Assembly (NCBI GenBank): GCA_047495785.1
Contig: JBLDXI010000025.1
Span: 2,108,001 to 2,172,000 of the forward strand
Reading direction: 5' to 3'
DNA length: 64,000 bases
Origin: Lepidodermella squamata
Taxonomy: Eukaryota; Animalia; Gastrotricha
In this document: in pieces, positions 1 through 64,000 of the stretch
Layout: each line of letters begins with the position of its first letter
Numbering within the stretch: the stretch's first letter is position 1
The notes under the pieces: generated by a model
The model's database searches: none
What the model was told of the DNA's origin: nothing
What the model saw: the letters and a program-made list of their open reading frames with translations, nothing else
Program-made: the position numbers and the translations under genes

Positions 1-529
1 CGTTTTTTAAAGGGCCCCACTCTTGACGAAGAGTCGCTCGTTTCGCAAGCCAAAAATGACGTAAGGTAATTGGTGCGGTTTTCGCGAGCAGCTTCGACGC
101 CGCGTGGTTGTTACTCAAAAGCACTGCCTGCTTTTGAAAATATTCATTTTTACCCAGCACAAGGCTGGTTAGTGCTAGAAAGTGCCTATTAAAAAGTGAT
201 ATGCTGGACACCGACTCGAAAATCATCCATTACGAAGTCTTGTGATACACCGCATTCATCCAGCACGGTCCTGAAAATGGACCCGAACAGGTAAACAAAT
301 TGGTAAAAGTCATGAGCGCGTGCTGGACAATAGTTTAAAGCAGGCAGAGTCAACATTTCTGAGAATCAGGTGTGACACTAACGTTTGGATTTGGCAAGCC
401 AATTTGACTTACTTTGCTCGCAATTTTAGCGCGAACCAAGTATCGCAGGTCATTAAATCTCATATCGTCGATAGTGCGGAAAATTAGTGCTGGAAAGGTG
501 CTGAAAGTCGTTCTGGATACAAGTGGAAT

Positions 530-769
530 TCAATAGTTTAATTCCTCTTCGATTTTGCCGTCACTATTAGTGATTATACTACCCAAATATTCGAATTTCG
601 TAACTTTTTCTAGTTTTTTCCCGTTTAATGCCGATTCGTAATTTTGAGCATTCGAACCGTCACTAGAATTAATCATATATTGAGTTTTTGCCGGGTTAAT
701 TTTAAAATCCCATTCGGTGCAAGCCAAGTCGAAAATATGAAGTAGTCGTGAAGTTTTGTCGCGGTTCAT
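530..769 (-). mobile_element. Non-LTR retrotransposon (LINE) reverse transcriptase C-terminal fragment
   Basis: Translation KINPAKTQYM...KLEKVTKFEYLGSII matches the LINE RT end motifs (KINxxKT, V.xFxYLG). Truncated and degenerate downstream. Confidence 0.75.
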
Positions 770-902
770 GCCTACATTTTGACGTCAGGCATATTTCCTT
801 ACGACGCATCGTTGACCCGCGTAAAAAGGAATTCTGACATACCCAGGATGTGGATCCAAATATCGGATCTCGCACTCTATTTTTTGGCATTTGAAGCGTT
901 AA
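755..902. mobile_element. Diverged half-copy of the TTAA-flanked MITE at 4906-5321
   Basis: Reverse complement resembles 4906-5045 (ggatccaaat, cccaggat, gacgcatcgttgacc) and ends in ttaa. Confidence 0.6.
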
Positions 903-1616
903 TGTGGTTTTACTAGTCCCGATTTGCATCTGTGCAAATAGTAGATGCAATTGGTTGAGGCTCGTAAAAATTAATCTAATCTATCATACCTCGCAAGGAT
1001 TGAGATAATTAAAGATGTATATATGCGATCAGGGCCTTTATCATCAACAGCAGCCTCGTTCCGTCGACTAGAGGAAACGTCAGATGTCAGGCCGCAATTT
1101 CGCCGGATTCCGGAACCACCGCGTGGAAGTATTCCAGTCTCAAACCCGCGGCCCCACCAGCTTTAATCGGACGATGAGGAGGTGTCTCAAATCAGTTTGC
1201 AAATCAGTCGTCGATGAAAGTAATTTCTTAATGAACGGTCTTCACCAAGTACCTGGCTACTCGAACAGTAGCGGCATCAACCCAGGGCCAAACCTGCCGA
1301 ACAGCTCTTATCTACCAATTTTGAAATCGCCCTTTCGCTTTCCATGTCTCAAGACTTGTTGAAGCCTAAGACCTCGGAGGATTGCTACACCTATCCAAAT
1401 CTGTCTTCGAATGTCTTAAGGTGGCTGAAGCCGTTTGCGTGGGAAACGTGAAAGTATGCCACAAATTCAGAATGGAACAAGTGTTCTGACCGCTGTCAAC
1501 ATCGCTTATTCACAAGGCGCAATCGCAGACAAATTAACTTGTGACTGTGTAGATTCTCACGATCGATTTGACCTAATATTTTCCCTGATTCATCGCTAAA
1601 CAGTGGTTTTTCACTA

Positions 1617-1775
1617 TTACGCTTGAATCACGCGTTTGTGTATCTGTGCTTTGTTAATGTTGTTAATGTTAATGATGGGTAAGAATGATACCCGGTCGCA
1701 TACAGGCCGGCCCGAATGCGTACGGTCCCCAATATTAACAAAGCACAGATACACAAACGCGTGATTCATGCGTAT
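1617..1775. repeat. Inverted repeat / foldback MITE with ~45-bp arms
   Basis: tgaatcacgcgtttgtgtatctgtgctttgttaat ... attaacaaagcacagatacacaaacgcgtgattca. Confidence 0.75.
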
Positions 1776-4509
1776 TGCAGTCCTCCGATTTTTTTTCGTG
1801 ACTCGACAGTGTCTGCCACTGGAAAAAAATTGCGAAAAAGTGTACGCCAATTTGGAATTTTTGATTTTTGTTCGTTTTTTTTCGCTAAGCTGCTGTAGAA
1901 AGTTCGCAAAATTCGCTAAACTAGTTAATACGCGATTGAAAAATCACAGATGCTATTTCCCAAAGCTTAAAGCCTGAAGTCTTCAATGTTGTTCTAGGGG
2001 AGTAAGGAGTAAGGTCTTTTATATTGCCTTTCATGAAATCAGGGAAACAAACGAAAAGGACTAGAATGCGAGCGAAGCGAGCCGATTTTTCGGCGATTCG
2101 CCTCGGAAAATGCGAAAAATGAGCATCTCGAAGCTGGTTTTTTTTCTATAAAAAGGAATTTTTCTCCTCATTTCTCCTCCTGTTCTCTTACTTCCTTCCG
2201 GACAGATTCCAGATCCCAGATCATTGAAAATTGGGTCTAATGAGAATGGGAACTGTTGGCTTAGGAGAATGGAAAACAAAAGGAAAATAGATAGTGCAGC
2301 GAGCGAAGCGAGCAAATTTTCAATATAAAAGCACAAAATTTAATTTTTAACTCGGGAAATCCCTAAACCTGGCTGGCTTCATAAGGTCTTAAAAGTGTAC
2401 GCCAATCAACTATCCCTGAGCGACAATTTCGGGCCTTTTAACTGCCTAAATCAAAAAAACTAAATATGCAAATTAGCGAGAGTTTTTCTGTTGGCAGTAT
2501 TCTGTCAAAAGTCTAGTTTTTTGCCGAGCTGGACAGTTTTCTGGGTGGTTTTCTGCGGTGAGAGTTTTTGTGGTGAGAGATGGTTTCTACTGCGCAGTCA
2601 CTTGCTCGTTGCTAATTTCACCAGAACTTTCACTCAGGGCCATTTGTACTTCGCATTCAATATTAAAAATGCGGCTTTCACTCTCTGTTTCAAAAAAGAC
2701 AGTTTTACCCTTCACGCAAATCCGTCGATGCAAGTATCATTTTATTCATCAAAACTGATCAATAAAAAAAAATTGAAAAATTGTCAAGTTAATAGTGAAT
2801 GATGTTTCACGAGACGCTCGAACAACGGCTGTGACTGATGCAGAAACCGCCACTGGAGCAGGCCCGATAACCTGTAGATTATAATTGAAATTAATAATTG
2901 AAATTAATTGAACACTGAAATACCTTGTTAATTATCGATACCGTTACGAATTGCTGACCGGCCCGTTAAGACTGGTTCGACTGCAAAATCGATTCGCAGG
3001 ACAAACCTTCAAAAGTTGCGGGTAAATTAAAGAAAACGGAATTAATTTCAAAATTACCTTGAAAATTCGATAAATATCTGACTTGTCCAAATTGCATGGT
3101 CGACGCACCTGGTAGCAAGGCAAGGACGAAGCTCAGAATGCGAAATTGAGGCCGGACGAAAAATTCTTACTAAATAAGACATAGGGATGGATGTTTTGGA
3201 ATTGAAAACAAAAATATGATGATTTGAAGGAACCAAAAAGCCACATTTTTGAAGCATGGCGTGATTACGCAACACCCCGAGGCCTGTGTGCACAACAATC
3301 GAGCGCCCCAATAACAATGATTTTGCCCTATTTCAGCTTTTATTTAGAGCGACAATTTTCAGTCATTAAAAATTTGGCTTTTAAGAAAAATCCAAATTAT
3401 CGAATTTTGCTGTCATTCTTATATTTTAGATGGTTCAGGCTGAAAACGATAAAAATTCGGTAATTTTTAGGATCCAGGTAAATAATTAGGAAAAATTAGG
3501 TAAAATCGAGAAAAACGAGAAATTTCCTGATAAATAAAAACAGATTGATCCGGATAGGTAGAAGGCAGTTTTCGAGCCAGGGAATTTTCGGCAAAAAACT
3601 AGAGGCCGAGGCATCGAATTTCGTTCACTTTCGTTCACTATTTCTGACTTCGCAGTGAAAATAAAGAAAAATCGAAAGTTTGTTTAACGGCGACGAAGAA
3701 ATATTTCACCTGGCAGTTAACTTCGGGTCTCGAGTCGGAAAATGCCGAATTTCCCAAGTTTCATGAAAAACTTCGCGAAGTTATTGCGGTTTCCAGCTTT
3801 TAACTTCCAGTTTTTTCCAAAAACTGCAGTAAGTTTTGAAAAAAGATGAAAAATGGCAGTAAACGGCGTTTTCAGGCAGTTTCTTGCAATTCCCACTGGA
3901 ACTTGGCAGTATTTCGCAAAAAACGTGCACTTGCTGCTCAGGGATACCCCTAACCCTTTTCTCAACGGTTTTAATAAGGAATATTTTTTTGTGTCTGCCA
4001 CTGAGCGTGGTCCAGTGGGGAAAAATCTGAACACTGGCGTATTGATGAAAAGCCACTGTTTTGTATCATTTATATGTTCCTGCCGCGTTTATTATCGCCG
4101 GCAATTGCTTCAATTTTGCTATTGATCCTATCGATTTCTGATTTTATTTGCAAGCTCAAAAACTTTTTAATTTTCAAAAATCAAGAATACATGACCATTG
4201 TGTTCGCCGTACCAGGTACCATCAACAAACATCAAAGAACCAGCTCTGATTTCGAGAAATCGATCGAAGAAAAATCAACTTCTTTGTTTACTGTCGGACA
4301 GAAATTTTCAGCGCTATTCGTGATTCAGCTGAACATTTGCGACCCATGATGTTCCACTATTTTTCTGTAGTGGGCAGTCTATCTTAAATTATGTCCGCAA
4401 GCGACGTGAGACGTGACAATACTTCAGCAACCCCATCTAAGAATTTGCTCACAAGGCGTCAACACTTTGTTGGAAAGTCGATAATATCCTCCAACAACAG
4501 GAAGCAGAA

Positions 4510-4800
4510 GGCAGCTTCAATGCATCGTTTGTAATTTTGATTCATGCTTGAAAGACTCTGACTGCGCAAGCATGATCAATAAATCCGCTTCAATCATTTT
4601 CTGCATGCTATGCTCACATCTCGACCTAGTAAAAAATCAGACTTGCGAACAGTCATACCGTAACGAACGAACGAACGAAGCGAATATCTTTTATTAGTCC
4701 ATCACTTTCCTTCACATCAAAGCAAAAGCGACAAGCGTACCGTATCGCTTGGCCCCACAAGTGCCTTATCATTTGAAGAATTTCCAGCATCTCCTGTGAG
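4510..4800 (+). promoter_or_regulatory. Copy of the conserved upstream non-coding module (before G1)
   Basis: Ordered motifs gcttcaatgc, tgtaattt, gaaagactct, gatcaata, aagtgcc, shared with other copies. Confidence 0.5.
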
Positions 4801-4905
4801 ACACTATCCACCACTTGCCTAGATAGATTCCGGTAAGTAATTCTTGCAATGCAATTGCTGACCTTGCCTGGAAAACTACAAAAACATATATTTTCATATT
4901 TTTAA

Positions 4906-5321
4906 CACTTTAACTGCCAAAAATACACAGCGAGATTGATGTTTGGATCCAAATCCTGGGTCTGTCAAAAGTCCTTTTTTCGGGCGGTCAACGATGCGTC
5001 GTAGGGCAAAATGCCTGCCCGCATAGTGTAGACCTTAATCCGACAGTTCTTTTGACACCGAAAAGTCTGAGCAGGTATTTGAAAGTGACTGTGAAATTTT
5101 CGTCGAAATTTTTGATCAGAGCCAAAAATCAGACCCAAGAATTGGACCTAATTAGACCTAATATTAGACCCAGATTATGGCGCAACATTCGAATATTTCA
5201 CTGTTTTACAAGTTGATTTCTGTTGATTGACAAGTTGCTTGACCCGAAAAATAGACTATTGACAGACCCAGGATTTGAATCCAAATATCGATCTCGCTAT
5301 GTATTTTTGACAGTTAAAGTG
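4906..5321. mobile_element. MITE with ~80-bp TIRs and TTAA target site (piggyBac-like)
   Basis: ttaa|cactttaactgccaaaaatacacagcgagat ... atctcgctatgtatttttgacagttaaagtg|ttaa. Confidence 0.8.
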
Positions 5322-5706
5322 TTAAGTCTTACTACAAATGCGCTTTTTGTTTACCAGCTGTAGATTTTCTGGAGAAATTATGAATTAACACTACGCAGAC
5401 CGTAGCTAATCAGCTCGATTCCTTCTAAATAACATTGCTTGCAATCTCTTTCACGGACACCTAGTTAGTTATTTTACCTAGTTATTTATTTTTATTAGTC
5501 CATCACTTTCCTTCACATCAAAGCAAAAGCGACAAGCGTACCGTATCGCTTGGCCCCACAAGTGCCTTATCATTTGAAGAATTTCCAGCATCTCCTGTGA
5601 GACACTATCCACCACTTGCCTAGATAGATTCCGGTAAGTAATTCTTGCAATGCAATTGCTGACCTTGCCTGGAAAACTACAAAAACATATATTTTCATAT
5701 TTTTAA

Positions 5707-6122
5707 CACTTTAACTGCCAAAAATACACAGCGAGATTGATGTTTGGATCCAAATCCTGGGTCTGTCAAAAGTCCTTTTTTCGGGCGGTCAACGATGCGT
5801 CGTAGGGCAAAATGCCTGCCCGCATAGTGTAGACCTTAATCCGACAGTTCTTTTGACACCGAAAAGTCTGAGCAGGTATTTGAAAGTGACTGTGAAATTT
5901 TCGTCGAAATTTTTGATCAGAGCCAAAAATCAGACCCAAGAATTGGACCTAATTAGACCTAATATTAGACCCAGATTATGGCGCAACATTCGAATATTTC
6001 ACTGTTTTACAAGTTGATTTCTGTTGATTGACAAGTTGCTTGACCCGAAAAATAGACTATTGACAGACCCAGGATTTGAATCCAAATATCGATCTCGCTA
6101 TGTATTTTTGACAGTTAAAGTG
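5707..6122. mobile_element. Second copy of the TTAA MITE, created by the tandem duplication
   Basis: Matches 4906-5321 at offset 801. Confidence 0.8.
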
Positions 6123-6884
6123 TTAAGTCTTACTACAAATGCGCTTTTTGTTTACCAGCTGTAGATTTTCTGGAGAAATTATGAATTAACACTACGCAGA
6201 CCGTAGCTAATCAGCTCGATTCCTTCTAAATAACATTGCTTGCAATCTCTTTCACGGACACCTAGTTAGTTATTTTACCAAATTTTGGTAATTTTCCGGT
6301 TTTTAGCATTAGAAGTAGGCGAATTTTAATCGAGCCTGACAAGCCCACGAATTAGCAAAATTTCTGGCAAAAGGATCGGACATTGTGGTACTGGATCAAG
6401 ACATGATTAAGTGCTGTCTTCTATAAGCGAAATCAGAACAGGAATATATTAGATAACGAAATGCAGAATCTGTCATTAATTGACCTATCAAAAGCAATCA
6501 CTGTATAACACGGCGATTACGGTTCTTAAAATCGTAAAGTTATACATTTCACCAATCAAGTTGGAACAAGAGAGCTGATCAGTTCTTTCAATCTCGGAAA
6601 ACATCGCTTGTGATATAGTATAGCTTTGGATGGCCGCAACTCTGCAGCTGGGTTGCCGCGACACCACAGCTCCGGGATAACAACAGAGGAAGGCTGGAAA
6701 AACCCTTTGGTTTCTTCGGCAGGGTCCTAGAAAACAAGCGAAAACCCATCAGCTTCCGAATCCTACTTCGCACTTCGCACACTGCTTAAGATGCTTGTTT
6801 TGTTCAGGAGTCTAGAAATAGATTTCTTTATAGAGACGGTTATAGTTATATCCGGTTGATTGGCGAAGGAGTAATCAGCGTATT

Positions 6885-8719
6885 ATGGAAAGTACCGAGC
6901 AGAAAGCCAATCAGAAGCAGAGATATACTGTCTTCTGCAACGTAATGACTTCATTCGACTTTTCGAAACCAGGTATAGGCATTTCATTCGTAGGTATGTG
7001 GCAAAGTTGTTCCGCCTAGACCGCTGTACCATCCGAAGCGCTGTAACGCTTGCCAGGTAAACATCTTCTCAACTTTTATATATGATTAACCAGGATTTAT
7101 CCAGAAATTTTTCTCTCGACAAGCCAAACGACGATACGAATTTCAATGTATTACTGGAACATTTGACTGCAAAATACAGTGTGGAGAAACGCGAGGTTGT
7201 TGCAACCGTTGCCGGCTCGAAAGATGCTTTGCATCCCAACGGCAAACTCGTATTACCTACATTTGTATGCATTTCAACCAAAAATTAATTGAGTATAGCT
7301 GCAGGTAAGGCTTCCGAACACAATGATGCGATACTGAACGCTAGCTCTTATGACTCGCGCTTTTATGATAGCAAGGAAGGTCAGGGAAGGTTCAGCGAGA
7401 AAAATGCGAGAAATAACCAGGGCTTGATCATATCCATCCCCACCAATCCTTACGATTATTATCTGACGCTAGTAGAAGACGCCACCAGAAATTCTATTAT
7501 CGGGATCACGTTTCTGCATGACTTGAACTCGGTAATTCTTCATTTAATATTTACGTATATAGTATGCACTTTTCTGTCTCCTGTAGTTACCGCTACGAAG
7601 AAGGAACACTCCCTATGATAACCTCAGCACTTTGGCAACGGAATTTTCCAGGGATCAAATCAGAATGTATAATGATGCAGGCATACGATTCGCGCGTTAC
7701 ATGAAAGGTGCATATTACTTTGACGTTAATAATTAATCAAATTTTCAGATAAAGCGCCGCTTAATGCGCTGAAATTTAGCCATATTCTTTCATCGGTGCT
7801 ACCAGAAGACTACATATCGTTAGGGGCGTTGGATAAATCGAATTTAGGCTTATTTACTTCCATTTCAAGGTAATTAGTGACAAGTCTTTAGTTTTTTTAT
7901 TCTTCATTCACGTGAGAAATTTGCTTTTCACTTGTGAGCCGTCACCTTGAATCAGATGTAAACAAGCCTGAATTCGTCGCTAACAATATCGACGACATTT
8001 ATAATGTAAAAACCGCCATTTTGCAGAAGCCTTCGCCATTTCCGACATCGAGTGGCCTGAAACAGCCACCACCGGATGGTCTGAAACAACAATTGCTTTC
8101 GTGGCTCAACAAGCAGGCGATGAACATCTCATGAGCATAAATAAAGCTATCCTCCCGCAATTTCTGGACGCATTTCCTGAATTTGAGGTACTTTTTCGCC
8201 CAAATGTAGAGAAGTTAAAATTTTTCCAAATGTAATAACTAACGGAAATCCTGTAATTAGGAATTAACACTCATGATCCCCCATAAACTGGAGTTATCAA
8301 TTATAAACTCTTTACTTACCTTAATTTGCTGTCATCTGTATTTCTGCAGCCTCTTATCATGCGAGCGAAGGAGCTATCGCACGTGATGAGCGGCTGGCAA
8401 CCGACAATGCCCGAATTCGCGTTATTCCTTTGCTATCTGTTCTTCAGTGGTATGTGCCGTCGAAATTCTTAGTGATTCTTTGCAGTAATTCTGTATTCCT
8501 CATTCAGGATCTACGTCTCCGGCACTAGTTCAACTATCAATTATCTTACGAAATTCGCTGCTTTTGCAGCACGCTGCTTTGAGAAGAGAATGTCTGGACG
8601 AGAACCACGTCGCAAGGGCTATTGCTGTCATAAAGCAAGCCGTGGCTATTAGGCCGGAATTCGATTTGAAAGCCGGGGTCTGGGCGCGGAATATTAATCC
8701 ATCATTTTTATCTAACTAG
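6885..8719 (+). CDS. Divergent nuclear receptor-like gene G1 (8 exons; class B DBD, CNACQ P-box)
   Basis: Spliced frame MESTEQ...VFCN|VCGKVVPPRPLYHPKRCNACQ|KFFSRQAKRRYEFQCITGTFDCKIQCGETRGCCNRCRLERC. LBD exons include WQPTMPEFALFLCYLFF. GT-AG introns, stop TAG at 8717. Confidence 0.85.
7814..7990. mobile_element. MITE in G1 intron 5, same family as 16300-16482
   Basis: Imperfect TIRs atatcgttag...tttaggctt / aagcctgaatt...ctaacaatat. Confidence 0.55.
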
Positions 8720-9286
8720 ATGCGTACTTAATAATCTGCATTTCGTTCAATGCATTCGTTTCACAATAGATATCAGCCTCTCCCACCTGAAATCAGAATT
8801 AGGACACATACTTGTTTACATCGTCATTGCACTTTCTAGCCACCCCAACCAGCGAACGGTGATTAGCAGCTAATTATAGCATGCATTTTAATACCTGAAG
8901 TTGCAAGCAATTTGGCAATGAATAGCCATTTGATATGAAATAAATAAATAATAAATAAATTGATGACTAATGAAATTATAAATTGATGGCACCAGAGTTT
9001 GATATCAGAACTGTCATGTAACCCGACAGTAAAACGTAAATATGTCTCTCAACCGATGTCATGTACTCGAAGCAGGTGACGGAATGTCCAAAAATTCGCA
9101 TGGAAAAAACATATTATTCATTGTCATCAGCTTTGGCGAAAAAAGAGGAGCCGAAACGATTAAAATTTGTTAAATGTGTGCCACCATGAAGATTTTGCAC
9201 GCAGCACAGCTCAGGTTACGGTTATGTGGGGCTTCCACGAGAGCTTTCCGTCAGGCTCGATAGGTCTTCGAACTTGTAATTTTCAG

Positions 9287-9632
9287 AAATTCTAGACTCG
9301 GCAAGCTTCACGGCGCTTTGAATTCCAGTGTCTTAGTGGCAGAAATAATTGCGAAATCCTTCCGGGAAAAACTCGCGGTTGGTGCACTCGGTGCCGTCTT
9401 GAAAAGTGCTTCTCTTTGCGCTTAAACGCAGGTACAATATTTGTTGACGATTGAAGCTTGGTAGACTTCACTTTCTACAACAGTACTGAAAAGAAGAATA
9501 TAAGCATCGAATCAAAGGTCGAAACCACCAATAGTTTGTCATCAACAACTATTCCAGACAGCCTAGCTTTTCGAACTCAGAATAGTTGAGGGAGCCACGA
9601 AGGCATCAATTGTTGGAATCACCTTCTAGCAC
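9287..9632 (+). pseudogene. Nuclear receptor-like pseudogene fragment (exons 3-4 only)
   Basis: KF*TRQASRRFEFQCLSGRNNCEILPGKTRGWCTRCRLEKC, with TAG stops at 9293 and 9627 where paralogs have sense codons. Other exons absent. Confidence 0.85.
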
Positions 9633-9704
9633 AAAGTCATTTTTCGCTATTCGACATTAAGAATTACCCCCAAGGGTCTCAACTTTCCAATAAGAATTTA
9701 AATT

Positions 9705-10170
9705 ATGAAGTCGCCGATAGTTAGGTGTCGAGAATCACTCAGCAATCGGCTGCGGCTTGTCATCCGGCTTTTGTCCGGCAAGCATCGCGGAAGGCGCTCT
9801 TTCATATTCGGCATAAATTAAGGTATGACACAGACGATAACCTACAGCAATTGATGAAATAATAACACAGCTCTTGCATGAACTTCATATGGGCCATTTT
9901 TCCGCAATAATGTTTACGGTCCGGTTTTGGGCAGCCCTCACTGCTTCATCGCGTTTTTTGAAATATAATATTCTCGCTTGAAAGGCTCTGCGCTCTGAGT
10001 GTGCATTTACGATCAATATTTCTCATGGTTCATTAATTTTCTGCGAGTATCTATATGTTAGCTGCGAAATAACAAGAGAACAGACTCAAACTCCTGAAAA
10101 GGATGACAGTTTGCAGAGTCAATGACTACAATTTGTTAATTCGAATGTTCAACATGAAATCTATCGTAAA
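9705..10170. repeat. ~460-bp segment duplicated at about 15778-16240, containing the conserved module
   Basis: Near-collinear high similarity (cagcaatcgg...cttgtcatccggc...ttcaacatgaaatctatcgtaaa). Confidence 0.85.
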
Positions 10171-11029
10171 CAGACGATATTGGGAGAATAAGCTGATGAT
10201 GCAAAATAATGGCAACGTACTGCTCTTGTCTATCGATTTAGGTGAAGCTTCTTCTTCCGAGACAAAAGATGTCCAGAACATTCTGGATTCTGGTTGAGAT
10301 GCCTTTTTCAGAAATGAGATAATTGGTTTGATTTGACTGATTTTTTTGTTCACCCGCGAGGCTCCAATGATAAAAAATAATCGATCTTCTAATGTCTAAT
10401 ATCTTAGAACACAGGGAGACAGTATAGTTGGATCCATCTGGCATCTGGAGCGAGGTTTTCAACCTTGCGATCTTGTGATTTTAACGTTAATGAAGATGCA
10501 TGGAAGATGCATGGCCTGTCAATAAGATCGAATCCACTGGTCCAATTAGAGTTAGAAATACCGTAACGGATCCTTTTCGGACGGGGAGATTTCGGACACT
10601 TGGCTTTGGGCGTCAGTTCTCCTCAAGCCTGGTAGATAGAAGCACCGGTCGAAATACAGAAGATAGCACAGGGTCTAGTCATTCAAATGGCACCTGACAT
10701 GTGAGAAACACATTGGTCTTCAGTTTACGAAGAATGGTTGCACTTCCTCGCATATATGTGCGCCGAGGTATATTATTGCCAACTTGTTCAAATAGCGGCA
10801 TTTTTGCGGGAAAGAAGCGCAAAAGGCAAACCGCATCGAATTCAGTTCATAGAGAACAGAAGTACTTCTTTGATTCAGTTAGATAGGCAGGTTTGGAACA
10901 AGTTAAAATTTCCCCATTTGTCCTGAAATTCAGCCAGAATAAACGCCGAGTACTCACGCACGCCTTTGGTCTTCAGAAATTGTTGTAATGCTTGTTGGAA
11001 AATCGATTCGAAAACCTCGGACATCAGGA

Positions 11030-11265
11030 TGCAGAAGGCAGCTTCATTGCGTCATTAGTAATTTAATATGATGCTTGAACGGCTCTGTGAATTTGCCATT
11101 GTGATCAATAATTCCGCGCTCCCTTTATTTACTGCATGCAGTACTTACAGCTAAATCAAATGATCACAGTCTCGAGCAGTCATTCTCCATACTTTTTGTA
11201 ATGTGAGGCGCCCAATGAGTGCCTTCTGAGAACATTTAATGACTTGTTCTCAGTGAACACGAGGA
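11030..11265 (+). promoter_or_regulatory. Conserved upstream module (before G2)
   Basis: gcttcattgcg, agtaatttaata, gaacggctct, gatcaataa, ttctcagtgaacacgag. Confidence 0.55.
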
Positions 11266-11884
11266 CAAATTTAATTTCTTTCGACCAAGTATTTCGACAT
11301 CCAGCAGCTTCATTTACTTCATTCATTTTCATTTTCATTTTTCTGTGAACAGACAATTACGCAATGTTACTTCTAGTCAATTTCTATTTCCGACTAGATT
11401 CAGGAAACCTTTTCCATAAATTTTGAACTATAACTGCAGAAAAACTATTCCTCCAAATTCCTTGCAGGCAATGAGGGTCATTTTCGAAGCTTTTCCGTGC
11501 TCCTTGTTTACCACTTATGCCGAATAAATCTCCCACTGTAACTTTTCTCTAGTTGAGGTTAAGCTCTCCTGGATAGAATCGGTTGCTTCGAAACTTTTAA
11601 CTATGTAGTTTTAATTATCGATCATATTTTTTTTAGTTAAAACAATCGAATCTAGAATGGAAACTAGAAACTATTTTACTGAGGTGACATTTTACGATTG
11701 CTCCGCAGCTATAACATGCGTTTTCAGCTATCAAAGGTGTATAGACTGGGGTACATTTTTATGAAATTCTCATCAGAAAATGTGCAAATGAAAGCGGTAG
11801 AAAAAATGCAATTACCAATTTTTGAAGACATTTTTTTTGCTATTAATTAATTACTCGAAGAATTTTGTGATCTCATTAATCATT

Positions 11885-13923
11885 ATGGAAGTGGACGCGA
11901 GACGTGTGGCATGCAAGGCATTAAACCTTCAAAAAAAGTATAACCTATGTTATCAACCTGTATGTTGTTTCAGATATGCGGGAAATCTGTTGTGAAGCGC
12001 AAAAACTATTATCCAGGGCAATGCTCGGCGTGTCAGGTAACGAGGAAACAAGATGGAGATGGCGCTTTTAACCAATTCATTTCAGAAATTTTTCACACGG
12101 CAGTCTTCGAGGCGCTATGAATTTCAGTGTGTTACTGGCAGCAATAATTGCAAAATCCCTCCAGGAAAAACACGCGGTTGTTGCACTCGCTGCCGTCTTG
12201 AAAAGTGCTTCGCTTTGCGCTTCCGCTCAGGTATACTATCTACTGACTATTGCGTTTGGTACATAATATATCAGTCTGATTAGGATTGAAAAAGACCGAC
12301 GATAACCATTCTGGTTACGAATCAGAGACAAAAGTTGTTGGGATCACTGCGGATAGCTGTACATCAACGATACCAGACAGTCCAGATCTTGTCCATCTCG
12401 GAATAGTTGAGAAAGCAACAAAAAACTCAATTATTGGGCTCACCTTTATGCATGGCTTACATGCAGTAAGCTAAATGAGTATGCTTATATATTACAATTT
12501 ATTCTCTTTTCGTCTCTAATTCAGTTTCCGCTGCGAAGAAGGAATGTTCCTTATGATGATATCACAGCTTTGAAATCGGAATTTTCTAGCGATCAGCTCC
12601 GAGTCTTTAACGATTCAGGCATTATATTTGCACAGTACATGAAAGGTAGTTGCTAAATTTTGTTAGTTTCGCATCAAGAGGGGCAGGGCAGGGGGAGAAT
12701 AAAGGAGCAAACTGCAATACGAATATCAGCTCATCTGGGGTATGTTACTCGCCCGCGATTGCTTGCCAAGAGGCGAGCATCGATTGAAAACTGATGACAT
12801 ACACAACGATACTGCGTCAAATGATCGAGGCGTTTTCGTATTTCGTGGAAAATTATTTCGCCAGCTGATAGTAGCGCCAGCAGATGACAATCGGTGCTTA
12901 TAGTCATTTTCCAAAGTTCAGAATGATGATCCGCTGCGATTGAAGAAAACATTATCTCTTGCAGAAGCCTTTGAAATTTCTGACCGCGAGTGGCCACAAA
13001 ACGCCGCAAATGGTTGGGCTGAAACTTCAATCGCTTTCGAGTCGCAAAAAAGCGATAACAATGCGCTTTCCATCAACAAAGCCATCTATCCCCAATTTCT
13101 AGCTGCTTTCCCTGAGTTAGAGGTAAATCTATTCATCGCCCCTTTCGTTCCGCAGGGAAACATAAAAGAATGCCATTCAAAATAATAAAGATTCGTGACC
13201 AGATTGGAACACCAGAAAAAATATCACCCTAATAACTAATTTATCTGCCGAAAGCATGAAGTCAGTTTCGGTATCTGAATTCACGCTTTCAGTAAATATA
13301 TGTAACTGCATTTTTGTTCATGAATTAGGGTGATTTTGGACATGAATTCAGATAAATGTTGAAAACTCGTGAATTAGGAAGCTCACAGGTCCCTAATTGA
13401 GGGGATTTCACAAGCTTAAAGTCCGATTTTTTCATCACCCAAATTAGGGTAATTTTTCTCTGGTGAAATGATCTATTGACTTCATACGTCCTAAAACAAT
13501 TATTCTGTAAATTCGATAAAACGAGTATTTTTCTGTCTCCTTTGCAGCCTTTGGTTATGTGGTCGCAGGAGCTATCGCACGTGCTAAATGGCTGGCAACC
13601 GACAATGCCCGAATTCGCTCTATTCCTGTGCTACCTGTTTTTTAGGGGTAAGCGCCAAATTAATCATCACTCCTCACTATCCTCACTAATCATCACTATA
13701 CACAGCATCTAAGACTCACGCATTGGTTAGACTATCAAACGTACTGCAGAAATCGCTGTTCATGCATTGCGCTGCCGGCCAGACAGGAAGTCAGTGGCAG
13801 GCCTACGTCGAAAGGGCAATTACTATTATGGACCAAGCCGCAGCGTATAGAAGATTAATTCATAAGAGTGCTGAGGGTCGCTCAAGTTCTTGGTTGCGAA
13901 ACATTAAGCTGCCAATTTACTAA
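11885..13923 (+). CDS. Divergent nuclear receptor-like gene G2 (class A DBD, CSACQ; GC-AG first intron)
   Basis: MEVDARRVACK|ICGKSVVKRKNYYPGQCSACQ|KFFTRQSSRRYEFQCVTGSNNCKIPPGKTRGCCTRCRLEKC. All LBD exons present. AATAAA at 13959. Confidence 0.85.
13210..13465. mobile_element. MITE with CAC termini and 2-bp target duplication (CACTA/EnSpm-like) in G2 intron 6
   Basis: aa|caccagaaaaaatatcaccctaat ... attagggtaatttttctctggtg|aa. The homologous empty site ctggaaatgat is seen in G6. Confidence 0.75.
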
Positions 13924-14504
13924 TTCCAGATAAAGTCTATTTTTGTGACATCCTAGTTAATAAAAAGTGGTTTATTTGAGTTCCAGTTATATCCGCTGTT
14001 ACATTTACTTTGAATTTGTCCAACTAACTAACGGAGTTTTAGGAAGACAGAAGTGCAGAAGTCGATACTGACATGCTACTGGCAGAAGATATGAGAAGCT
14101 CCGCCAGTAAAAGGCCCAAATAATCAACATTGTTTTTTAAGGTGGTTTTACTAGCCGCGCCGCCCTATTATCATCAGAACTGGTATTTTCGACCGTTCTG
14201 GCGTTTTCGACGTGAGGATACTTCAGCTTCCATCTACGATGCTGCCGTAAGTTTCAGAGGCAATGCTTGATGCCCGTAATTCATTTGTCACTTTCACAGC
14301 GTTAAGTTCTTGTCTATGTGTATGTACCTAGCCTATGTCTACCTCGTACCTTGTAACTTGCCTCAAGTTTGCTGTGAAAATTATTAGAAGTTGTTGAGAT
14401 TAATTCGAAAAATTGTAATTTGACGATGAAAATTGATGCAATTGTGGTGATGGTGTAATATTATAGGCAAAATTGTCTCATTTCATTATTAGACCAAGAT
14501 TTGA

Positions 14505-14640
14505 TAAAGCTTGGACTACAACTTGGAGGTTGCCATTGGCAAGACCATGATGTCAAAAGAGCTATTAATTGCTATTAAGGAAGAGGCCGCAGTGTACAGG
14601 CCAACTTATCTGAAAAATGCAGAGGATCGATTTTTTTGGT
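14505..14640 (+). pseudogene. Remnant of the last exon of a nuclear receptor-like gene
   Basis: GGCHWQDH..KRAI, then frameshifted AIKEEAAVYRPTYLKNAEDR, homologous to exon 8 of the paralogs. Confidence 0.7.
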
Positions 14641-14705
14641 TTGATTTTTTTCTGCAATCATGAAATATGAAATGTAGCGGTAAGTGAACACCCTTCTGCC
14701 ATCTA

Positions 14706-14778
14706 GCCGAGGTGGCTTAGTTGGGAGAGCGGTAGACTGAAGATTTAAAGGTCCCTGGTTCGATCCCGGGTCTCAGCG
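14706..14778 (+). tRNA. tRNA-Phe: tRNA-Phe(GAA), probably degenerate
   Basis: Collinear with eukaryotic tRNA-Phe (GCCGAGGTGGCTTAGTTGGGAGAGCG...CTGAAGA...GGTTCGATCCCGGG). Mismatches in the acceptor and anticodon stems. Confidence 0.7.
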
Positions 14779-14830
14779 TGCCGTTGGCCTAATCTAATTG
14801 TCATGCTAGAAGCCCACTGGGGTTTTCTAT

Positions 14831-14887
14831 CGCAGGTTAGTCTAGGAGTTTGATTGTCGCTTCGGGTGCGAGAGGTCAAACGGGCCC
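14831..14887 (+). pseudogene. tRNA-Pro(CGG) pseudogene with T-arm deleted
   Basis: gtctaggagtttgattgtcgcttcgggtgcgagaggtc matches the tRNA-Pro core. T-arm missing. Confidence 0.65.
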
Positions 14888-14951
14888 ACTCTTTTTTTCT
14901 TGAAAATGTATTGAAAAAGTATCACATGATCTAGGCATTTAATTTTATATC

Positions 14952-15025
14952 TCCCTGATGGTCTAGTGGTTAGGATTCCGCGCTCTCACCGCGGCGGCCC
15001 GGGTTTTCGATTCCCGGTCAGGGAA
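14952..15025 (+). tRNA. tRNA-Glu: tRNA-Glu(CTC) with two extra T in the T-loop
   Basis: TCCCTGATGGTCTAGTGGTTAGGATTCCGCGCTCTCACCGCGGCGGCCCGGGTTTTCGATTCCCGGTCAGGGAA followed by a T-run. Stems pair. Confidence 0.8.
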
Positions 15026-15229
15026 AGTTTTGCTTTGAAGTCAGAGAGAGTTTTTTGCAAAAATCACTGCTTGCAAAAAATCGAGCAAGGCTCAGGGGGA
15101 CCGAACATGCAATCTCCTGCTAACTGGGCAGACACTCAATTACTAAGCTACTTTCCCTTTTGACTTAGATAGCCATTCAGTCCCAAATTTAAGCTGCCGA
15201 AGCAAAAGATTCGTGGCAAAAAATCTTTT

Positions 15230-15301
15230 GTAGGATAAGGTTGCCGATCCCGTTGCCTCTCGCTTGTGAAGCTAGCGCTCTACCATTTGAGCTAATACCC
15301 C
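15230..15301 (-). pseudogene. tRNA-Ala-derived pseudogene carrying a CAC anticodon
   Basis: Minus strand GGGGTATTAGCTCAAATGGTAGAGCGCTAGCTTCACAAGCGAGAGG is a tRNA-Ala body. The 3' half is degraded. Confidence 0.65.
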
Positions 15302-15377
15302 TTGTATTTGAGTCTATATTTAACGAAAGTATTCTCAACAATAACGTAAAATTAGCAGTAAGTTTTTGAAAAGCTTG

Positions 15378-15457
15378 CGCCCTTCGGTAGACTCGAACCC
15401 CAGAAACTGCGATCAACTGCTCACGCGAGACCAGGGTTCGATTCCCTGCCAAGGAAC
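15378..15457. pseudogene. Fused tRNA 3'-half fragments on both strands
   Basis: ctcgaacccc (minus-strand B-box) and tcacgcgagaccagggttcgattccctgccaaggaa (plus-strand Asp/Glu-like T-arm). Confidence 0.45.
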
Positions 15458-15514
15458 TAGCTTTTTCCTCGATTTTAAAGCTGAACTATGCGTATTGGCC
15501 AAAAAATGTACTAC

Positions 15515-15587
15515 CGCCCGATGTGGGGCTCGAACCCACGACCCTGGGATTAAGAGTCCCATGCTCTACCGACTGAGCTAACCGGGC
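15515..15587 (-). tRNA. tRNA-Lys: tRNA-Lys(CTT), intact
   Basis: GCCCGGTTAGCTCAGTCGGTAGAGCATGGGACTCTTAATCCCAGGGTCGTGGGTTCGAGCCCCACATCGGGCG. Full cloverleaf, T6 terminator at 15501-15506. Confidence 0.95.
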
Positions 15588-16008
15588 TGAGACTGAGACT
15601 GTACTGCTACATTTTATATTTCCTTACTGGTATTACTTCTGGATTCTGGAAAAGCAATCGCAGAAGAAATTAAATGTGCGCATCGCGTGCTCTTTGAACC
15701 AACCAATCACAGACTTGGAACCACCCGACCAATCAAATAAATGTGGATTCACTGGTTCCACTAAGGAATTTAGATTTTGAAGTCGCCAAGGGTTAGGTGT
15801 GGAGGAGCCCTCAGCAATCGGTCGCCGCTTGTCATCCGGCTGCTTCTTCTGGCAAGCGTCGCGGAAGACGCTCTTTCATTCTCGGCCTTCCAATAAAGTA
15901 TGGCACAGAAGATGACAGATGACAGCAATTGATGAAATAATAACACAGCTCTTGCAATATGGGCCATTTTTCCGCAATAATGTTTACGGTCCGGTTTTGG
16001 GCAGCTCT

Positions 16009-16160
16009 CACTGCTTCATTGCGTTTTTGAAATATAATATTCTCGCTTGAAAGGCTCTGCGCTCTGAGCGTGCATTTACGATCAATATTTCTCATGGTTC
16101 ATCAATTTTTTGCGAGTATCTATGTTAGCTGCGAAATAATAAGAGAACAGACTCGAACTC
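16009..16160 (+). promoter_or_regulatory. Conserved upstream module (before G3); second block displaced to about 17054-17140 by insertions
   Basis: cactgcttcattgcg, gaaaggctct, acgatcaata. Later aagcacgtgccactatcaatta and ttctcaatgaa. Confidence 0.55.
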
Positions 16161-16299
16161 CTGATGAAAGTTTGCAAGGTCACTGACTACAATTTGTTAC
16201 TTCGAATGTTCAACATGAAATCTATCGTAAAGAGACGATGTCAACGCGATTTGATGCTCATGTTTAAATTATATGATATTGCTGATATTGATTTCTTTC

Positions 16300-16482
16300 A
16301 TATCGTTAGCGACGTTGAATAACTCGGATTTAGGCTTTTTTACATCCTTTGCAAGGTCACGGGTGACAAGTAAAAACCGGCTTTTTAACGCGAATGAAGA
16401 GGCAGGAATTTAGTCTTGCCCGCTATCATCTTGAAGTGGCAAACAAGCCCAAATCCGAGTTATTCAACGTTACTAACGATAT
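16300..16482. mobile_element. MITE with TIRs
   Basis: atatcgttagcgacgttgaataactcggatttaggctt / aagcccaaatccgagttattcaacgttactaacgatat. Confidence 0.7.
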
Positions 16483-16877
16483 CAGATCTAGCAACTTAAT
16501 TTGCAGATGCGCAAAGGTTCTCTCTTCCCATGTGCCACAGAGACTGCTTTAAGATCTCTAATAAAGCCATTCATTCCCTTATTCGATCATTTACGCTAAT
16601 GAATTTTTTCAAATGCCCTCAAGGCCCCTCTTCAACATTTTGCGTAAATAAATTCCAGTTATGATTTTCTTTCTTTTGCGATGAGCGATGACATTGCTAA
16701 CTCATAAAATTGCTCATGAAACATAATACTACTTATTTGATAATTCCTAATACATACTCAATACTTACTCGTGAATGCCCAATTTTTGTTAAATTTTTTG
16801 TATTTCAAATATCATGGCAATAAAATTAGCGACTAAACAGCAACAATATCTGTTGAATTTCGCTCACATTATAAACA

Positions 16878-17004
16878 CGCGGCCCGCTGTGTTCTTACAA
16901 TACAGTGGTAGCGGCGTGCCGGCGAGGGCCCAAGTCATGCGGCCCGCAGCGATGGAAAATTAGTTATAAAATGGTCCACTACGGAAAAAGGTTGAGAAGC
17001 ACTG
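16878..17004. mobile_element. hAT (Charlie-like) element terminus remnant
   Basis: Two gcggcccgc motifs and the end aaaaaggttgagaagcactg, typical of Charlie-type termini. Confidence 0.45.
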
Positions 17005-17252
17005 ATAAATTATTAATAAAATAGAATATTTTCAACATTTGCGTCTAAGCTAAAGCACGTGCCACTATCAATTATTTTTGCATTTTCTCAATGAAAGCGA
17101 GTATGACCGTGCTTCTGAACTAGGCCCTAATTCAATTAAAACTTGAAGTATGGATAGCTGCCTAATGCTTACTAATGTTTCTATCGCCGTTTATACACGA
17201 CGAAGGCGTTCGTTAATGCCATCAGTTTCTATCCTCTATCTTGAGACTCTTT

Positions 17253-17443
17253 TGTTGTTTAAGAAACGTAACGCGTTAATTCGAACTCCAAAGTTTCGGT
17301 TATGCTCGATAACCATCTTCAGGGATTAGTTAAATTAGTTAGTTAAATTTCGATTTAATTTCTTAACTAATCCCTGAAGATGGTTATCGAGCATAACCGA
17401 AACTTTGGAGTTCGAATTAACGCGTTACGTTTCTTAAACAACA
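17253..17443. repeat. Perfect inverted repeat, 81-bp arms with a 29-bp loop
   Basis: 17253-17333 is the exact reverse complement of 17363-17443. Confidence 0.92.
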
Positions 17444-18084
17444 TTTACTCAAAGAAACTTGTAATTGAGACTCTTTTTAGACAAATTTTACGTCGTAGGT
17501 ATTAAACCCTGTACCATAAGCCATAATTTTCGAAAATTGAATCGCCGGGAAATAGTTGACGAATTTCTGACAAGTGAGGTGGAAACAAGTCTGTCCCTCG
17601 ACAATGGGTTGGAAATAATCCGGATAAATATAGTCCATCATGGGGGAATATAGCGTTTCCCAGGTTATATTCGTTAAATTCTCATTTTCTTCGGTATTTC
17701 TCGCGGATGAGCGATCGAATATTCTACTAGGAAATTTTGCCTCCATCAATTTGCGAAATTAAAAATTGGTAGCGTAAATCATAGGATACGTATTTTCTGG
17801 GTCACTCCTGTTACAAAAATAAATTCTTATTTAAGAATTGGATAAATTCTTAATCCGTGGCCCGTGGCCATCTAAATTTGGTGAAGCAATGCTAAAAAAG
17901 TACCAACGTTCGGTTGGGTTGTCAAATATTCTTTTGATGATCAAATTCCTGACTACCAAATAGCATTAAATTCAATCAGATAATTTAATCATTCAAAAAT
18001 ATCAACGTATTGAAATATTTGACTGATTGACTACAGCCCTGAACACCCTTTAAGAGCTAGCCTCAGAGAACGACGTAGAATGAG

Positions 18085-18302
18085 GATTTTTTGATCCTCA
18101 CGAAACTACTAAGAGCCCGGAATTAAAATGATATTTTCAGTGGAAATCTCGATCGATAAACTGGCAGTTTTTATATAAGAATGCGTCATCAGTTAGTTGT
18201 TAGCATATTATATAAAAACTGCCCTGTTTATCGATCGAGATTTCCACTGAAAATATCATTTTAATTCCGGGCTCTTAGTTTCTCCGTGAGTATCAAAAAA
18301 TC
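18085..18302. repeat. Near-perfect inverted repeat (~100-bp arms) upstream of G3
   Basis: actaagagcccggaattaaaatgatattttcagtggaaatctcgatcgataaac pairs with its reverse complement at about 18226-18279. Confidence 0.9.
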
Positions 18303-18532
18303 AACGCTTGTAAAAGAAGCAACCAAATAGAAGTCAACGAGCATCTCAAGGCTAATTTCGGGGCGTTCGCGTAATAAAATACTCCGAGTGAGCTAAAAAT
18401 AATACAAGCTACAAAAAAGCTATTGTGCATGCAAACAGTAGCAAAGATATTTTTAGAAGAGAATCATTACGCGAACATGCTCTTTCGATCTTTGCCTTCT
18501 TCTAAAAGGAATTTTTCGCATTTTTGATCGCT

Positions 18533-20260
18533 ATGGAAGCAAACGAGAGGCGCTCTGCTTGTAAGGTATGCTATTTTAAAACATCTGAATCGCCATCTTC
18601 TACGCTCTCCTTCACAGGTATGCGGCAAGTCTGTTCGGAAACGAAGAACCTATTTTCCCGGTCAGTGCTCAGCGTGTCAGGTACAGAAGATGTCAAGTAA
18701 AAATTAATCTTCCAGCTTTTCTTGTCCAGAAATTCTTCGCTCGACAAGCTTCAAGGCGCTATGAATTTCATTGTTTTACTGGCGGGAATAATTGCGAAAT
18801 CCTTCCAGGAAAAACACGCGGTTGCTGCACTCGCTGCCGTCTTGAAAAGTGCTTCGCTTTGCGCAGAAACTCAGGTTAAACATCTATGGGAGATATAAGT
18901 TTGTTAAATTCTATCTATTATTTTAGCACTGAAGAAAAGTAGGAATACGAATGCTCGTAACGAATCAGATACAACAGATATTGAGACCACTGATGATTGG
19001 ACATCGGCGATCCCGAGCAGTCCAGATCTCGTCGAACTCACAATGGTGGAGGAAGCCACAAAAACCTCAATTCTTGGGCTCACGTTTCTGCACAACTTTC
19101 ACGCGGTACGCTATATGCGATTCCTTATACTAACTAAATAGTCCTTTTCCGCCCCAAATTTAGTACCCGCTGGCAATGCGGAACGTTCCGTTTGATGACG
19201 TTGCAAAGTTAGCATTCGAATTTTCTACAGAGCATACTAGAATCTATAACGAAGTGGGCATAATATTTTCGAGGTTCTTGAAAGGTAAACCATTTTTTAT
19301 TTTGTTTTTGGGTTTAATATTCCATTTTACAGAGGCGTTCCACCTATCTGAGCGGGATTTGGCCCAAGCTGGCGCGACAGGGTGGCAATTAACCGCGCTA
19401 GCTTTCTCATCCCAATCCAGCAACGAGAAGCCATTGTCAATCAATGCTGCCCTCCTACCACAATTTCTCGCCATTTTCCCCGAGTTTGAGGTAATGCTCC
19501 AGTAATTTCACATACGTTTGACAGATAACGGAATAATTACGCTTAACAATTATTGCTTGAAAGTATTGCTTTTAGCTTTTTTTTTACTCAGGCATAAATA
19601 ACTGCTTTGAGAATATCACAATTTTGACAGTGTACAGGGTACCGTACCTCGAGAGGTCCAATAAGTCACCTCCCCCTTCCCCACTTCGAATATTTTACTT
19701 TATCCACTGGTGTTGATTTGTCCAAAATTGTTCACATGTTTCACCTCGCATTCCTCTGAAAAACGCGTGTTCTGCTAGCTTTTTCCACTATGTCATTTGG
19801 CGTCTTTAAAAAGTATCGCGAAAATCAGCCATTATTCGAGCCCCGGCGTCCTAGAATGCGTCATTTAAATGTACCTATTTCTGCTTTGTAGCCAGTCGTG
19901 TTGTGGGCACAGGAGCTTTCGCACGTTCTAAGCGGCTGGGAACCGACAATGCCTGAATTCGCTCTATTCCTCTGCTATCTGTTTTTTAGTGGTATGAGTA
20001 TTACTCCTCACACGAAGTTTTACTGATTTTCTTACGCAGCATCTAAAAATCTGTCATTGGTTCGGCTATCGAATGTACTGCAGAAATCGCTGGTCATGCA
20101 GTATGCTGCTTTGAGAAGAGGATGTGAGTCGCGCGACACGGGCTACATCGCAAGGGCCATTGCAATCATGAAGAAGTCTGCAGCTTACAGGCAACGATTC
20201 TATAAGAACGCAGAGGATCGCTCGGATTTCTGGATGCGAACCGCCGAGATATCATTCTAA
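18533..20260 (+). CDS. Divergent nuclear receptor-like gene G3 (class A DBD)
   Basis: MEANERRSACK|VCGKSVRKRRTYFPGQCSACQ|KFFARQASRRYEFHCFTGGNNCEILPGKTRGCCTRCRLEKC. Eight exons in frame with GT-AG introns. Confidence 0.88.
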
Positions 20261-20944
20261 TTTCCGATAGATACGTTTTCAAGTAGTTGCAGATCTTTTG
20301 TAAAATATTAGTAAATAAAAGCTGTTGGTTGATTTTCAACCTCCCGCTATCAACAGCCCTTTGCCCAGCTCTCAGTTTTATCAATACATCATTGCATGCT
20401 TACAGATTTGATATTGGCATTCCTCAGTGAATCCCGGACTAAAATGACCGAGTCAAATAATTGCTTATTTCTGTAATGGACGAATTTGATGTAAATTATG
20501 AAATGTAAGCCATACTTCAGCGATGTATGTTTACGGCTAAAAATGGTGGATGTTATCCGAAGGAAGCTGGTTTTCGTGATGTAATAGCAATGAATTCAGA
20601 AAACATCAACTCACAGAGAGCGAAGTAGACAGTATATCATTATCTTACAAATATAGCTTTAGGGCGAGTCAGTAGTTCTGGATTGGCTGAGACCTGATGT
20701 CATTTTTTTCTCCTGCGATCTTGGCATTGTGAAATCCCTGATAAGGCCCCTTTAAAGTTGTTTGAGGAATTTATCGAAGAAGATCCATGATTTAAGCCTT
20801 GGCTCTAACTAGGTAAACAATTAGCCATCAGCTATTGCTCTTGCAGCTCGTTTTGTCGTTGAGTCTCATGCACGCTCTAGTTCCCCTGAAATTTGTCTAA
20901 TATTTTTTGAAAAATCGATTCGATAATATCCTCGGACAACAAGA

Positions 20945-21215
20945 TGCAGATGGCAGGTTCAATATGAGCCATCTGTAATGTTGTAGCATATATGATAGAA
21001 AGGCTCTGAATGTGAAAGTATGATCAATAAATCCGCTTCATTTATTTCCTGCATGCAGTACATATTACAGCTCGACTTCAAGATAACTCAACATCATAAC
21101 TCTATGCTCAGAGAGGGAGATTGCCTTACGATAATTTAACGACTTTCAGTATTTAATTGTGTGCAATGCAAGTGCCACTGCCATTCAATCTTCTCTCATC
21201 AATGAACACGAGCCC
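20945..21215 (+). promoter_or_regulatory. Conserved upstream module (before G4)
   Basis: gaaaggctctg, atgatcaataaatccgc, caagtgccact, atcaatgaacacgagc. Confidence 0.5.
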
Positions 21216-21300
21216 AACTCGACCAAGTAATTAAATTTGCTTGAAACACAGCAACATATCTGATCATTATATAAATATATATATAATATATATATATATA

Positions 21301-21831
21301 GGTTCTGCCGAGTAAAAGCGAGGCTCATTTTCCTTGCTTTGCTAATATAAGGCAATTTTCTTAATAAATGATGGGTACTCTCTCCTGAGAATTCAGCTAA
21401 TCTGCTTCACTCCTTATTTTTTTCAAACGAGGTTCAAGTCCTGCCTTCTATTTAGGGTCTGCCCTTTATTTCGGTTCTGCCCTCTAATTTTTCGAACCTA
21501 ATCGCATACACCTGAAGAGTACCTAGGTAAATAGTTAAAACCGCCGAATAATCGCTATAGCTACTACTTTCCACCAGTGACTACACGCGTGAAGTGTTTG
21601 CTCAGGTGTATTAAGGTGGATAAAGGAGATTAGTGCACTTACTGACGAAAACTCGCAACCTATACAACTTAAGCACTTACCCGGCAGGCGCTCATGTAAG
21701 CTACTTCACACAAGGCCCTGCCTATTAATACGGTTCTGCCCTTTATTATTTCAAATGACCATTACCCTCTGCCCTTTATTCCGGTTCTGCCCTATAATTG
21801 GGTCCTGCCTAGTAATTCGTAAAATACGGTA
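21301..21831. mobile_element. DNA transposon relic (Tc1/pogo-like end) with internal short repeats
   Basis: Terminal aaaatacggta and repeated ggttctgccct(t/a)ta units, next to a (TA)n run. Confidence 0.45.
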
Positions 21832-21948
21832 TGTATTCCTGATTTTAAAGAAAAGAAGAGAAGAAATGGCAACAAAATGCGTTTCAATTTTCTGATACTT
21901 TTATTCGTTAATGACTGCCATCAACTGCTAGAGATTTTGGTGAAATTG

Positions 21949-23854
21949 ATGATCATAGCGAAAATCGATGGGAAGGGTGTTGCCTGCAAAGTATCTTTAA
22001 AATATGCATAGCCCATTTATGAATTGTTCAATCGTTCCAGATATGCGGCAAGCCTGTTGTGAAACGAAAAAACTACTACCCAGGGCAATGCTCAGCGTGT
22101 CAGGTAAAGGAAGATGAAACTTCAAAATGGAGCTTTTAGCTTGTGAAAATTCATAGAAATTTTTCACTCGACAAGCATCGAGGCGTTTTGAATTCCAGTG
22201 TGTCACTGGCAGGAATCATTGCGAGATCCTCCCTGGAAAAACTCGCGGTTGTTGCACTCGTTGCCGTCTTGAGAAGTGCTTCGCATATCGCGTGAACTCA
22301 GGTAAATATCTCGAGGCGATTAACATTTTTTAAATTCTGTCTGATACATTAGGACCAAAAAAGAGCAGCGATATCAATGATAGCAAAGGATCAGAGACGA
22401 AATTCCTTGAGATCTCTGGGGATAGTTTGACTTCAACGATACCAAGCAGTCCAGATCTAGTTCATCTCGGAATAATGGAGAAAGCAATTAAAAACTCAAT
22501 TATTGGCATCACCTTCATGCATGACTTGAATGCGGTAAGCTAATTGCGTTTCGTTATTTTACAATTTGTTCTAATTTTGTCTCTTATTTAGTTTCCGCTG
22601 CGAAGAAGGAATGTTCCATATGATGACATCTCAATTTTGAAATCGGAATTTTCCACCGATCAGATCAGAATCTTTAACGATTCAGGCATGGAATTTTCGC
22701 AGTACATGAAAGGTACTTACTTAAATTTCTCTAGCGTCGCACTAACGGGAACGGGGACGGAGAGCAAGAAAGTGATTAATTTGAGTCAAGCACCATTGTT
22801 GCGTGTGTGAATTTGATAAGATATTCCCTAACCTTTTCGCTTTGAGTGATTCGCTTATGCCGTGAGGAAAGTTGTTATTAAACAACCGAAACGTCGGCTT
22901 GTTCTTTCTTGTTAACAAGTGTCGCGGTAGTCCGAAAGGTTTAGGGGTTAGGGAATGTCTTAACAAGAGAGTGAGGTGCAAATCGAATATCACTTCATCA
23001 GCACTCGGGAATGTTACACGGTCGATTGAGTGGCAAGAATCGAGCATCGATAGAAAGCTATGAATAAATGTCTAAAGATGGTACTGCGTCGAATTATCGG
23101 GGCACTTTCTCATGGAAAAAATATTGACAAAGAATGCCACCCGAATGACCCCCGATGTAATGAAGTGGTATGACCCCCGGTGTTCGGTGTTTTTCGCAGT
23201 TTAGGATGAGAATTTGCTGATAAACTTTAACTCTTGCAGAAGCCTTCGAAATTTCTGACCGCGAGTGGCCACAAACCGCCGCGAATGGCTGGGCTGAAAC
23301 CACAATCGCGTTTGATGCGCAACAAGGGGACAAGAATCCGATTTCCATCAACAAAGCCATCCTGCCTCAATTTCTGGCCGCTTTGCCCGAGTTTGAGGTA
23401 AATCTCTTAACCTCCTCTTTCTTTGTGCAGGGCTAAAAATTAAAAACTGTGCAATGAATTGGCTTGTCTCGTTTGCAGCCTTTCGTTATGTGGTCGCAGG
23501 AGCTTTCGCACGTTCTGAATGGCTGGCAACCAACACTGCCCGAATTCGCTTTATTCTTGTGTTGCCTGTTTTTCAAAGGTGAGCACCAAATTGATGATTA
23601 TTCCTCACACGTATCGCCTTTTTCTTTTATTCACAGCATCTAAGACTCGGGCATTGGTTCGAATTTCAAATGTCCTGCAGAAATCGCTGTTCACACAGTG
23701 CTCTACTTGCCGAAGAGGAAGTCAGTGGCAGGACTACGTCCAAAGAGCTATTGCTATCATGGAGCAAGTCGCAGCGCATAGGTGTATATTACATAAGAGA
23801 CCACAAGATTGCTCAAGTTCTTGGCTGCAAAACATCAAGCTGCCACTTCACTAA
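21949..23854 (+). CDS. Divergent nuclear receptor-like gene G4 (class A DBD)
   Basis: MIIAKIDGKGVACK|ICGKPVVKRKNYYPGQCSACQ|KFFTRQASRRFEFQC... All exons present. Confidence 0.8.
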
Positions 23855-24840
23855 TTCCATATACGTTGTAAAGTGGTCAGTTTTTGTGAAATCAAAGTTA
23901 ATAAACAAGCGGTTTAACTTTGTCCCAGTTATGCCTAGTTATATTCCACGCATTAAGCCAAAGGAAATAATTAGACATATGGACTCGGACTCTTAAAATG
24001 ATCTTCTTTAACTCTCTTCTACGTCAATCGCCTTGTCGAGCACCAACAATTTACACTGAAGCTGAATAGGAAGCTCTCGCCCGACCAGAATAGCCCCCGG
24101 ACATTGAGCACGCTGACAGTAATTTTTGCAAGTGTAATTCGCATTTCGCGGACAACGATGCAAATAGAAGTTGCATTTTGAGGTTGAGGTTGTTCATTTT
24201 TTTGCTGAACACCTTTTCACATCGATCTTGATACGCATGCGAGTTCAATCAATAATTTCACTTCATTTATAACCCGCAAGTACTGCAGCTCGCGCAATCA
24301 AAAGAGCACGGATCTCTAAGCAAGCCTCGAATTTCACAGCATTACATCAACATCGTAATGCTTGACTCTTGAGGGGGCATGCGTTGCAATGCAAAATATG
24401 GTCGATAGCGAGCACTTGCACGCTTGTCATTGTCGTTCATTCTTTCTGTTATAAATAAGTAAAACTTATAGGTACTTATATAAGACTTATATTCATCTCA
24501 GGGAAAACACTGCGTAATACGCACCTGTCGCTTGAACTTGAAAGTATCACGAACAGAACTGCTGTTTCGATTGTCATCATTGTGTGAATTTTCTTCTCTT
24601 TTCTTGAATGTTAAATCATCGGTAGTGCATGAGGAAAAATTATCGTTTTAAAACTTGAGAGCGAGGCCGTAAGAAATATTTTAGAGAGAGTGTTCCGCTA
24701 GCGATTAGTTCCACTCTCACAAAAGCCAATTCCAATTAATGTCGCTATCGACTATGTAAAGATCGATTTTACTTACATACCACTTTTGCAAACTGAACTG
24801 ACAACTATACAGTAGAGATATTGCAGTTGGCTGAAAAACG

Positions 24841-26540
24841 ATGGAGATCAGCTCTAGCCCTTATTTATGCAAGGTATGCTTATTCGAACTCGAAATAATG
24901 TGATTTCATTATTCATATCTTTGAATGAATTTAAGATTTGTGGTAAAGTTGTTACGAGGCGTAAGTACTATTGTCCGAAGCGATGTGCAGCATGCGAGGT
25001 AACAAGATAATATGCGCTGATTGATTAAAAGTCTGAAACCTAGAAATTCTTCACTCGGCAATCTCCGAGACGTTTTGAATTCGAGTGTATCACTGGTAAG
25101 AATGACTGCAAAATTCTGCCGGGAAAAACTAGAACCTCTTGCACCCGCTGCCGTCTCGAAAAGTGTTTCGCTTTTCGCGAAAACCCAGGTAATTTCTTTT
25201 AGCTATGTAAAAAATGTACACATAGTTATAATAACCCTGCTGACTGAGCTTCGATGACCTTGACCGCAAATAATGATGTTTCAGAATCGTTGGGCAAAAG
25301 ATTAAGCAGCGATAATAGCAATGCTAGTGACGAATCCAATAACGAAATCACAGCCGATTCAACGATATCAAGCATTCCTGATCTCAAGTGCTTAGCACTG
25401 ACCGAAATTGTCACAAAAAACTCAATTATTGGACTTACATTTCTGCATGACTTACATTCGGTAATTCAGGAGCATTCGTTTTATATAAATTTACTTTAAA
25501 CACATGGCTAAATTTAGTTACCACTGCGAGAACGGAGTGAACCTTACGAGGACGTCGCCAAGTTGGCATCAGACTTCGCAACCGGTCAGACGTTCATGTT
25601 CATCAGGGCAAGCACAAGATTCGCTCATTACATTAAAGGTAGGTATCTTTAAATTGATCATGCGGATAGCTTTTATATGTATTGCTCATTCATTGCAATC
25701 AATCATTGCAATCATTGAGCAAATGAGCAATGAGCATCGTTTCTCGATAGTTCAAGACATTTAGAAAGAGAGTAATAAAATAGTTGAACCTTGCAGAGGC
25801 TTTTGGTGTTTCTGATCGCGACTTAGTTCAGGCCTTAGCGATTGGGTGGCCTGTAACTGCACTGGCTTTTGCTGCTCAACAGGGCGACGAAAACCCAATA
25901 TCTATCAACAAAGCTATACTGCCACAGTTTTTGACCGTTTTTCCTGAATTCGAGGTAAACCTCTTCATTTCTAAACTTTTATAGATGTGCACGCAAACGT
26001 TAGCACAAGGCTTGTTTGAGCTTGTTTGCACTAGTTGTACCGTTTACAATAGGTCACAAATAGGTCAGTCAATTTCCAGCAAAATATCTAATATTTGATC
26101 AGCACTATAGGACTCGGTATTAGTGCGGTATTAACGATTGTGAATATGTTTTTTCTCAGCCTGTCGCTATGTGGGGGAAAGAACTATCGCACGTGTTTAG
26201 CGGCTGGCAACCGACACTGCCGGAATTCGCCTTATTCCTTTGCTACTTGTTTGCTAGGGGTAAGCGACTTGTTCATGGGCAATCTTTACGTACCACGGTA
26301 TAACTTTGCTGTTGCAAAGGATCTTCGACTCCGGCCATGGTTAGATTATCAGAAATCTTGCAGAAATCACTAATCATGCACCACGCTGTATTACGAAGAG
26401 GATGCAAATCGCAGGACGAGAACCACGTCGAGAGAGCAATAACTATCATGGAGCAAGCAGCGACGTACAGGCCGACATTTTTCAAAAAGGCAGAGGCGCG
26501 CTCAAGCCAGTGGTTGCGCAACATAAGTGCATCATGTTGA
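24841..26540 (+). CDS. Divergent nuclear receptor-like gene G5 (class C DBD, CAACE P-box)
   Basis: MEISSSPYLCK|ICGKVVTRRKYYCPKRCAACE|KFFTRQSPRRFEFECITGKNDCKILPGKTRTSCTRCRLEKC. The exon 4 acceptor tttcag at 25284 keeps the frame. Confidence 0.82.
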
Positions 26541-26934
26541 TCTCAGACACTGATGTTTTTATCGTGACTTCGAAGTTCGAAAACTTGCAGAGTTGTTTGG
26601 ATTCATCCTGATGTTAAAACATGATCCAAAGTCATCAAACCTAAGACATTCATTCATGTCTGATGGCCGAATGTCTATTGGGATCGTTCAAAATAAGAAT
26701 TTCATTTTATTCTGAATCTATTTTCTTTGCTAACATGTAAATATTGAATCACGAAAGAGTAAAATGGCCACAAGGACAGGTTGATTATAGACTCGTCGGG
26801 GTCCAAAAACAACCGCTTGATGCATGTAAAAAATTAAAAGCGTGAAACGGTGCAGTTATATCAAATCCAGTTCCAAACTAAGATATTCTTCTATTTTTCC
26901 CACGTTCAACCTATCCAGTCCGGTTAAGCCATGC

Positions 26935-27320
26935 CACACTGCTTCATTGCGCTGTTTGTAATTTAATATTTTCGCTTTTAGCTGGGCTTTTAGCTTTTAG
27001 CGTGCATGTACGATCAATATTAATGCTCCAATTAAATTCTGTGAGTATCTATATTCACTGCGCAATCGAAAGAGCACGGGCTCGATAGCTAACACCCTTC
27101 CTTTATACATTCTATATTATCGTACCGCTTGACTCGATGGGGTGACTCGGGTGCCTTATGCGAAAATTGGAACAAGCTTTTTCATCAGCATTTCTATCGA
27201 AGCAAGGCGCGTGCCACTATCAATTATTGTTGCTTTTCCTCAATGAAAACGAGCAGAAGAGTGCTCATGTTCACTAGACTCTAGGCCATAATTTGATTAG
27301 AACTGCCCTATGCTTATGAA
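26935..27320 (+). promoter_or_regulatory. Conserved upstream module, complete copy (before G6)
   Basis: cacactgcttcattgcg, tgtaatttaata, acgatcaata, ccgcttgac, atgcgaaaatt, aagcaaggcgcgtgccactatcaatta, caatgaa, gtgctcatgttcactagactctagg. Confidence 0.6.
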
Positions 27321-27903
27321 TGTGTTTCTGTGTCAAAAAGGCAGATAAGTTAGATATTAGATAGGTCTGGCAAGCAAGCACGGCGTGTATCAGTGTTTAG
27401 ATTGATCAGGATCTTTAGCTGTCTTCCTCGTGCGACCTGTTTGATTGCCAAACAGGTGCTTAGGTTCGATCTGTTATTGAGTAAATCCTGTATAACGCAA
27501 TTAAACCTCCTCCCTCCCTGGCCCATACCCTGAGAAAAATTATTCAGTGGATTACAGCTTTGTATTCGGGTCTGTAAAGCAGGAATAAATTGATACAACT
27601 TGAAAATATCCCACGACTTAACGCTGCGAAGATCTATGCAATTTATAAAATTATACTTTTAGATTATAATTGTATGCAATTTCAAATTTATTGACACAAC
27701 GAATTCTAGGATTGACACAACGAGGTTAGATCGGGTAGATTTAGGAATTATGAATTATTATTTTTATTACCGCGGATTATGGAAAGTGGATGTTTCAAGC
27801 TACTAAGTGATATAAAAAAATAAGGGCCTTTCTGGATTCGCCAAAGAAATGAGAAACATAGGGATACTTAAATACTAGAGATTTCGCTGAATTATTAGTA
27901 ACC

Positions 27904-29755
27904 ATGGAAGTCATCGTGAGGCATGTTGCTTGCAAGGTATTATATCACCAGCAGCGTAAATTATGTACCCACCTCCATATCTTATCGCCAGGTATGCGGA
28001 AAGTCTGTCATGAAGCGAAACAACTATTATCCAGGGCAATGCTCGGCTTGTCAGGTAAAGGAAAACGAACTTTTTCAGAATGGAGTTTTTAATCTGCCAT
28101 TTTTACAGAAATTCTTCACTCGACAAGCTTCCAGGCGCTTTGAATTTCAGTGTCTTACTGGTAGGAGTAATTGCGAAATCCTTCCAGGAAAAACCCGCGG
28201 TTGTTGCACTCGCTGTCGTCTTGAAAAGTGCTTCGCTTTGCGCTTAAGCTCATGTAGATTATTCCTAGGCGATTAACATCTCTTAAATTCGGTATTTTCC
28301 CTTAGCACTGAAAAAGAGTAATGCTAGTAACGAATCAGAGACAAAAGGTCTTGAGATCACTGCCGATAGTTTGCCATCAGCGATCCCAGACAGTCCAGAT
28401 CTTGTCCATCTCAGAATAGCGGAGAGAGCCACTAAAACCTCAGTTATTGGGCTCACGTTCCTGCATGGCTTACATGCAGTAAGTTTACTTCGTTTCCTTA
28501 TTTTTAATTCATTCTCATTTCGTCTCTAATTTTAGCTTCCGTTAGGAGGAAGGAATGTTCCTTATGATGACGTCACAATGTTGGCATCGGAATTTTCTAA
28601 CGATCAGATCAGAAGCTTGAACGATATGGGAACAATATTTGCCCAGTACATGAAAGGTAGTTGCTACATCCCGCTAACTTTACATCTAAAGTAGAATTCA
28701 CATACTAACGCGACAAGAATTCGGGGTTCTTGTCTCTTATCTTCGTCTCTTTTCCGATTCAAAAATGAGAGACCAGGAGACATGAGACATGAGCGGAGCC
28801 AAAGAAACGCTAAAGGCAATAGAAAAGTGCAATGTCTCTTCATTTCAATGTCTTTCATGCTCTCGGGTCATACGCATGATTGCTTGGGTAGAGGCGGCCT
28901 CGATTGAACGCATCGAATATAAATGCCGCATCGAATTATGGCGGCCCTTTTGTATCCTTGGAAAAATTATGACGACGCAGCTGAAGTAGTTCCTCATCCT
29001 AAATAACTTTCAGCCTTTTTCCCGAAAATTCAAGATTACAAAACATTTACTCTTGCAGAGGCCTTCGGAATTCCTGACTGCGAGTGGCCACCAAACGCTG
29101 CGACTGGTTGGTCTGAAACCACAATTGCTTTCACAACGCAACAAGGTGACAGCGGTCCGATTCCCGTCAACAAAGCAATTCTTCCTCAATTTCTAGCCGT
29201 TTTCCCCGAGTTTGAGGTAAATCTCTTCATCAACCCTTTCGATACATAATAACTGGTTTAAGAATGCCTTTCAAGATCATAGAAATTGAAATCGGATGAT
29301 ACTGGAAATGATTGCTAGAGTCATATAAATGAACAATTATGCAATGAATTCGACAGCTAAATTATTTATTTGTCTCATTTGCAGCCTATCACTATGTGGG
29401 CGCAAGAGCTATCGCACGTGCTAAATGGCTGGCAACCGACAATGCCCGAATTCGCTCTATTCCTGTGCTACTTGTTTTTTAGTCGTACGCTTCTAATTGA
29501 TGATAACTACTCACATGTGATTGATTTTCTCACACAGGATGTAAGACTAGGGTTTTGGTTCGATTATCAAATGTCTTGCAGAAATCGTTGTTACTGCAGT
29601 GCGCTGCTTTGAGGAGAGGATGTCAGTGGGAGGGACAAGTCGACAGAGCCATTGCTATTATGGAGCAAGTCGCAGCGTACAGGCAATCATTTTTTAAGGA
29701 AGCAGAGGATCGATCAAATTCCTGGGTGAGCAACGTCAAGCCATCACTTAGATAA
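27904..29755 (+). CDS. Divergent nuclear receptor-like gene G6 (class A DBD)
   Basis: MEVIVRHVACK|VCGKSVMKRNNYYPGQCSACQ|KFFTRQASRRFEFQCLTGRSNCEILPGKTRGCCTRCRLEKC. Eight exons in frame. Confidence 0.88.
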
Positions 29756-29989
29756 TTCCAAACGCGCTGTAAAGTACTCATGTTTTTGTGAGATCATATT
29801 AAATAAAAGTTACATAATGTTGTTTTACTATTCGCGGCCATTCGCAGTCACGTTGATCCAGTTCACAGCTGAAAACTGAACTGGCGGCTCGATGTAGAAT
29901 TTCGTGACGCCACGCAAGTTTCGAGTTTCGTCGCGTTGTAGCCCCTCACAAGGAACCCCTCAATTATTCAGGTCCGGTTTAGCCCCTAC

Positions 29990-30360
29990 CCCTACTGCTT
30001 TTAACGCTCTTTGTAATTTAATACTGTCGCCTGAAAGGCTCCGAGCTGCGAGCGTGCATGAACGATCAATATTTCTTATGCTCCATTTGTTTTCTCCGAG
30101 TATCAATGTTGGCCGCGATATCAAAAAGCAAAGATTTGAACGGCAATCCTCTAAAAATTCTATAATATATTACCGCTTGACGGGTGCCCCGTGCGAAAAT
30201 TGGAAGATTGTTTATCAATCGCGTTGAAGCAAGGCACGTGCCACTACAAATTATATTTTCATTTTCTCAATGAAAACTTAACGAACAGTGCTCGTGTTCA
30301 CTATATTGTAGGCCCTGATCAAAAAGTACAACTAGAAGTTTGAAACACTGCCGCATGCTT
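29990..30360 (+). promoter_or_regulatory. Conserved upstream module (before G7)
   Basis: Same ordered motifs, including aagcaaggcacgtgccact. Confidence 0.6.
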
Positions 30361-30893
30361 ATTAATTTATCTAAGCGTCAACGAAGGATACGTAAGATCG
30401 ATGTGTCGCGCAATTACTCGATTGACATGATTGAATGGATTGATATGATAGATCATGATTTCTAACTTGTGCTCTTGCTCGCGCGGCTGCCTGATTGCAA
30501 GTGTTTTAATCCGATCTGTTTTGAGCCAATATGTAATCAAAGCAATCAAACCTCCCGCCTCGCCGAAACATATCTATGAATTTTCTATCGTTTGTTTATT
30601 TCTGGATAATAGGTAAAAATTAGACTATACCTTAATGCTTATGTTATTCAAAAATTATATCACTTTTTTGAGACACTCACTGTAAAATCTGTCAAAGTGA
30701 CGGAAGGCTTGATATAACCAGATCATATCAGCTAATATTTTATGTTGCCAACTCGGTCGATAACATAATTTTCATAATTTTACCGCTTTTGGCGCAACTT
30801 GGCGATGAAAGTCTTGTTTCGTTCAAGGAGGAGGGGCCCTTGTTTCGACAAGGACTCCTTCTATCGCCTTGTTTCGCAAGAAAGCCGAACAAT

Positions 30894-31416
30894 CAGGGGT
30901 TTATCTAGCTTTTTGTTTGAGGGGATGGGTTACAAAATTGAGGGGTTTTGGAGGTTAAAAATATGGCGTTCGCTCGCTACGCTCGCTCGCGGATAATCGC
31001 TGTTTGCGCCAATGTTTCTATCATATTACATTATTTTATGAGAGAAATCGCGCGCTTTTTCACTTTTCTTCGTGTTTTGCGGTTCTTTATTCGAGTGTGC
31101 GGTGTGCGCGCCCAAATTTGTCGCTGAAAATGCGGCACGCAATACCGGTTACGCAACCAGCATTAGTGTGCGCGCTCATTATCGTAGTCACACGCTAAAT
31201 TCGAATATGCAAATTAACATAACAGTGCTGTTTAAACTGTTCCGACAAGGTCGACTAAAGAAAATACCTATACTCATAGACTGCGGTAAGTTCTATTAAG
31301 GCTGCCGCCCCTACGGGATCAGTCATGAATCGCACAATACTATTACTGGCTCTAAAATTCAGGGGATGACAGCTCGATTTGAGGGGATGGGTAGGGGATG
31401 GCTGGATAAATCGCTG
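30894..31416. mobile_element. hAT-type MITE with 8-bp target site duplication
   Basis: TSD cgaacaat at 30886-30893 and 31417-31424. TIRs caggggtttatctagc / gctggataaatcgctg. Confidence 0.85.
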
Positions 31417-31658
31417 CGAACAATTATCAAAAACTTACCTCGAATAGCCCGATGGACAAGGGTTGAAATTTTCTGAAACGCTTCGCCTGAAAGGTTTTAA
31501 ATGGTCTTATAATTCGGTAAATTCAATTAGAAGACTTTACTTTTTACTTGATCTTTTCGGACAACTGCGACACTACTCATATTCTCACTTTTCGAAACGT
31601 GTTACCATCAGCGTGCGCTGGACATAGACTAGAGATTTTTTCACCATTGCTGATCACT

Positions 31659-33273
31659 ATGGAAGCCACCGTGAAGGGTGCTGCTTGTAAGGTATTTTAT
31701 CCTCAAAACATGAATAACCCATTCCGTCATTTTTCTCTCCAGATATGCGGAAAGTCTGTTGTAAAACGAAAAAACTACTTTCCAGGGCAATGCTCGGCGT
31801 GTCAGGTAAAAAACTAACTTCGAGATGGTGCTTTTAACTTTTCATGTCTAGAAATTCTTCACACGACAAGCTTCGAGGCGCTTTGAATTTCAGTGTGTTA
31901 CTGGTAAAAATAATTGTGAGATCCTCCCTGGAAAAACTCGCGGTTGTTGCACTCGCTGCCGTCTTGAAAAGTGCTTCATTTTGCGCTCAAGCTCAGGTAG
32001 AATATCCCGAGTTGATTAGCATTTGGTAAATTCTGCTTTTAGCATTTAAAAAGAGCAGCGAAAAGAACCATAGTTACGAATCAGAGAAAACAGGTCTCCA
32101 GACCTCTGCTGATGATTGGTGTTCAACGATACCTAGCAATCTAGATCTATACGACCTCGGAATAGCGGAGACAGCCACGAAAAACTCAATTATTGGGCTA
32201 ACGTTTCTGCATGGCTTACATTCAGCAAGTTATCTGCGTTTTCCTTTTTCTAATTTATTCTTGTGTCATCCCTAATTTAGCTTCCGCTGAGAGGAAGGAA
32301 TGTTCCTTATGATGACGTCACAATTCTGAAATCGGAATTTGCCAACGACCAGATAAGAATCTTTAACGATTCAGGCCTAATATTTGCACAGTATATGAAA
32401 GGTACACAAAAGGGTCAAAGGATATATCAGAGGGGTTTTCCAAAAATCTAGACGATGATCCGCAGCGATTGAAAAATGTTAACTCTTGCAGAAGCCTTCG
32501 GAATTCCTGACCACGAGTGGCCGCAAGCCGCTGCATCTGGTTGGGCAGAAACCACAATCGCCTTCTCAACGCATCAAGCCGATAGCAATCCGCTGGCGGT
32601 CAACCAAGCTATTCTTCCTCAATTATTCGCCGCTTACCCTGAATTAGAGGTAAATATCTTCCCCATCCATTCGGTTATAATTAGGGATTCCCTTCCAAAA
32701 TTATAAAGATTCCAGACGAAATAGGATATGGGTTATCAAATAGGTTGAATAAGTTAGCTCTTTCGACCATTCGCACTCGAGTATGCAGGCGTTTTTTTTT
32801 ATTTCAACCCCCCGGTCTTGATCAGCTGCTTCGTAGATTATGGAACCCCTTCTAAGTACGAATATACCAACCCATTATTTATTTGTCTCATTTGCAGCCT
32901 GTCGCAATGTGGGCGCAGGAGCTATTGCACGTGCTCAATGGCTGGCAACCGACGATGCCCGAATTCGCTCTATTTCTTTGCTACCTTTGCTTTAGCAGTA
33001 CGCAAATTGCTGATCACTACTGACCACTGACGAGTGATTGATTTTTCTTACACAGGATCGAAGACTCGGGTTTTGGTTCGATTATCAAATGTCTTGCAGA
33101 AATCGCTTTTTATGCAGTGCGCTGCCTTGCGGAAAGGAATTCAGTGGCAGGACCACGTCGAGAGAGCCATTGCCATCATGGAGCAAGTCGCAGCGTACAG
33201 GCTGGCATTTTTTCAGCAAGATGAGAATCCACCAAGTTCATGGGTGCGCAATGTCAAGTTATCATTAAGATGA
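31659..33273 (+). CDS. Divergent nuclear receptor-like gene G7 (class A DBD; GC-AG intron 4)
   Basis: MEATVKGAACK|ICGKSVVKRKNYFPGQCSACQ|KFFTRQASRRFEFQC... Donor gcaagt at 32225. Confidence 0.85.
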
Positions 33274-33446
33274 ATGACGTTGTAAAGTACGCAGATTTTG
33301 TGAAAATAGTAAAATTGTAGATTTTGTGACATAGTAAATGAGAAGGTGTACATTCTAGATCCATTCATCGACAGTTTTATTCATCCGCAGAAAGAAGAGC
33401 AAGGTTTAGATCACACATTCTTTCAAGTTATATCAATCGATATTCC

Positions 33447-34585
33447 TTGACGAGGAGAGAGATGAACAGCAGGGCAATAAAAGGTCCAGCAGGTGATCCA
33501 CTGATCCCGCAAGGGCACGCGAATAATTTGATTTGTTTGCCTGTACCCAGGTCCCTTTTCACCCCGCTGGCTCCGGCTTCTGCACAACCGATGCCCGCCC
33601 AACGCCCGGCCTCGGCCACGGCTAACCCTGTCAGTAAGCGTGTCGTTATTATCGATAACATCACCAACATGCGCCGATGCGAGCTTGAGCCCGAGCTTGT
33701 GAGAGTGGCACCCTGGCTCGAATATCACTCTGCCGTCGACATGCGGAGCAGCGGTCTCCGGATCATATGCTCTACGCCTGCTGGCGCGGATAGATTGCTG
33801 AAGAAGGAACTCCCTCCTGGCACCTTCAAGGGCAACGCCTATCGGGTTCACCGTCCTAGTGAACCGGATCCTAGTCGCCCGCTCCCTCCTGCGGCTGACA
33901 AGGACAATCGCAGCGTTTTGACTTCTCGGCACTCGGGTCTCGGGTTGCTATTCGGCTGCCTATCTGCCCCATGATTATGTGGAGGAGGTTCGCGACCTGC
34001 CGGCGAAGGGCCCCACCGCCCACCCACTCACGTCATCGTATTCAAGACGAAGGAGGCGTGTGAGGACGCCCGACTGGGATGCAGTGGCTGAACCGGTGCG
34101 TAAAGGTACGCCCCATGCAGCCACCCATGCTCCATGCTGCCCGCTAAATGTCGCAAATGTAGTCGCTGTGGCCACGTCGCTATCGACTGCCCCCTGGCTC
34201 ATCCGTCACGTGTGGCCGCTGCGGCAAAGCGCACCTCACAGAGGGCTGCTTCGCTACCCCCGAACAAGCGTTTTGTTGCAACTGCCCTGAAGGCGGCTCC
34301 CCGAGACATTTCAGTACCTGGCGCGGCTGCCCTGCTTTCAAAGCTGCGCAGTCGGCCGAAGTCGCGTCCCGACACGCCCGTGCTGCTGCCAAGAGTGAGA
34401 AGATCACCGCGGCCCCGGACGATTCGCTGTACCGTGGCTCCTGTGGGGGCTCTGCTTTCTTAGTCCGTGAAGGCGTCACCATCGTTCGTGAACGTAAGGT
34501 GCCGCTGTCTGGCAGGAAGCGCAGTGAGTGGCTGCGTACTGCGTATTGATGGCATCCCCGACCCTCGTTCTACTGTGATTCGATT
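33447..34585 (+). mobile_element. Degenerate gag-like ORF1 of a retroelement (frameshifted, CCHC zinc knuckle)
   Basis: GC-rich, intronless island. CRKCSRCGHVAIDC fits CX2CX4HX4C. RRM-like stretches are split across frames. Confidence 0.6.
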
Positions 34586-34587
34586 GG

Positions 34588-34830
34588 TCACCGGATATTG
34601 CCCGCCGTCCTCTGACTTGGCTTTTTAGCTGGTGAATTAATAACAAAAAACTCTTTACGCAAAGAGGGCGGCACAAATTTTGAATCATGCCAAGTTTCTA
34701 GAAGGGCAACAATGAGGAATTTTTTCAATAACAGTATGAATTCAGGAAAAGATTCTGGTCTAAATTTAAATATGTTCCAAGCTGTAAAATTCATAACTTG
34801 GAGGAGAAATGACCACATTAGCATTGCCAT
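34588..34830 (-). mobile_element. N-terminus of LINE ORF2 apurinic-like endonuclease, truncated
   Basis: FTAWNI...IVALLETWH...SPAKKPS matches the WN and ETW motifs of APE endonucleases. Lies directly downstream of the ORF1. Confidence 0.75.
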
Positions 34831-34977
34831 TCAGTAATGATTTACCAGTTTTCGAAACCGGGCCGGTGGAGTAGTGCTAGTATCCGCCAGATTGATGTCG
34901 GTGGCGGCCGCGAGTCAAGTTGACGAACAATTGGCGGTGTTGTGGGTCGAAGTCTTGATCGTTCTGGAACTCACGGT

Positions 34978-35904
34978 TCACTTGTCCGCCGTTTTGCCAG
35001 ATTTCTCCCGTCGCTTGAGCACCGTAGCCCACGAAGGGCGGTGGAGGCGGTTGCTGAAAAGTGCTGGCGGCTGTTGATTGTAGCGCATAGCCGGCTCGGG
35101 CTGCTGCGGAGGCTGAGCATACCCTCGGCCGGTTGCAGCTGGCGGGGGGCGATTCTGGTGCGTTTTTGAAGCCGGTGGGCGTAGTTGTTTACCTTGACTG
35201 GCGTGCGTCGAACTTTGATTGCGCTTTTCTTCGGCTTTGGCTTTGTTTGACCAGCGTCCAGGGTTCTGCTGTTGCTGGCTTGGTTCCAGTTTCTTGACTT
35301 GGTCAATCGCAGACCGATAGACGAAGGAGCCGTGCTGCTCCGTGATCAGTCGATTGCCACGGATTTGGTAGTTCAGGTCCATGGTGTTGGAGTCGATTAG
35401 CTGTTGGAGCTGGTTTTCGAGCGCTCTGTTCATTACTTGCTGATGAGGGGTCCGGTACTTTTGTACCCAGACCCCATGGGCATTTAAAAAGCTTTGGTAA
35501 TCGCGAGCCAGGATTTGGTACATCCGTTTCGTAGAGCTTTCGGTCGACGGTAGCGTGACATGGATGTTTCTCACCATCGGCGATCGGCGTGCCGTCTTGC
35601 TAGCACCGCGGCTGGCCGAATCCTTGACATGCCAATTTTTCCCCGTTAGGAGAGGAACGAATTCTTCAATGATGTCTACCAAGTCTCCTTCGCGTTCGCC
35701 TACCCTCTCCCCGGCTCTCGGAATGGAGAGGAGCAACGAGGCTCTCCAAACGAAGGTTTCAAGCCGACTTAGACGCTTGCCGTCGGCTTGCTGTTTGCTG
35801 GTTAAATGAGATAATTGTTCTTCGAGCTCAGAAATCCGCTTCTCAAGTCCGGCGATCGTCACCTCGGATTGGGCAGGGGCGTTCGGGTCTTCTCCGTCGC
35901 TCAT
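34978..35904 (-). CDS. LINE ORF1p-like protein (308 aa, uninterrupted)
   Basis: N-terminal coiled coil (LEKRISELEEQLSHL), RRM/CTD-like segments (VWVQKYRTPHQQ, YQIRGNRLI), Q/P-rich tail. Followed by an endonuclease fragment. Confidence 0.7.
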   Translation of the reverse strand: MSDGEDPNAPAQSEVTIAGLEKRISELEEQLSHLTSKQQADGKRLSRLETFVWRASLLLSIPRAGERVGEREGDLVDIIEEFVPLLTGKNWHVKDSASRGASKTARRSPMVRNIHVTLPSTESSTKRMYQILARDYQSFLNAHGVWVQKYRTPHQQVMNRALENQLQQLIDSNTMDLNYQIRGNRLITEQHGSFVYRSAIDQVKKLEPSQQQQNPGRWSNKAKAEEKRNQSSTHASQGKQLRPPASKTHQNRPPPAATGRGYAQPPQQPEPAMRYNQQPPALFSNRLHRPSWATVLKRREKSGKTADK

Positions 35905-36524
35905 TGAGTGTAGCAGTTAAGATCAACGAAAATTTTATTATTTTTTACGAGGCACGAATGAAAAATAATTTTTATTTTATGTGATTCTGAATATATTGTC
36001 TTAGCTGTCGAATCATTGTCATCATTAAACTAACATTGTTCAATCAAATTGCTCCAGTTCCCTCTATCCCCAAGCGAGGCCAGGGTGCGATCATGAATCC
36101 TAAAGCTACCAGGAATGGAATATTTTTTTCGCTGTACCTTCGGTTACCAAAATTACTTCGGATTTCAACCACAAATACAAGCGAAGTCAGTAAAAATTTG
36201 AAAATTTTTCACTGAATCTAATTCTAAAACCAATTTCTCTTAGGCAAATTTACAAAGCAGTAGGCCAAATGTTCATTTTTACACCGGTCTGGCCGAGCTG
36301 GGGGCATGATAATCGCACACCGAATGCAGTATTATAGATATCGTATATCGTTGGGGTCCAAGATGTCATTCTTGAAGCCTCAGTAATCAAAAGCATTTGG
36401 GGCGAGCTGTCACATATCATTCCACATTGTTTCATAATTTCAACCTCAGACACTCTCCAATGTTCAACTCATTCCCTCTCATAAAAGGCTGGACAAATTC
36501 TTGTTTAGACCTTTCTTGTTTAGC

Positions 36525-36880
36525 CACACTGCTTCATTTTGCTCTCTGTAATTCAATATGCTGCTGCGAGGCTCCGAGCTCTGATGAGCGTGCAAATACG
36601 ATCAATATTTGTGCTCCATTAAATTGTCTGCTAAGCTTGACTGCGTAAGCACACAGCAATCACGCAAGCAAAGACTCGAACAGCCATCCTTTAATACTAT
36701 CGCTTGACTAGGTGAGAGCACCCGGTTGTAATATGCGAAAATGTGACGATTTTTCATTATTTGCGTTATTGAAGCAAGGCTCGTGCCACACCATTTCCTT
36801 TTCCCATTTTCTCATTGAACTTGATACGAGTGTGTTCATAGAAGCTCATCGATTATGATATACTAGACGCTAGACCTTCA
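36525..36880 (+). promoter_or_regulatory. Conserved upstream module (before G8)
   Basis: cacactgcttcatt, tgtaattcaata, acgatcaata, atgcgaaaat, aagcaaggctcgtgccac. The flank 36270-36525 also resembles 52190-52460. Confidence 0.55.
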
Positions 36881-37630
36881 TGTGGCATCAAAAGATATAC
36901 AAGTATTAAGATAGAGGTGGCAATGCTAGTAAAAGTATCTGTTTTATGGGATGATTGCTCACAATATCAAGCTTTCTTTCTCGCGCGACTTCCTGATTGC
37001 ACAGTACGTGTTTTGGTCCGATCTGTAATTGAGCAGATGTTTAATACAGCAATCAGGCCAACCCGAAAAAAATGCATTGTGTTACCATAAAAGCTCCTAT
37101 TATGGAAAAGTGGGAGTTATGACGGGTCTAGAAAGTCAGGAAAAACATGATTAACATCTGAATAATCAATAATCGACTTGAAGGGTGTCGATTTCTGATG
37201 GCTGTGAAATATTTTTAATATGTTTAAGATGTTGCTAGATTGCAAATACCTATATACTTGTATGTTCTTAACACTCTACCGGCCGAAGGTTTTTGCGTGT
37301 ATCTTTCCTGCTGCGCCGGGGTTTTTTCAATGTACCTAGTAAAAAATTCGACCCCCAGATAATTATATTTTCACGATAGGGTTGTTAAACTCTCCAGTAG
37401 TAAGTGTCAGGTGTCCGGCTGGAGAGTAGATGCAGAAAATTCACAGTCATGATCTTCGCCTGAGCACCAATCAATGAATCTCGGAAGGAAACTTATAGTA
37501 ATTTGATTGATTTATATCGATTTTACGTGCACACTTTGCTAAAAATCGTCAGGCATCCAAGCGCCTTGAAGCGAAGCTAAAAAATATGTCCCTATCAAAT
37601 TATTTACTTGCGTTTTTGTTGGCATTGCTG

Positions 37631-37669
37631 ATGATTATAGAAGCTATCGAGATCCATGCTGCTTGTAGG
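37631..37669 (+). other. Orphan duplicate of coding exon 1 upstream of G8
   Basis: MIIEAIEIHAACR followed by gtatta, in the same phase and context as exon 1 of G7 and G13. Confidence 0.6.
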
Positions 37670-37801
37670 GTATTATTTGTTTATTTTATTTAAGGAGCCA
37701 TAACGCCTGGAAGAGGACAGATCAGACACGTCACATCTTCAACAGCCAAATCTTATTCAAAAATAATTTTTGCTTCAGGTTTTAGTGAAAAAAGTTTTTT
37801 T

Positions 37802-39399
37802 ATGGAAACCGACGTGAGACATGTTGCTTGCAAGGTGTTATATCTTCAATGTATGTGTAATCCATATTCTCATATTTGAATTATTCCAGATATGCGGCAA
37901 GTCAGTCGCGAAGCGAAAAAACTACTTTCCAGGGCAATGCTCGGCGTGTCAGGTAAAAATCAAACTTCGAAATGGAGCTTTTAATGTTAAATGTACAGAA
38001 ATTCTTCACTCGGCAAGCTTCAAGGCGATTTGAATTTCAGTGTCTTACTGGTAGCAGTAATTGCGAAATCGTTCCAGGAAAAACTCGTGGTTGTTGCACT
38101 CGCTGCCGTCTTGAAAGGTGCTTCGCTTTACGATTAAGCGCAGGTTGAATACCCACAGACGATTGAAGTTCGGTAAATTCAGTCTTTTACTTCAGCACTG
38201 AAAAAGAGCAGCGATAAGAATGCTAATAACGAATCAGAGGCCAAAGGTCAGGAGAACACTGCCGATAATTGGACCCAGGCAACGATCCCAGGCAGCCCAG
38301 ATCTTCTCCACCTTAGAATTGCAGAGGAAGCCACAAAAAGCTCAATTGTTGGGCTCACCTTTCTGCATGACATGAATTCAGTAAGTTGTGTGAGTTTCCT
38401 CAGTCCACATTGTTTCTATTCGTTTCTAATTCAGTTTCCGCTACGAAGAAGAAATGTTCCTTATCATGATATCTCAATTATGGCATCGGAATTTTCTACC
38501 GATCAAGTGAGAATCTACAACGATGTCGGCATAAGGTTCGCACAGTACATGAAAGGTAATCATTACTTATTCAATCTGATATTCCGATAATCCATTTCAT
38601 CTTACAGAGGCTTTCGCCTTATCTGATCGGGAATCGGCACAGGCCATTGAGACAGGATGGCTTTTAACCGCGCTAGCTTTTCCAGCACAACCTGGCAATG
38701 ACAATCCACTTACAATTAATGACGCGGTTTTACCACAGTTTCTGGCCGTTTTCCCGGAGTTTGAGGTAGTTATTTGGTGGTTGATGTATTTTAATGATTC
38801 GAGATGCGCCTGAGGATATTTAGATGAGAAAGGCAAGTTTCCGACTAGTGCGCGAAAAGTTTTGTCTAATTTGGTGCCGTACATACGAGAGTCGCTACTA
38901 TTGCGATCATCGCGGTCTTGGGGCATGTGGACATCCTAAATGTTCAGTCTGAAAGTTGTTTGGGGCCTGAAGCACAGTACAGTACAGTATATGCAGTACA
39001 TGTATCTAACTTTGTCTATTTTGCAGCCTTTCGCTAAGTGGGGAAAGGAGCTGTCACATGTGCTGAGTTGCTGGGAACCGACAATGCCAGAATTCGCTTT
39101 ATTCCTCTGCTACCTGTATTTTAGTGGTTCGCACAAAATTGATGATCACTCCTCATGCTTAATGCTCTTTATTTCTTTACTCAGCATCCGAGACTCGGGC
39201 ATTGGTTCGATTATCAAATGTACTGCAGAAATCTATGTTCATGCAATGCGCTGCTATGAGGAAAGGAAGCGAGTGGCAAGACCACGTCAAAAGAGCAATT
39301 ACTATTATGGATCAAGCCGCAGCGTACAGGCGAACATTTTATAAGAAAGCAGAGGATCGCTCAAGTTCATGGGTGCGCAACATCAAGCTGCCTTTCTAA
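37802..39399 (+). CDS. Divergent nuclear receptor-like gene G8 (class A DBD)
   Basis: METDVRHVACK|ICGKSVAKRKNYFPGQCSACQ|KFFTRQASRRFEFQCLTGSSNCEIVPGKTRGCCTRCRLERC. Eight exons. Confidence 0.87.
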
Positions 39400-39866
39400 T
39401 TTCAGATACGTAGTAAAGTGTTCAGTTGTTCGATACCTAAATAAAAATGCTTCTGATATTCGCGTTGCCATTTATTTTTCAAGTCGCCTAAACCACGGTG
39501 TTATGAATACCGTGAGTACATAACTCAGGATTTCTCAGAGAATACCGAACAAAAAACTATTTCTAGTTATATGTGGTTGCGCTGCCGCGCCCTATTTTCA
39601 TCAATGTTACTCTTATCAAACGTTGTGCGCTTAATCAAATTGAATTAGGGCGAGCTCAAATGGAATGATCCAATCAATCGTGCTTAGCACGAGCGATGTG
39701 GCGATACTTCATAGAGCAAGCATAACAAAAATGAATGTCATTTCATAAGCCACGCTTAATGGCTGTCATCGGAAATTAGAATGGGTAAGGTTAATTGGTG
39801 GATTACATTAGTTACACCAAATTTACAATCGATTCCTCGGTTTAAACTAGAATAATTAAAAGTATT

Positions 39867-40372
39867 ATGGCGATCAGCGGGCGGCTAGCGGGTCAAAAAC
39901 AAAGGGCTACAATATTCTGCAACGTAATACTATCCCCGGATGCTCGAAATCCGGTATAACCATTTCTTCCATAGGTATGCGGCAAAGTTGTTGCGCCTAG
40001 ACTACGATACCAGCCGAGGCGATGTAACGCCTGTCAGGTAAACTCCGCCTCCCGTATCACCTCTAATTTATGATTTTTTGGAATCATTTTGAGAAATTTT
40101 TTGCTCGGCAATCCCAACGACGATACGAATTTCAATGTATTACTGGAAGATTCGACTGCAAGATACAGCATGGAGAAACGCGGGGTTGCTGCACCCGTTG
40201 CCGGCTCGAAACTTGCTTTCTATTAAGAGGAACAAATCGTAAGTTATGTATTTCAACCAGCAAAACATATAATGGCCCAGATCATAGAAAGCAAGCTTCC
40301 GAGCCTTTAAGCACCGATGCTAGGGAACTTAATTACCGGGCTCATTTATCATTTCTCAATGACTTGCATTCA
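39867..40372 (+). CDS. Truncated nuclear receptor-like gene G9: intact DBD and short hinge, no LBD exons (possibly a pseudogene)
   Basis: MAISGR...IFCN|VCGKVVAPRLRYQPRRCNACQ|KFFARQSQRRYEFQCITGRFDCKIQHGETRGCCTRCRLETC...SFLNDLHS. Frame stays open to 40582 if unspliced. Confidence 0.65.
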
Positions 40373-41140
40373 GCATTTTACAGTGATTTTCCAAGTGTAA
40401 TCAAGTGCAGATCTCAAAAGGGTGCGCGGAAATTTTGCTTGTACCCAGATTCCCTTTCACCTCAAGCAGTTCACCTTAAACAAGGCGATCCCATAATAAC
40501 GGGGTTGACAGCAACATTTTACCGATTTGTATTGGTAAATCGTTCCTCAAATCGAATTACGCATTTCAATTTTATACGTTGATTTACAAAGGCAGAGGCA
40601 TAGCGTCAGACTAACTCAAACTCAATTTTATGTAATTATAATGTTCAATAGGTTAGCTGGTTTACTAAGGCGCGCGTTTCGTCTGTAGTTGTATTCGGCC
40701 GAAACACGAACTTCCCCATATGTGTGACGTTGACCAAACAGCTGTCCGCGATGTCCAGACCATCCGCTGGAGCTTAAATTACTGACGTTGCTTTAGTACC
40801 TTTCAAGCGTCAAGCCGCAGCGCCTTTATTTTGCTTAGACTGTATGACTAATACATGGTTGCTGAAAGGTAAAATGTACTCCTTTGAAGCTTCTCATTGA
40901 TAGCCGTCTCTGAATTGGATTTCTATATTGCGAGTCATTATTTCGCTTTAATGCTGAGAGAAATTCTCAGTGTTTTGGTGCAGGCATGTTTCCTGCCTAA
41001 TACATTTTACTCAATGATGCATAGGCGCGTGCAATAAAACGGAAAATCAATAAAGCTTGTAAGGTTTGCCATGCAAAGGGACGCCTTATTCGTCCGATAG
41101 TACTACATATGCACATTTTGAACGATTTTCAGGTATCAAA

Positions 41141-42764
41141 ATGGACGAACGCGATGAAGAAGTTGCTCAAGAGCGAGCTACAATCTACTGCAGGGTAAAA
41201 GCTTCGCATGTTTTTTTTGCCTGCTCATAATCCAATCATTTTGCTCACAGGTATGTGGCAAGGTTGTCCCACCGAGAAAGCGATATCATCCTAGGCAATG
41301 TAATGCCTGCCAGGTAGGAACATTCCTTGTCAATTTGGCTCTAAGCAATTGTCTGGTAATTATTTAGAAATTTTTCTCTCGACAAGCCGATCGAAGATAC
41401 GAATTCCAATGTATCGGTGGCAAATTTGACTGCAAGATAAAGCAGGGAAGAACTCGTGGTTGTTGTACCCGATGTCGGCTTGAAAAATGCTTTGAAACAC
41501 GTATCCAAATTCGTTTGTCATCTTATTCGCTGATCTACTTGAGAAAATGACTACAACATTTTGCAGATATGAAGAAGCAAGTTGCCAAAGAAGATCCTGC
41601 AAATTCAAAAATTGAGCCGAGTGGCCCTTTTGGAGTTGACAAGAATAATTTGTCCCAAATCGACCACATTGATGACTCAAGTTTAGTCTTAGTCGAAAAG
41701 GTGACAAAAAAATCAATTTTGGGACTCACGATTCTGCATGATTTATATTCGGTAAGAGAAAGAATTGACTTTGCGATATTTTTCGAAAATTTTCCATTTC
41801 CATAGTTCCCTCTCCGAAAACGCGATAAACCGTATGTCGACATCAATATGTTGGCCGCTGACTTTTGCATTCATCACATCAGCATTTTCTACAATTTGAG
41901 CTTCAAATTCGCGGAGCACATCAGAGGTTGGCTTTTATTATTCATGGATTTTGTTCGTGATTAGTTCATATTCCCTAGATGCATTTTCATTGTCTGACTC
42001 TGATTTCGACGCAACTTTGACTACAGGCTGGGCACCAACAGCTTTCACATTTGCAGCTCTGCCGAGTAACCAATGTGCCATGTCCGTCAACGATGCTATT
42101 CTTCCTCAATTTTTAACCATTTTTCCGGAGTATAAGGTTAGTATCGATAGTAGATATTGAGCAGGCCAAGGCGTAGCGCGGTAGTTTAAGGTCACCTTGA
42201 GCAAATCAAGTATAAGGCGATATGGCGTAATATCCTCCAACGTTAACGTGAATTCGTAGAAAATGACGATAAATCATGCACAGCCATTAGCAATTAGCCA
42301 TGTGAAGAGTTGTTGGTTGTTGTATTCATCTGCTTCTACTAAAATGTTTCCACAGCCAGTGGTCGAGCTATCCAAGGAGCTTTCGCACGTGATAACATGC
42401 TGGAATCCATCGATGCCCGAATTTGCCTTACTACTCATTTTTTTGTTCCTCAGTGGTGAGACTTTTCTTGTTCAGAATGTTCTCGAACTCGTCTCCACTT
42501 TATCCAGGAAAGAGCGTTCGAGCGACAAACCCCCGCCTGACTCAACTTTCAAGACTCGCGAAAAAGTCTCTCGCTGTTTTGAAATCATCAACCTCAAATG
42601 GCGATGAAAGCCATAGTGACAACTATCCCAATCGAATACCAACAATATTGGAAAACCTTGCTGAAATAACACCAGGTATCATTGAAACCACGGCAGCTCG
42701 CCGAGATTTCGCTTTTACAGAGCAGCAATTCAGCATGGCTATGGAGAGGCTTTCAATGTCTTAA
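41141..42764 (+). CDS. Divergent nuclear receptor-like gene G10 (class B DBD; most divergent LBD and last exon)
   Basis: MDERDE...IYCR|VCGKVVPPRKRYHPRQCNACQ|KFFSRQADRRYEFQC...; WNPSMPEFALLLIFLF; last exon ends MERLSMS*. Confidence 0.83.
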
Positions 42765-43768
42765 ATACGGGCAAATCGAGAACTCTGGACAAAGAATTCT
42801 TGCTGATGCCAAACAGTGTCGACTCATTTTCCTTTCTAATTGTGGTTTCGAAGCTCGAACATCACCCCTCTAAAGCAATAACAAAAAAATGTTACAGAAA
42901 AGTCTGAATAATACCGATGAGCGACGATTACCAATGTGAAATCATCGTCATGTTAAAGTGTGAGCATACTCTAGATAAAGAATGAAACATAACATTGAGC
43001 ACAGAAGCGAAGTAATAAAATAACGCAACGCCAGATAGGGTTTTTGCCGGTTTGGGCCTTTTGAAAATACACATGGGGCATATAACGTGTGTTTTTTTAT
43101 TCAGCCCGAATTTTCGGGTCGCCCACTTCTGAAGCTCATCTTGAAATAAAAAAGACTTCATTGCCCGAAAACCTCTGGTGTTTACATCGAAAAATCTGTC
43201 TTCCGGTGCCTACACCTGAGCTTTCCGAAATACCGGGGTCAATAAAAAAACGCACCCATATTGTTGTAGCCTTTTGTTAACTTTTGTTGTTCTTGGACGT
43301 TCTGGGGATCCCTGTGTAACATTTCTCTGATGATTAATCGTCGGCAGGAATCGGCAGGGTACCAAGCAAATCCGGGATCTAATTTCATTGTACCTTTCAG
43401 AAGACTTTACAAAACTGGTAAAGATCTGGAACGATTTACCATCGAATTGCTTTCCTCCTACTTCTGAATATTATCAAATGTCGGATGAGTGCGCTAGGCC
43501 TAAGTCTAAACCTGTGGCACTCTTTGCAATTTGACATGCACATTTTTGTTGAATAAAAAATGTCATTCAAGCATTATCATTTTCTTACTTCATCTAGAAG
43601 CTATGACAGATACTCTTGAGAAGCACTAATAACCTATGCTAGCGTTGTTTTCACTCATCGATGCGTGCTATAAGAGAGCAAAAAAATCAATAAAGCGCTG
43701 TCCTGCGAAAAAATAGTTCAGTTTTTCTTATCGAACTGTAGAAAAAATTAGAATTCTAAAGCATTAAC

Positions 43769-45486
43769 ATGGATACCAACGATGAACAGTGTGTCAAGAA
43801 ACAAAAGTCAGTAGTCTACTGCAACGTAATTATTTTCGTGACTTTTTTGACTCCACAACCTAATTTATTTCATATAGATTTGTGGAAAAGTTGTCCCGCC
43901 GAGAGAGCGTTATCATCCTAGGCAATGTAATGCTTGCCAGGTAATTTTTTATTCTCAACGTTTTCGGTAATAATTTCTAGCATTCATTTAGAAATTTTTC
44001 GCCCGACAACGCGAACGAAGATTTGAATTTCAATGTATCACTGGGAAATTCAACTGTGAGATAAATCCGGGAGAAACTCGTGGTTGCTGTACCCGTTGCC
44101 GGCTTGAAAAATGCTTTGCATTGAGACTCCAAAGATGTATGTCATTTGTTTTCCTATTTTTAGACAGATATATATATAAGTAGAATCCTCTAGATTTAAG
44201 GAAGAAAAGCGATGACTCTCCGGGCGATACTGAAAAGGATCCAAATGAAGATTCTAGGTCGAAAGAAGATAACTCGGCTTCAAATGAAAATTCATGTGGC
44301 ATCTGGCTTAGTGCCATTGGCGAAGAATCAGCCTCCCGCTTTGTAACTGCTAATAGCAGGAATTCAATGATACCAAACAACCCTGTTCTAATCCACTTCA
44401 GACAGGTGGAGGAAGTCACCAAAAGCTGCATTATCGCGCTCACGTTTCTGCATGACTTGCATTCGGTAACTTTATCTAGGTTTTCTCAGTCCAATCACTC
44501 ATTCCATGTCGAATTTAGCTCCCGCTGAGAAGACGGAACGTTCCTTATGATGACATCTCCCAGCTAGCATCAGAATTTTACACCGGTCAGATCAGGATCT
44601 ACAACGAAGCAAGCACCAAATTCGCTAAGTACTTAAAGGGTACACATTTTTTCAATTAATCTGATTTTGCTCATCGATTCATTTCAAGTTTAATGTTACT
44701 CTATTGCAGATGCTTTTGGAGTTTCTAATCACGAATTGACTCAAGCTGTGGCGACCGGGTGGCCCTCAACTGTGTTAGGTTTCACTGCCCAACCTGGCAG
44801 CGATAACCCAACACCAGTCAACGAAGCTCTCTTACCAGCATTTCTGACCGCTTTTCCCGAGTTTGAGGTAAACACTGTTAACCGCTATTTTCAACGGTAC
44901 ATGATACGAAACATACAGTTGAACATGTATGATGCTATGCTATACAGGCGTCTCACCTTCATGTTCAAAATAAGAATCCCAATATTCCATATCTCATGAA
45001 GCAAATGAGTTGAGCCCTAGCCCCTAGCGTGATTAACATTGTTCGGAAGCTTTTCATCGGTCGAAGGCGGAGTCTAACATTGTAAATCTATTTATTATTT
45101 TTACAGCCTGCCGTTATGTCGGCTAGGCAGCTATCCCGCGTGCTGAGTGCCTGGCAACCAACAATGCCGGAATGCGCTTTATTCCTCTGTTACCTATTCT
45201 TCAGCGGTATTTATCAAATCTGTGTTTTCCGTTTTGGGTACATCAAATGATTCTTTGATACGCAGGATCCTCGATTCCGAAATTGGTTCGACTGTCAAAT
45301 TTCTTGTTGAAATCGCTGTTCATGCATTACGTTGCTCTGAGAAGAGGGAATCAGCGGCAGGATGGAATTCACATCGAAAGAGCCATGGCTATCATGCAAC
45401 AAACCACAGCAGATAGACCGACATTTTTGAAAAAAGCGGAGGCTCACTTAACTTCCTGGGTGCGAGAAGTCAAGCCGTCCTTGTAG
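43769..45486 (+). CDS. Divergent nuclear receptor-like gene G11 (class B DBD, long hinge)
   Basis: MDTNDE...VYCN|ICGKVVPPRERYHPRQCNACQ|KFFARQRERRFEFQC... Eight exons in frame. Confidence 0.86.
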
Positions 45487-46138
45487 TCTGAAGCGTTGTT
45501 AACCTTTTCGTGTTTTAGTGACATCTCAATGAATAAACATCGGTTCGTCGAGTCGTCTAGCGAAGAAATCGATTCAACTTTTCCTGATAATGGGTTGTGT
45601 ACTGAATTTTCCTTATCCTATCTCTTATCACATTTCAATGTCCCCACGGTCTTCGAATTCTTCAAATTTCGGTCATCGCCACTGATCACACCATATCAAG
45701 TTTAGTTACAGCGCAATTCGAAATGACTCCAGCAATAGCTTTCAATTTATTGGTGATGAAGCGCTGAATTTTAGGTATAAAACGATGAAAATAGTAATTG
45801 CTGGTGTTTACCACCTATGAAAGTATGGGATGTCATCACTGATCACCCACTCACGCCGCTCTGTGTCTGATGTGCGAGTTCGATCAATAATTCTGCTCTA
45901 TTAAAGCCTCAGACTAGTATTGCAGCTTCTGAAATTTAATATGCTACGAGTTAGGCATTGAATTGGAAAGCAGCATCAATGAGCGTTTTGCCTTGCATTG
46001 CAAGAGTTGGAACAACATTTTGAGGCGATTATCGCTGTTTTTTTCGTGACGAACTATCACACTATAAAACCTACAAAAACGTTATTGGTATTTCCTGAAA
46101 GCCATAGAATAGGTTACTATCCCGTCTTTCTTATGCAG

Positions 46139-46345
46139 CAAATTCGGTTCCGGCGTTGGTTCGAATATCAGATGTCTTGCAGAATCATGCATTACGCTGC
46201 TTTAAGAAAAGGATGTCAGTCGAAGGACGAGAATCATGTTGAAAGAACTATTGCTATCAAGCAGCAGGCTGCAGCGTATAGGCCCGGCGTTGTTCAAAAA
46301 AGCAGAGGCGCGCCCGATTTCCTGGGTTAAAAACATCAGTTCATG
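46139..46345 (+). pseudogene. Last-exon remnant of a G15-like gene
   Basis: ALVRISDVLQ...MHYAALRKGCQSKDENHVERTIA with frameshifts. Downstream 46350-46620 resembles 62110-62400. Confidence 0.8.
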
Positions 46346-46839
46346 AATTTAAGAAGTGTTCTCTTGCTTGACAATGAAATAATACAAAATACAATAATGA
46401 TTAATCCGAGAGTATGGCGTCTTTTTTTCTGACCAATGATTCCGAAATCTTCTCAGGAAAGTGGCTGGATGTTAGCTTTTCTTCCACTGACAGCAATCTC
46501 GTTCTAAATGTCACATTGACCCGAGTTGATTGTTATTATCATAAAAAGTTCCTCGAGTTCAAGGTGAGGCAGAGAATTCTCAGAATAGGATATTGACAGG
46601 AACCATCTTCATTCGTACGCGTAAATTGTGATGGAATTCCAGTGATGCAGTGTGCGATCGAAAGAACGTTATCAGTTGAATTCAGCGAACATGGCAATGT
46701 GAGCTGTTAATTCATTTTATCTCTAAGAACTCCTGATCTTAACCAACTGGAACTTGGGACTGGCGGAAAAGCCGCGCATTTCGGTAATTTATCTTTGTTA
46801 CTCGATATCAAGCTGGCCCGTTCATTAATTTTCTAATTT

Positions 46840-47104
46840 ATCTCCTATCGCGACGTCGAAACATGTTGACATCACCGAGCTAGTACATCTAATAACAGCG
46901 AATTAATGACTTCAAAGAGTATGTACACTCTCGCAGCGAACGCGATCGGCATTTGGAACTATCGACTTTCTTTAGCATACGAAAATCAGCTCGAAATAGC
47001 AACTGCTGTTATGAAGCAAGACGCAATACAAAGACCGACCTTTATGAAAATGCCGATGCTCATCCAACTTCCTACAAGTACAAAACGTCAAGCCATCATT
47101 ATAG
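46840..47104 (+). pseudogene. Heavily deleted nuclear receptor-like remnant (pieces of exons 5 and 8)
   Basis: gcgacgtcgaaac..gacatcaccgagctag, then YENQLEIATAVMKQDAIQRPTF and aacgtcaagccatcattatag. Confidence 0.6.
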
Positions 47105-48488
47105 TCTCTCATGGGTGTTTAGTAAACTGTCAACAATTGCAAAAACTTGCGAACGAGTTTTTCTGTTATGATGGTGTTTTTGTACTACATTTCGAGGTCA
47201 TTTGCGATGTGACCCGCCGCCAGATAGCCTTTCAGGACAAATGAGCTAGCTGGGCAGTGTGCGCTCTCTAGCATCCAGCAGCGTCCTCGTTAAAATGGTT
47301 TCGCTAACTATACTTAATTAATTGATATCGAGCGAGAGCTCTCACATTTTTTATTACTTAGTTCCGCCTGAACTCCGCAATTCTAGTTTTGCGAAATATG
47401 GAAAAATCATTAAAATAGTCAAATCTAGCCCCTGCCAGCGCTAATCAGGCCAATACCTAAGCATAATCTATCTTCTCCCTAGCTCTATTTGTACCGTATT
47501 TGTTCCAATAGCAGCCCGGGGTACTAAATTTTCAACCCTCAAAATTGTCCTAAAAAGTGGATTACTAATAGAGATGGGCGATTTGTTAGACGCTCGCTTC
47601 GGTTTTTTTTGGTCAAAGCCACCCAACAGACCCCTTGAGAACAAAATTCGGCCCAATTTTTCTATCGCAGCCGAATTCGCGTGAAGTGTCACTCAAGTTG
47701 TGCTTACAAAGCTATTTTACAAAGAAAAAACAATTTATAATAGAAAAAGAACGACAATGAAAAATTAGCTGTACAAATGACGATGGACAATGGCCTTATT
47801 GTCCCTAACTTGTCCCTAAATTAGAGATTTAGGTAGGCCTAGTTTTTTTCCTAGTATATCACCTAGTAGGCCTAGTATATCACCTCCATTTATGAGCAAA
47901 CTGAGGCATTTTTTGCTGTTAGTTGATGACCTAGTCCGAGCGACAATCGAAGGATCTTGTATCGTGTGGTAGTGCGAGCTAATTGCGCCTTCCATTTTGG
48001 CAATATTCTTGTTCAATATTTCGTGAAGTCAATACTTATAGATAGCTTTTTGCCCGAAAAAGATGCCGGCATCAAATAAATGTCCCTCTTTATATATATC
48101 ACCTCCATTTATGGGCAAATTGATCTTAACGTTCATTTGATAGTTCTTAGTTTTGAGTTCTATGCAAGTTCAAATTGGACAAGTCGAACACGGACGACAA
48201 TATCGTCAAGCGTAACTAGGTCGTATAAAAAGTAGACACCGGACACCTTCCCCGCTCCTTCCTGCTGACGCTGTACGGATGAATGAATAATATCTTTGTT
48301 GTCATGTTCAGTAGCACTCCGAATAAAGCACTACTTACAACTTACATAATCTGACGGGGTTGTTGTCACTCAATGAAACACGGATGAGTACTTAAAAAAC
48401 CGATAAATCAATTCAGTTTATGTAGGTTGTCCTTCTACGTTTGATAGCTTCACTTATCACTTCAGCTGAAACAATTCAAAACATCATC

Positions 48489-50394
48489 ATGGACTACAAC
48501 AGCAACCGTCTCGTGCAGAAACAGAGAGTCACAGTCTACTGCAATGTTACAACTTTATTTGGCCTTTTGACTTTTTAATCCATTTCTTTCATAGGTCTGC
48601 GGCAAAGTTGTTCCGCCGAGGACGCGATACAACCCGCGGCAGTGTAGCGCTTGCCAGGTTAACTACGTCACAATTCTGTCACACTATTTTCCCCACTATA
48701 AATATTTAGAAATTTTTCACTCGACAATCCGATCGAAGGTACGAATTTCAATGCGTCACTGGGAGATTTGACTGCGAAATTAAACCGGAACAATATCGTA
48801 ACTGTTGCAGTCGTTGCCGGCTGGAAAAATGCTTTGCAGTGCGTGAACGAAGACGTATGAAATATTTTAATTTGATTACTCTATGGAATGAGCAAATTAC
48901 ATTGCCCAGATATTACGAGGCAGCTTGCTGGGCCTTCTACTACTGATACTAGGTTGGATGGTTCGAGCCGCTATAATGCTAGTGAAGAGTCGGCAACTTC
49001 AAGCATTATTCGCGATAGCTGGAATTCAACGATACCAAGCAATCCCGATCTATTTCAATTCAGTGCGGCGGAGAGAGCCACCAAAAGGTCAATTATTGGG
49101 CTCACGGTCCTGCATGACTTCCATTCGGTAATTTATCGCTCAATTCTGGGCTCATATTAGTTTCGTCCAGTCTCCAGGCGACGGTTGCGCAATTGGAGGG
49201 TAAAAGAGGACTTATGCGCGAACCCTAGTCGAAAATTTTATAAATTTCAAGGCCTCGTGCGGTAATGCCAGCTGTCTATTGGTTTTGATTATTTAGATTA
49301 TTTAGGCGGCTTTTATTCCAAAAGTTAATTCAGCGATTCTCTATCGCATCAGAGATCGCATAAATATAGGGTTCTCGCGATAAATATTAATAGGAACATG
49401 TTTTACGCGCATCTTAACTTTCGAGAAGCGATTACGAGCAAAATTTAAGATGCGGGTGAAACTTATTTTGTTCGCGCTCAAAACTAATATGGGCCCGGAA
49501 TTTATCTGTACTTCCCTTGTTCTTGTCTAACCACTCGTCAAAATTGTTACGGACCAAATTCAGTTCCCGCTGCTAAGAAAGAACGTTCCTTACAATGACG
49601 TTACCAAGTTAGCATCAGAATTTTCCAACCTACACGTCGAGATGTTCAACAAAGCAAGCTCAAGATTCGCACAATACATGAAAGGTATATAAGGATAATC
49701 TTTTGAGCTGATCAGGCGAATGCCTACTTTTTTCTTGCAGAAGCTTTCGCCCTTTCTAACAGCGAGTTGGCAGAAATAGCTGCGGTAGGATGGACTTTAG
49801 TCGCACATGCTTTCCCATGTCAACCTGGCGATGAAAATCCAATCTCCATCAGCAAAGCTATCATGCCACAATTTTTGTCTATTTTCCCCGAGTTCGAGGT
49901 AAATCATCTGCTCTTCTTATTTCCATTCTGCCTAGTTTATCATTGCTTATCGGATTTTGAATGTGGCATTTCAGCATGATTTTAACATTTACGGTATCTG
50001 CCCTTTTGCAGCCGCTCATTCTTTGGGCAAAGGAGCTTTCACACGTCTTTAGCGAATGGCAACCAACAATGCCGGAATTTGCTCTATTCATTTGTTTCCT
50101 GTTTTTCAGTGGTAAGTGCTGAGCCGTATTAAAGTAATTTATTGTATATCATCCTGATGTCTTTCCTACTTAGGATCAAAGACTCCAGCAATGCTTCGAC
50201 GAGCGGATGTTTTGCAGAAATCCCTCTTAATGCATTACGTTTCTCTAAGAGGAGGCTGTCAGTGGCAGGACGAGATGAATCACGTCGAAAAGGCAATGAC
50301 TATCATGAAGCGAGTTGCAGCGTATAGGCCGATATTTGTGAAAAAAGCGGAGGATCGCTCGAGGCTCTGGTTGCGCAACATCGATTTCTCATGA
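48489..50394 (+). CDS. Divergent nuclear receptor-like gene G12 (class B-like DBD, CSACQ)
   Basis: MDYNSN...VYCN|VCGKVVPPRTRYNPRQCSACQ|KFFTRQSDRRYEFQCVTGRFDCEIKPEQYRNCCSRCRLEKC. Eight exons. Confidence 0.86.
49144..49500. mobile_element. MITE in G12 intron 4
   Basis: TIRs ttctgggctcatattagttt / aaactaatatgggcccggaa. Confidence 0.65.
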
Positions 50395-51419
50395 ATCTCA
50401 GGCGCGTTTTAAACTGCAGCCTAGTTCGATGATAGAAAAGCATACAACATACACTTAAAAATAAAATTTTCCTTTTTTTGATAGGTAATAAAAGGAGGCC
50501 GTGCACAACGGTTTTTCGATTGTGAACCACTGTTCTAGGTTTCATTGCTTTTCACGAAAACTGATACATTATTCTAGGGTGGCATGGTAGCCATACTGAG
50601 ACGCCGGCGCTGGTTAAGAACGATTTTAGTGAGTTCCAAAGGTCATCGTGGCAATAAATAGTCTCATTTTCAGCATTGGGGATAATTTTCGGTCACATGA
50701 CTATTGACGGCTTCGAAAATGTCGATGATCAGTTTGTTCTTCGATAGTTTGAGCAAATAGATCAGCGCGTAAAGAACGTGAAAATAAACGAGTTCGTCTT
50801 TACGCGCTAATCTTTTTGTTCGAAAATGTTGCACCTTAAAGTATGCAGATAAAGCTGACGTTATGGGATAGAGTTAACTTTATCGATAAAGACGGCTTCG
50901 AAAATAACCCCCAAATGATAAATCAACCGAGATAAGGAGCTTGGCCCTTATAATTTTGCATATTTTAGAGCAGTGACGCTGCTCTGGTTATTTTTGTTAA
51001 GCCACGTGATGCAGTGTCATCACAGCGTCCCATGCCGCTGTTGCCGCTGTTATCGCTCGTTGTATGAGCCAGGCATTGGAGGCTCAACATCTACTACCGG
51101 ACAACCAGTACTGCGTTTCGAGAGCCTAGATCGGCGACCGGCGACCGACGTTCCAGTTCGTATCGTTCACCGCGTGCTTCAGGCTCGCTCTAACAAGCGG
51201 AAGAAGATCTTTTTGAAATTTTACATTTTTATTAGGTTAATTAATTAATTGATTTATTTATTTAATGACCATTAATCCCGTTGTTGAGAGCTCGACTTGG
51301 AAAATTAAGTGCAAGTATCAAAAAAGTGCGCAGAGAGCCGTTAATATTTCAGTCCGTTTCGTTATATGTTATTAGTCAAAACAAAGTGAGGTGAATTAGT
51401 ATAAAATAATCAACAACAT

Positions 51420-51900
51420 AGTAAATGTCTATAAACAAGCAGTCTGCAGTCATTGGCGGTGGCGCAGGCCTTGATTCCACATTCGCAGGTTGGAAAGGTG
51501 CCGTTGTAGGTGCTGATATCAACTGGCCGATGTTGGGTGCCGATGGAAGTGGATTCAGTTGAATGTTAGCTGCGGAATCCGAATTGAGCTGAGAAGAGGA
51601 CTTAGATTCTTGCTATAATAGCAAGATTAGGAAGAACTTAGATTCGTGCAGGTATTGCTTAATTCGGATGGCTAGACAGCGTTCGAAGGTTCGGAAAAGC
51701 GGAGAAAGAATGGATATAGGCCGGTAATTGCTAATCAGTTCCTTGTCCCCGTCTTTGAAGAGCGGCTTTCCAAATTTCGGGAATTCGATTTTCTGCTAAC
51801 ACTTTGTTGCAAATTACACAGACGTGAGGGGCTAATATCCCGGCAGTTGCTTTGAGCACACATTCCGGCCCACCATCGGCGGCTGTAGTTGGCTTAATTC
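51420..51900 (-). mobile_element. Non-LTR retrotransposon RT fragment, internally deleted
   Basis: Minus strand KPLFKDGDKELISNYRPISILSPLFRTFERCL is the canonical NYRPIS motif preceding LINE RT. Confidence 0.8.
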
Positions 51901-52461
51901 ATCAACCCAAAATAACGTAGGGTATCAGAATATCAAGTGGGATCTATCGAGTGGGGCGAATCGTCCACTATCCACTGATACATGCTTCAAAGCCTCTCAA
52001 AATTTCAAAAACGGTGGGATAAAGCAGAGAGCGAAGTAGGACCGCGGAACTGGTAGGGACAACGAAAATCAACATAAGGGTCCCCCCTTTGGTGTTAGAT
52101 TGAGCTCACCATACGGACCCACGGAACTGGTAGGGATGATCCCTACATCCCTAGCGGTACTTCGCTCTCTGGGCTTAAGGCTAAACTGTAATTTTCCATT
52201 CCGGTCTGGCCGAGCTGAGGGAAATGACACGCCAGTGTTAATCGCACACTGATAACGACCAGAAGTCCCCGGTGTGTATAGAGATCTTCCAGGTTCGAGA
52301 GCTAACTTCAAAGCTGGATATTCGAAAATATTTGGAGTGAACTCACAACACTGAATATCGTTTCGTAATTGTTTCCAAAACAACAGAACTTCGGACAAAG
52401 ACCCCTAATGTTCAAATCATCCCCTCGCACATGAGGCTTAATGAATTCCTGTTTAGACAAC

Positions 52462-52840
52462 TCACACTGCTTCATTGCGCTATTTGTTATTTAATATGGT
52501 GCGAGAAAGGCTCCGAGCTCTTAGCGCACATTAACGATCAATATTATCATGTTCCATTCTCCACTCTTTTTCACCGCCGTTTTTTCAATGTTAGTTGCGC
52601 AGCACACGCTTGAACGACAAGCAGCCTTCCTTTATAAATTCTATTATCTCACCGTTTGAATCGTTGCGGGCACTTGGATGCGAAAATTGAAAGATGTTTC
52701 ATTAGCATTTCGGTCGAAGCAAGGCACGTGCCACTATCAATTACTTTTTCATTTCCTCAATGAACAGGAGAGGCATATAGTGCTCATGTTCACTAGACTC
52801 TACGCCCTAACTTGATTAAATCTGCCTCGTGCTTATAAAT
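52462..52840 (+). promoter_or_regulatory. Conserved upstream module, complete copy (before G13)
   Basis: cacactgcttcattgcg ... gaaaggctcc ... acgatcaata ... aagcaaggcacgtgccactatcaatta ... gtgctcatgttcactagactcta. Confidence 0.6.
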
Positions 52841-53147
52841 GTGATTCTACTCGTCTCAAAGATAAGTTGGATCTGGCAAGCTAGTAATTTTGTATCATCA
52901 TCTCTGTTCTTGAATTATTGATCACACGATCACACATGATTGACGATAATAACACCATAATATTTTTCGACGATACAGGGTTCAAGGTGTTAAGGTTCAG
53001 GGCGTTGCTAGCTTGTAGCTTTTGGTAAAAAATGTAAAGCATGGAAATTCATCATGAATTTGTGGCCGGGAATCGCAATGTCGGAATGTTGGAAATAAGA
53101 ACAGCTATTTAATATTTAATAGCAATTTTACTGACACCATTTTAGCC

Positions 53148-55038
53148 ATGGAAGCTATCGTGAGGCATGCTGCTTGTAAGGTATGATATCATCAACTACT
53201 TAAAAATCCTTTTCCATATCTTTCTCTCCAGATTTGCGGGAAGCATGTCATGAAGCGAAAAAACTATTATCCAGGACAATGCTCGGCGTGTCAGGTAAAG
53301 GAAGATGACTCTTCAGAATGGAGCTTTCAACATGTAATGTCCAGAAATTCTTCACACGGCAAGCTTCGAGGCGCTATGAATTTCATTGTCTCACTGGCAG
53401 GAATAATTGCGAAATTCTTCCTGGAAAAACTCGTGGTTGTTGTACTCGCTGCCGTCTGGAAAAGTGCTTCACTTTGCGCTCAAGCTCAGGTAGAATAGCC
53501 CCAGGAGATTATCATTAAGCAAATTCTGCTTTTTTCTTCAGCTTTCAAAACGAGGAATGAAAAGATTTTAAGAAATGAATCAGAGACAAAAGATCTTGAG
53601 ACAACTGCCGATGGTTGGTCATCAACGATACCAAGCAATCCAGAAATAATCGACCTCAGAATAGCGGAGAAGGCCACTAAAAACTCAGTTATTGGGCTCA
53701 CGTTCCTCCATGGCTTTTATGCGGTATGTTCGCAGTCTTTTCCTGTTCTATAATTTAATCTTTTATTGTAACTAATATAGCTTCCGCTGCGAAGAAGGAA
53801 TTTTCCTTATGATGACGTCACAATTTTGGCATCGGAATTTTCTAACGATCAGATCAGAATCTGCAATGATTTGGCCACAACATTTGCCCAGTATATGAAA
53901 GGTACTCGCTAAATTTTGCTAGCTTTGCACCAAAGGATAAGGGAAGGAGAAAAACAGACCTAAGCACAATACAAATATGAGCTCTCCTAGATGTTTAATG
54001 CCTGATTGCGTGTTTAACGGCTACAGGCGAGCTTCGAAGCTGAGACAAACTAATTTGCATTTTCTTATCAGATAGATTGGGATGTTCCTGATTTACCAAA
54101 TAATTTCTAAATATTCACCTGGCTGGCTAGGTAGGCAAATCTAAAAAGCCGCCGAATTTTGGGCAATTTGCTAGCAGGGTATCATATACACATGCATGTA
54201 CCTAATATTATTCAGCGATGCTGCGTCAAATTATCGAGGCCAGATTCGGCCATTTTCCGAAAATTCAGTATGATGACCCGCTACGATTGAAAAAAAGTTT
54301 ACTCTTGCAGACGCATTCGGAATTCCTGACCGCGAGTGGCCTCAAAACGCCGCGGCTGGCTTGACTGAAACCGCAATCGCTTTCACGTGCCAACAAGGCG
54401 ATAACAATCTGCTTTCTATAAACAAAGCTGTCTTACCTCAATTTCTAGCTGTTTTCCCCGAGTTTGAGGTAAATCTCTTCACCTCCTGATCATTTCTTTC
54501 GCATCCCTGTCCTTATGTAGTGATACAAATTCCATAATGTCATCAATTAATGCAAGATTTATGAAGAGCCATATATTCAAAAACAATCAACAATATTCAA
54601 AAACTCGTATTTATTGAAGTGGGAATATACCGGCACACTATGTATCTCTTTTGTTTTTTGTTTGCAGCCTGTCGCTATGTGGGCACAGGAGCTGTCGCAT
54701 GTGCTAAATGGCTGGCAACCGACGATGCCCGAATTTGCCCTATTTTTGTGCTACCTTTGTTTTAGTGGTACGTGCCAAATTGCGGATTACTGCTGACAGA
54801 TTATCGATTTTCTCCCACAGGATCGAAGACTCGGATTTCAGTTCGATTGTCAAATGTTTTGCAGAAATCGTTGTTCATTCAATGCGCTGCTTTGCGGAGA
54901 GGAATTGGGTGGAAGGACTACGTCGAAAGGGCCATTGCTATAATGGAGCAAGCTGCAGCGTACAGGCTAACACTTTTTGCGGTAGAAGAGGATCGAGCAA
55001 GTTCCTGGGTACGCAACGCCAAGCTATCATTTGGATAA
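53148..55038 (+). CDS. Divergent nuclear receptor-like gene G13 (class A DBD)
   Basis: MEAIVRHAACK|ICGKHVMKRKNYYPGQCSACQ|KFFTRQASRRYEFHCLTGRNNCEILPGKTRGCCTRCRLEKC. Eight exons. Confidence 0.88.
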
Positions 55039-55058
55039 TTCCAGAAACTTTCAAGTAC

Positions 55059-55148
55059 CATCGTGTGATCATTTGAGCGTTTCAGAAAAAAATTACATGC
55101 ATTTTGATCGGAGAAAAAAAATTAGAACGCTCAAATGATCACACGATG
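55059..55148. repeat. Small inverted repeat (23-bp perfect arms) in the G13 3' UTR
   Basis: catcgtgtgatcatttgagcgtt / aacgctcaaatgatcacacgatg. Confidence 0.8.
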
Positions 55149-56112
55149 ACGGTTTTTGTGACATCATTTAGTGAATCTGTTAATTCTGATTTTGCTAACA
55201 AGATTTTGATTTATCTGGAGTTTATTTTCATCCGTTTTCGTTATCTTCTGTTTATTTATCAGTTTTCTTTACCCTTAAGTCGCTTGAAACTAACACATAA
55301 CTGCCCGAGTAAACCCGAATGGGATGAATTACGACGGAGAATCCGAAAAAATTACTCTCGAGGTCATAGGACGCACCCTACCTGCTCAGGTAAGCCACCT
55401 TACCTGGAATTTTCTGTCCACACCTGTCCAGGTGATGCTGATGGAAAAAGAAGCACCATCGTAATCAGCGTCATTTGTTACGTTATATAACAAATTCTTA
55501 CGTTTGTTATGCGCTGCTGTCAGATATAACAAATGGGGTCCCAAATCGATGCACCCTTTTTACAGTGTAAAAGCTTAACTTAGCAGCAAAAGTTGGCAGC
55601 ACGCCAACGGAAGGTGATGCAAGTGTAAGTTTTGTTTCTACCAACTAGTATTGGTCCATAACAATCCATAACAAATGATGAGACTTCCAGGACAAGTGTA
55701 AGTTAGTGCTGATGAAAACACGCTGCCAGGTTCAAAGCGGTAAAATGAAGACCTCGTGGATTATCAGAACAAGAAGTATCTACAATCGTGACCAGTCATA
55801 CGAATTCGTTCGCTTTCATAACAAGAACAGGAATTGTATACGCCTCGCTGACTCAATCTTCTTGATGCTTGGGCGCACCTTTGTTCCAAATTTCTATTCT
55901 TTTGCTTTTACCTTTGGCTTGTTCACGTCAAGCAACGTCAACGCCAAACATGCAGTCATTTTTACACGAAAATCGTCCGTTGATAATATGAAATCGCCGA
56001 AACCTTCCCTAGAAATTAGAAGTTCCACATTTTACGTAGGAACTAATTCAGGCGGAGGCCAAGTATATTATGGGCCTAGAACTGGTTTACAGATCAACTC
56101 CCTATTAGGATT

Positions 56113-56478
56113 AGAATCTATCGATGCCTGAATTCGCTTTATTATTCATTTTCTGTTCCTCAGAGGTAAGAGTTTTCTTGATCAGAAAGTTCTCGAACAC
56201 TCCTTTTTTCCAGAAAAAGCGTTTGTGTGACAAACCCCCGCCTATCTCAACTTTAAAGACTCTCGAGACTGAAAAATCTATCGCTCTCCTAAATGTCTCA
56301 ACTGCGCGGGAGGCAATGAAAGCCATAGTGACAACTATTTCAGTCAAATTTAAAAATGTTTGAACAACCTTGCTGAAATAACACCCGGTATCTTTGAAAC
56401 TACTGCAGCTGTCCGAGACTTCGCTTTTCACAGAGCAGCAATTCAACATGACTATAGAGAGGCTCTCAATATCTTAAA
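56113..56478 (+). pseudogene. Remnant of a G10 duplicate (end of exon 7 and a frameshifted exon 8)
   Basis: SMPEFALLFIF, TNPRLSQL*RL, NLAEITPGIFETTAAVRDFAF. Collinear with about 42400-42764. Confidence 0.85.
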
Positions 56479-57112
56479 TACGGACAAATCCAGATTTTTG
56501 CTGCTGCCGAACAATCGACTCCTTTTCCTTTCTTCTTTCTTATTATGTGGTTCAAAGCTTGAACATCATGCAATAATGAAAAATGTTACAGCTAAGTTGT
56601 TCGGTTATGATTTTTGGCTTTGATTCATTACTGAAGTTTAAATAAGCAATACCGAAGAGCGACGGTAATGTTAAATCATCGTCATGAGAAAATGCGAACT
56701 TACACCTTAATTGTGAGGCGACTCTAGATAAAGAAGGCAACTCCGCCGGGACACAGGTATGAAATTTTAAGATAACGCCACGTCAGTTCGAGTTTTACCC
56801 GTTGGGCCTTTTGGAAATACGCCTATTGTTGAAGTGCATTTTTCTTACATTTTATTGTTCTTTTCGGGGATCCTTGCGCAACATTTCTCTGATGTCATTC
56901 AAGCGGGAGTACAGTATCACTTCCTGACTTCATCTAAAAGCTATGACAGTTACTCTTGCAAAGCACTAATATCATATGCTGGCGCTTTTTGCATTTAATC
57001 ATGCGTGCTATATATACGAGTGCAGAAAAATCAATACAGCGATGTCTTGCGAAAGCATAGCTCAGTTTTTCTCATCAAACAGTAGCTGGAATTATCATTT
57101 GAAAGCATTAAC

Positions 57113-58929
57113 ATGAATATCAGCGATGAGCAATTTCCCAAGGAAGATAATTTAGTCATCAACTGCAATGTAATGATTTTTCATGACCTTTTTGACTTCA
57201 TGACCTGATTTATTACGTAGATATGCGGCAAAGTTGTCCCGCCGAGAGAGCTATATCATCCTAGGCAATGTAATGCCTGCCAGGTAAACTTATTCTTTCA
57301 ACGTTTCCGTTAATAATTGCAAGCATTCACTTAGAAATTTTTCGCTCGACAACGCAAACGAAGGTTCGAATTTCAATGTATCACTGGGAAATTCAAGTGC
57401 GAGATAAATCCTGGAGCAACTCGTAGTTGCTGTACCCGTTGCCGGCTTGAAAAATGTTTCGCGTTGAGACTAAGAAGATGTAAGGCTTTTTTTGATGAAT
57501 TTAACAGAAAATAATCAGTAGAATTCTCTAGTTTCAAGAAGGAAAAGCGATGATCCTTCGGAAGTTACCATAAAGGAACCAAATGACGATTTTAGGTCTG
57601 AACAAGACATCTCGGTCTCGGCTCTAAATGCTTATTCATATGGCACCTGGCTTTATGCTACTAGTGTAGGATCTGGGGCTCCCGGTTTTGAAGCTAACAT
57701 CAGAAATGCAACGATACCTAGCAATCCTGATTTAATCCACTTCAGTAAAGTCGAGAAAGCCACCAAAAGCTCCATTACTGCGCTCACTTTTCTGCATGAT
57801 CTGCATTCGGTAATACATCTTCCTATTTCAATTCTCTCAGTCAATTGCCCTTCCTATTAAGCTCCCGCTGCGGAGACGAAACTTTCCTTATGACGATATC
57901 ACCCAGCTAGCCACAGACTTTTACACCAGCCAGATTAGGATCTGGAACGAAGCAAGCACCAAATTTGCAAAATACATGAAAGGTATGAATTTTTCAAAAA
58001 ATCTGATTTTCCTTTATCAAGTTAAATTTTATTCTCTTGCGCAGATGCTTTCGGAATTTCGAATCATGAGGTGATTCAAGCTGTCGCGACGGGCTGGTCT
58101 TCAACTGTGCTAGGTTTCACGGCACAAACTGGCAGCGAAAATCCAACACCAATCAATGAAGCTCTCTTGCCGACATTTCTTGGCGTTTTTCCCGAGTTTG
58201 AGGTAAACGCAGTCAATTTGTTTCCTAGTTAGATGCTACACCAGAAAAATATCACCCTAATTTATCTACCGAAAGCATGAATTTAGTTTCGGTATCTGAA
58301 TTCATGCTTTCAGTAGATAAATAACTGTCTTTTTGTGTATGAATTAGGGTGATGTTGAAAATCCATGAATTAGGATACTCACAGGGCCCTAATTGAGGGG
58401 ATTTCACGAGCTAAAATTCCGATTGTTAATCACCCATATTAGGGTGAATTTATTCTGGTGTATGGCATAAATGTCTCATTATTATTTCCGTTTCACGGGT
58501 CGAGAAGCAAAGTCTAGTATTATAAATCCACTTCCCTATTTGCAGCCTTTCGTTAAAATGGCAAAGGAGCTATCACACGTGCTGAGTGCCTGGCAGCCAA
58601 CGATGCCCGAATGCGCTTTATTCCTCTGTTACCTATTTTTCAGCGGTATGGATCAAATCCCCGGCTTTCTTTTTTGACCCATCCACTATCAATTCATTTG
58701 ATACGCAGAATCCTCAATTCCGAGATTGGTTCGACTATCAAATTTCTTGCTTAAATCGCTGTTCATGCATTACTTTGCTGTGAGAAGATGGCATCAGCAG
58801 CAGGACACAATTCACGTGGAAAGAGCCTTGGCTATCATGCAACAAGCCACGGCTTATGGACCGACATTTCTGAAAAAGGCAGAGGCTCACCAATTTCCCT
58901 GGGTGCGGATCGTCAAGCCATCCTTATAG
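57113..58929 (+). CDS. Divergent nuclear receptor-like gene G14 (class B DBD; sister of G11)
   Basis: MNISDE...INCN|ICGKVVPPRELYHPRQCNACQ|KFFARQRKRRFEFQC... Shares MPECALF and the long hinge with G11. Confidence 0.86.
58239..58460. mobile_element. MITE in G14 intron 6, same family as 13210-13465
   Basis: ta|caccagaaaaatatcaccctaat ... attagggtgaatttattctggtg|ta. Confidence 0.78.
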
Positions 58930-59954
58930 TCTCATGTATTGTTGAATAGTTCGCTTTTCGGTCACATCTCGACAAATAACAATCGATTCATTTAATCGCC
59001 AAAAAACATTAGGATGGTTAGCATGTTTTTTTTAACGCGTTTTACTTGAAATACTAACGCGAAGAGACAATAATTTTCTTCGTTGATGAAAAGTCGTCAC
59101 TATAAACGAATTTGTTGCTACGCGTTATTCTTTTAAACAACATTAGAGGCAAAGAAACGACCGTGATTGAATTGTCTTTCCTAAAATGCGTTTTTTACTG
59201 AACTTTTAGGTTCAAGGTTAGAAGAGAAGAGATAAACACTTTTCCAGGCCTGATTTAGGTTTGAATCGCACTCAGAGGACTTCAAGTTATTCCAGATATC
59301 AGATATTGCCACCGACCACACCATAACTAGCTCAGCAGGTAATTCGAAATGACTCTAACAAACAAGCTCTAAATTCATGGATAAAATTAAAAAACAATGA
59401 AAATTGAAGTTGCTGATTATCGCAATGAAAGAATGTAATTTCATGACCTACTCATGCCGTTCTAGTGAGTGCGATCAATAATTCTGCTCTATTTATGCCT
59501 CGTATTAGTATTGCAGCTTCTGAAATTTAATATGCTTTGACTACTGCTCGAATTTAAAAGCAGCATCAGTCGGTAGAGGCAGAGTTGAAAAGTTATATAC
59601 GACAGTTTGAGGCGGATTTGTTACTAATAACGAGCCCAGTAAATCTCACGAAAATATGATCGATAATTTTAGAAACGCAACTTGTCTTAGTAGATGAACG
59701 CTTGCACGTGCCAAGGTTTTGCATAATTTTTTCAACGAGTTTTGCAAAACCAGCTCACACTTCAATAATCACTAATGCACTAACATTTCACTTACAATTA
59801 TCAGCATTTCGAGCATAGTTCTATCAGGAGGTTGTTGTATCAAGTACAGCTTTTTCTGTACTGTCGATTCTTCGACCGTATACCTCACCTAATTTGCTAT
59901 TTCGAATGCGTCTTCCAATCTGAGCCACTTTTCTCCCAATATTTACGCAGTCCC

Positions 59955-60120
59955 GAGAGACTTTAAAGCTGAATACCGACGTTCTGACTAACCAAATTAC
60001 CATGACTGCCGTTTTTCAGCAGTATTAATTAAGTCCCTACTCCTGAGAGACTTAACAGCTTATCATTGTCGTTCTGACTTATCTGAATTACCGTGTCTGC
60101 CGTTTTTGGCGCCATTAATT
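59955..60120. repeat. Diverged tandem repeat, 2 x ~89 bp
   Basis: gagagact...cgttctgact...aattacc...tgccgttttt...attaatt occurs twice. Confidence 0.6.
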
Positions 60121-60189
60121 CTAACCTTGATCACCTATAACAGACAGTTATTTGGAGAGGGAGCTGTTCTGCTTTGCCCTTATGCGTGG

Positions 60190-60315
60190 TAGGACACAAG
60201 GGCGCAGACATAGGCGCGCAGACGCAAGCGCGCCGGCTTTAGGGCGAAAGACAAACGGGCGTCAGACAGATGAGCTCAAAGTCATCAGGGCGCTGAGTCG
60301 AGACAAAAGGGCGGA
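60190..60315. repeat. Short degenerate repeats (gaca..ggcg), probably a transposon subterminal region
   Basis: gacacaagggcgca, gacataggcgcgca, gacgcaagcgcgcc, gacaaacgggcgtca, gacaaaagggcg. Confidence 0.5.
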
Positions 60316-60823
60316 GAATTAACAGTTAGAATGCAGCATTGCATCAAATAAGAGACGGAGTTACCGAGTCATCGTGTAAAAACGACGCGTATCACAGATT
60401 CTGTAATTCTAACATCGGTATTCTGTTTTTAGGTCCTCTGCTATTTATTGAGCCTATTGATAAGTTTAGTGAATGAATTTGAAAATTTATCGTAAATAAC
60501 ACGCTGGCACGTGCGAAAATTTTGACGGGGCGTCCTTCTCTACCCTGAGCCTGAGAACATTTTACAGTGGTGTCGAGTTGATTATTTTCGAGATGATAGT
60601 CGCGCAACAGAGGAAATTACTTGATTGAGTAATTAGAAAGGAAGAGTTTCCTTCAAATCTTTAGCAGCGCCCAATGGCAGGCTTTTTGGAATTCGTCGAA
60701 GTCAGATGTGAACTATTTGCTTCTATATTCTGCCAGCAATTTGCTTCAAAAATCACCCTCAATAATCGCTGATTTTTCATGAATATTATGAATAATTTTA
60801 TAAAAAAGTTGAATCGATCGATT

Positions 60824-62108
60824 ATGCAAACTGACTTGAAACCAGTTTTTTGTCAGGTAATTTTTTCGAAATTTAAAATTCGAACTTTGCATACCTTTAA
60901 ATTAAACAGATATGCAGCAAACCTGTGACCAGGCGGCAGTACTATTGCCCGAAGCAATGCTCGGCGTGTCAGGTTATAACGATTTTACGCATTTAACAAT
61001 TTCGTGCTTCAAACTTGTAATTTGTAGAAATTCTTCACTCGCCAATCTTCGAGGCGTTTTGAATTCCAGTGTGTCACTGGTAAGAATGACTGCAAAATTC
61101 CTCCAAAAACTCGCAACGCTTGCACCCGATGCCGTCTTGAAAAGTGCTTTGCTCTCAAGTCAGCAACAAAATATAGAAATGCTGACGATAACTTGAAATC
61201 ATCGATACCAAGAGAGCCTGAACTGGCCGATCTCACGATGGCGGAGAGTGCAACCTTTAAATCTATTGTTGGCCTCACGTTTTTGCACGACTTACATTCG
61301 GTAATTCTTTCAACTCCCCAGCCAATTCGCAGTTGCATCTGTCCTCTCAAATTAAGTTGCCGCTGCGAACAAGGGCTGAACCTTATGAAGACGCAAACAA
61401 GTTGGCGTTAGACTTTGCCACCGATCAGTTAAGGGTCTATGGCATAGCAACTGAAAGATTCGCTCAGTACATGAAAGGTAAACATGCTCAAATTTCCGTA
61501 GTATGATTTTTCGAACACGTTCATCTTACAGAAGCTTTTGCCATTTCAAATCGCGAGCTGGCGCAAGCGGTCGCAACAGGGTGCTGGTCAACTGTGCTGG
61601 CTTTCACATCCCAACCCGGCGACGAAAGCCCACTGTCAATCAATAAAGCTATTATTCCTCAATGGCTGGCTATTTTTCCTGAATTCGGGGTAAAGCTATT
61701 GAAATATTGAATAGTGTTTAATGCCGCTTACGCAGCCTATCTTTTCGTGGGCCAATGAGCTATCGCACGTGTTGAGCGACTGGAAAGCTACAATGCCGGA
61801 ATTAGCTTTATTCCTCTGTTACCTGTTTTTTAGTGGTAAGTTCCTTATTGATGGCCACTCATTCTGTGTCTTTATCCTGTCATTCTTACGCAGAATGTAC
61901 GACCCCGGCTATGGTTCGAATATCAGATGTCTTGAAGAAATCGCTGATAATGCATCATGCCGGTTTTAGAAAAGGATCTTCAAATCAGGACGAGAACCAT
62001 GTCGAAAGAGCCATATCTGTCATGCAGCAAGCAGCAGCGTACAGGCCGGTATTGTTCAAAAAAGCAGAGGAGCACCCAATTTCCTGGGTTCACAACTTCG
62101 ATTCGTAA
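60824..62108 (+). CDS. Divergent nuclear receptor-like gene G15 (class C DBD; 7 exons, exons 3 and 4 fused)
   Basis: MQTDLKPVFCQ|ICSKPVTRRQYYCPKQCSACQ|KFFTRQSSRRFEFQCVTGKNDCKIPPKTRNACTRCRLEKCFALKSATKYRNADDNLKSSIPREPELADL...FLHDLHS read continuously. Confidence 0.85.
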
Positions 62109-63807
62109 TTTAAGAATCGCTGTAATTTGCTGTTTTGCTACTTGTTACTGAAATAATACATATCTCTGTTTGCTTATCCCGATAGTGAATGGGATCGCTT
62201 ATTATTTTCTGACCAATTAGTTTTGAATCTCTCAGAGCAGTGGCTGAATGTTAGCCTTTCGTCCAGTGAACGCATTCTCATTCTGATTTTTCAATAAACT
62301 CTCATTGAGTCAATATGATTGTTATCATGAAAGGTTCTTCCCAGTCAAGGTGATACAAAGAATTCTTTAGATAGGATCTTGATCGGAATCACCTTCATCA
62401 AAGATCAAAGCAGATTAAGACGAACTTATTGCTTCGAGTAGGCATATTATCAATTGGATTCATTAAACAATTGGCAACTTCTATACACTGCTACTAATTC
62501 ATTCTGGCAGTGCTCTCGCTCGAGAACGTACGAGCGCCTGCTCTTGTAAAGAGCGTAAAATCGATGTTGGATACTGTAATTACGGCATGAAAATACGTCG
62601 CAGGGAATTTGTTTCACTTTCTCTTTTGCAAGGTTATGACCCCGTATGCGTATGACTTGGACTTCTATCCAAATGGGGATAGAAGCTTGGGAGAAGATTG
62701 GATTTTGGATGATAATATGGATGTTCAGAAGTCGTGTTGTTGCCAAAGCGATGTTGTAAATTCTAAGTCACGATATCATTCACTGATTTTCACTCGCCAC
62801 ATGCATGCAAGCTCGTTGAATCTTTTGCATATTCATATTACTACTCTGGATTTTGGATATGTTTTTTTCTTGAGGTTGAGGTGAAAGCATTAACAGCGAA
62901 ACGGCACACTCCGGTATAACTCTATGCTTGAGTCCACGTGCTTGCTGGGCTTTTGTATTCTCGGCACTAGATGTGCATTCTAGTCGACATTACGCGTTTT
63001 AGAAGCCTCATAACGGTGCCCTAATTCGCACCTCATTCAACGAGAAATCTCGGAAATGTTTATTTTTCGCTTACTATCTTCCTTAAAACAAATCATACGA
63101 CTGGTCTGAAGCATTCCTTGGTGAAAAGGTTGCCCAATTTCAATTCACCTCCAATTTAACCTCTGTTACGTTCGGGGTACTGTAAATCATGAGACGTAGT
63201 GGCTCGACGGGCTCGAAGCCTAACCACAGGGGGGACCCTTATTTTTTTTCCCTGGCCCCAGCGGAAACTTGAGCGATATAAGGGAGACCCTTACCTATAT
63301 CCCCTTTCGGCAAAATGTCCATCTTCTACACTGAAATTGAAGAAAATATCAAGGTGTTAATTTTGAAGAGATCTGACTACACACATGTGGTTCTTTGCAT
63401 TCTGGCTACTTATCGCCAAGAAATCGACGGTTGAAATTTTAAATTTTTCGATTTTTGTCCTCCAAGAAATTGATGAATCAGCAGACTATCTGGCGCCCAT
63501 GGCTTTACACCCCTTTTCTCGTGAGTAGACATTCTATACTGATATTATGTCCATGGCAAATTCACATTTTGCACATTTTGCACCCGTTACCCATGTGCTT
63601 ACTCGCATGGCGCTCTTTTTTATTTCATAATTCGGCGATCGTAATTGATTATAAATAGATTGTTAAACCATTTGAAGCTAATATGACTTGATTATCAAAG
63701 TGAGGCGTATCTAAAAGGCAAAATATTAAGAAATGGTGATACATGGCGTCGGAGATTGAGCAATGGGGTAATTTTTAATGAAGGACACCCGGAGTGGGTT
63801 GATATGG

Positions 63808-63945
63808 TGTGCTTCATTGCGCAATTTTTAGTAATTCAATAATGCATTTCTGAAATAGCTCTGAGCCTGCGAGCTCGATCGATAATTACCCTACTTTGGT
63901 TTCGGCAAGTATTACAGCGCAATTCTAAATAGAGTATTCTCTATG
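63808..63945 (+). promoter_or_regulatory. Conserved upstream module at the window edge
   Basis: gcttcattgcg, agtaattcaata, gaaatagctctg, gatcgataat, gcaagtattacagc. Confidence 0.5.
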
Positions 63946-64000
63946 AATTCCGTGGTCCGAGAAAGTTATCTTGCGGAAAATGGGTAACGGTGAGTAAGAA

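Follow-up and report, generated by a model that had tools for sequence, protein, structure and literature searches.

A tandem array of 14 nuclear receptor genes

The window, meaning the whole 64,000-nucleotide stretch of Lepidodermella squamata DNA analysed here, contains 14 full-length, co-oriented genes on the + strand, recovered with a spliced-alignment script from the ATG at 6885 to the stop at 62108. This confirmed the proposal of an earlier note of at least 14 intact-looking, co-oriented paralogs with a common exon structure. Each gene has an ATG, an open frame and a single terminal stop; all introns are GT-AG except for two of the GC-AG type. The genes scored 740-1088 versus 32-49 for shuffled DNA. 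The proteins span 320-380 aa and are encoded by eight exons in 13 genes and by seven in g14. Exons 2, 5 and 7 measure 63, 121 and 100 nt in all 14 genes, exon 6 measures 158 nt in 13 (161 nt in g1) and exon 3 measures 145 nt in 12, with ATG-to-ATG spacings of 2.6-6.6 kb. Because the copies share only 37-74% protein identity, the array is not an assembly duplication.

6885..8719, +: g1, intact, 8 exons, 363 aa; group B DNA-binding domain (DBD), 3′ exons nearer group A
9296..9626, +: remnant, exon 3 (one Cys changed to Trp) and frameshifted exon 4
11885..13923, +: g2, intact, 339 aa; GC donor in intron 1
14510..14638, +: remnant, exon 8 piece
18533..20260, +: g3, intact, 339 aa; exons 18533-18565, 18618-18680, 18730-18874, 18927-19105, 19164-19284, 19333-19490, 19892-19991, 20040-20260
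21949..23854, +: g4, intact, 342 aa
24841..26540, +: g5, intact, 338 aa; P-box AACEK
26919..27287, +: conserved non-coding module, best copy (one of 13 copies or pieces)
27904..29755, +: g6, intact, 336 aa
31659..33273, +: g7, intact, 339 aa; GC donor in intron 4
37802..39399, +: g8, intact, 339 aa
39867..40380, +: DBD-only copy, exons 1-3 intact, end of exon 4 as a trace, LBD exons gone
41141..42764, +: g9, intact, 356 aa; most divergent LBD of the array
43769..45486, +: g10, intact, 378 aa; sister of g13
46113..46340, +: remnant, frameshifted exon 8, nearest g14
47033..47108, +: remnant, short exon 8 piece, nearest g13
48489..50394, +: g11, intact, 360 aa
53148..55038, +: g12, intact, 339 aa
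56115..56474, +: remnant, broken exons 7-8 of a g9-like gene, with frameshifts and a stop
57113..58929, +: g13, intact, 380 aa
60824..62108, +: g14, intact, 320 aa, 7 exons; lacks intron 3, short hinge

The degraded copies, anticipated as a DBD-only copy and five or more remnants, comprise one LBD-less copy, nearest to g1 (75% at the nucleotide level), and five remnants. The non-coding module occurs as 13 copies or pieces, all on the + strand and spanning 4514-63927; it is part of the duplicated unit, lies upstream of several genes and has no match in Rfam. The array shows block duplication with reciprocal loss, and the tandem family would have been built, in a lineage-specific manner, via unequal crossing-over. 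Birth-and-death evolution, as the sequence had first suggested, is borne out by the remnants, whereas "active", in the sense of recent duplication, is too strong because the closest intact pair stands at dS 0.40 (range among copies, 0.4 to >1.5). The history of exon 6, which encodes helices 4-6, conflicts with that of the remaining gene. It is possible that g1 is a chimera, given its group B DBD and 3′ exons nearer group A; silent sites gave no support for g1 having recently received its exon 6. A tandem duplicate of 790 bp, perfect in sequence, is located just upstream.

Expression and purifying selection

Run X2, a probable RNA run whose type was guessed and which was used as assembled contigs, covers exons only, leaves most intergenic bins without depth and holds GT-AG splice junctions missing from the DNA run X1. 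The junctions came from at least three genes, and three to five genes in all had RNA support: intron 2 (45 nt) of g5 was skipped, intron 3 of g6 was skipped and its exon 5/6 junction was present, the exon 3/4 junction of g3 was a loose end, and the bins across the last three exons of g4 were covered. dN/dS was 0.14-0.18 in the DBD, 0.28-0.40 in the LBD and 0.69 in the hinge, showing purifying selection on the array genes. The checks on expression and per-domain dN/dS that had been called for therefore came out positive, with splicing of at least three copies and ratios well below 1. Site models (own implementation, fixed tree) detected no positively selected sites in the LBD (M8 = M7).

These data bear on two alternatives. 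An assembly artefact of amplified DNA, or a set of silent pseudogenes, is vanishingly improbable: the source assembly was likely made with whole-genome amplification (PMC11660948) and the 790-bp duplicate would suit an artefact, but for the array as a whole this reading is refuted by identities of 37-74%, open frames, a dN/dS much lower than 1, spliced RNA and the coverage of 30/30 bins of the tested stretch by DNA run X1. Very improbable, too, is that largely redundant copies were kept for dosage or divided expression, with LBD divergence reflecting relaxed constraint and no new function. The absence of positive selection, the ratios in the hinge (0.69) and LBD (0.3-0.4) and the dispensability shown by six dead or truncated copies are in its favour; however, purifying selection has kept 14 copies intact across dS values of 0.4 to >1.5, and g9 has retained a distinct C-terminus.

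A non-canonical DNA-binding domain

All eight zinc cysteines are present in 15/15 DBDs (the 14 genes and the DBD-only copy). Exon 3 of g14 matched Pfam zf-C4 (E 2.3e-6), and all 24 PDB sequence matches of exon 3 were receptor DBD-containing chains; with the LBD fold of a relative described below, these matches uphold the nuclear-receptor identity first read from the letters. The finger spacings common to all copies are x14/x6/x9-10, versus the canonical x13/x5/x9. Every copy carries the P-box (S/N/A)AC(Q/E)K, in which three of the four canonical DNA-contacting residues (contacts from PMC3908500) are replaced: E153, K156 and K160 (RXR numbering) are changed and R161 is kept. Since the recognition helix hardly varies between copies yet lacks these three residues, we infer that all copies would bind one common non-canonical DNA element. 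The nuclear-receptor DBD is among the most conserved domains in animals, and the change of three of four contacts and all three spacings, then fixed over 14 copies and a second species, constitutes a natural experiment in new specificity.

A metagenomic relative links the C-terminal exons to the LBD fold

A search of 1.84 billion representatives with the exon-3 profile turned up no close homologue; P0028 was the one match confirmed as a relative. This relative (P0028/P0041, on metagenome contigs) has x14 and x6 spacings as in the window, the P-box EACQK and the same phase-0 intron before the LBD; its DBD groups with the window DBDs (support 100/99), and window exon 3 matched it at a hhalign E of 3.7e-13. 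Its second, C-terminal exon was modelled at pLDDT 66 and compared by structure search, in which the first 36 matches were receptor LBDs (Z 14.0-8.0; next unrelated chain, 7.2) and the best aligned 193 residues at Z 14.0 and an rmsd of 3.7. The same exon matched window exon 7 (E 3e-5) and the window LBD profile at 22-23 bits, against 7 bits for the best of 2000 shuffles. The significant match spans only about 85 residues (helices 6-9), and the registers of helices 3-5 and 10-12 are those of a multiple alignment judged by eye. The LBD fold is thus shown on a model of the relative's exon and, by homology, is predicted for the window genes.

Searched one by one against Pfam and PDB, the window LBD exons gave no receptor match, and a partial read-through model (g3 exon 5-intron-exon 6) was poor (pLDDT 50). 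In the ESM Atlas, the relative's exon leaned to Hormone_recep clusters (0.89), a lead only; the window read-through returned nothing, and the atlas structure search gave nothing relevant. Aligned by eye, the region of the LBD signature (Ti, between helices 3 and 5) places Y-M-K, F, E and G-W on the RXR row of PMC10497141 S5 if three residues are deleted. A Trp occupies the class-I W40 position in 12/14 LBDs, unlike NR1 LBDs. Entropy is highest in the putative pocket helices (1.3-1.4 bits), as opposed to 0.4 in helix 8 and the recognition helix.

Subfamily of origin

In the DBD tree (68 columns, long branch), the family groups with mite and bdelloid HR96-like DBDs at 100/99, although these references were chosen by similarity to the query and are therefore biased. 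Class profiles scored 46 bits for HR96-like, 40 for NR2E and 32 for the first DBD of two-DBD (2DBD) receptors, the others ranging down to about 20; the nematode NR2A-type profile, built from four references only, was lowest of five classes at 21 bits. AU tests rejected neither grouping with the first 2DBD domain (p 0.385) nor with NR2E (p 0.21). The P-boxes of HR96/NR1J (ESCKA) and NR2E ((D/N)GCS(G/C)) are absent from the window genes, each of which has one DBD, without the 2DBD-NRA pair EACKK-EGCKG; the G-box RxGRQ(P/S) after the DBD is likewise absent from their alignment. On tree and profile an HR96-like origin tentatively comes out best, and the 2DBD and NR2E alternatives stand, in agreement with the earlier difficulty in assigning the family to a described subfamily.

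A single-DBD offshoot of 2DBD receptors that, having lost the second DBD but not the first, now competes or partners with them is distinctly unlikely. A single substitution separates the relative's EACQK from EACKK, the first-DBD signature of 2DBD-NRA (PMC10497141), the lysine before FF is rare elsewhere, x14 and x6 also occur in some rotifer first DBDs, and the grouping survives the AU test. Nevertheless, published first DBDs are mostly x13 and x5, and the reading is weakened because x14 is limited to rotifer NRA4 in that alignment; the first-DBD profile scored below HR96-like and NR2E, no RxGRQ G-box follows the DBD, and the window DBDs end in C-x2-C-R-L-x-K-C-F rather than in a sequence of the CQYCRFQKC type.

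The proposal of a distinct receptor family could have failed on a confident grouping within a described expanded subfamily, a C-terminal region lacking the LBD fold, or silent genes with dN/dS near 1; we found no firm grouping, an LBD fold via the relative, and expressed genes with dN/dS well below 1.

Most copies appear to end before helix 12

The C-terminus extends 33-36 aa past the helix-10 Arg in 13/14 genes and 43 aa in g9, whereas in the model of the relative helix 10/11 stops 25 residues past this Arg and the last helix occupies +30 to +50. The hydrophobic-x-E motif is absent from the tails of 13/14 (register from the alignment). Depending on that register, 13 of the 14 proteins appear to end before helix 12; the extension of g9, the sole such copy, could be a helix 12, and the short tail surrounding the C-terminal Trp, a conserved residue, could serve as a non-canonical one. 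The apparent absence of helix 12 argues against ordinary ligand-switched activation, and an LBD without it has a precedent in Rev-erb (10.1101/2020.05.05.079277). Given that these 13 copies also keep the helix-3 lysine, Rev-erb-like action is most likely: they would act as DNA-bound repressors or modulators docking corepressors or dimer partners rather than as agonist-switched activators, with variation in helices 3-5 and 10-11 tuning the binding of partners or small lipids. Judged from the predicted anatomy, such a corepressor-type role would fit better than the "chemical sensor" role. The 13 copies and the one with a candidate helix form a built-in comparison of activation and repression.

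It is unlikely, though worth serious consideration, that the genes encode chemical or dietary sensors that are activated by ligands and descend from an HR96/NR1J-type xenosensor, with differing pockets and one DNA output. The HR96-like grouping (100/99) and profile (46 bits), the variability of the putative pocket helices, the discordant exon 6 and the control of detoxification genes by HR96-like tandem duplicates in the mite (PMC10435515) all point that way. Against it are the similarity-picked references and long branch, the survival of the 2DBD-DBD1 and NR2E groupings in AU tests, the missing ESCKA P-box, the class-I-like Trp (12/14) that is unlike NR1 LBDs, the lack of positively selected sites and the apparent absence of helix 12.

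Collectively, we modestly favour a lineage-specific tandem family of transcribed orphan nuclear receptors under purifying selection, with a common non-canonical element and mostly Rev-erb-like repressors or modulators. More tentatively, they may represent an old unclassified subfamily of at least two meiofaunal species, which acquired a new DNA element via a re-engineered recognition helix, whose expanded branch dropped helix 12, and which forms one arm of a nematode-like independent radiation in gastrotrichs.

Comparison with known receptor systems

The receptor family of the array looks undescribed, although receptor expansions broadly like it are well documented. The searchable literature held no paper on gastrotrich nuclear receptors or linking Lepidodermella or gastrotrichs with receptor expansions, and the word "receptor" does not occur in the genome paper. 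The claim that expansions are known mainly from nematodes does not hold, as spider mite HR96-like (8 canonical and 47 LBD-only genes; PMC10435515), amphioxus NR1H and oyster NR1P (PMC7827873) expansions are published. Lineage-specific expansion being already known, the array brings detail more than a new principle.

The nematode supplementary receptors (HNF4-derived, P-box CRACAA) resemble the array as a lineage-specific burst with a clade-specific conserved P-box (PMC3908500, PMC7827873) and as small genes with tiny introns, but they differ in P-box and finger spacings, and the array's host is a gastrotrich. HR96/NR1J-like receptors have the nearest DBDs in the tree and also form tandem duplicates; the bdelloid NR1J-like P0011 and P0016 have the C-x-T-G-x3-C D-box and CxRCRLEKCF end in common with the array. 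In contrast, the array has xACQK instead of ESCKA, an x14 first finger without the H/N-Y/F-G/N motif, a class-I-like Trp in helix 5 and no detectable LBD sequence match to them. The 2DBD-NRA first DBD (EACKK; PMC10497141) shares the AC-x-K-FF recognition helix and, in rotifer NRA4, x14 and x6, whereas the array has one DBD, no G-box and a lower profile score, and most 2DBD receptors have an AF-2.

NR2E receptors (TLX/PNR/HR83) have in common with the array the six-residue D-box, CRLxKCF, the helix-5 Trp and, in P0022, an EFA opening helix 8, although their P-box DGCSC/NGCSG is absent from the array and the best tree places the family elsewhere, with the AU test failing to reject the NR2E grouping (p 0.21). 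NR2E receptors behave as repressors. Rev-erb (NR1D) shows no sequence sign of orthology (NR1 P-box EGCKG) and comprises one or two genes rather than an array, but its LBD lacks helix 12 and keeps the helix-3 lysine, as 13 of the array's 14 proteins appear to, making it a functional analogue for corepressor-only action.

A tandem array of 14 intact receptor genes

A six-frame motif scan of the window located 16 plus-strand occurrences of the second-finger motif, and a purpose-written spliced aligner produced 14 complete gene models (g1 to g14) spanning 6885-62108. All models possess an ATG, an open frame, a single terminal stop and canonical splice sites, except for two GC donors; these GC-AG introns, g2 intron 1 (11918) and g7 intron 4 (32225), are GT-AG in the paralogues. 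Exons 2, 3, 5, 6 and 7 are almost constant in size (63, 145, 121, 158 and 100 nt), and introns measure 45-70 nt in most cases. In g14, exons 3 and 4 are fused (61028-61300) and the hinge is short; intron 3 was lost, probably through deletion. Acceptor-like sites immediately 5′ of the ATG in g8 (37775-37802), g9 (41125-41141) and g11 (48460-48489) represent putative 5′ UTR introns or trans-splice sites. Intergenic scans revealed one copy lacking the ligand-binding domain (LBD), at 39867, and five remnants; together with the spliced models, they bear out the earlier note's count of 14 intact genes, one copy that has a DNA-binding domain (DBD) alone and five or more remnants. The proteins (320-380 aa) share 37-74% pairwise identity, with medians of 71% in the DBD, 56% in the LBD and 32% in the hinge. 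Queries for database searches and for folding were single exons or contiguous stretches; models joined from coordinates were used in alignments, trees, dN/dS estimates and comparisons to fetched proteins. Other features of the window are as follows.

4514-63927, plus strand: conserved non-coding module of ~350 nt, 13 copies or pieces (best copy 26919-27287)
14706-15587, between g2 and g3: three tRNA genes (Phe-GAA, Glu-CTC, Lys-CTT on minus)
33400-35900: GC-rich insert
34134-34463, in the GC-rich insert: weak CCHC zinc-knuckle ORF (E 0.012)
34978-35904, minus strand, in the GC-rich insert: 308-aa ORF

Module copies precede a start codon by 340-2600 nt and have no match in Rfam; they are possibly promoters or enhancers duplicated along with the genes. 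The copy at 63810 may mean that the array extends past the window end. More tRNA-like fragments occur near the tRNA genes. The GC-rich insert is probably a retroelement remnant.

Expression and constraint of the genes

Expression and per-domain dN/dS had been proposed as checks in the earlier note. Over 23230-29225, run X2 (2015, guessed to be RNA) covers bins with exons and likely UTRs, leaves most intergenic bins at zero depth, and gives shallow coverage of the downstream end of the module copy preceding g5. In X2, g5 intron 2 and g6 intron 3 are absent, each removed at GT-AG, and g6 exons 5 and 6 are joined; loose ends match the g3 exon 3/4 junction and a g12-like junction. None of these joints is present in the DNA run. 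As this evidence consists of contigs, expression levels cannot be ranked from it. Median pairwise dN/dS was 0.14 for the DBD, 0.28 for the LBD and 0.69 for the hinge, and codon models gave 0.18 (DBD) and 0.40 (LBD) with no positively selected site class, indicating that both domains are constrained. Of the 14 coding differences listed between the runs and the window, nine are synonymous and no stop is among them.

Turnover of the array is old

Sister pairs are not adjacent (g10/g13, g7/g12, g2/g4, g5/g14), and the block g9-g10-remnant (46 kb) corresponds to remnant (56 kb)-g13-g14, reflecting segmental duplication with reciprocal loss. The "active birth-and-death" evolution described previously therefore holds as to turnover, but this is not recent, because the closest intact pair has a dS of 0.40. 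In the exon 6 tree, g1, g2, g4, g6, g7 and g12 cluster (support 92/93); exons 2, 3 and 5 reject this cluster (p 2e-4), and exons 7 and 8 do so weakly (p 0.04). At silent sites, g3 and g8 are near this group everywhere but in exon 6, and the 5′ half of g1 belongs to one group and its 3′ end lies closer to the other. This pattern suggests that paralogues exchanged sequence long ago, with the group defined after inspection of exon 6 and the counts small. Separately, 4689-5478 is repeated perfectly at 5490-6279 (790-bp tandem duplicate, 4689-6279), either a very recent duplication or an amplification or assembly artefact.

A divergent DNA-binding domain and its relatives

Exon 3 matches Pfam zf-C4, in agreement with the earlier reading of the fingers, and every match of its profile among PDB sequences is a nuclear receptor. 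All eight zinc cysteines are present in 15 of 15 DBDs, but the finger spacings are x14, x6 and x10 (x9 in g14) instead of the canonical x13, x5 and x9 (PMC10497141). The recognition helix, C-(S/N/A)-A-C-(Q/E)-K-F-F-(T/S/A)-R-Q, ranks among the family's least variable parts; of the half-site contacts E153, K156, K160 and R161 (RXR numbering; PMC3908500), it retains R161 and substitutes the other three. From these sequences we infer that the copies may bind one common, non-AGGTCA element.

A search of 1.84 billion representatives gave no close homologue of exon 3; the best single stretch reached 42 bits. A weak match, the metagenomic protein P0028, has the x14 and x6 fingers with the P-box EACQK. 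Its contigs (L001, L002; freshwater or unspecified origin, 35-38% GC) carry a two-exon gene in which the DBD is uninterrupted and the sole intron aligns with the window genes' intron 4; in the DBD tree, P0028 and the window DBDs cluster with support 100/99. Two more LBD exons of this type were found (53% and 47% identical). The relative's family is tandem too, because on contig L003 such an LBD exon precedes another EACQK DBD. The intron 5′ of that exon contains a CCCTAA telomere-type repeat run (L003 525-625), and a tRNA-Arg(TCT) gene lies immediately 3′ of the receptor gene on L001 (2027-2098).

The DBD tree, which left out multi-DBD nematode-like and redundant PPAR sequences, joined the family on a long branch to HR96-like DBDs of mites and bdelloids, with HR96-like references drawn from the query's own match list. 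AU tests did not reject grouping with the first DBD of 2DBD receptors (p 0.385) or with NR2E (p 0.21). The array DBDs lack the defining P-boxes of all three, and we place the family in no described subfamily. Spacings of x14 and x6 in the first DBD also occur in two-DBD receptor fragments of rotifer NRA4 type from metagenomes (P0005 and relatives). The array family is real, expressed, constrained and apparently undescribed; receptor expansion of this sort is already known.

The ligand-binding domain and comparison with known receptors

Searched singly against Pfam and PDB, window LBD exons gave no match, because they are too short and divergent. The relative's contiguous second exon yielded a model (pLDDT 66, pTM 0.65) for which 50 of 50 among the Foldseek matches listed, and the top 36 in VIA, were nuclear-receptor LBD-containing chains (best VIA Z 14.0, 193 residues, rmsd 3.7; next unrelated chain 7.2). 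Window exon 7 is matched by this exon with E 3e-5, and a local script matched the exon to the profile of the window LBDs over ~85 residues (22-23 bits, against 7 for the best shuffle). Since it folds as an LBD and matches the window, the C-terminal half of the array proteins is, judged by homology to a modelled exon, an LBD. Aligned by eye to the RXR row of PMC10497141 S5, the helix 3-5 signature appears to be present, three residues short; 13 of 14 copies have the helix-3 Lys and 12 of 14 a class-I-like G-W.

After the helix-10 Arg, 13 proteins have 33-36 residues and g9 has 43; the relative's model puts the end of helix 10/11 at +25 from this Arg, with the last helix at +30 to +50. Given these short tails, 13 copies appear to end before helix 12. 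An E-R-L-containing tail is retained in g9 and in its dead duplicate at 56.1 kb. That the receptors act as ligand sensors, the role suggested in the earlier note, seems to us rather unlikely. The best explanation, slightly more likely than not, is that the array would constitute a set of corepressor-type receptors sharing one new DNA element. Rev-erb, a known receptor without helix 12, is a repressor that binds corepressor (10.1101/2020.05.05.079277), and the array resembles it in the apparent loss of this helix from 13 of its 14 proteins.

Follow-up and report, generated by a model that had tools for sequence, protein, structure and literature searches.

The 64,000-nt stretch of DNA analyzed here (the window) is eukaryotic, with ~40% G+C and introns of roughly 50 nt, and it harbors a tandem array of related genes. 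With exons 2 and 3 as tblastn queries, 15 copies possessing both exons were retrieved from the window, all on the + strand; there are also two pseudogene pieces. Each array gene extends over ~2 kb and eight exons, and encodes a short N-terminus, one zinc-finger DNA-binding domain (DBD), plus a C-terminal domain of ~270 residues that is conserved. The 15 copies do not differ in the layout of the DBD-coding part: a Cys and one further codon close exon 1, exon 2 opens with [I/V]-C, and the same two introns, both in phase 0 and 45-56 nt long, are present. Exon 1 gives only 9-24 residues ahead of Cys1, and each gene carries one DBD.

The copy on which the initial annotation was centered lies on the + strand, where positions 11885-12230 correspond to exons 1-3 of an eight-exon, 355-codon gene. 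Exon 1 (11885..11917; MEVDARRVACK) runs from the start codon through Cys1 plus one codon, and exon 2 (11974..12036; ICGKSVVKRKNYYPGQCSACQ) provides Cys2, the X14 loop and Cys3-S-A-Cys4-Q, the first part of the P-box. Exon 3 (12086..12230; KFFTRQSSRRYEFQCVTGSNNCKIPPGKTRGCCTRCRLEKCFALRFRS) begins with KFFTRQ, the remainder of the recognition helix, encodes the second zinc finger with its 6-residue D-box, 10-residue loop, CC doublet and CRLEKC, and ends with CRLEKCFALRFRS. Exons 4-8 were found via comparison with the paralogs, each exon being checked for phase and stops, namely the hinge exon 4 (12284..12465), exon 5 (12525..12645), exon 6 (12917..13122), exon 7 (13548..13647) and exon 8 with the stop codon (13706..13923). 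Joined together, the eight exons form an uninterrupted ORF of 355 codons. Exon 7, featuring PxxMWAxELSHVLxGWQPTMPEFALFLCYLFF, is the most conserved of the C-terminal exons, with a mean column identity of 82% among the paralogs. The introns follow the GT..AG rule throughout, save intron 1, which has a GC donor (AAG/gcatta) in this copy alone; the donor is GT in all 14 other paralogs.

By their finger 1 sequence, the copies fall into three classes, one combining CSACQ with ...YYPGQ, another combining mostly CNACQ with VVPPRxxYHPRQ, and two outliers with YYCPK and either CAACE or CSACQ. DBD exons 1-3 of class S (CSACQ) are found on the + strand at 18533..18864, 21949..22291 (where the start of exon 1 has moved upstream), 27904..28243, 31659..31986, 37802..38133 and 53148..53479. 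Intron 2 of the copy at 27904..28243 is open and in frame, and the resulting unspliced ORF (27992-28252) served as a whole-DBD query. Class N (CNACQ) is represented on the same strand at 6885..7239, 39867..40228, 41141..41502, 43769..44126 and 57113..57469, and class A (CAACE) at 24841..25178 (+), a copy in which the CC doublet is missing and the loop of finger 1 contains an additional Cys. Two more + strand copies complete the set, at 48489..48844, whose finger 1 resembles class N yet carries CSACQ, and at 60779..61159, which has a one-codon deletion and no CC doublet. The copy at 39867..40228 is a DBD-only remnant, as neither a hinge exon nor C-terminal exons could be located ahead of the next gene at 41141; the C-terminal exons of the copy at 41141 are weak or missing, and that copy may be decaying. 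All exons of the other copies are present and free of in-exon stops in the tblastn alignments. The two pseudogene pieces are a + strand fragment at 9287..9632, made of pieces that resemble exons 3 and 4, interrupted by in-frame stops and lacking exon 2, and a stray exon-8-like fragment at 46132-46309. Elsewhere in the window, a GC-rich insert occupies about 33.4-35.9 kb. No 8-mer is common to the 500 nt ahead of the start codons of the array copies.

Transcript evidence is thin and comes from a run designated X2, which was guessed to be RNA, was kept as contigs and was mapped on positions 6800-12799; the run designated X1 is DNA-like. X2 contigs display GT..AG joints in the neighboring gene (7530>7586 and 8185>8348), and match exon 4 of the 11885 copy exactly. 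One X2 contig reaches 12036 and then continues with AAATTCTT, with which exon 3 opens in the close paralogs at 27992, 31743, 37890 and 53232; the exon 2 ends of these paralogs are 94-97% identical to that of the 11885 copy. With the RNA nature of X2 being a guess, this contig appears to display the exon 2/exon 3 (CQ/KFF) junction of a close paralog. For the 11885 copy, neither the exon 1/exon 2 junction nor the use of the GC donor was seen in the X2 contigs.

Canonical DBDs of nuclear receptors follow the spacing C-X2-C-X13-C-X2-C-X15-C-X5-C-X9-C-X2-C (PMC10497141). The array departs from it at three places, with C-X2-C-X14-C-X2-C-X15-C-X6-C-X10-C-X2-C-X4-C in 14 of the 15 copies, in agreement with the initial annotation, which had described a non-canonical spacing in nearly all paralogs. 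The exception is the copy at 60910 (60779..61159), where the loss of one codon leaves X9 in place of X10. The eight zinc-ligand-type Cys and a ninth Cys are invariant in 15/15 copies and align to the DBDs of RAR, ER and MR; in HMMER alignments to the solved DBDs of RAR, MR, ER and the ancestral steroid receptor, the D-box and the C6-C7 loop display single-residue gaps. An extra Cys had also been ascribed to most copies, and a CC doublet is indeed present in 13/15, with SC in the copy at 24936 and AC in that at 60910. Since the first Cys of the doublet is S or A in these two copies and the second is invariant, the second is taken as the zinc ligand and the first as the extra residue; the opposite assignment, which would give X9 then X3, was rejected on the same grounds. 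The HYG motif and the GM after the last Cys, both present in the aligned RAR sequence, are absent from the array DBDs, as had been claimed. The initial annotation had further considered that different splice points might restore the canonical spacing. X14 lies wholly within exon 2, and X6 and X10 wholly within exon 3; each deviant spacing being inside one exon, alternative splicing cannot restore the canonical one, and a splicing artefact was likewise rejected as the source of the odd spacing.

The proposed helix C[S/N/A]AC[Q/E]KFF[T/A/S]RQ, which spans the P-box, holds for all 15 copies. Relative to the canonical CEGCKGFFRR, E is replaced by S/N/A, G by A, K by Q/E, G by K and R/K by T/A/S, while FF and the second Arg are kept. 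In the ER-ERE structure (PDB 1HCQ), the base contacts are reportedly made by the Glu, by the Lys after Cys4, and by the Lys and the Arg after FF. Under this mapping by alignment, three of the four base-contacting residues are replaced in the array and the second Arg alone is retained, which bears out the claim that most residues reading AGGTCA have been exchanged.

The new residues had been regarded as maintained by selection, and pairwise Nei-Gojobori estimates over 64 DBD codons, summed exon by exon, point the same way and speak against chance, with medians of 0.11 for dN, 0.75 for dS and 0.14 for dN/dS. Values of dS range from 0.29 to saturated, half of the copy pairs being saturated at synonymous sites, and the closest pairs (dS 0.29-0.5) have dN/dS of 0.08-0.34. 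A dN/dS of ~0.14 with dS of at least 0.29 indicates old copies and purifying selection on the domain. K-F-F, R-Q, R-R, E-F, T-R and RCRLE-C-F are among the invariant positions of the DBD, while variation clusters in the loop of finger 1, at the first residue of the P-box, at positions 4-6 of the D-box and in the loop that follows Cys6.

When single exons were used as queries, exon 3 scored 14-23.5 bits against Pfam zf-C4 (PF00105), and one of five exon-3 pieces passed the cut-off of 21.1 bits; the unspliced ORF 27992-28252 scored 18 bits, compared with 52 and 71 bits for P0009 and P0012, two receptors described below. Per-exon scores lying around the cut-off mean that the domain is extremely divergent. 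Matches in the PDB, with exon-level and unspliced queries, were receptor DBDs only (E 1e-3 to 0.2), and no receptor subfamily stands out in the PDB profile search. Look-alikes of exon 3 in the ESM Atlas were generic zf-C4 clusters only. For exon 7, the match to Hormone_recep (PF00104) is weak, covering profile positions ~110-147 with E 0.04-0.13; it was obtained for 7 of 11 copies, none of which reached the cut-off, and an exon 7 profile gave no match in the PDB. Judged from these comparisons of sequence, the genes of the array are of nuclear-receptor type, their DBD being extremely divergent and their ligand-binding domain putative.

Relatives were sought with a profile built from the 15-sequence alignment of exon 3, in an exhaustive search of 1.84 billion representative proteins, which returned 23 proteins at E <=1e-3. 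The highest scores among these 23 belong to Cys-rich repeat proteins, not receptors, and none of the significant matches is a nematode protein. The best true receptor matches reach 35-41 bits, headed by P0009 from the bdelloid rotifer Didymodactylos carnosus, the best true single-domain match (41 bits), followed at 38 bits by P0012, a receptor without introns that lies on metagenome contigs, and by a few others at 35-38 bits. The xAC[QE]K P-box is absent from all of these best matches, and no match resembles the C-terminal exons of the array. A back-translated pattern scan of metagenome contigs retrieved only the P0012 locus, on two contigs. The array is thus without a close relative in the representative proteins and metagenome contigs searched. 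The P-box had been called novel in the initial annotation, and part of this stands: an identical P-box was found neither in the databases nor, for the P-box strings in a receptor context, in searchable papers. The other part needs tempering, as the spacing changes do occur singly elsewhere and the known P-box CEACKK shares the pattern xACxK-FF. A survey of spacing among the matches found X14, the 6-residue D-box and X10 each singly in other receptors, and never combined.

The reading that we favor, and consider reasonably probable, is that the array constitutes a lineage-restricted, tandemly expanded clade of nuclear-receptor type, whose zinc-bound DBD is predicted to have a new half-site preference. 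What builds the fold is retained in the DBD, namely the eight zinc-ligand Cys and a ninth one toward the C-terminus, FF at the core of the recognition helix, an aromatic residue ahead of Cys5 and the CRLEKC helix, together with many basic residues. Three loops have each gained one residue, in finger 1, in the D-box and between C6 and C7. The proteins would preserve both their folding around two zinc ions and their binding to DNA, and the half-site that they read would differ from AGGTCA. The first P-box residue (S/N/A) might tune the site between sub-classes, and the variable residues of the longer D-box might alter the dimer partner, the half-site spacing or the dimer geometry. A changed DNA specificity of the array DBDs is likely. 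The initial annotation had proposed that selection maintains either a different target element or a role away from DNA, a proposal that the precedent set by C. elegans makes plausible (PMC4434323, PMC12856210). In that nematode, the NHRs display 95 distinct recognition helices, and protein-binding microarrays resolved 13 motif groups, including new motifs (PMC4434323); NHR-79 recognizes inverted repeats of GACTAC, and its P-box is divergent (PMC12856210).

A more specific proposal, to which we give rather low credence, is that the array could have branched off, in single-DBD form, from the CEACKK-type first DBD found in two-DBD receptors, with a code of its own in which the invariant ACQKFFxRQ would read a shared new half-site, S/N/A would tune it and the D-box would supply a private dimer code. 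Were this true, the DNA specificities of receptors would have exploded in nematode style a second time, independently and in a different animal lineage. P0006, a rotifer-type two-DBD fragment, obtains similar scores for both of its DBDs with the exon-3 profile (23.6 and 26.4 bits), and therefore descent from two-DBD receptors is only a lead.

Other explanations compete with a new half-site preference. Sequence-specific DNA binding may have been lost altogether, with the zinc fold kept for protein contacts (as a dimer partner or a dominant-negative) or for RNA binding. The replacement of three of the four base-contact residues, the Q/E found in 15/15 copies at the position of the Lys after Cys4 and the very weak fit to zf-C4 speak in its favor, as does the fact that most C. 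elegans NHRs failed in binding arrays and gave no motif (PMC4434323). We nevertheless hold such a loss to be unlikely, since K/R clusters in the loop of finger 1, along with invariant RQ, RR, TR and CRLEK, leave the domain strongly basic, since the Arg and the helix core are retained, and since pure protein contact would not obviously conserve the recognition helix above the loops. Conversely, the array DBDs might still read AGGTCA-like or other known half-sites, with specificity set outside the P-box. In C. elegans, the recognition helix alone predicts the motif poorly, which weighs against the favored reading; in support of a known half-site, receptors with different helices can bind very similar 8-mers there (PMC4434323), and NHR-49, with a conserved P-box, and NHR-79, with a divergent one, bind the same repeat (PMC12856210). 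However, the GGTCA motif was obtained there from a single NHR with a near-canonical helix (PMC4434323), the CEACKK first DBD gave no EMSA shift on AGGTCA repeats (PMC1810520), and E, K and K/R are all replaced together in the array, so that we regard the reading of a known half-site as distinctly unlikely.

A more trivial explanation would have the exons wrongly joined or the genes decaying into pseudogenes, the odd spacing then being functionally meaningless. The GC donor of the 11885 copy, the fragments at 9287-9632 and 46132-46309, the DBD-only copy at 39867-40228 and the possibly degenerate copy at 41141 could be seen in this light. Against it, X14, X6 and X10 lie inside single exons, all 15 copies agree in the place and phase of their introns, dS is high with a dN/dS of ~0.14, the 355-codon ORF of the 11885 copy is intact, and some RNA-like contigs are spliced; artefact or decay is largely refuted and, in our estimation, very improbable.

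It is established, from C. elegans, that a lineage-specific expansion of receptors can rewrite the recognition helix and gain new motifs. The nuclear-receptor DBD is among the most conserved DNA-binding modules of animals, and studies of a wholesale rewriting of its recognition helix have been confined almost entirely to Caenorhabditis. Under the favored reading of a lineage-restricted clade, the array offers a second lineage with many paralogs whose helix is rewritten but conserved. Its S/N/A classes, and the presence or absence of the CC doublet or of X10 among its copies, would form a natural series for the effects of the P-box, the D-box and loop length on half-site choice and dimer geometry; the array also bears on the place of the CEACKK domain of two-DBD receptors in receptor evolution.

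Among known systems, the nematode supplementary NHRs, which derive from HNF4, offer a parallel in their lineage-specific tandem expansion, their many non-canonical helices and their very divergent ligand-binding domains, the domain of the array being putative. No sequence link between the array and these receptors was found, its best database matches are non-nematode and its splice acceptors are not uniformly nematode-like. Moreover, C. elegans helices such as RA-AA and NG-KT differ from the xAC[QE]K of the array, and the triple +1 spacing is not described in nematode supplementary NHRs. Atypical P-boxes, as well as a CHC2 second finger, are also reported from flatworms (PMC8363021).

Another point of comparison is the first DBD of two-DBD receptors (2DBD-NR/NR7), whose CEACKK P-box has been described as unique to these receptors (PMC1810520; PMC10497141). 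The array resembles it in the shape of its P-box, xAC-x-K followed by FF, and the first DBD of P0006 combines X14 with a 6-residue D-box, in parallel to the array. In contrast to 2DBD-NRs, the array has one DBD per gene, preceded by 9-24 residues before Cys1, and its P-box differs from CEACKK by the change of E to S/N/A and of the first K to Q/E, leaving A, C and the second K alone in common. The single-DBD receptors P0009 and P0012 resemble the array through ~45-48% identity and a 6-residue D-box, [IL]TGxxx; P0009 shares the X10 loop, and P0012 an identical CTRCRLEKC. Unlike the array, both have X13 in finger 1, P-boxes that retain the canonical Lys (ESCKS and APCKI) and strong zf-C4 scores (52 and 71 bits), and the C-terminal exons of the array display no similarity to them. 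The solved DBDs of RAR, ER, MR, VDR and COUP-TF differ from the array, which has one additional residue in three loops, a replaced P-box and neither HYG nor GM; they have in common with it the order of the eight Cys, the FF of the recognition helix and the CRLxKC of helix 3.

In copy 22041, a class S paralog of the array, a one-base insertion at the usual start codon (window 21949-21990) gives ATGGGAAG, whereas the neighbours read ATGGAAG. This insertion places the usual start codon out of frame, and exon 1 stays open via an upstream ATG. When array copies were compared over the 500 nt directly upstream of their start codons, no 8-mer common to all of them was found.

The spacer that follows the target gene, an eight-exon array member, harbors within window positions 14706-15587 tRNA genes predicted concordantly by ARAGORN and Rfam, namely Phe-GAA and Glu-CTC on the + strand and Lys-CTT on the - strand. 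Inverted repeats were detected as reverse-strand tblastn self-matches in the spacer before gene 18533, another class S paralog, at 16255-16410 with 16435-16494, 17147-17326 with 17370-17495, and 18126-18261; these may represent small hairpin elements. Mutual similarity at the translated level was also observed among the intergenic stretches 9700-10200, 15774-16319, 26960-27097 and 30015-30134 of the window.

The array is broken at window positions ~33400-35900 by an insert with a G+C content of 53% versus 40%. A 308-amino acid ORF on its - strand displays no clear Pfam family, and an ORF on its + strand yielded a weak match to a CCHC zinc-knuckle; the insert may be a retroelement remnant.

Among the database receptors, the 373-amino acid intronless P0012 adjoins a second zf-C4 gene (8001-9122 and ~11820-12924 on metagenome contigs L001-L004). 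The contigs carrying this locus reach up to 60 kb, and a near-identical locus was found in several samples. Other database proteins, namely P0011/P0029 (875 amino acids), P0016 (500 amino acids) and P0010 (868 amino acids), feature three to six receptor-type zinc-finger modules per chain with highly unusual P-boxes, and correspond either to fused gene calls across tandem arrays or to true multi-DBD receptors.
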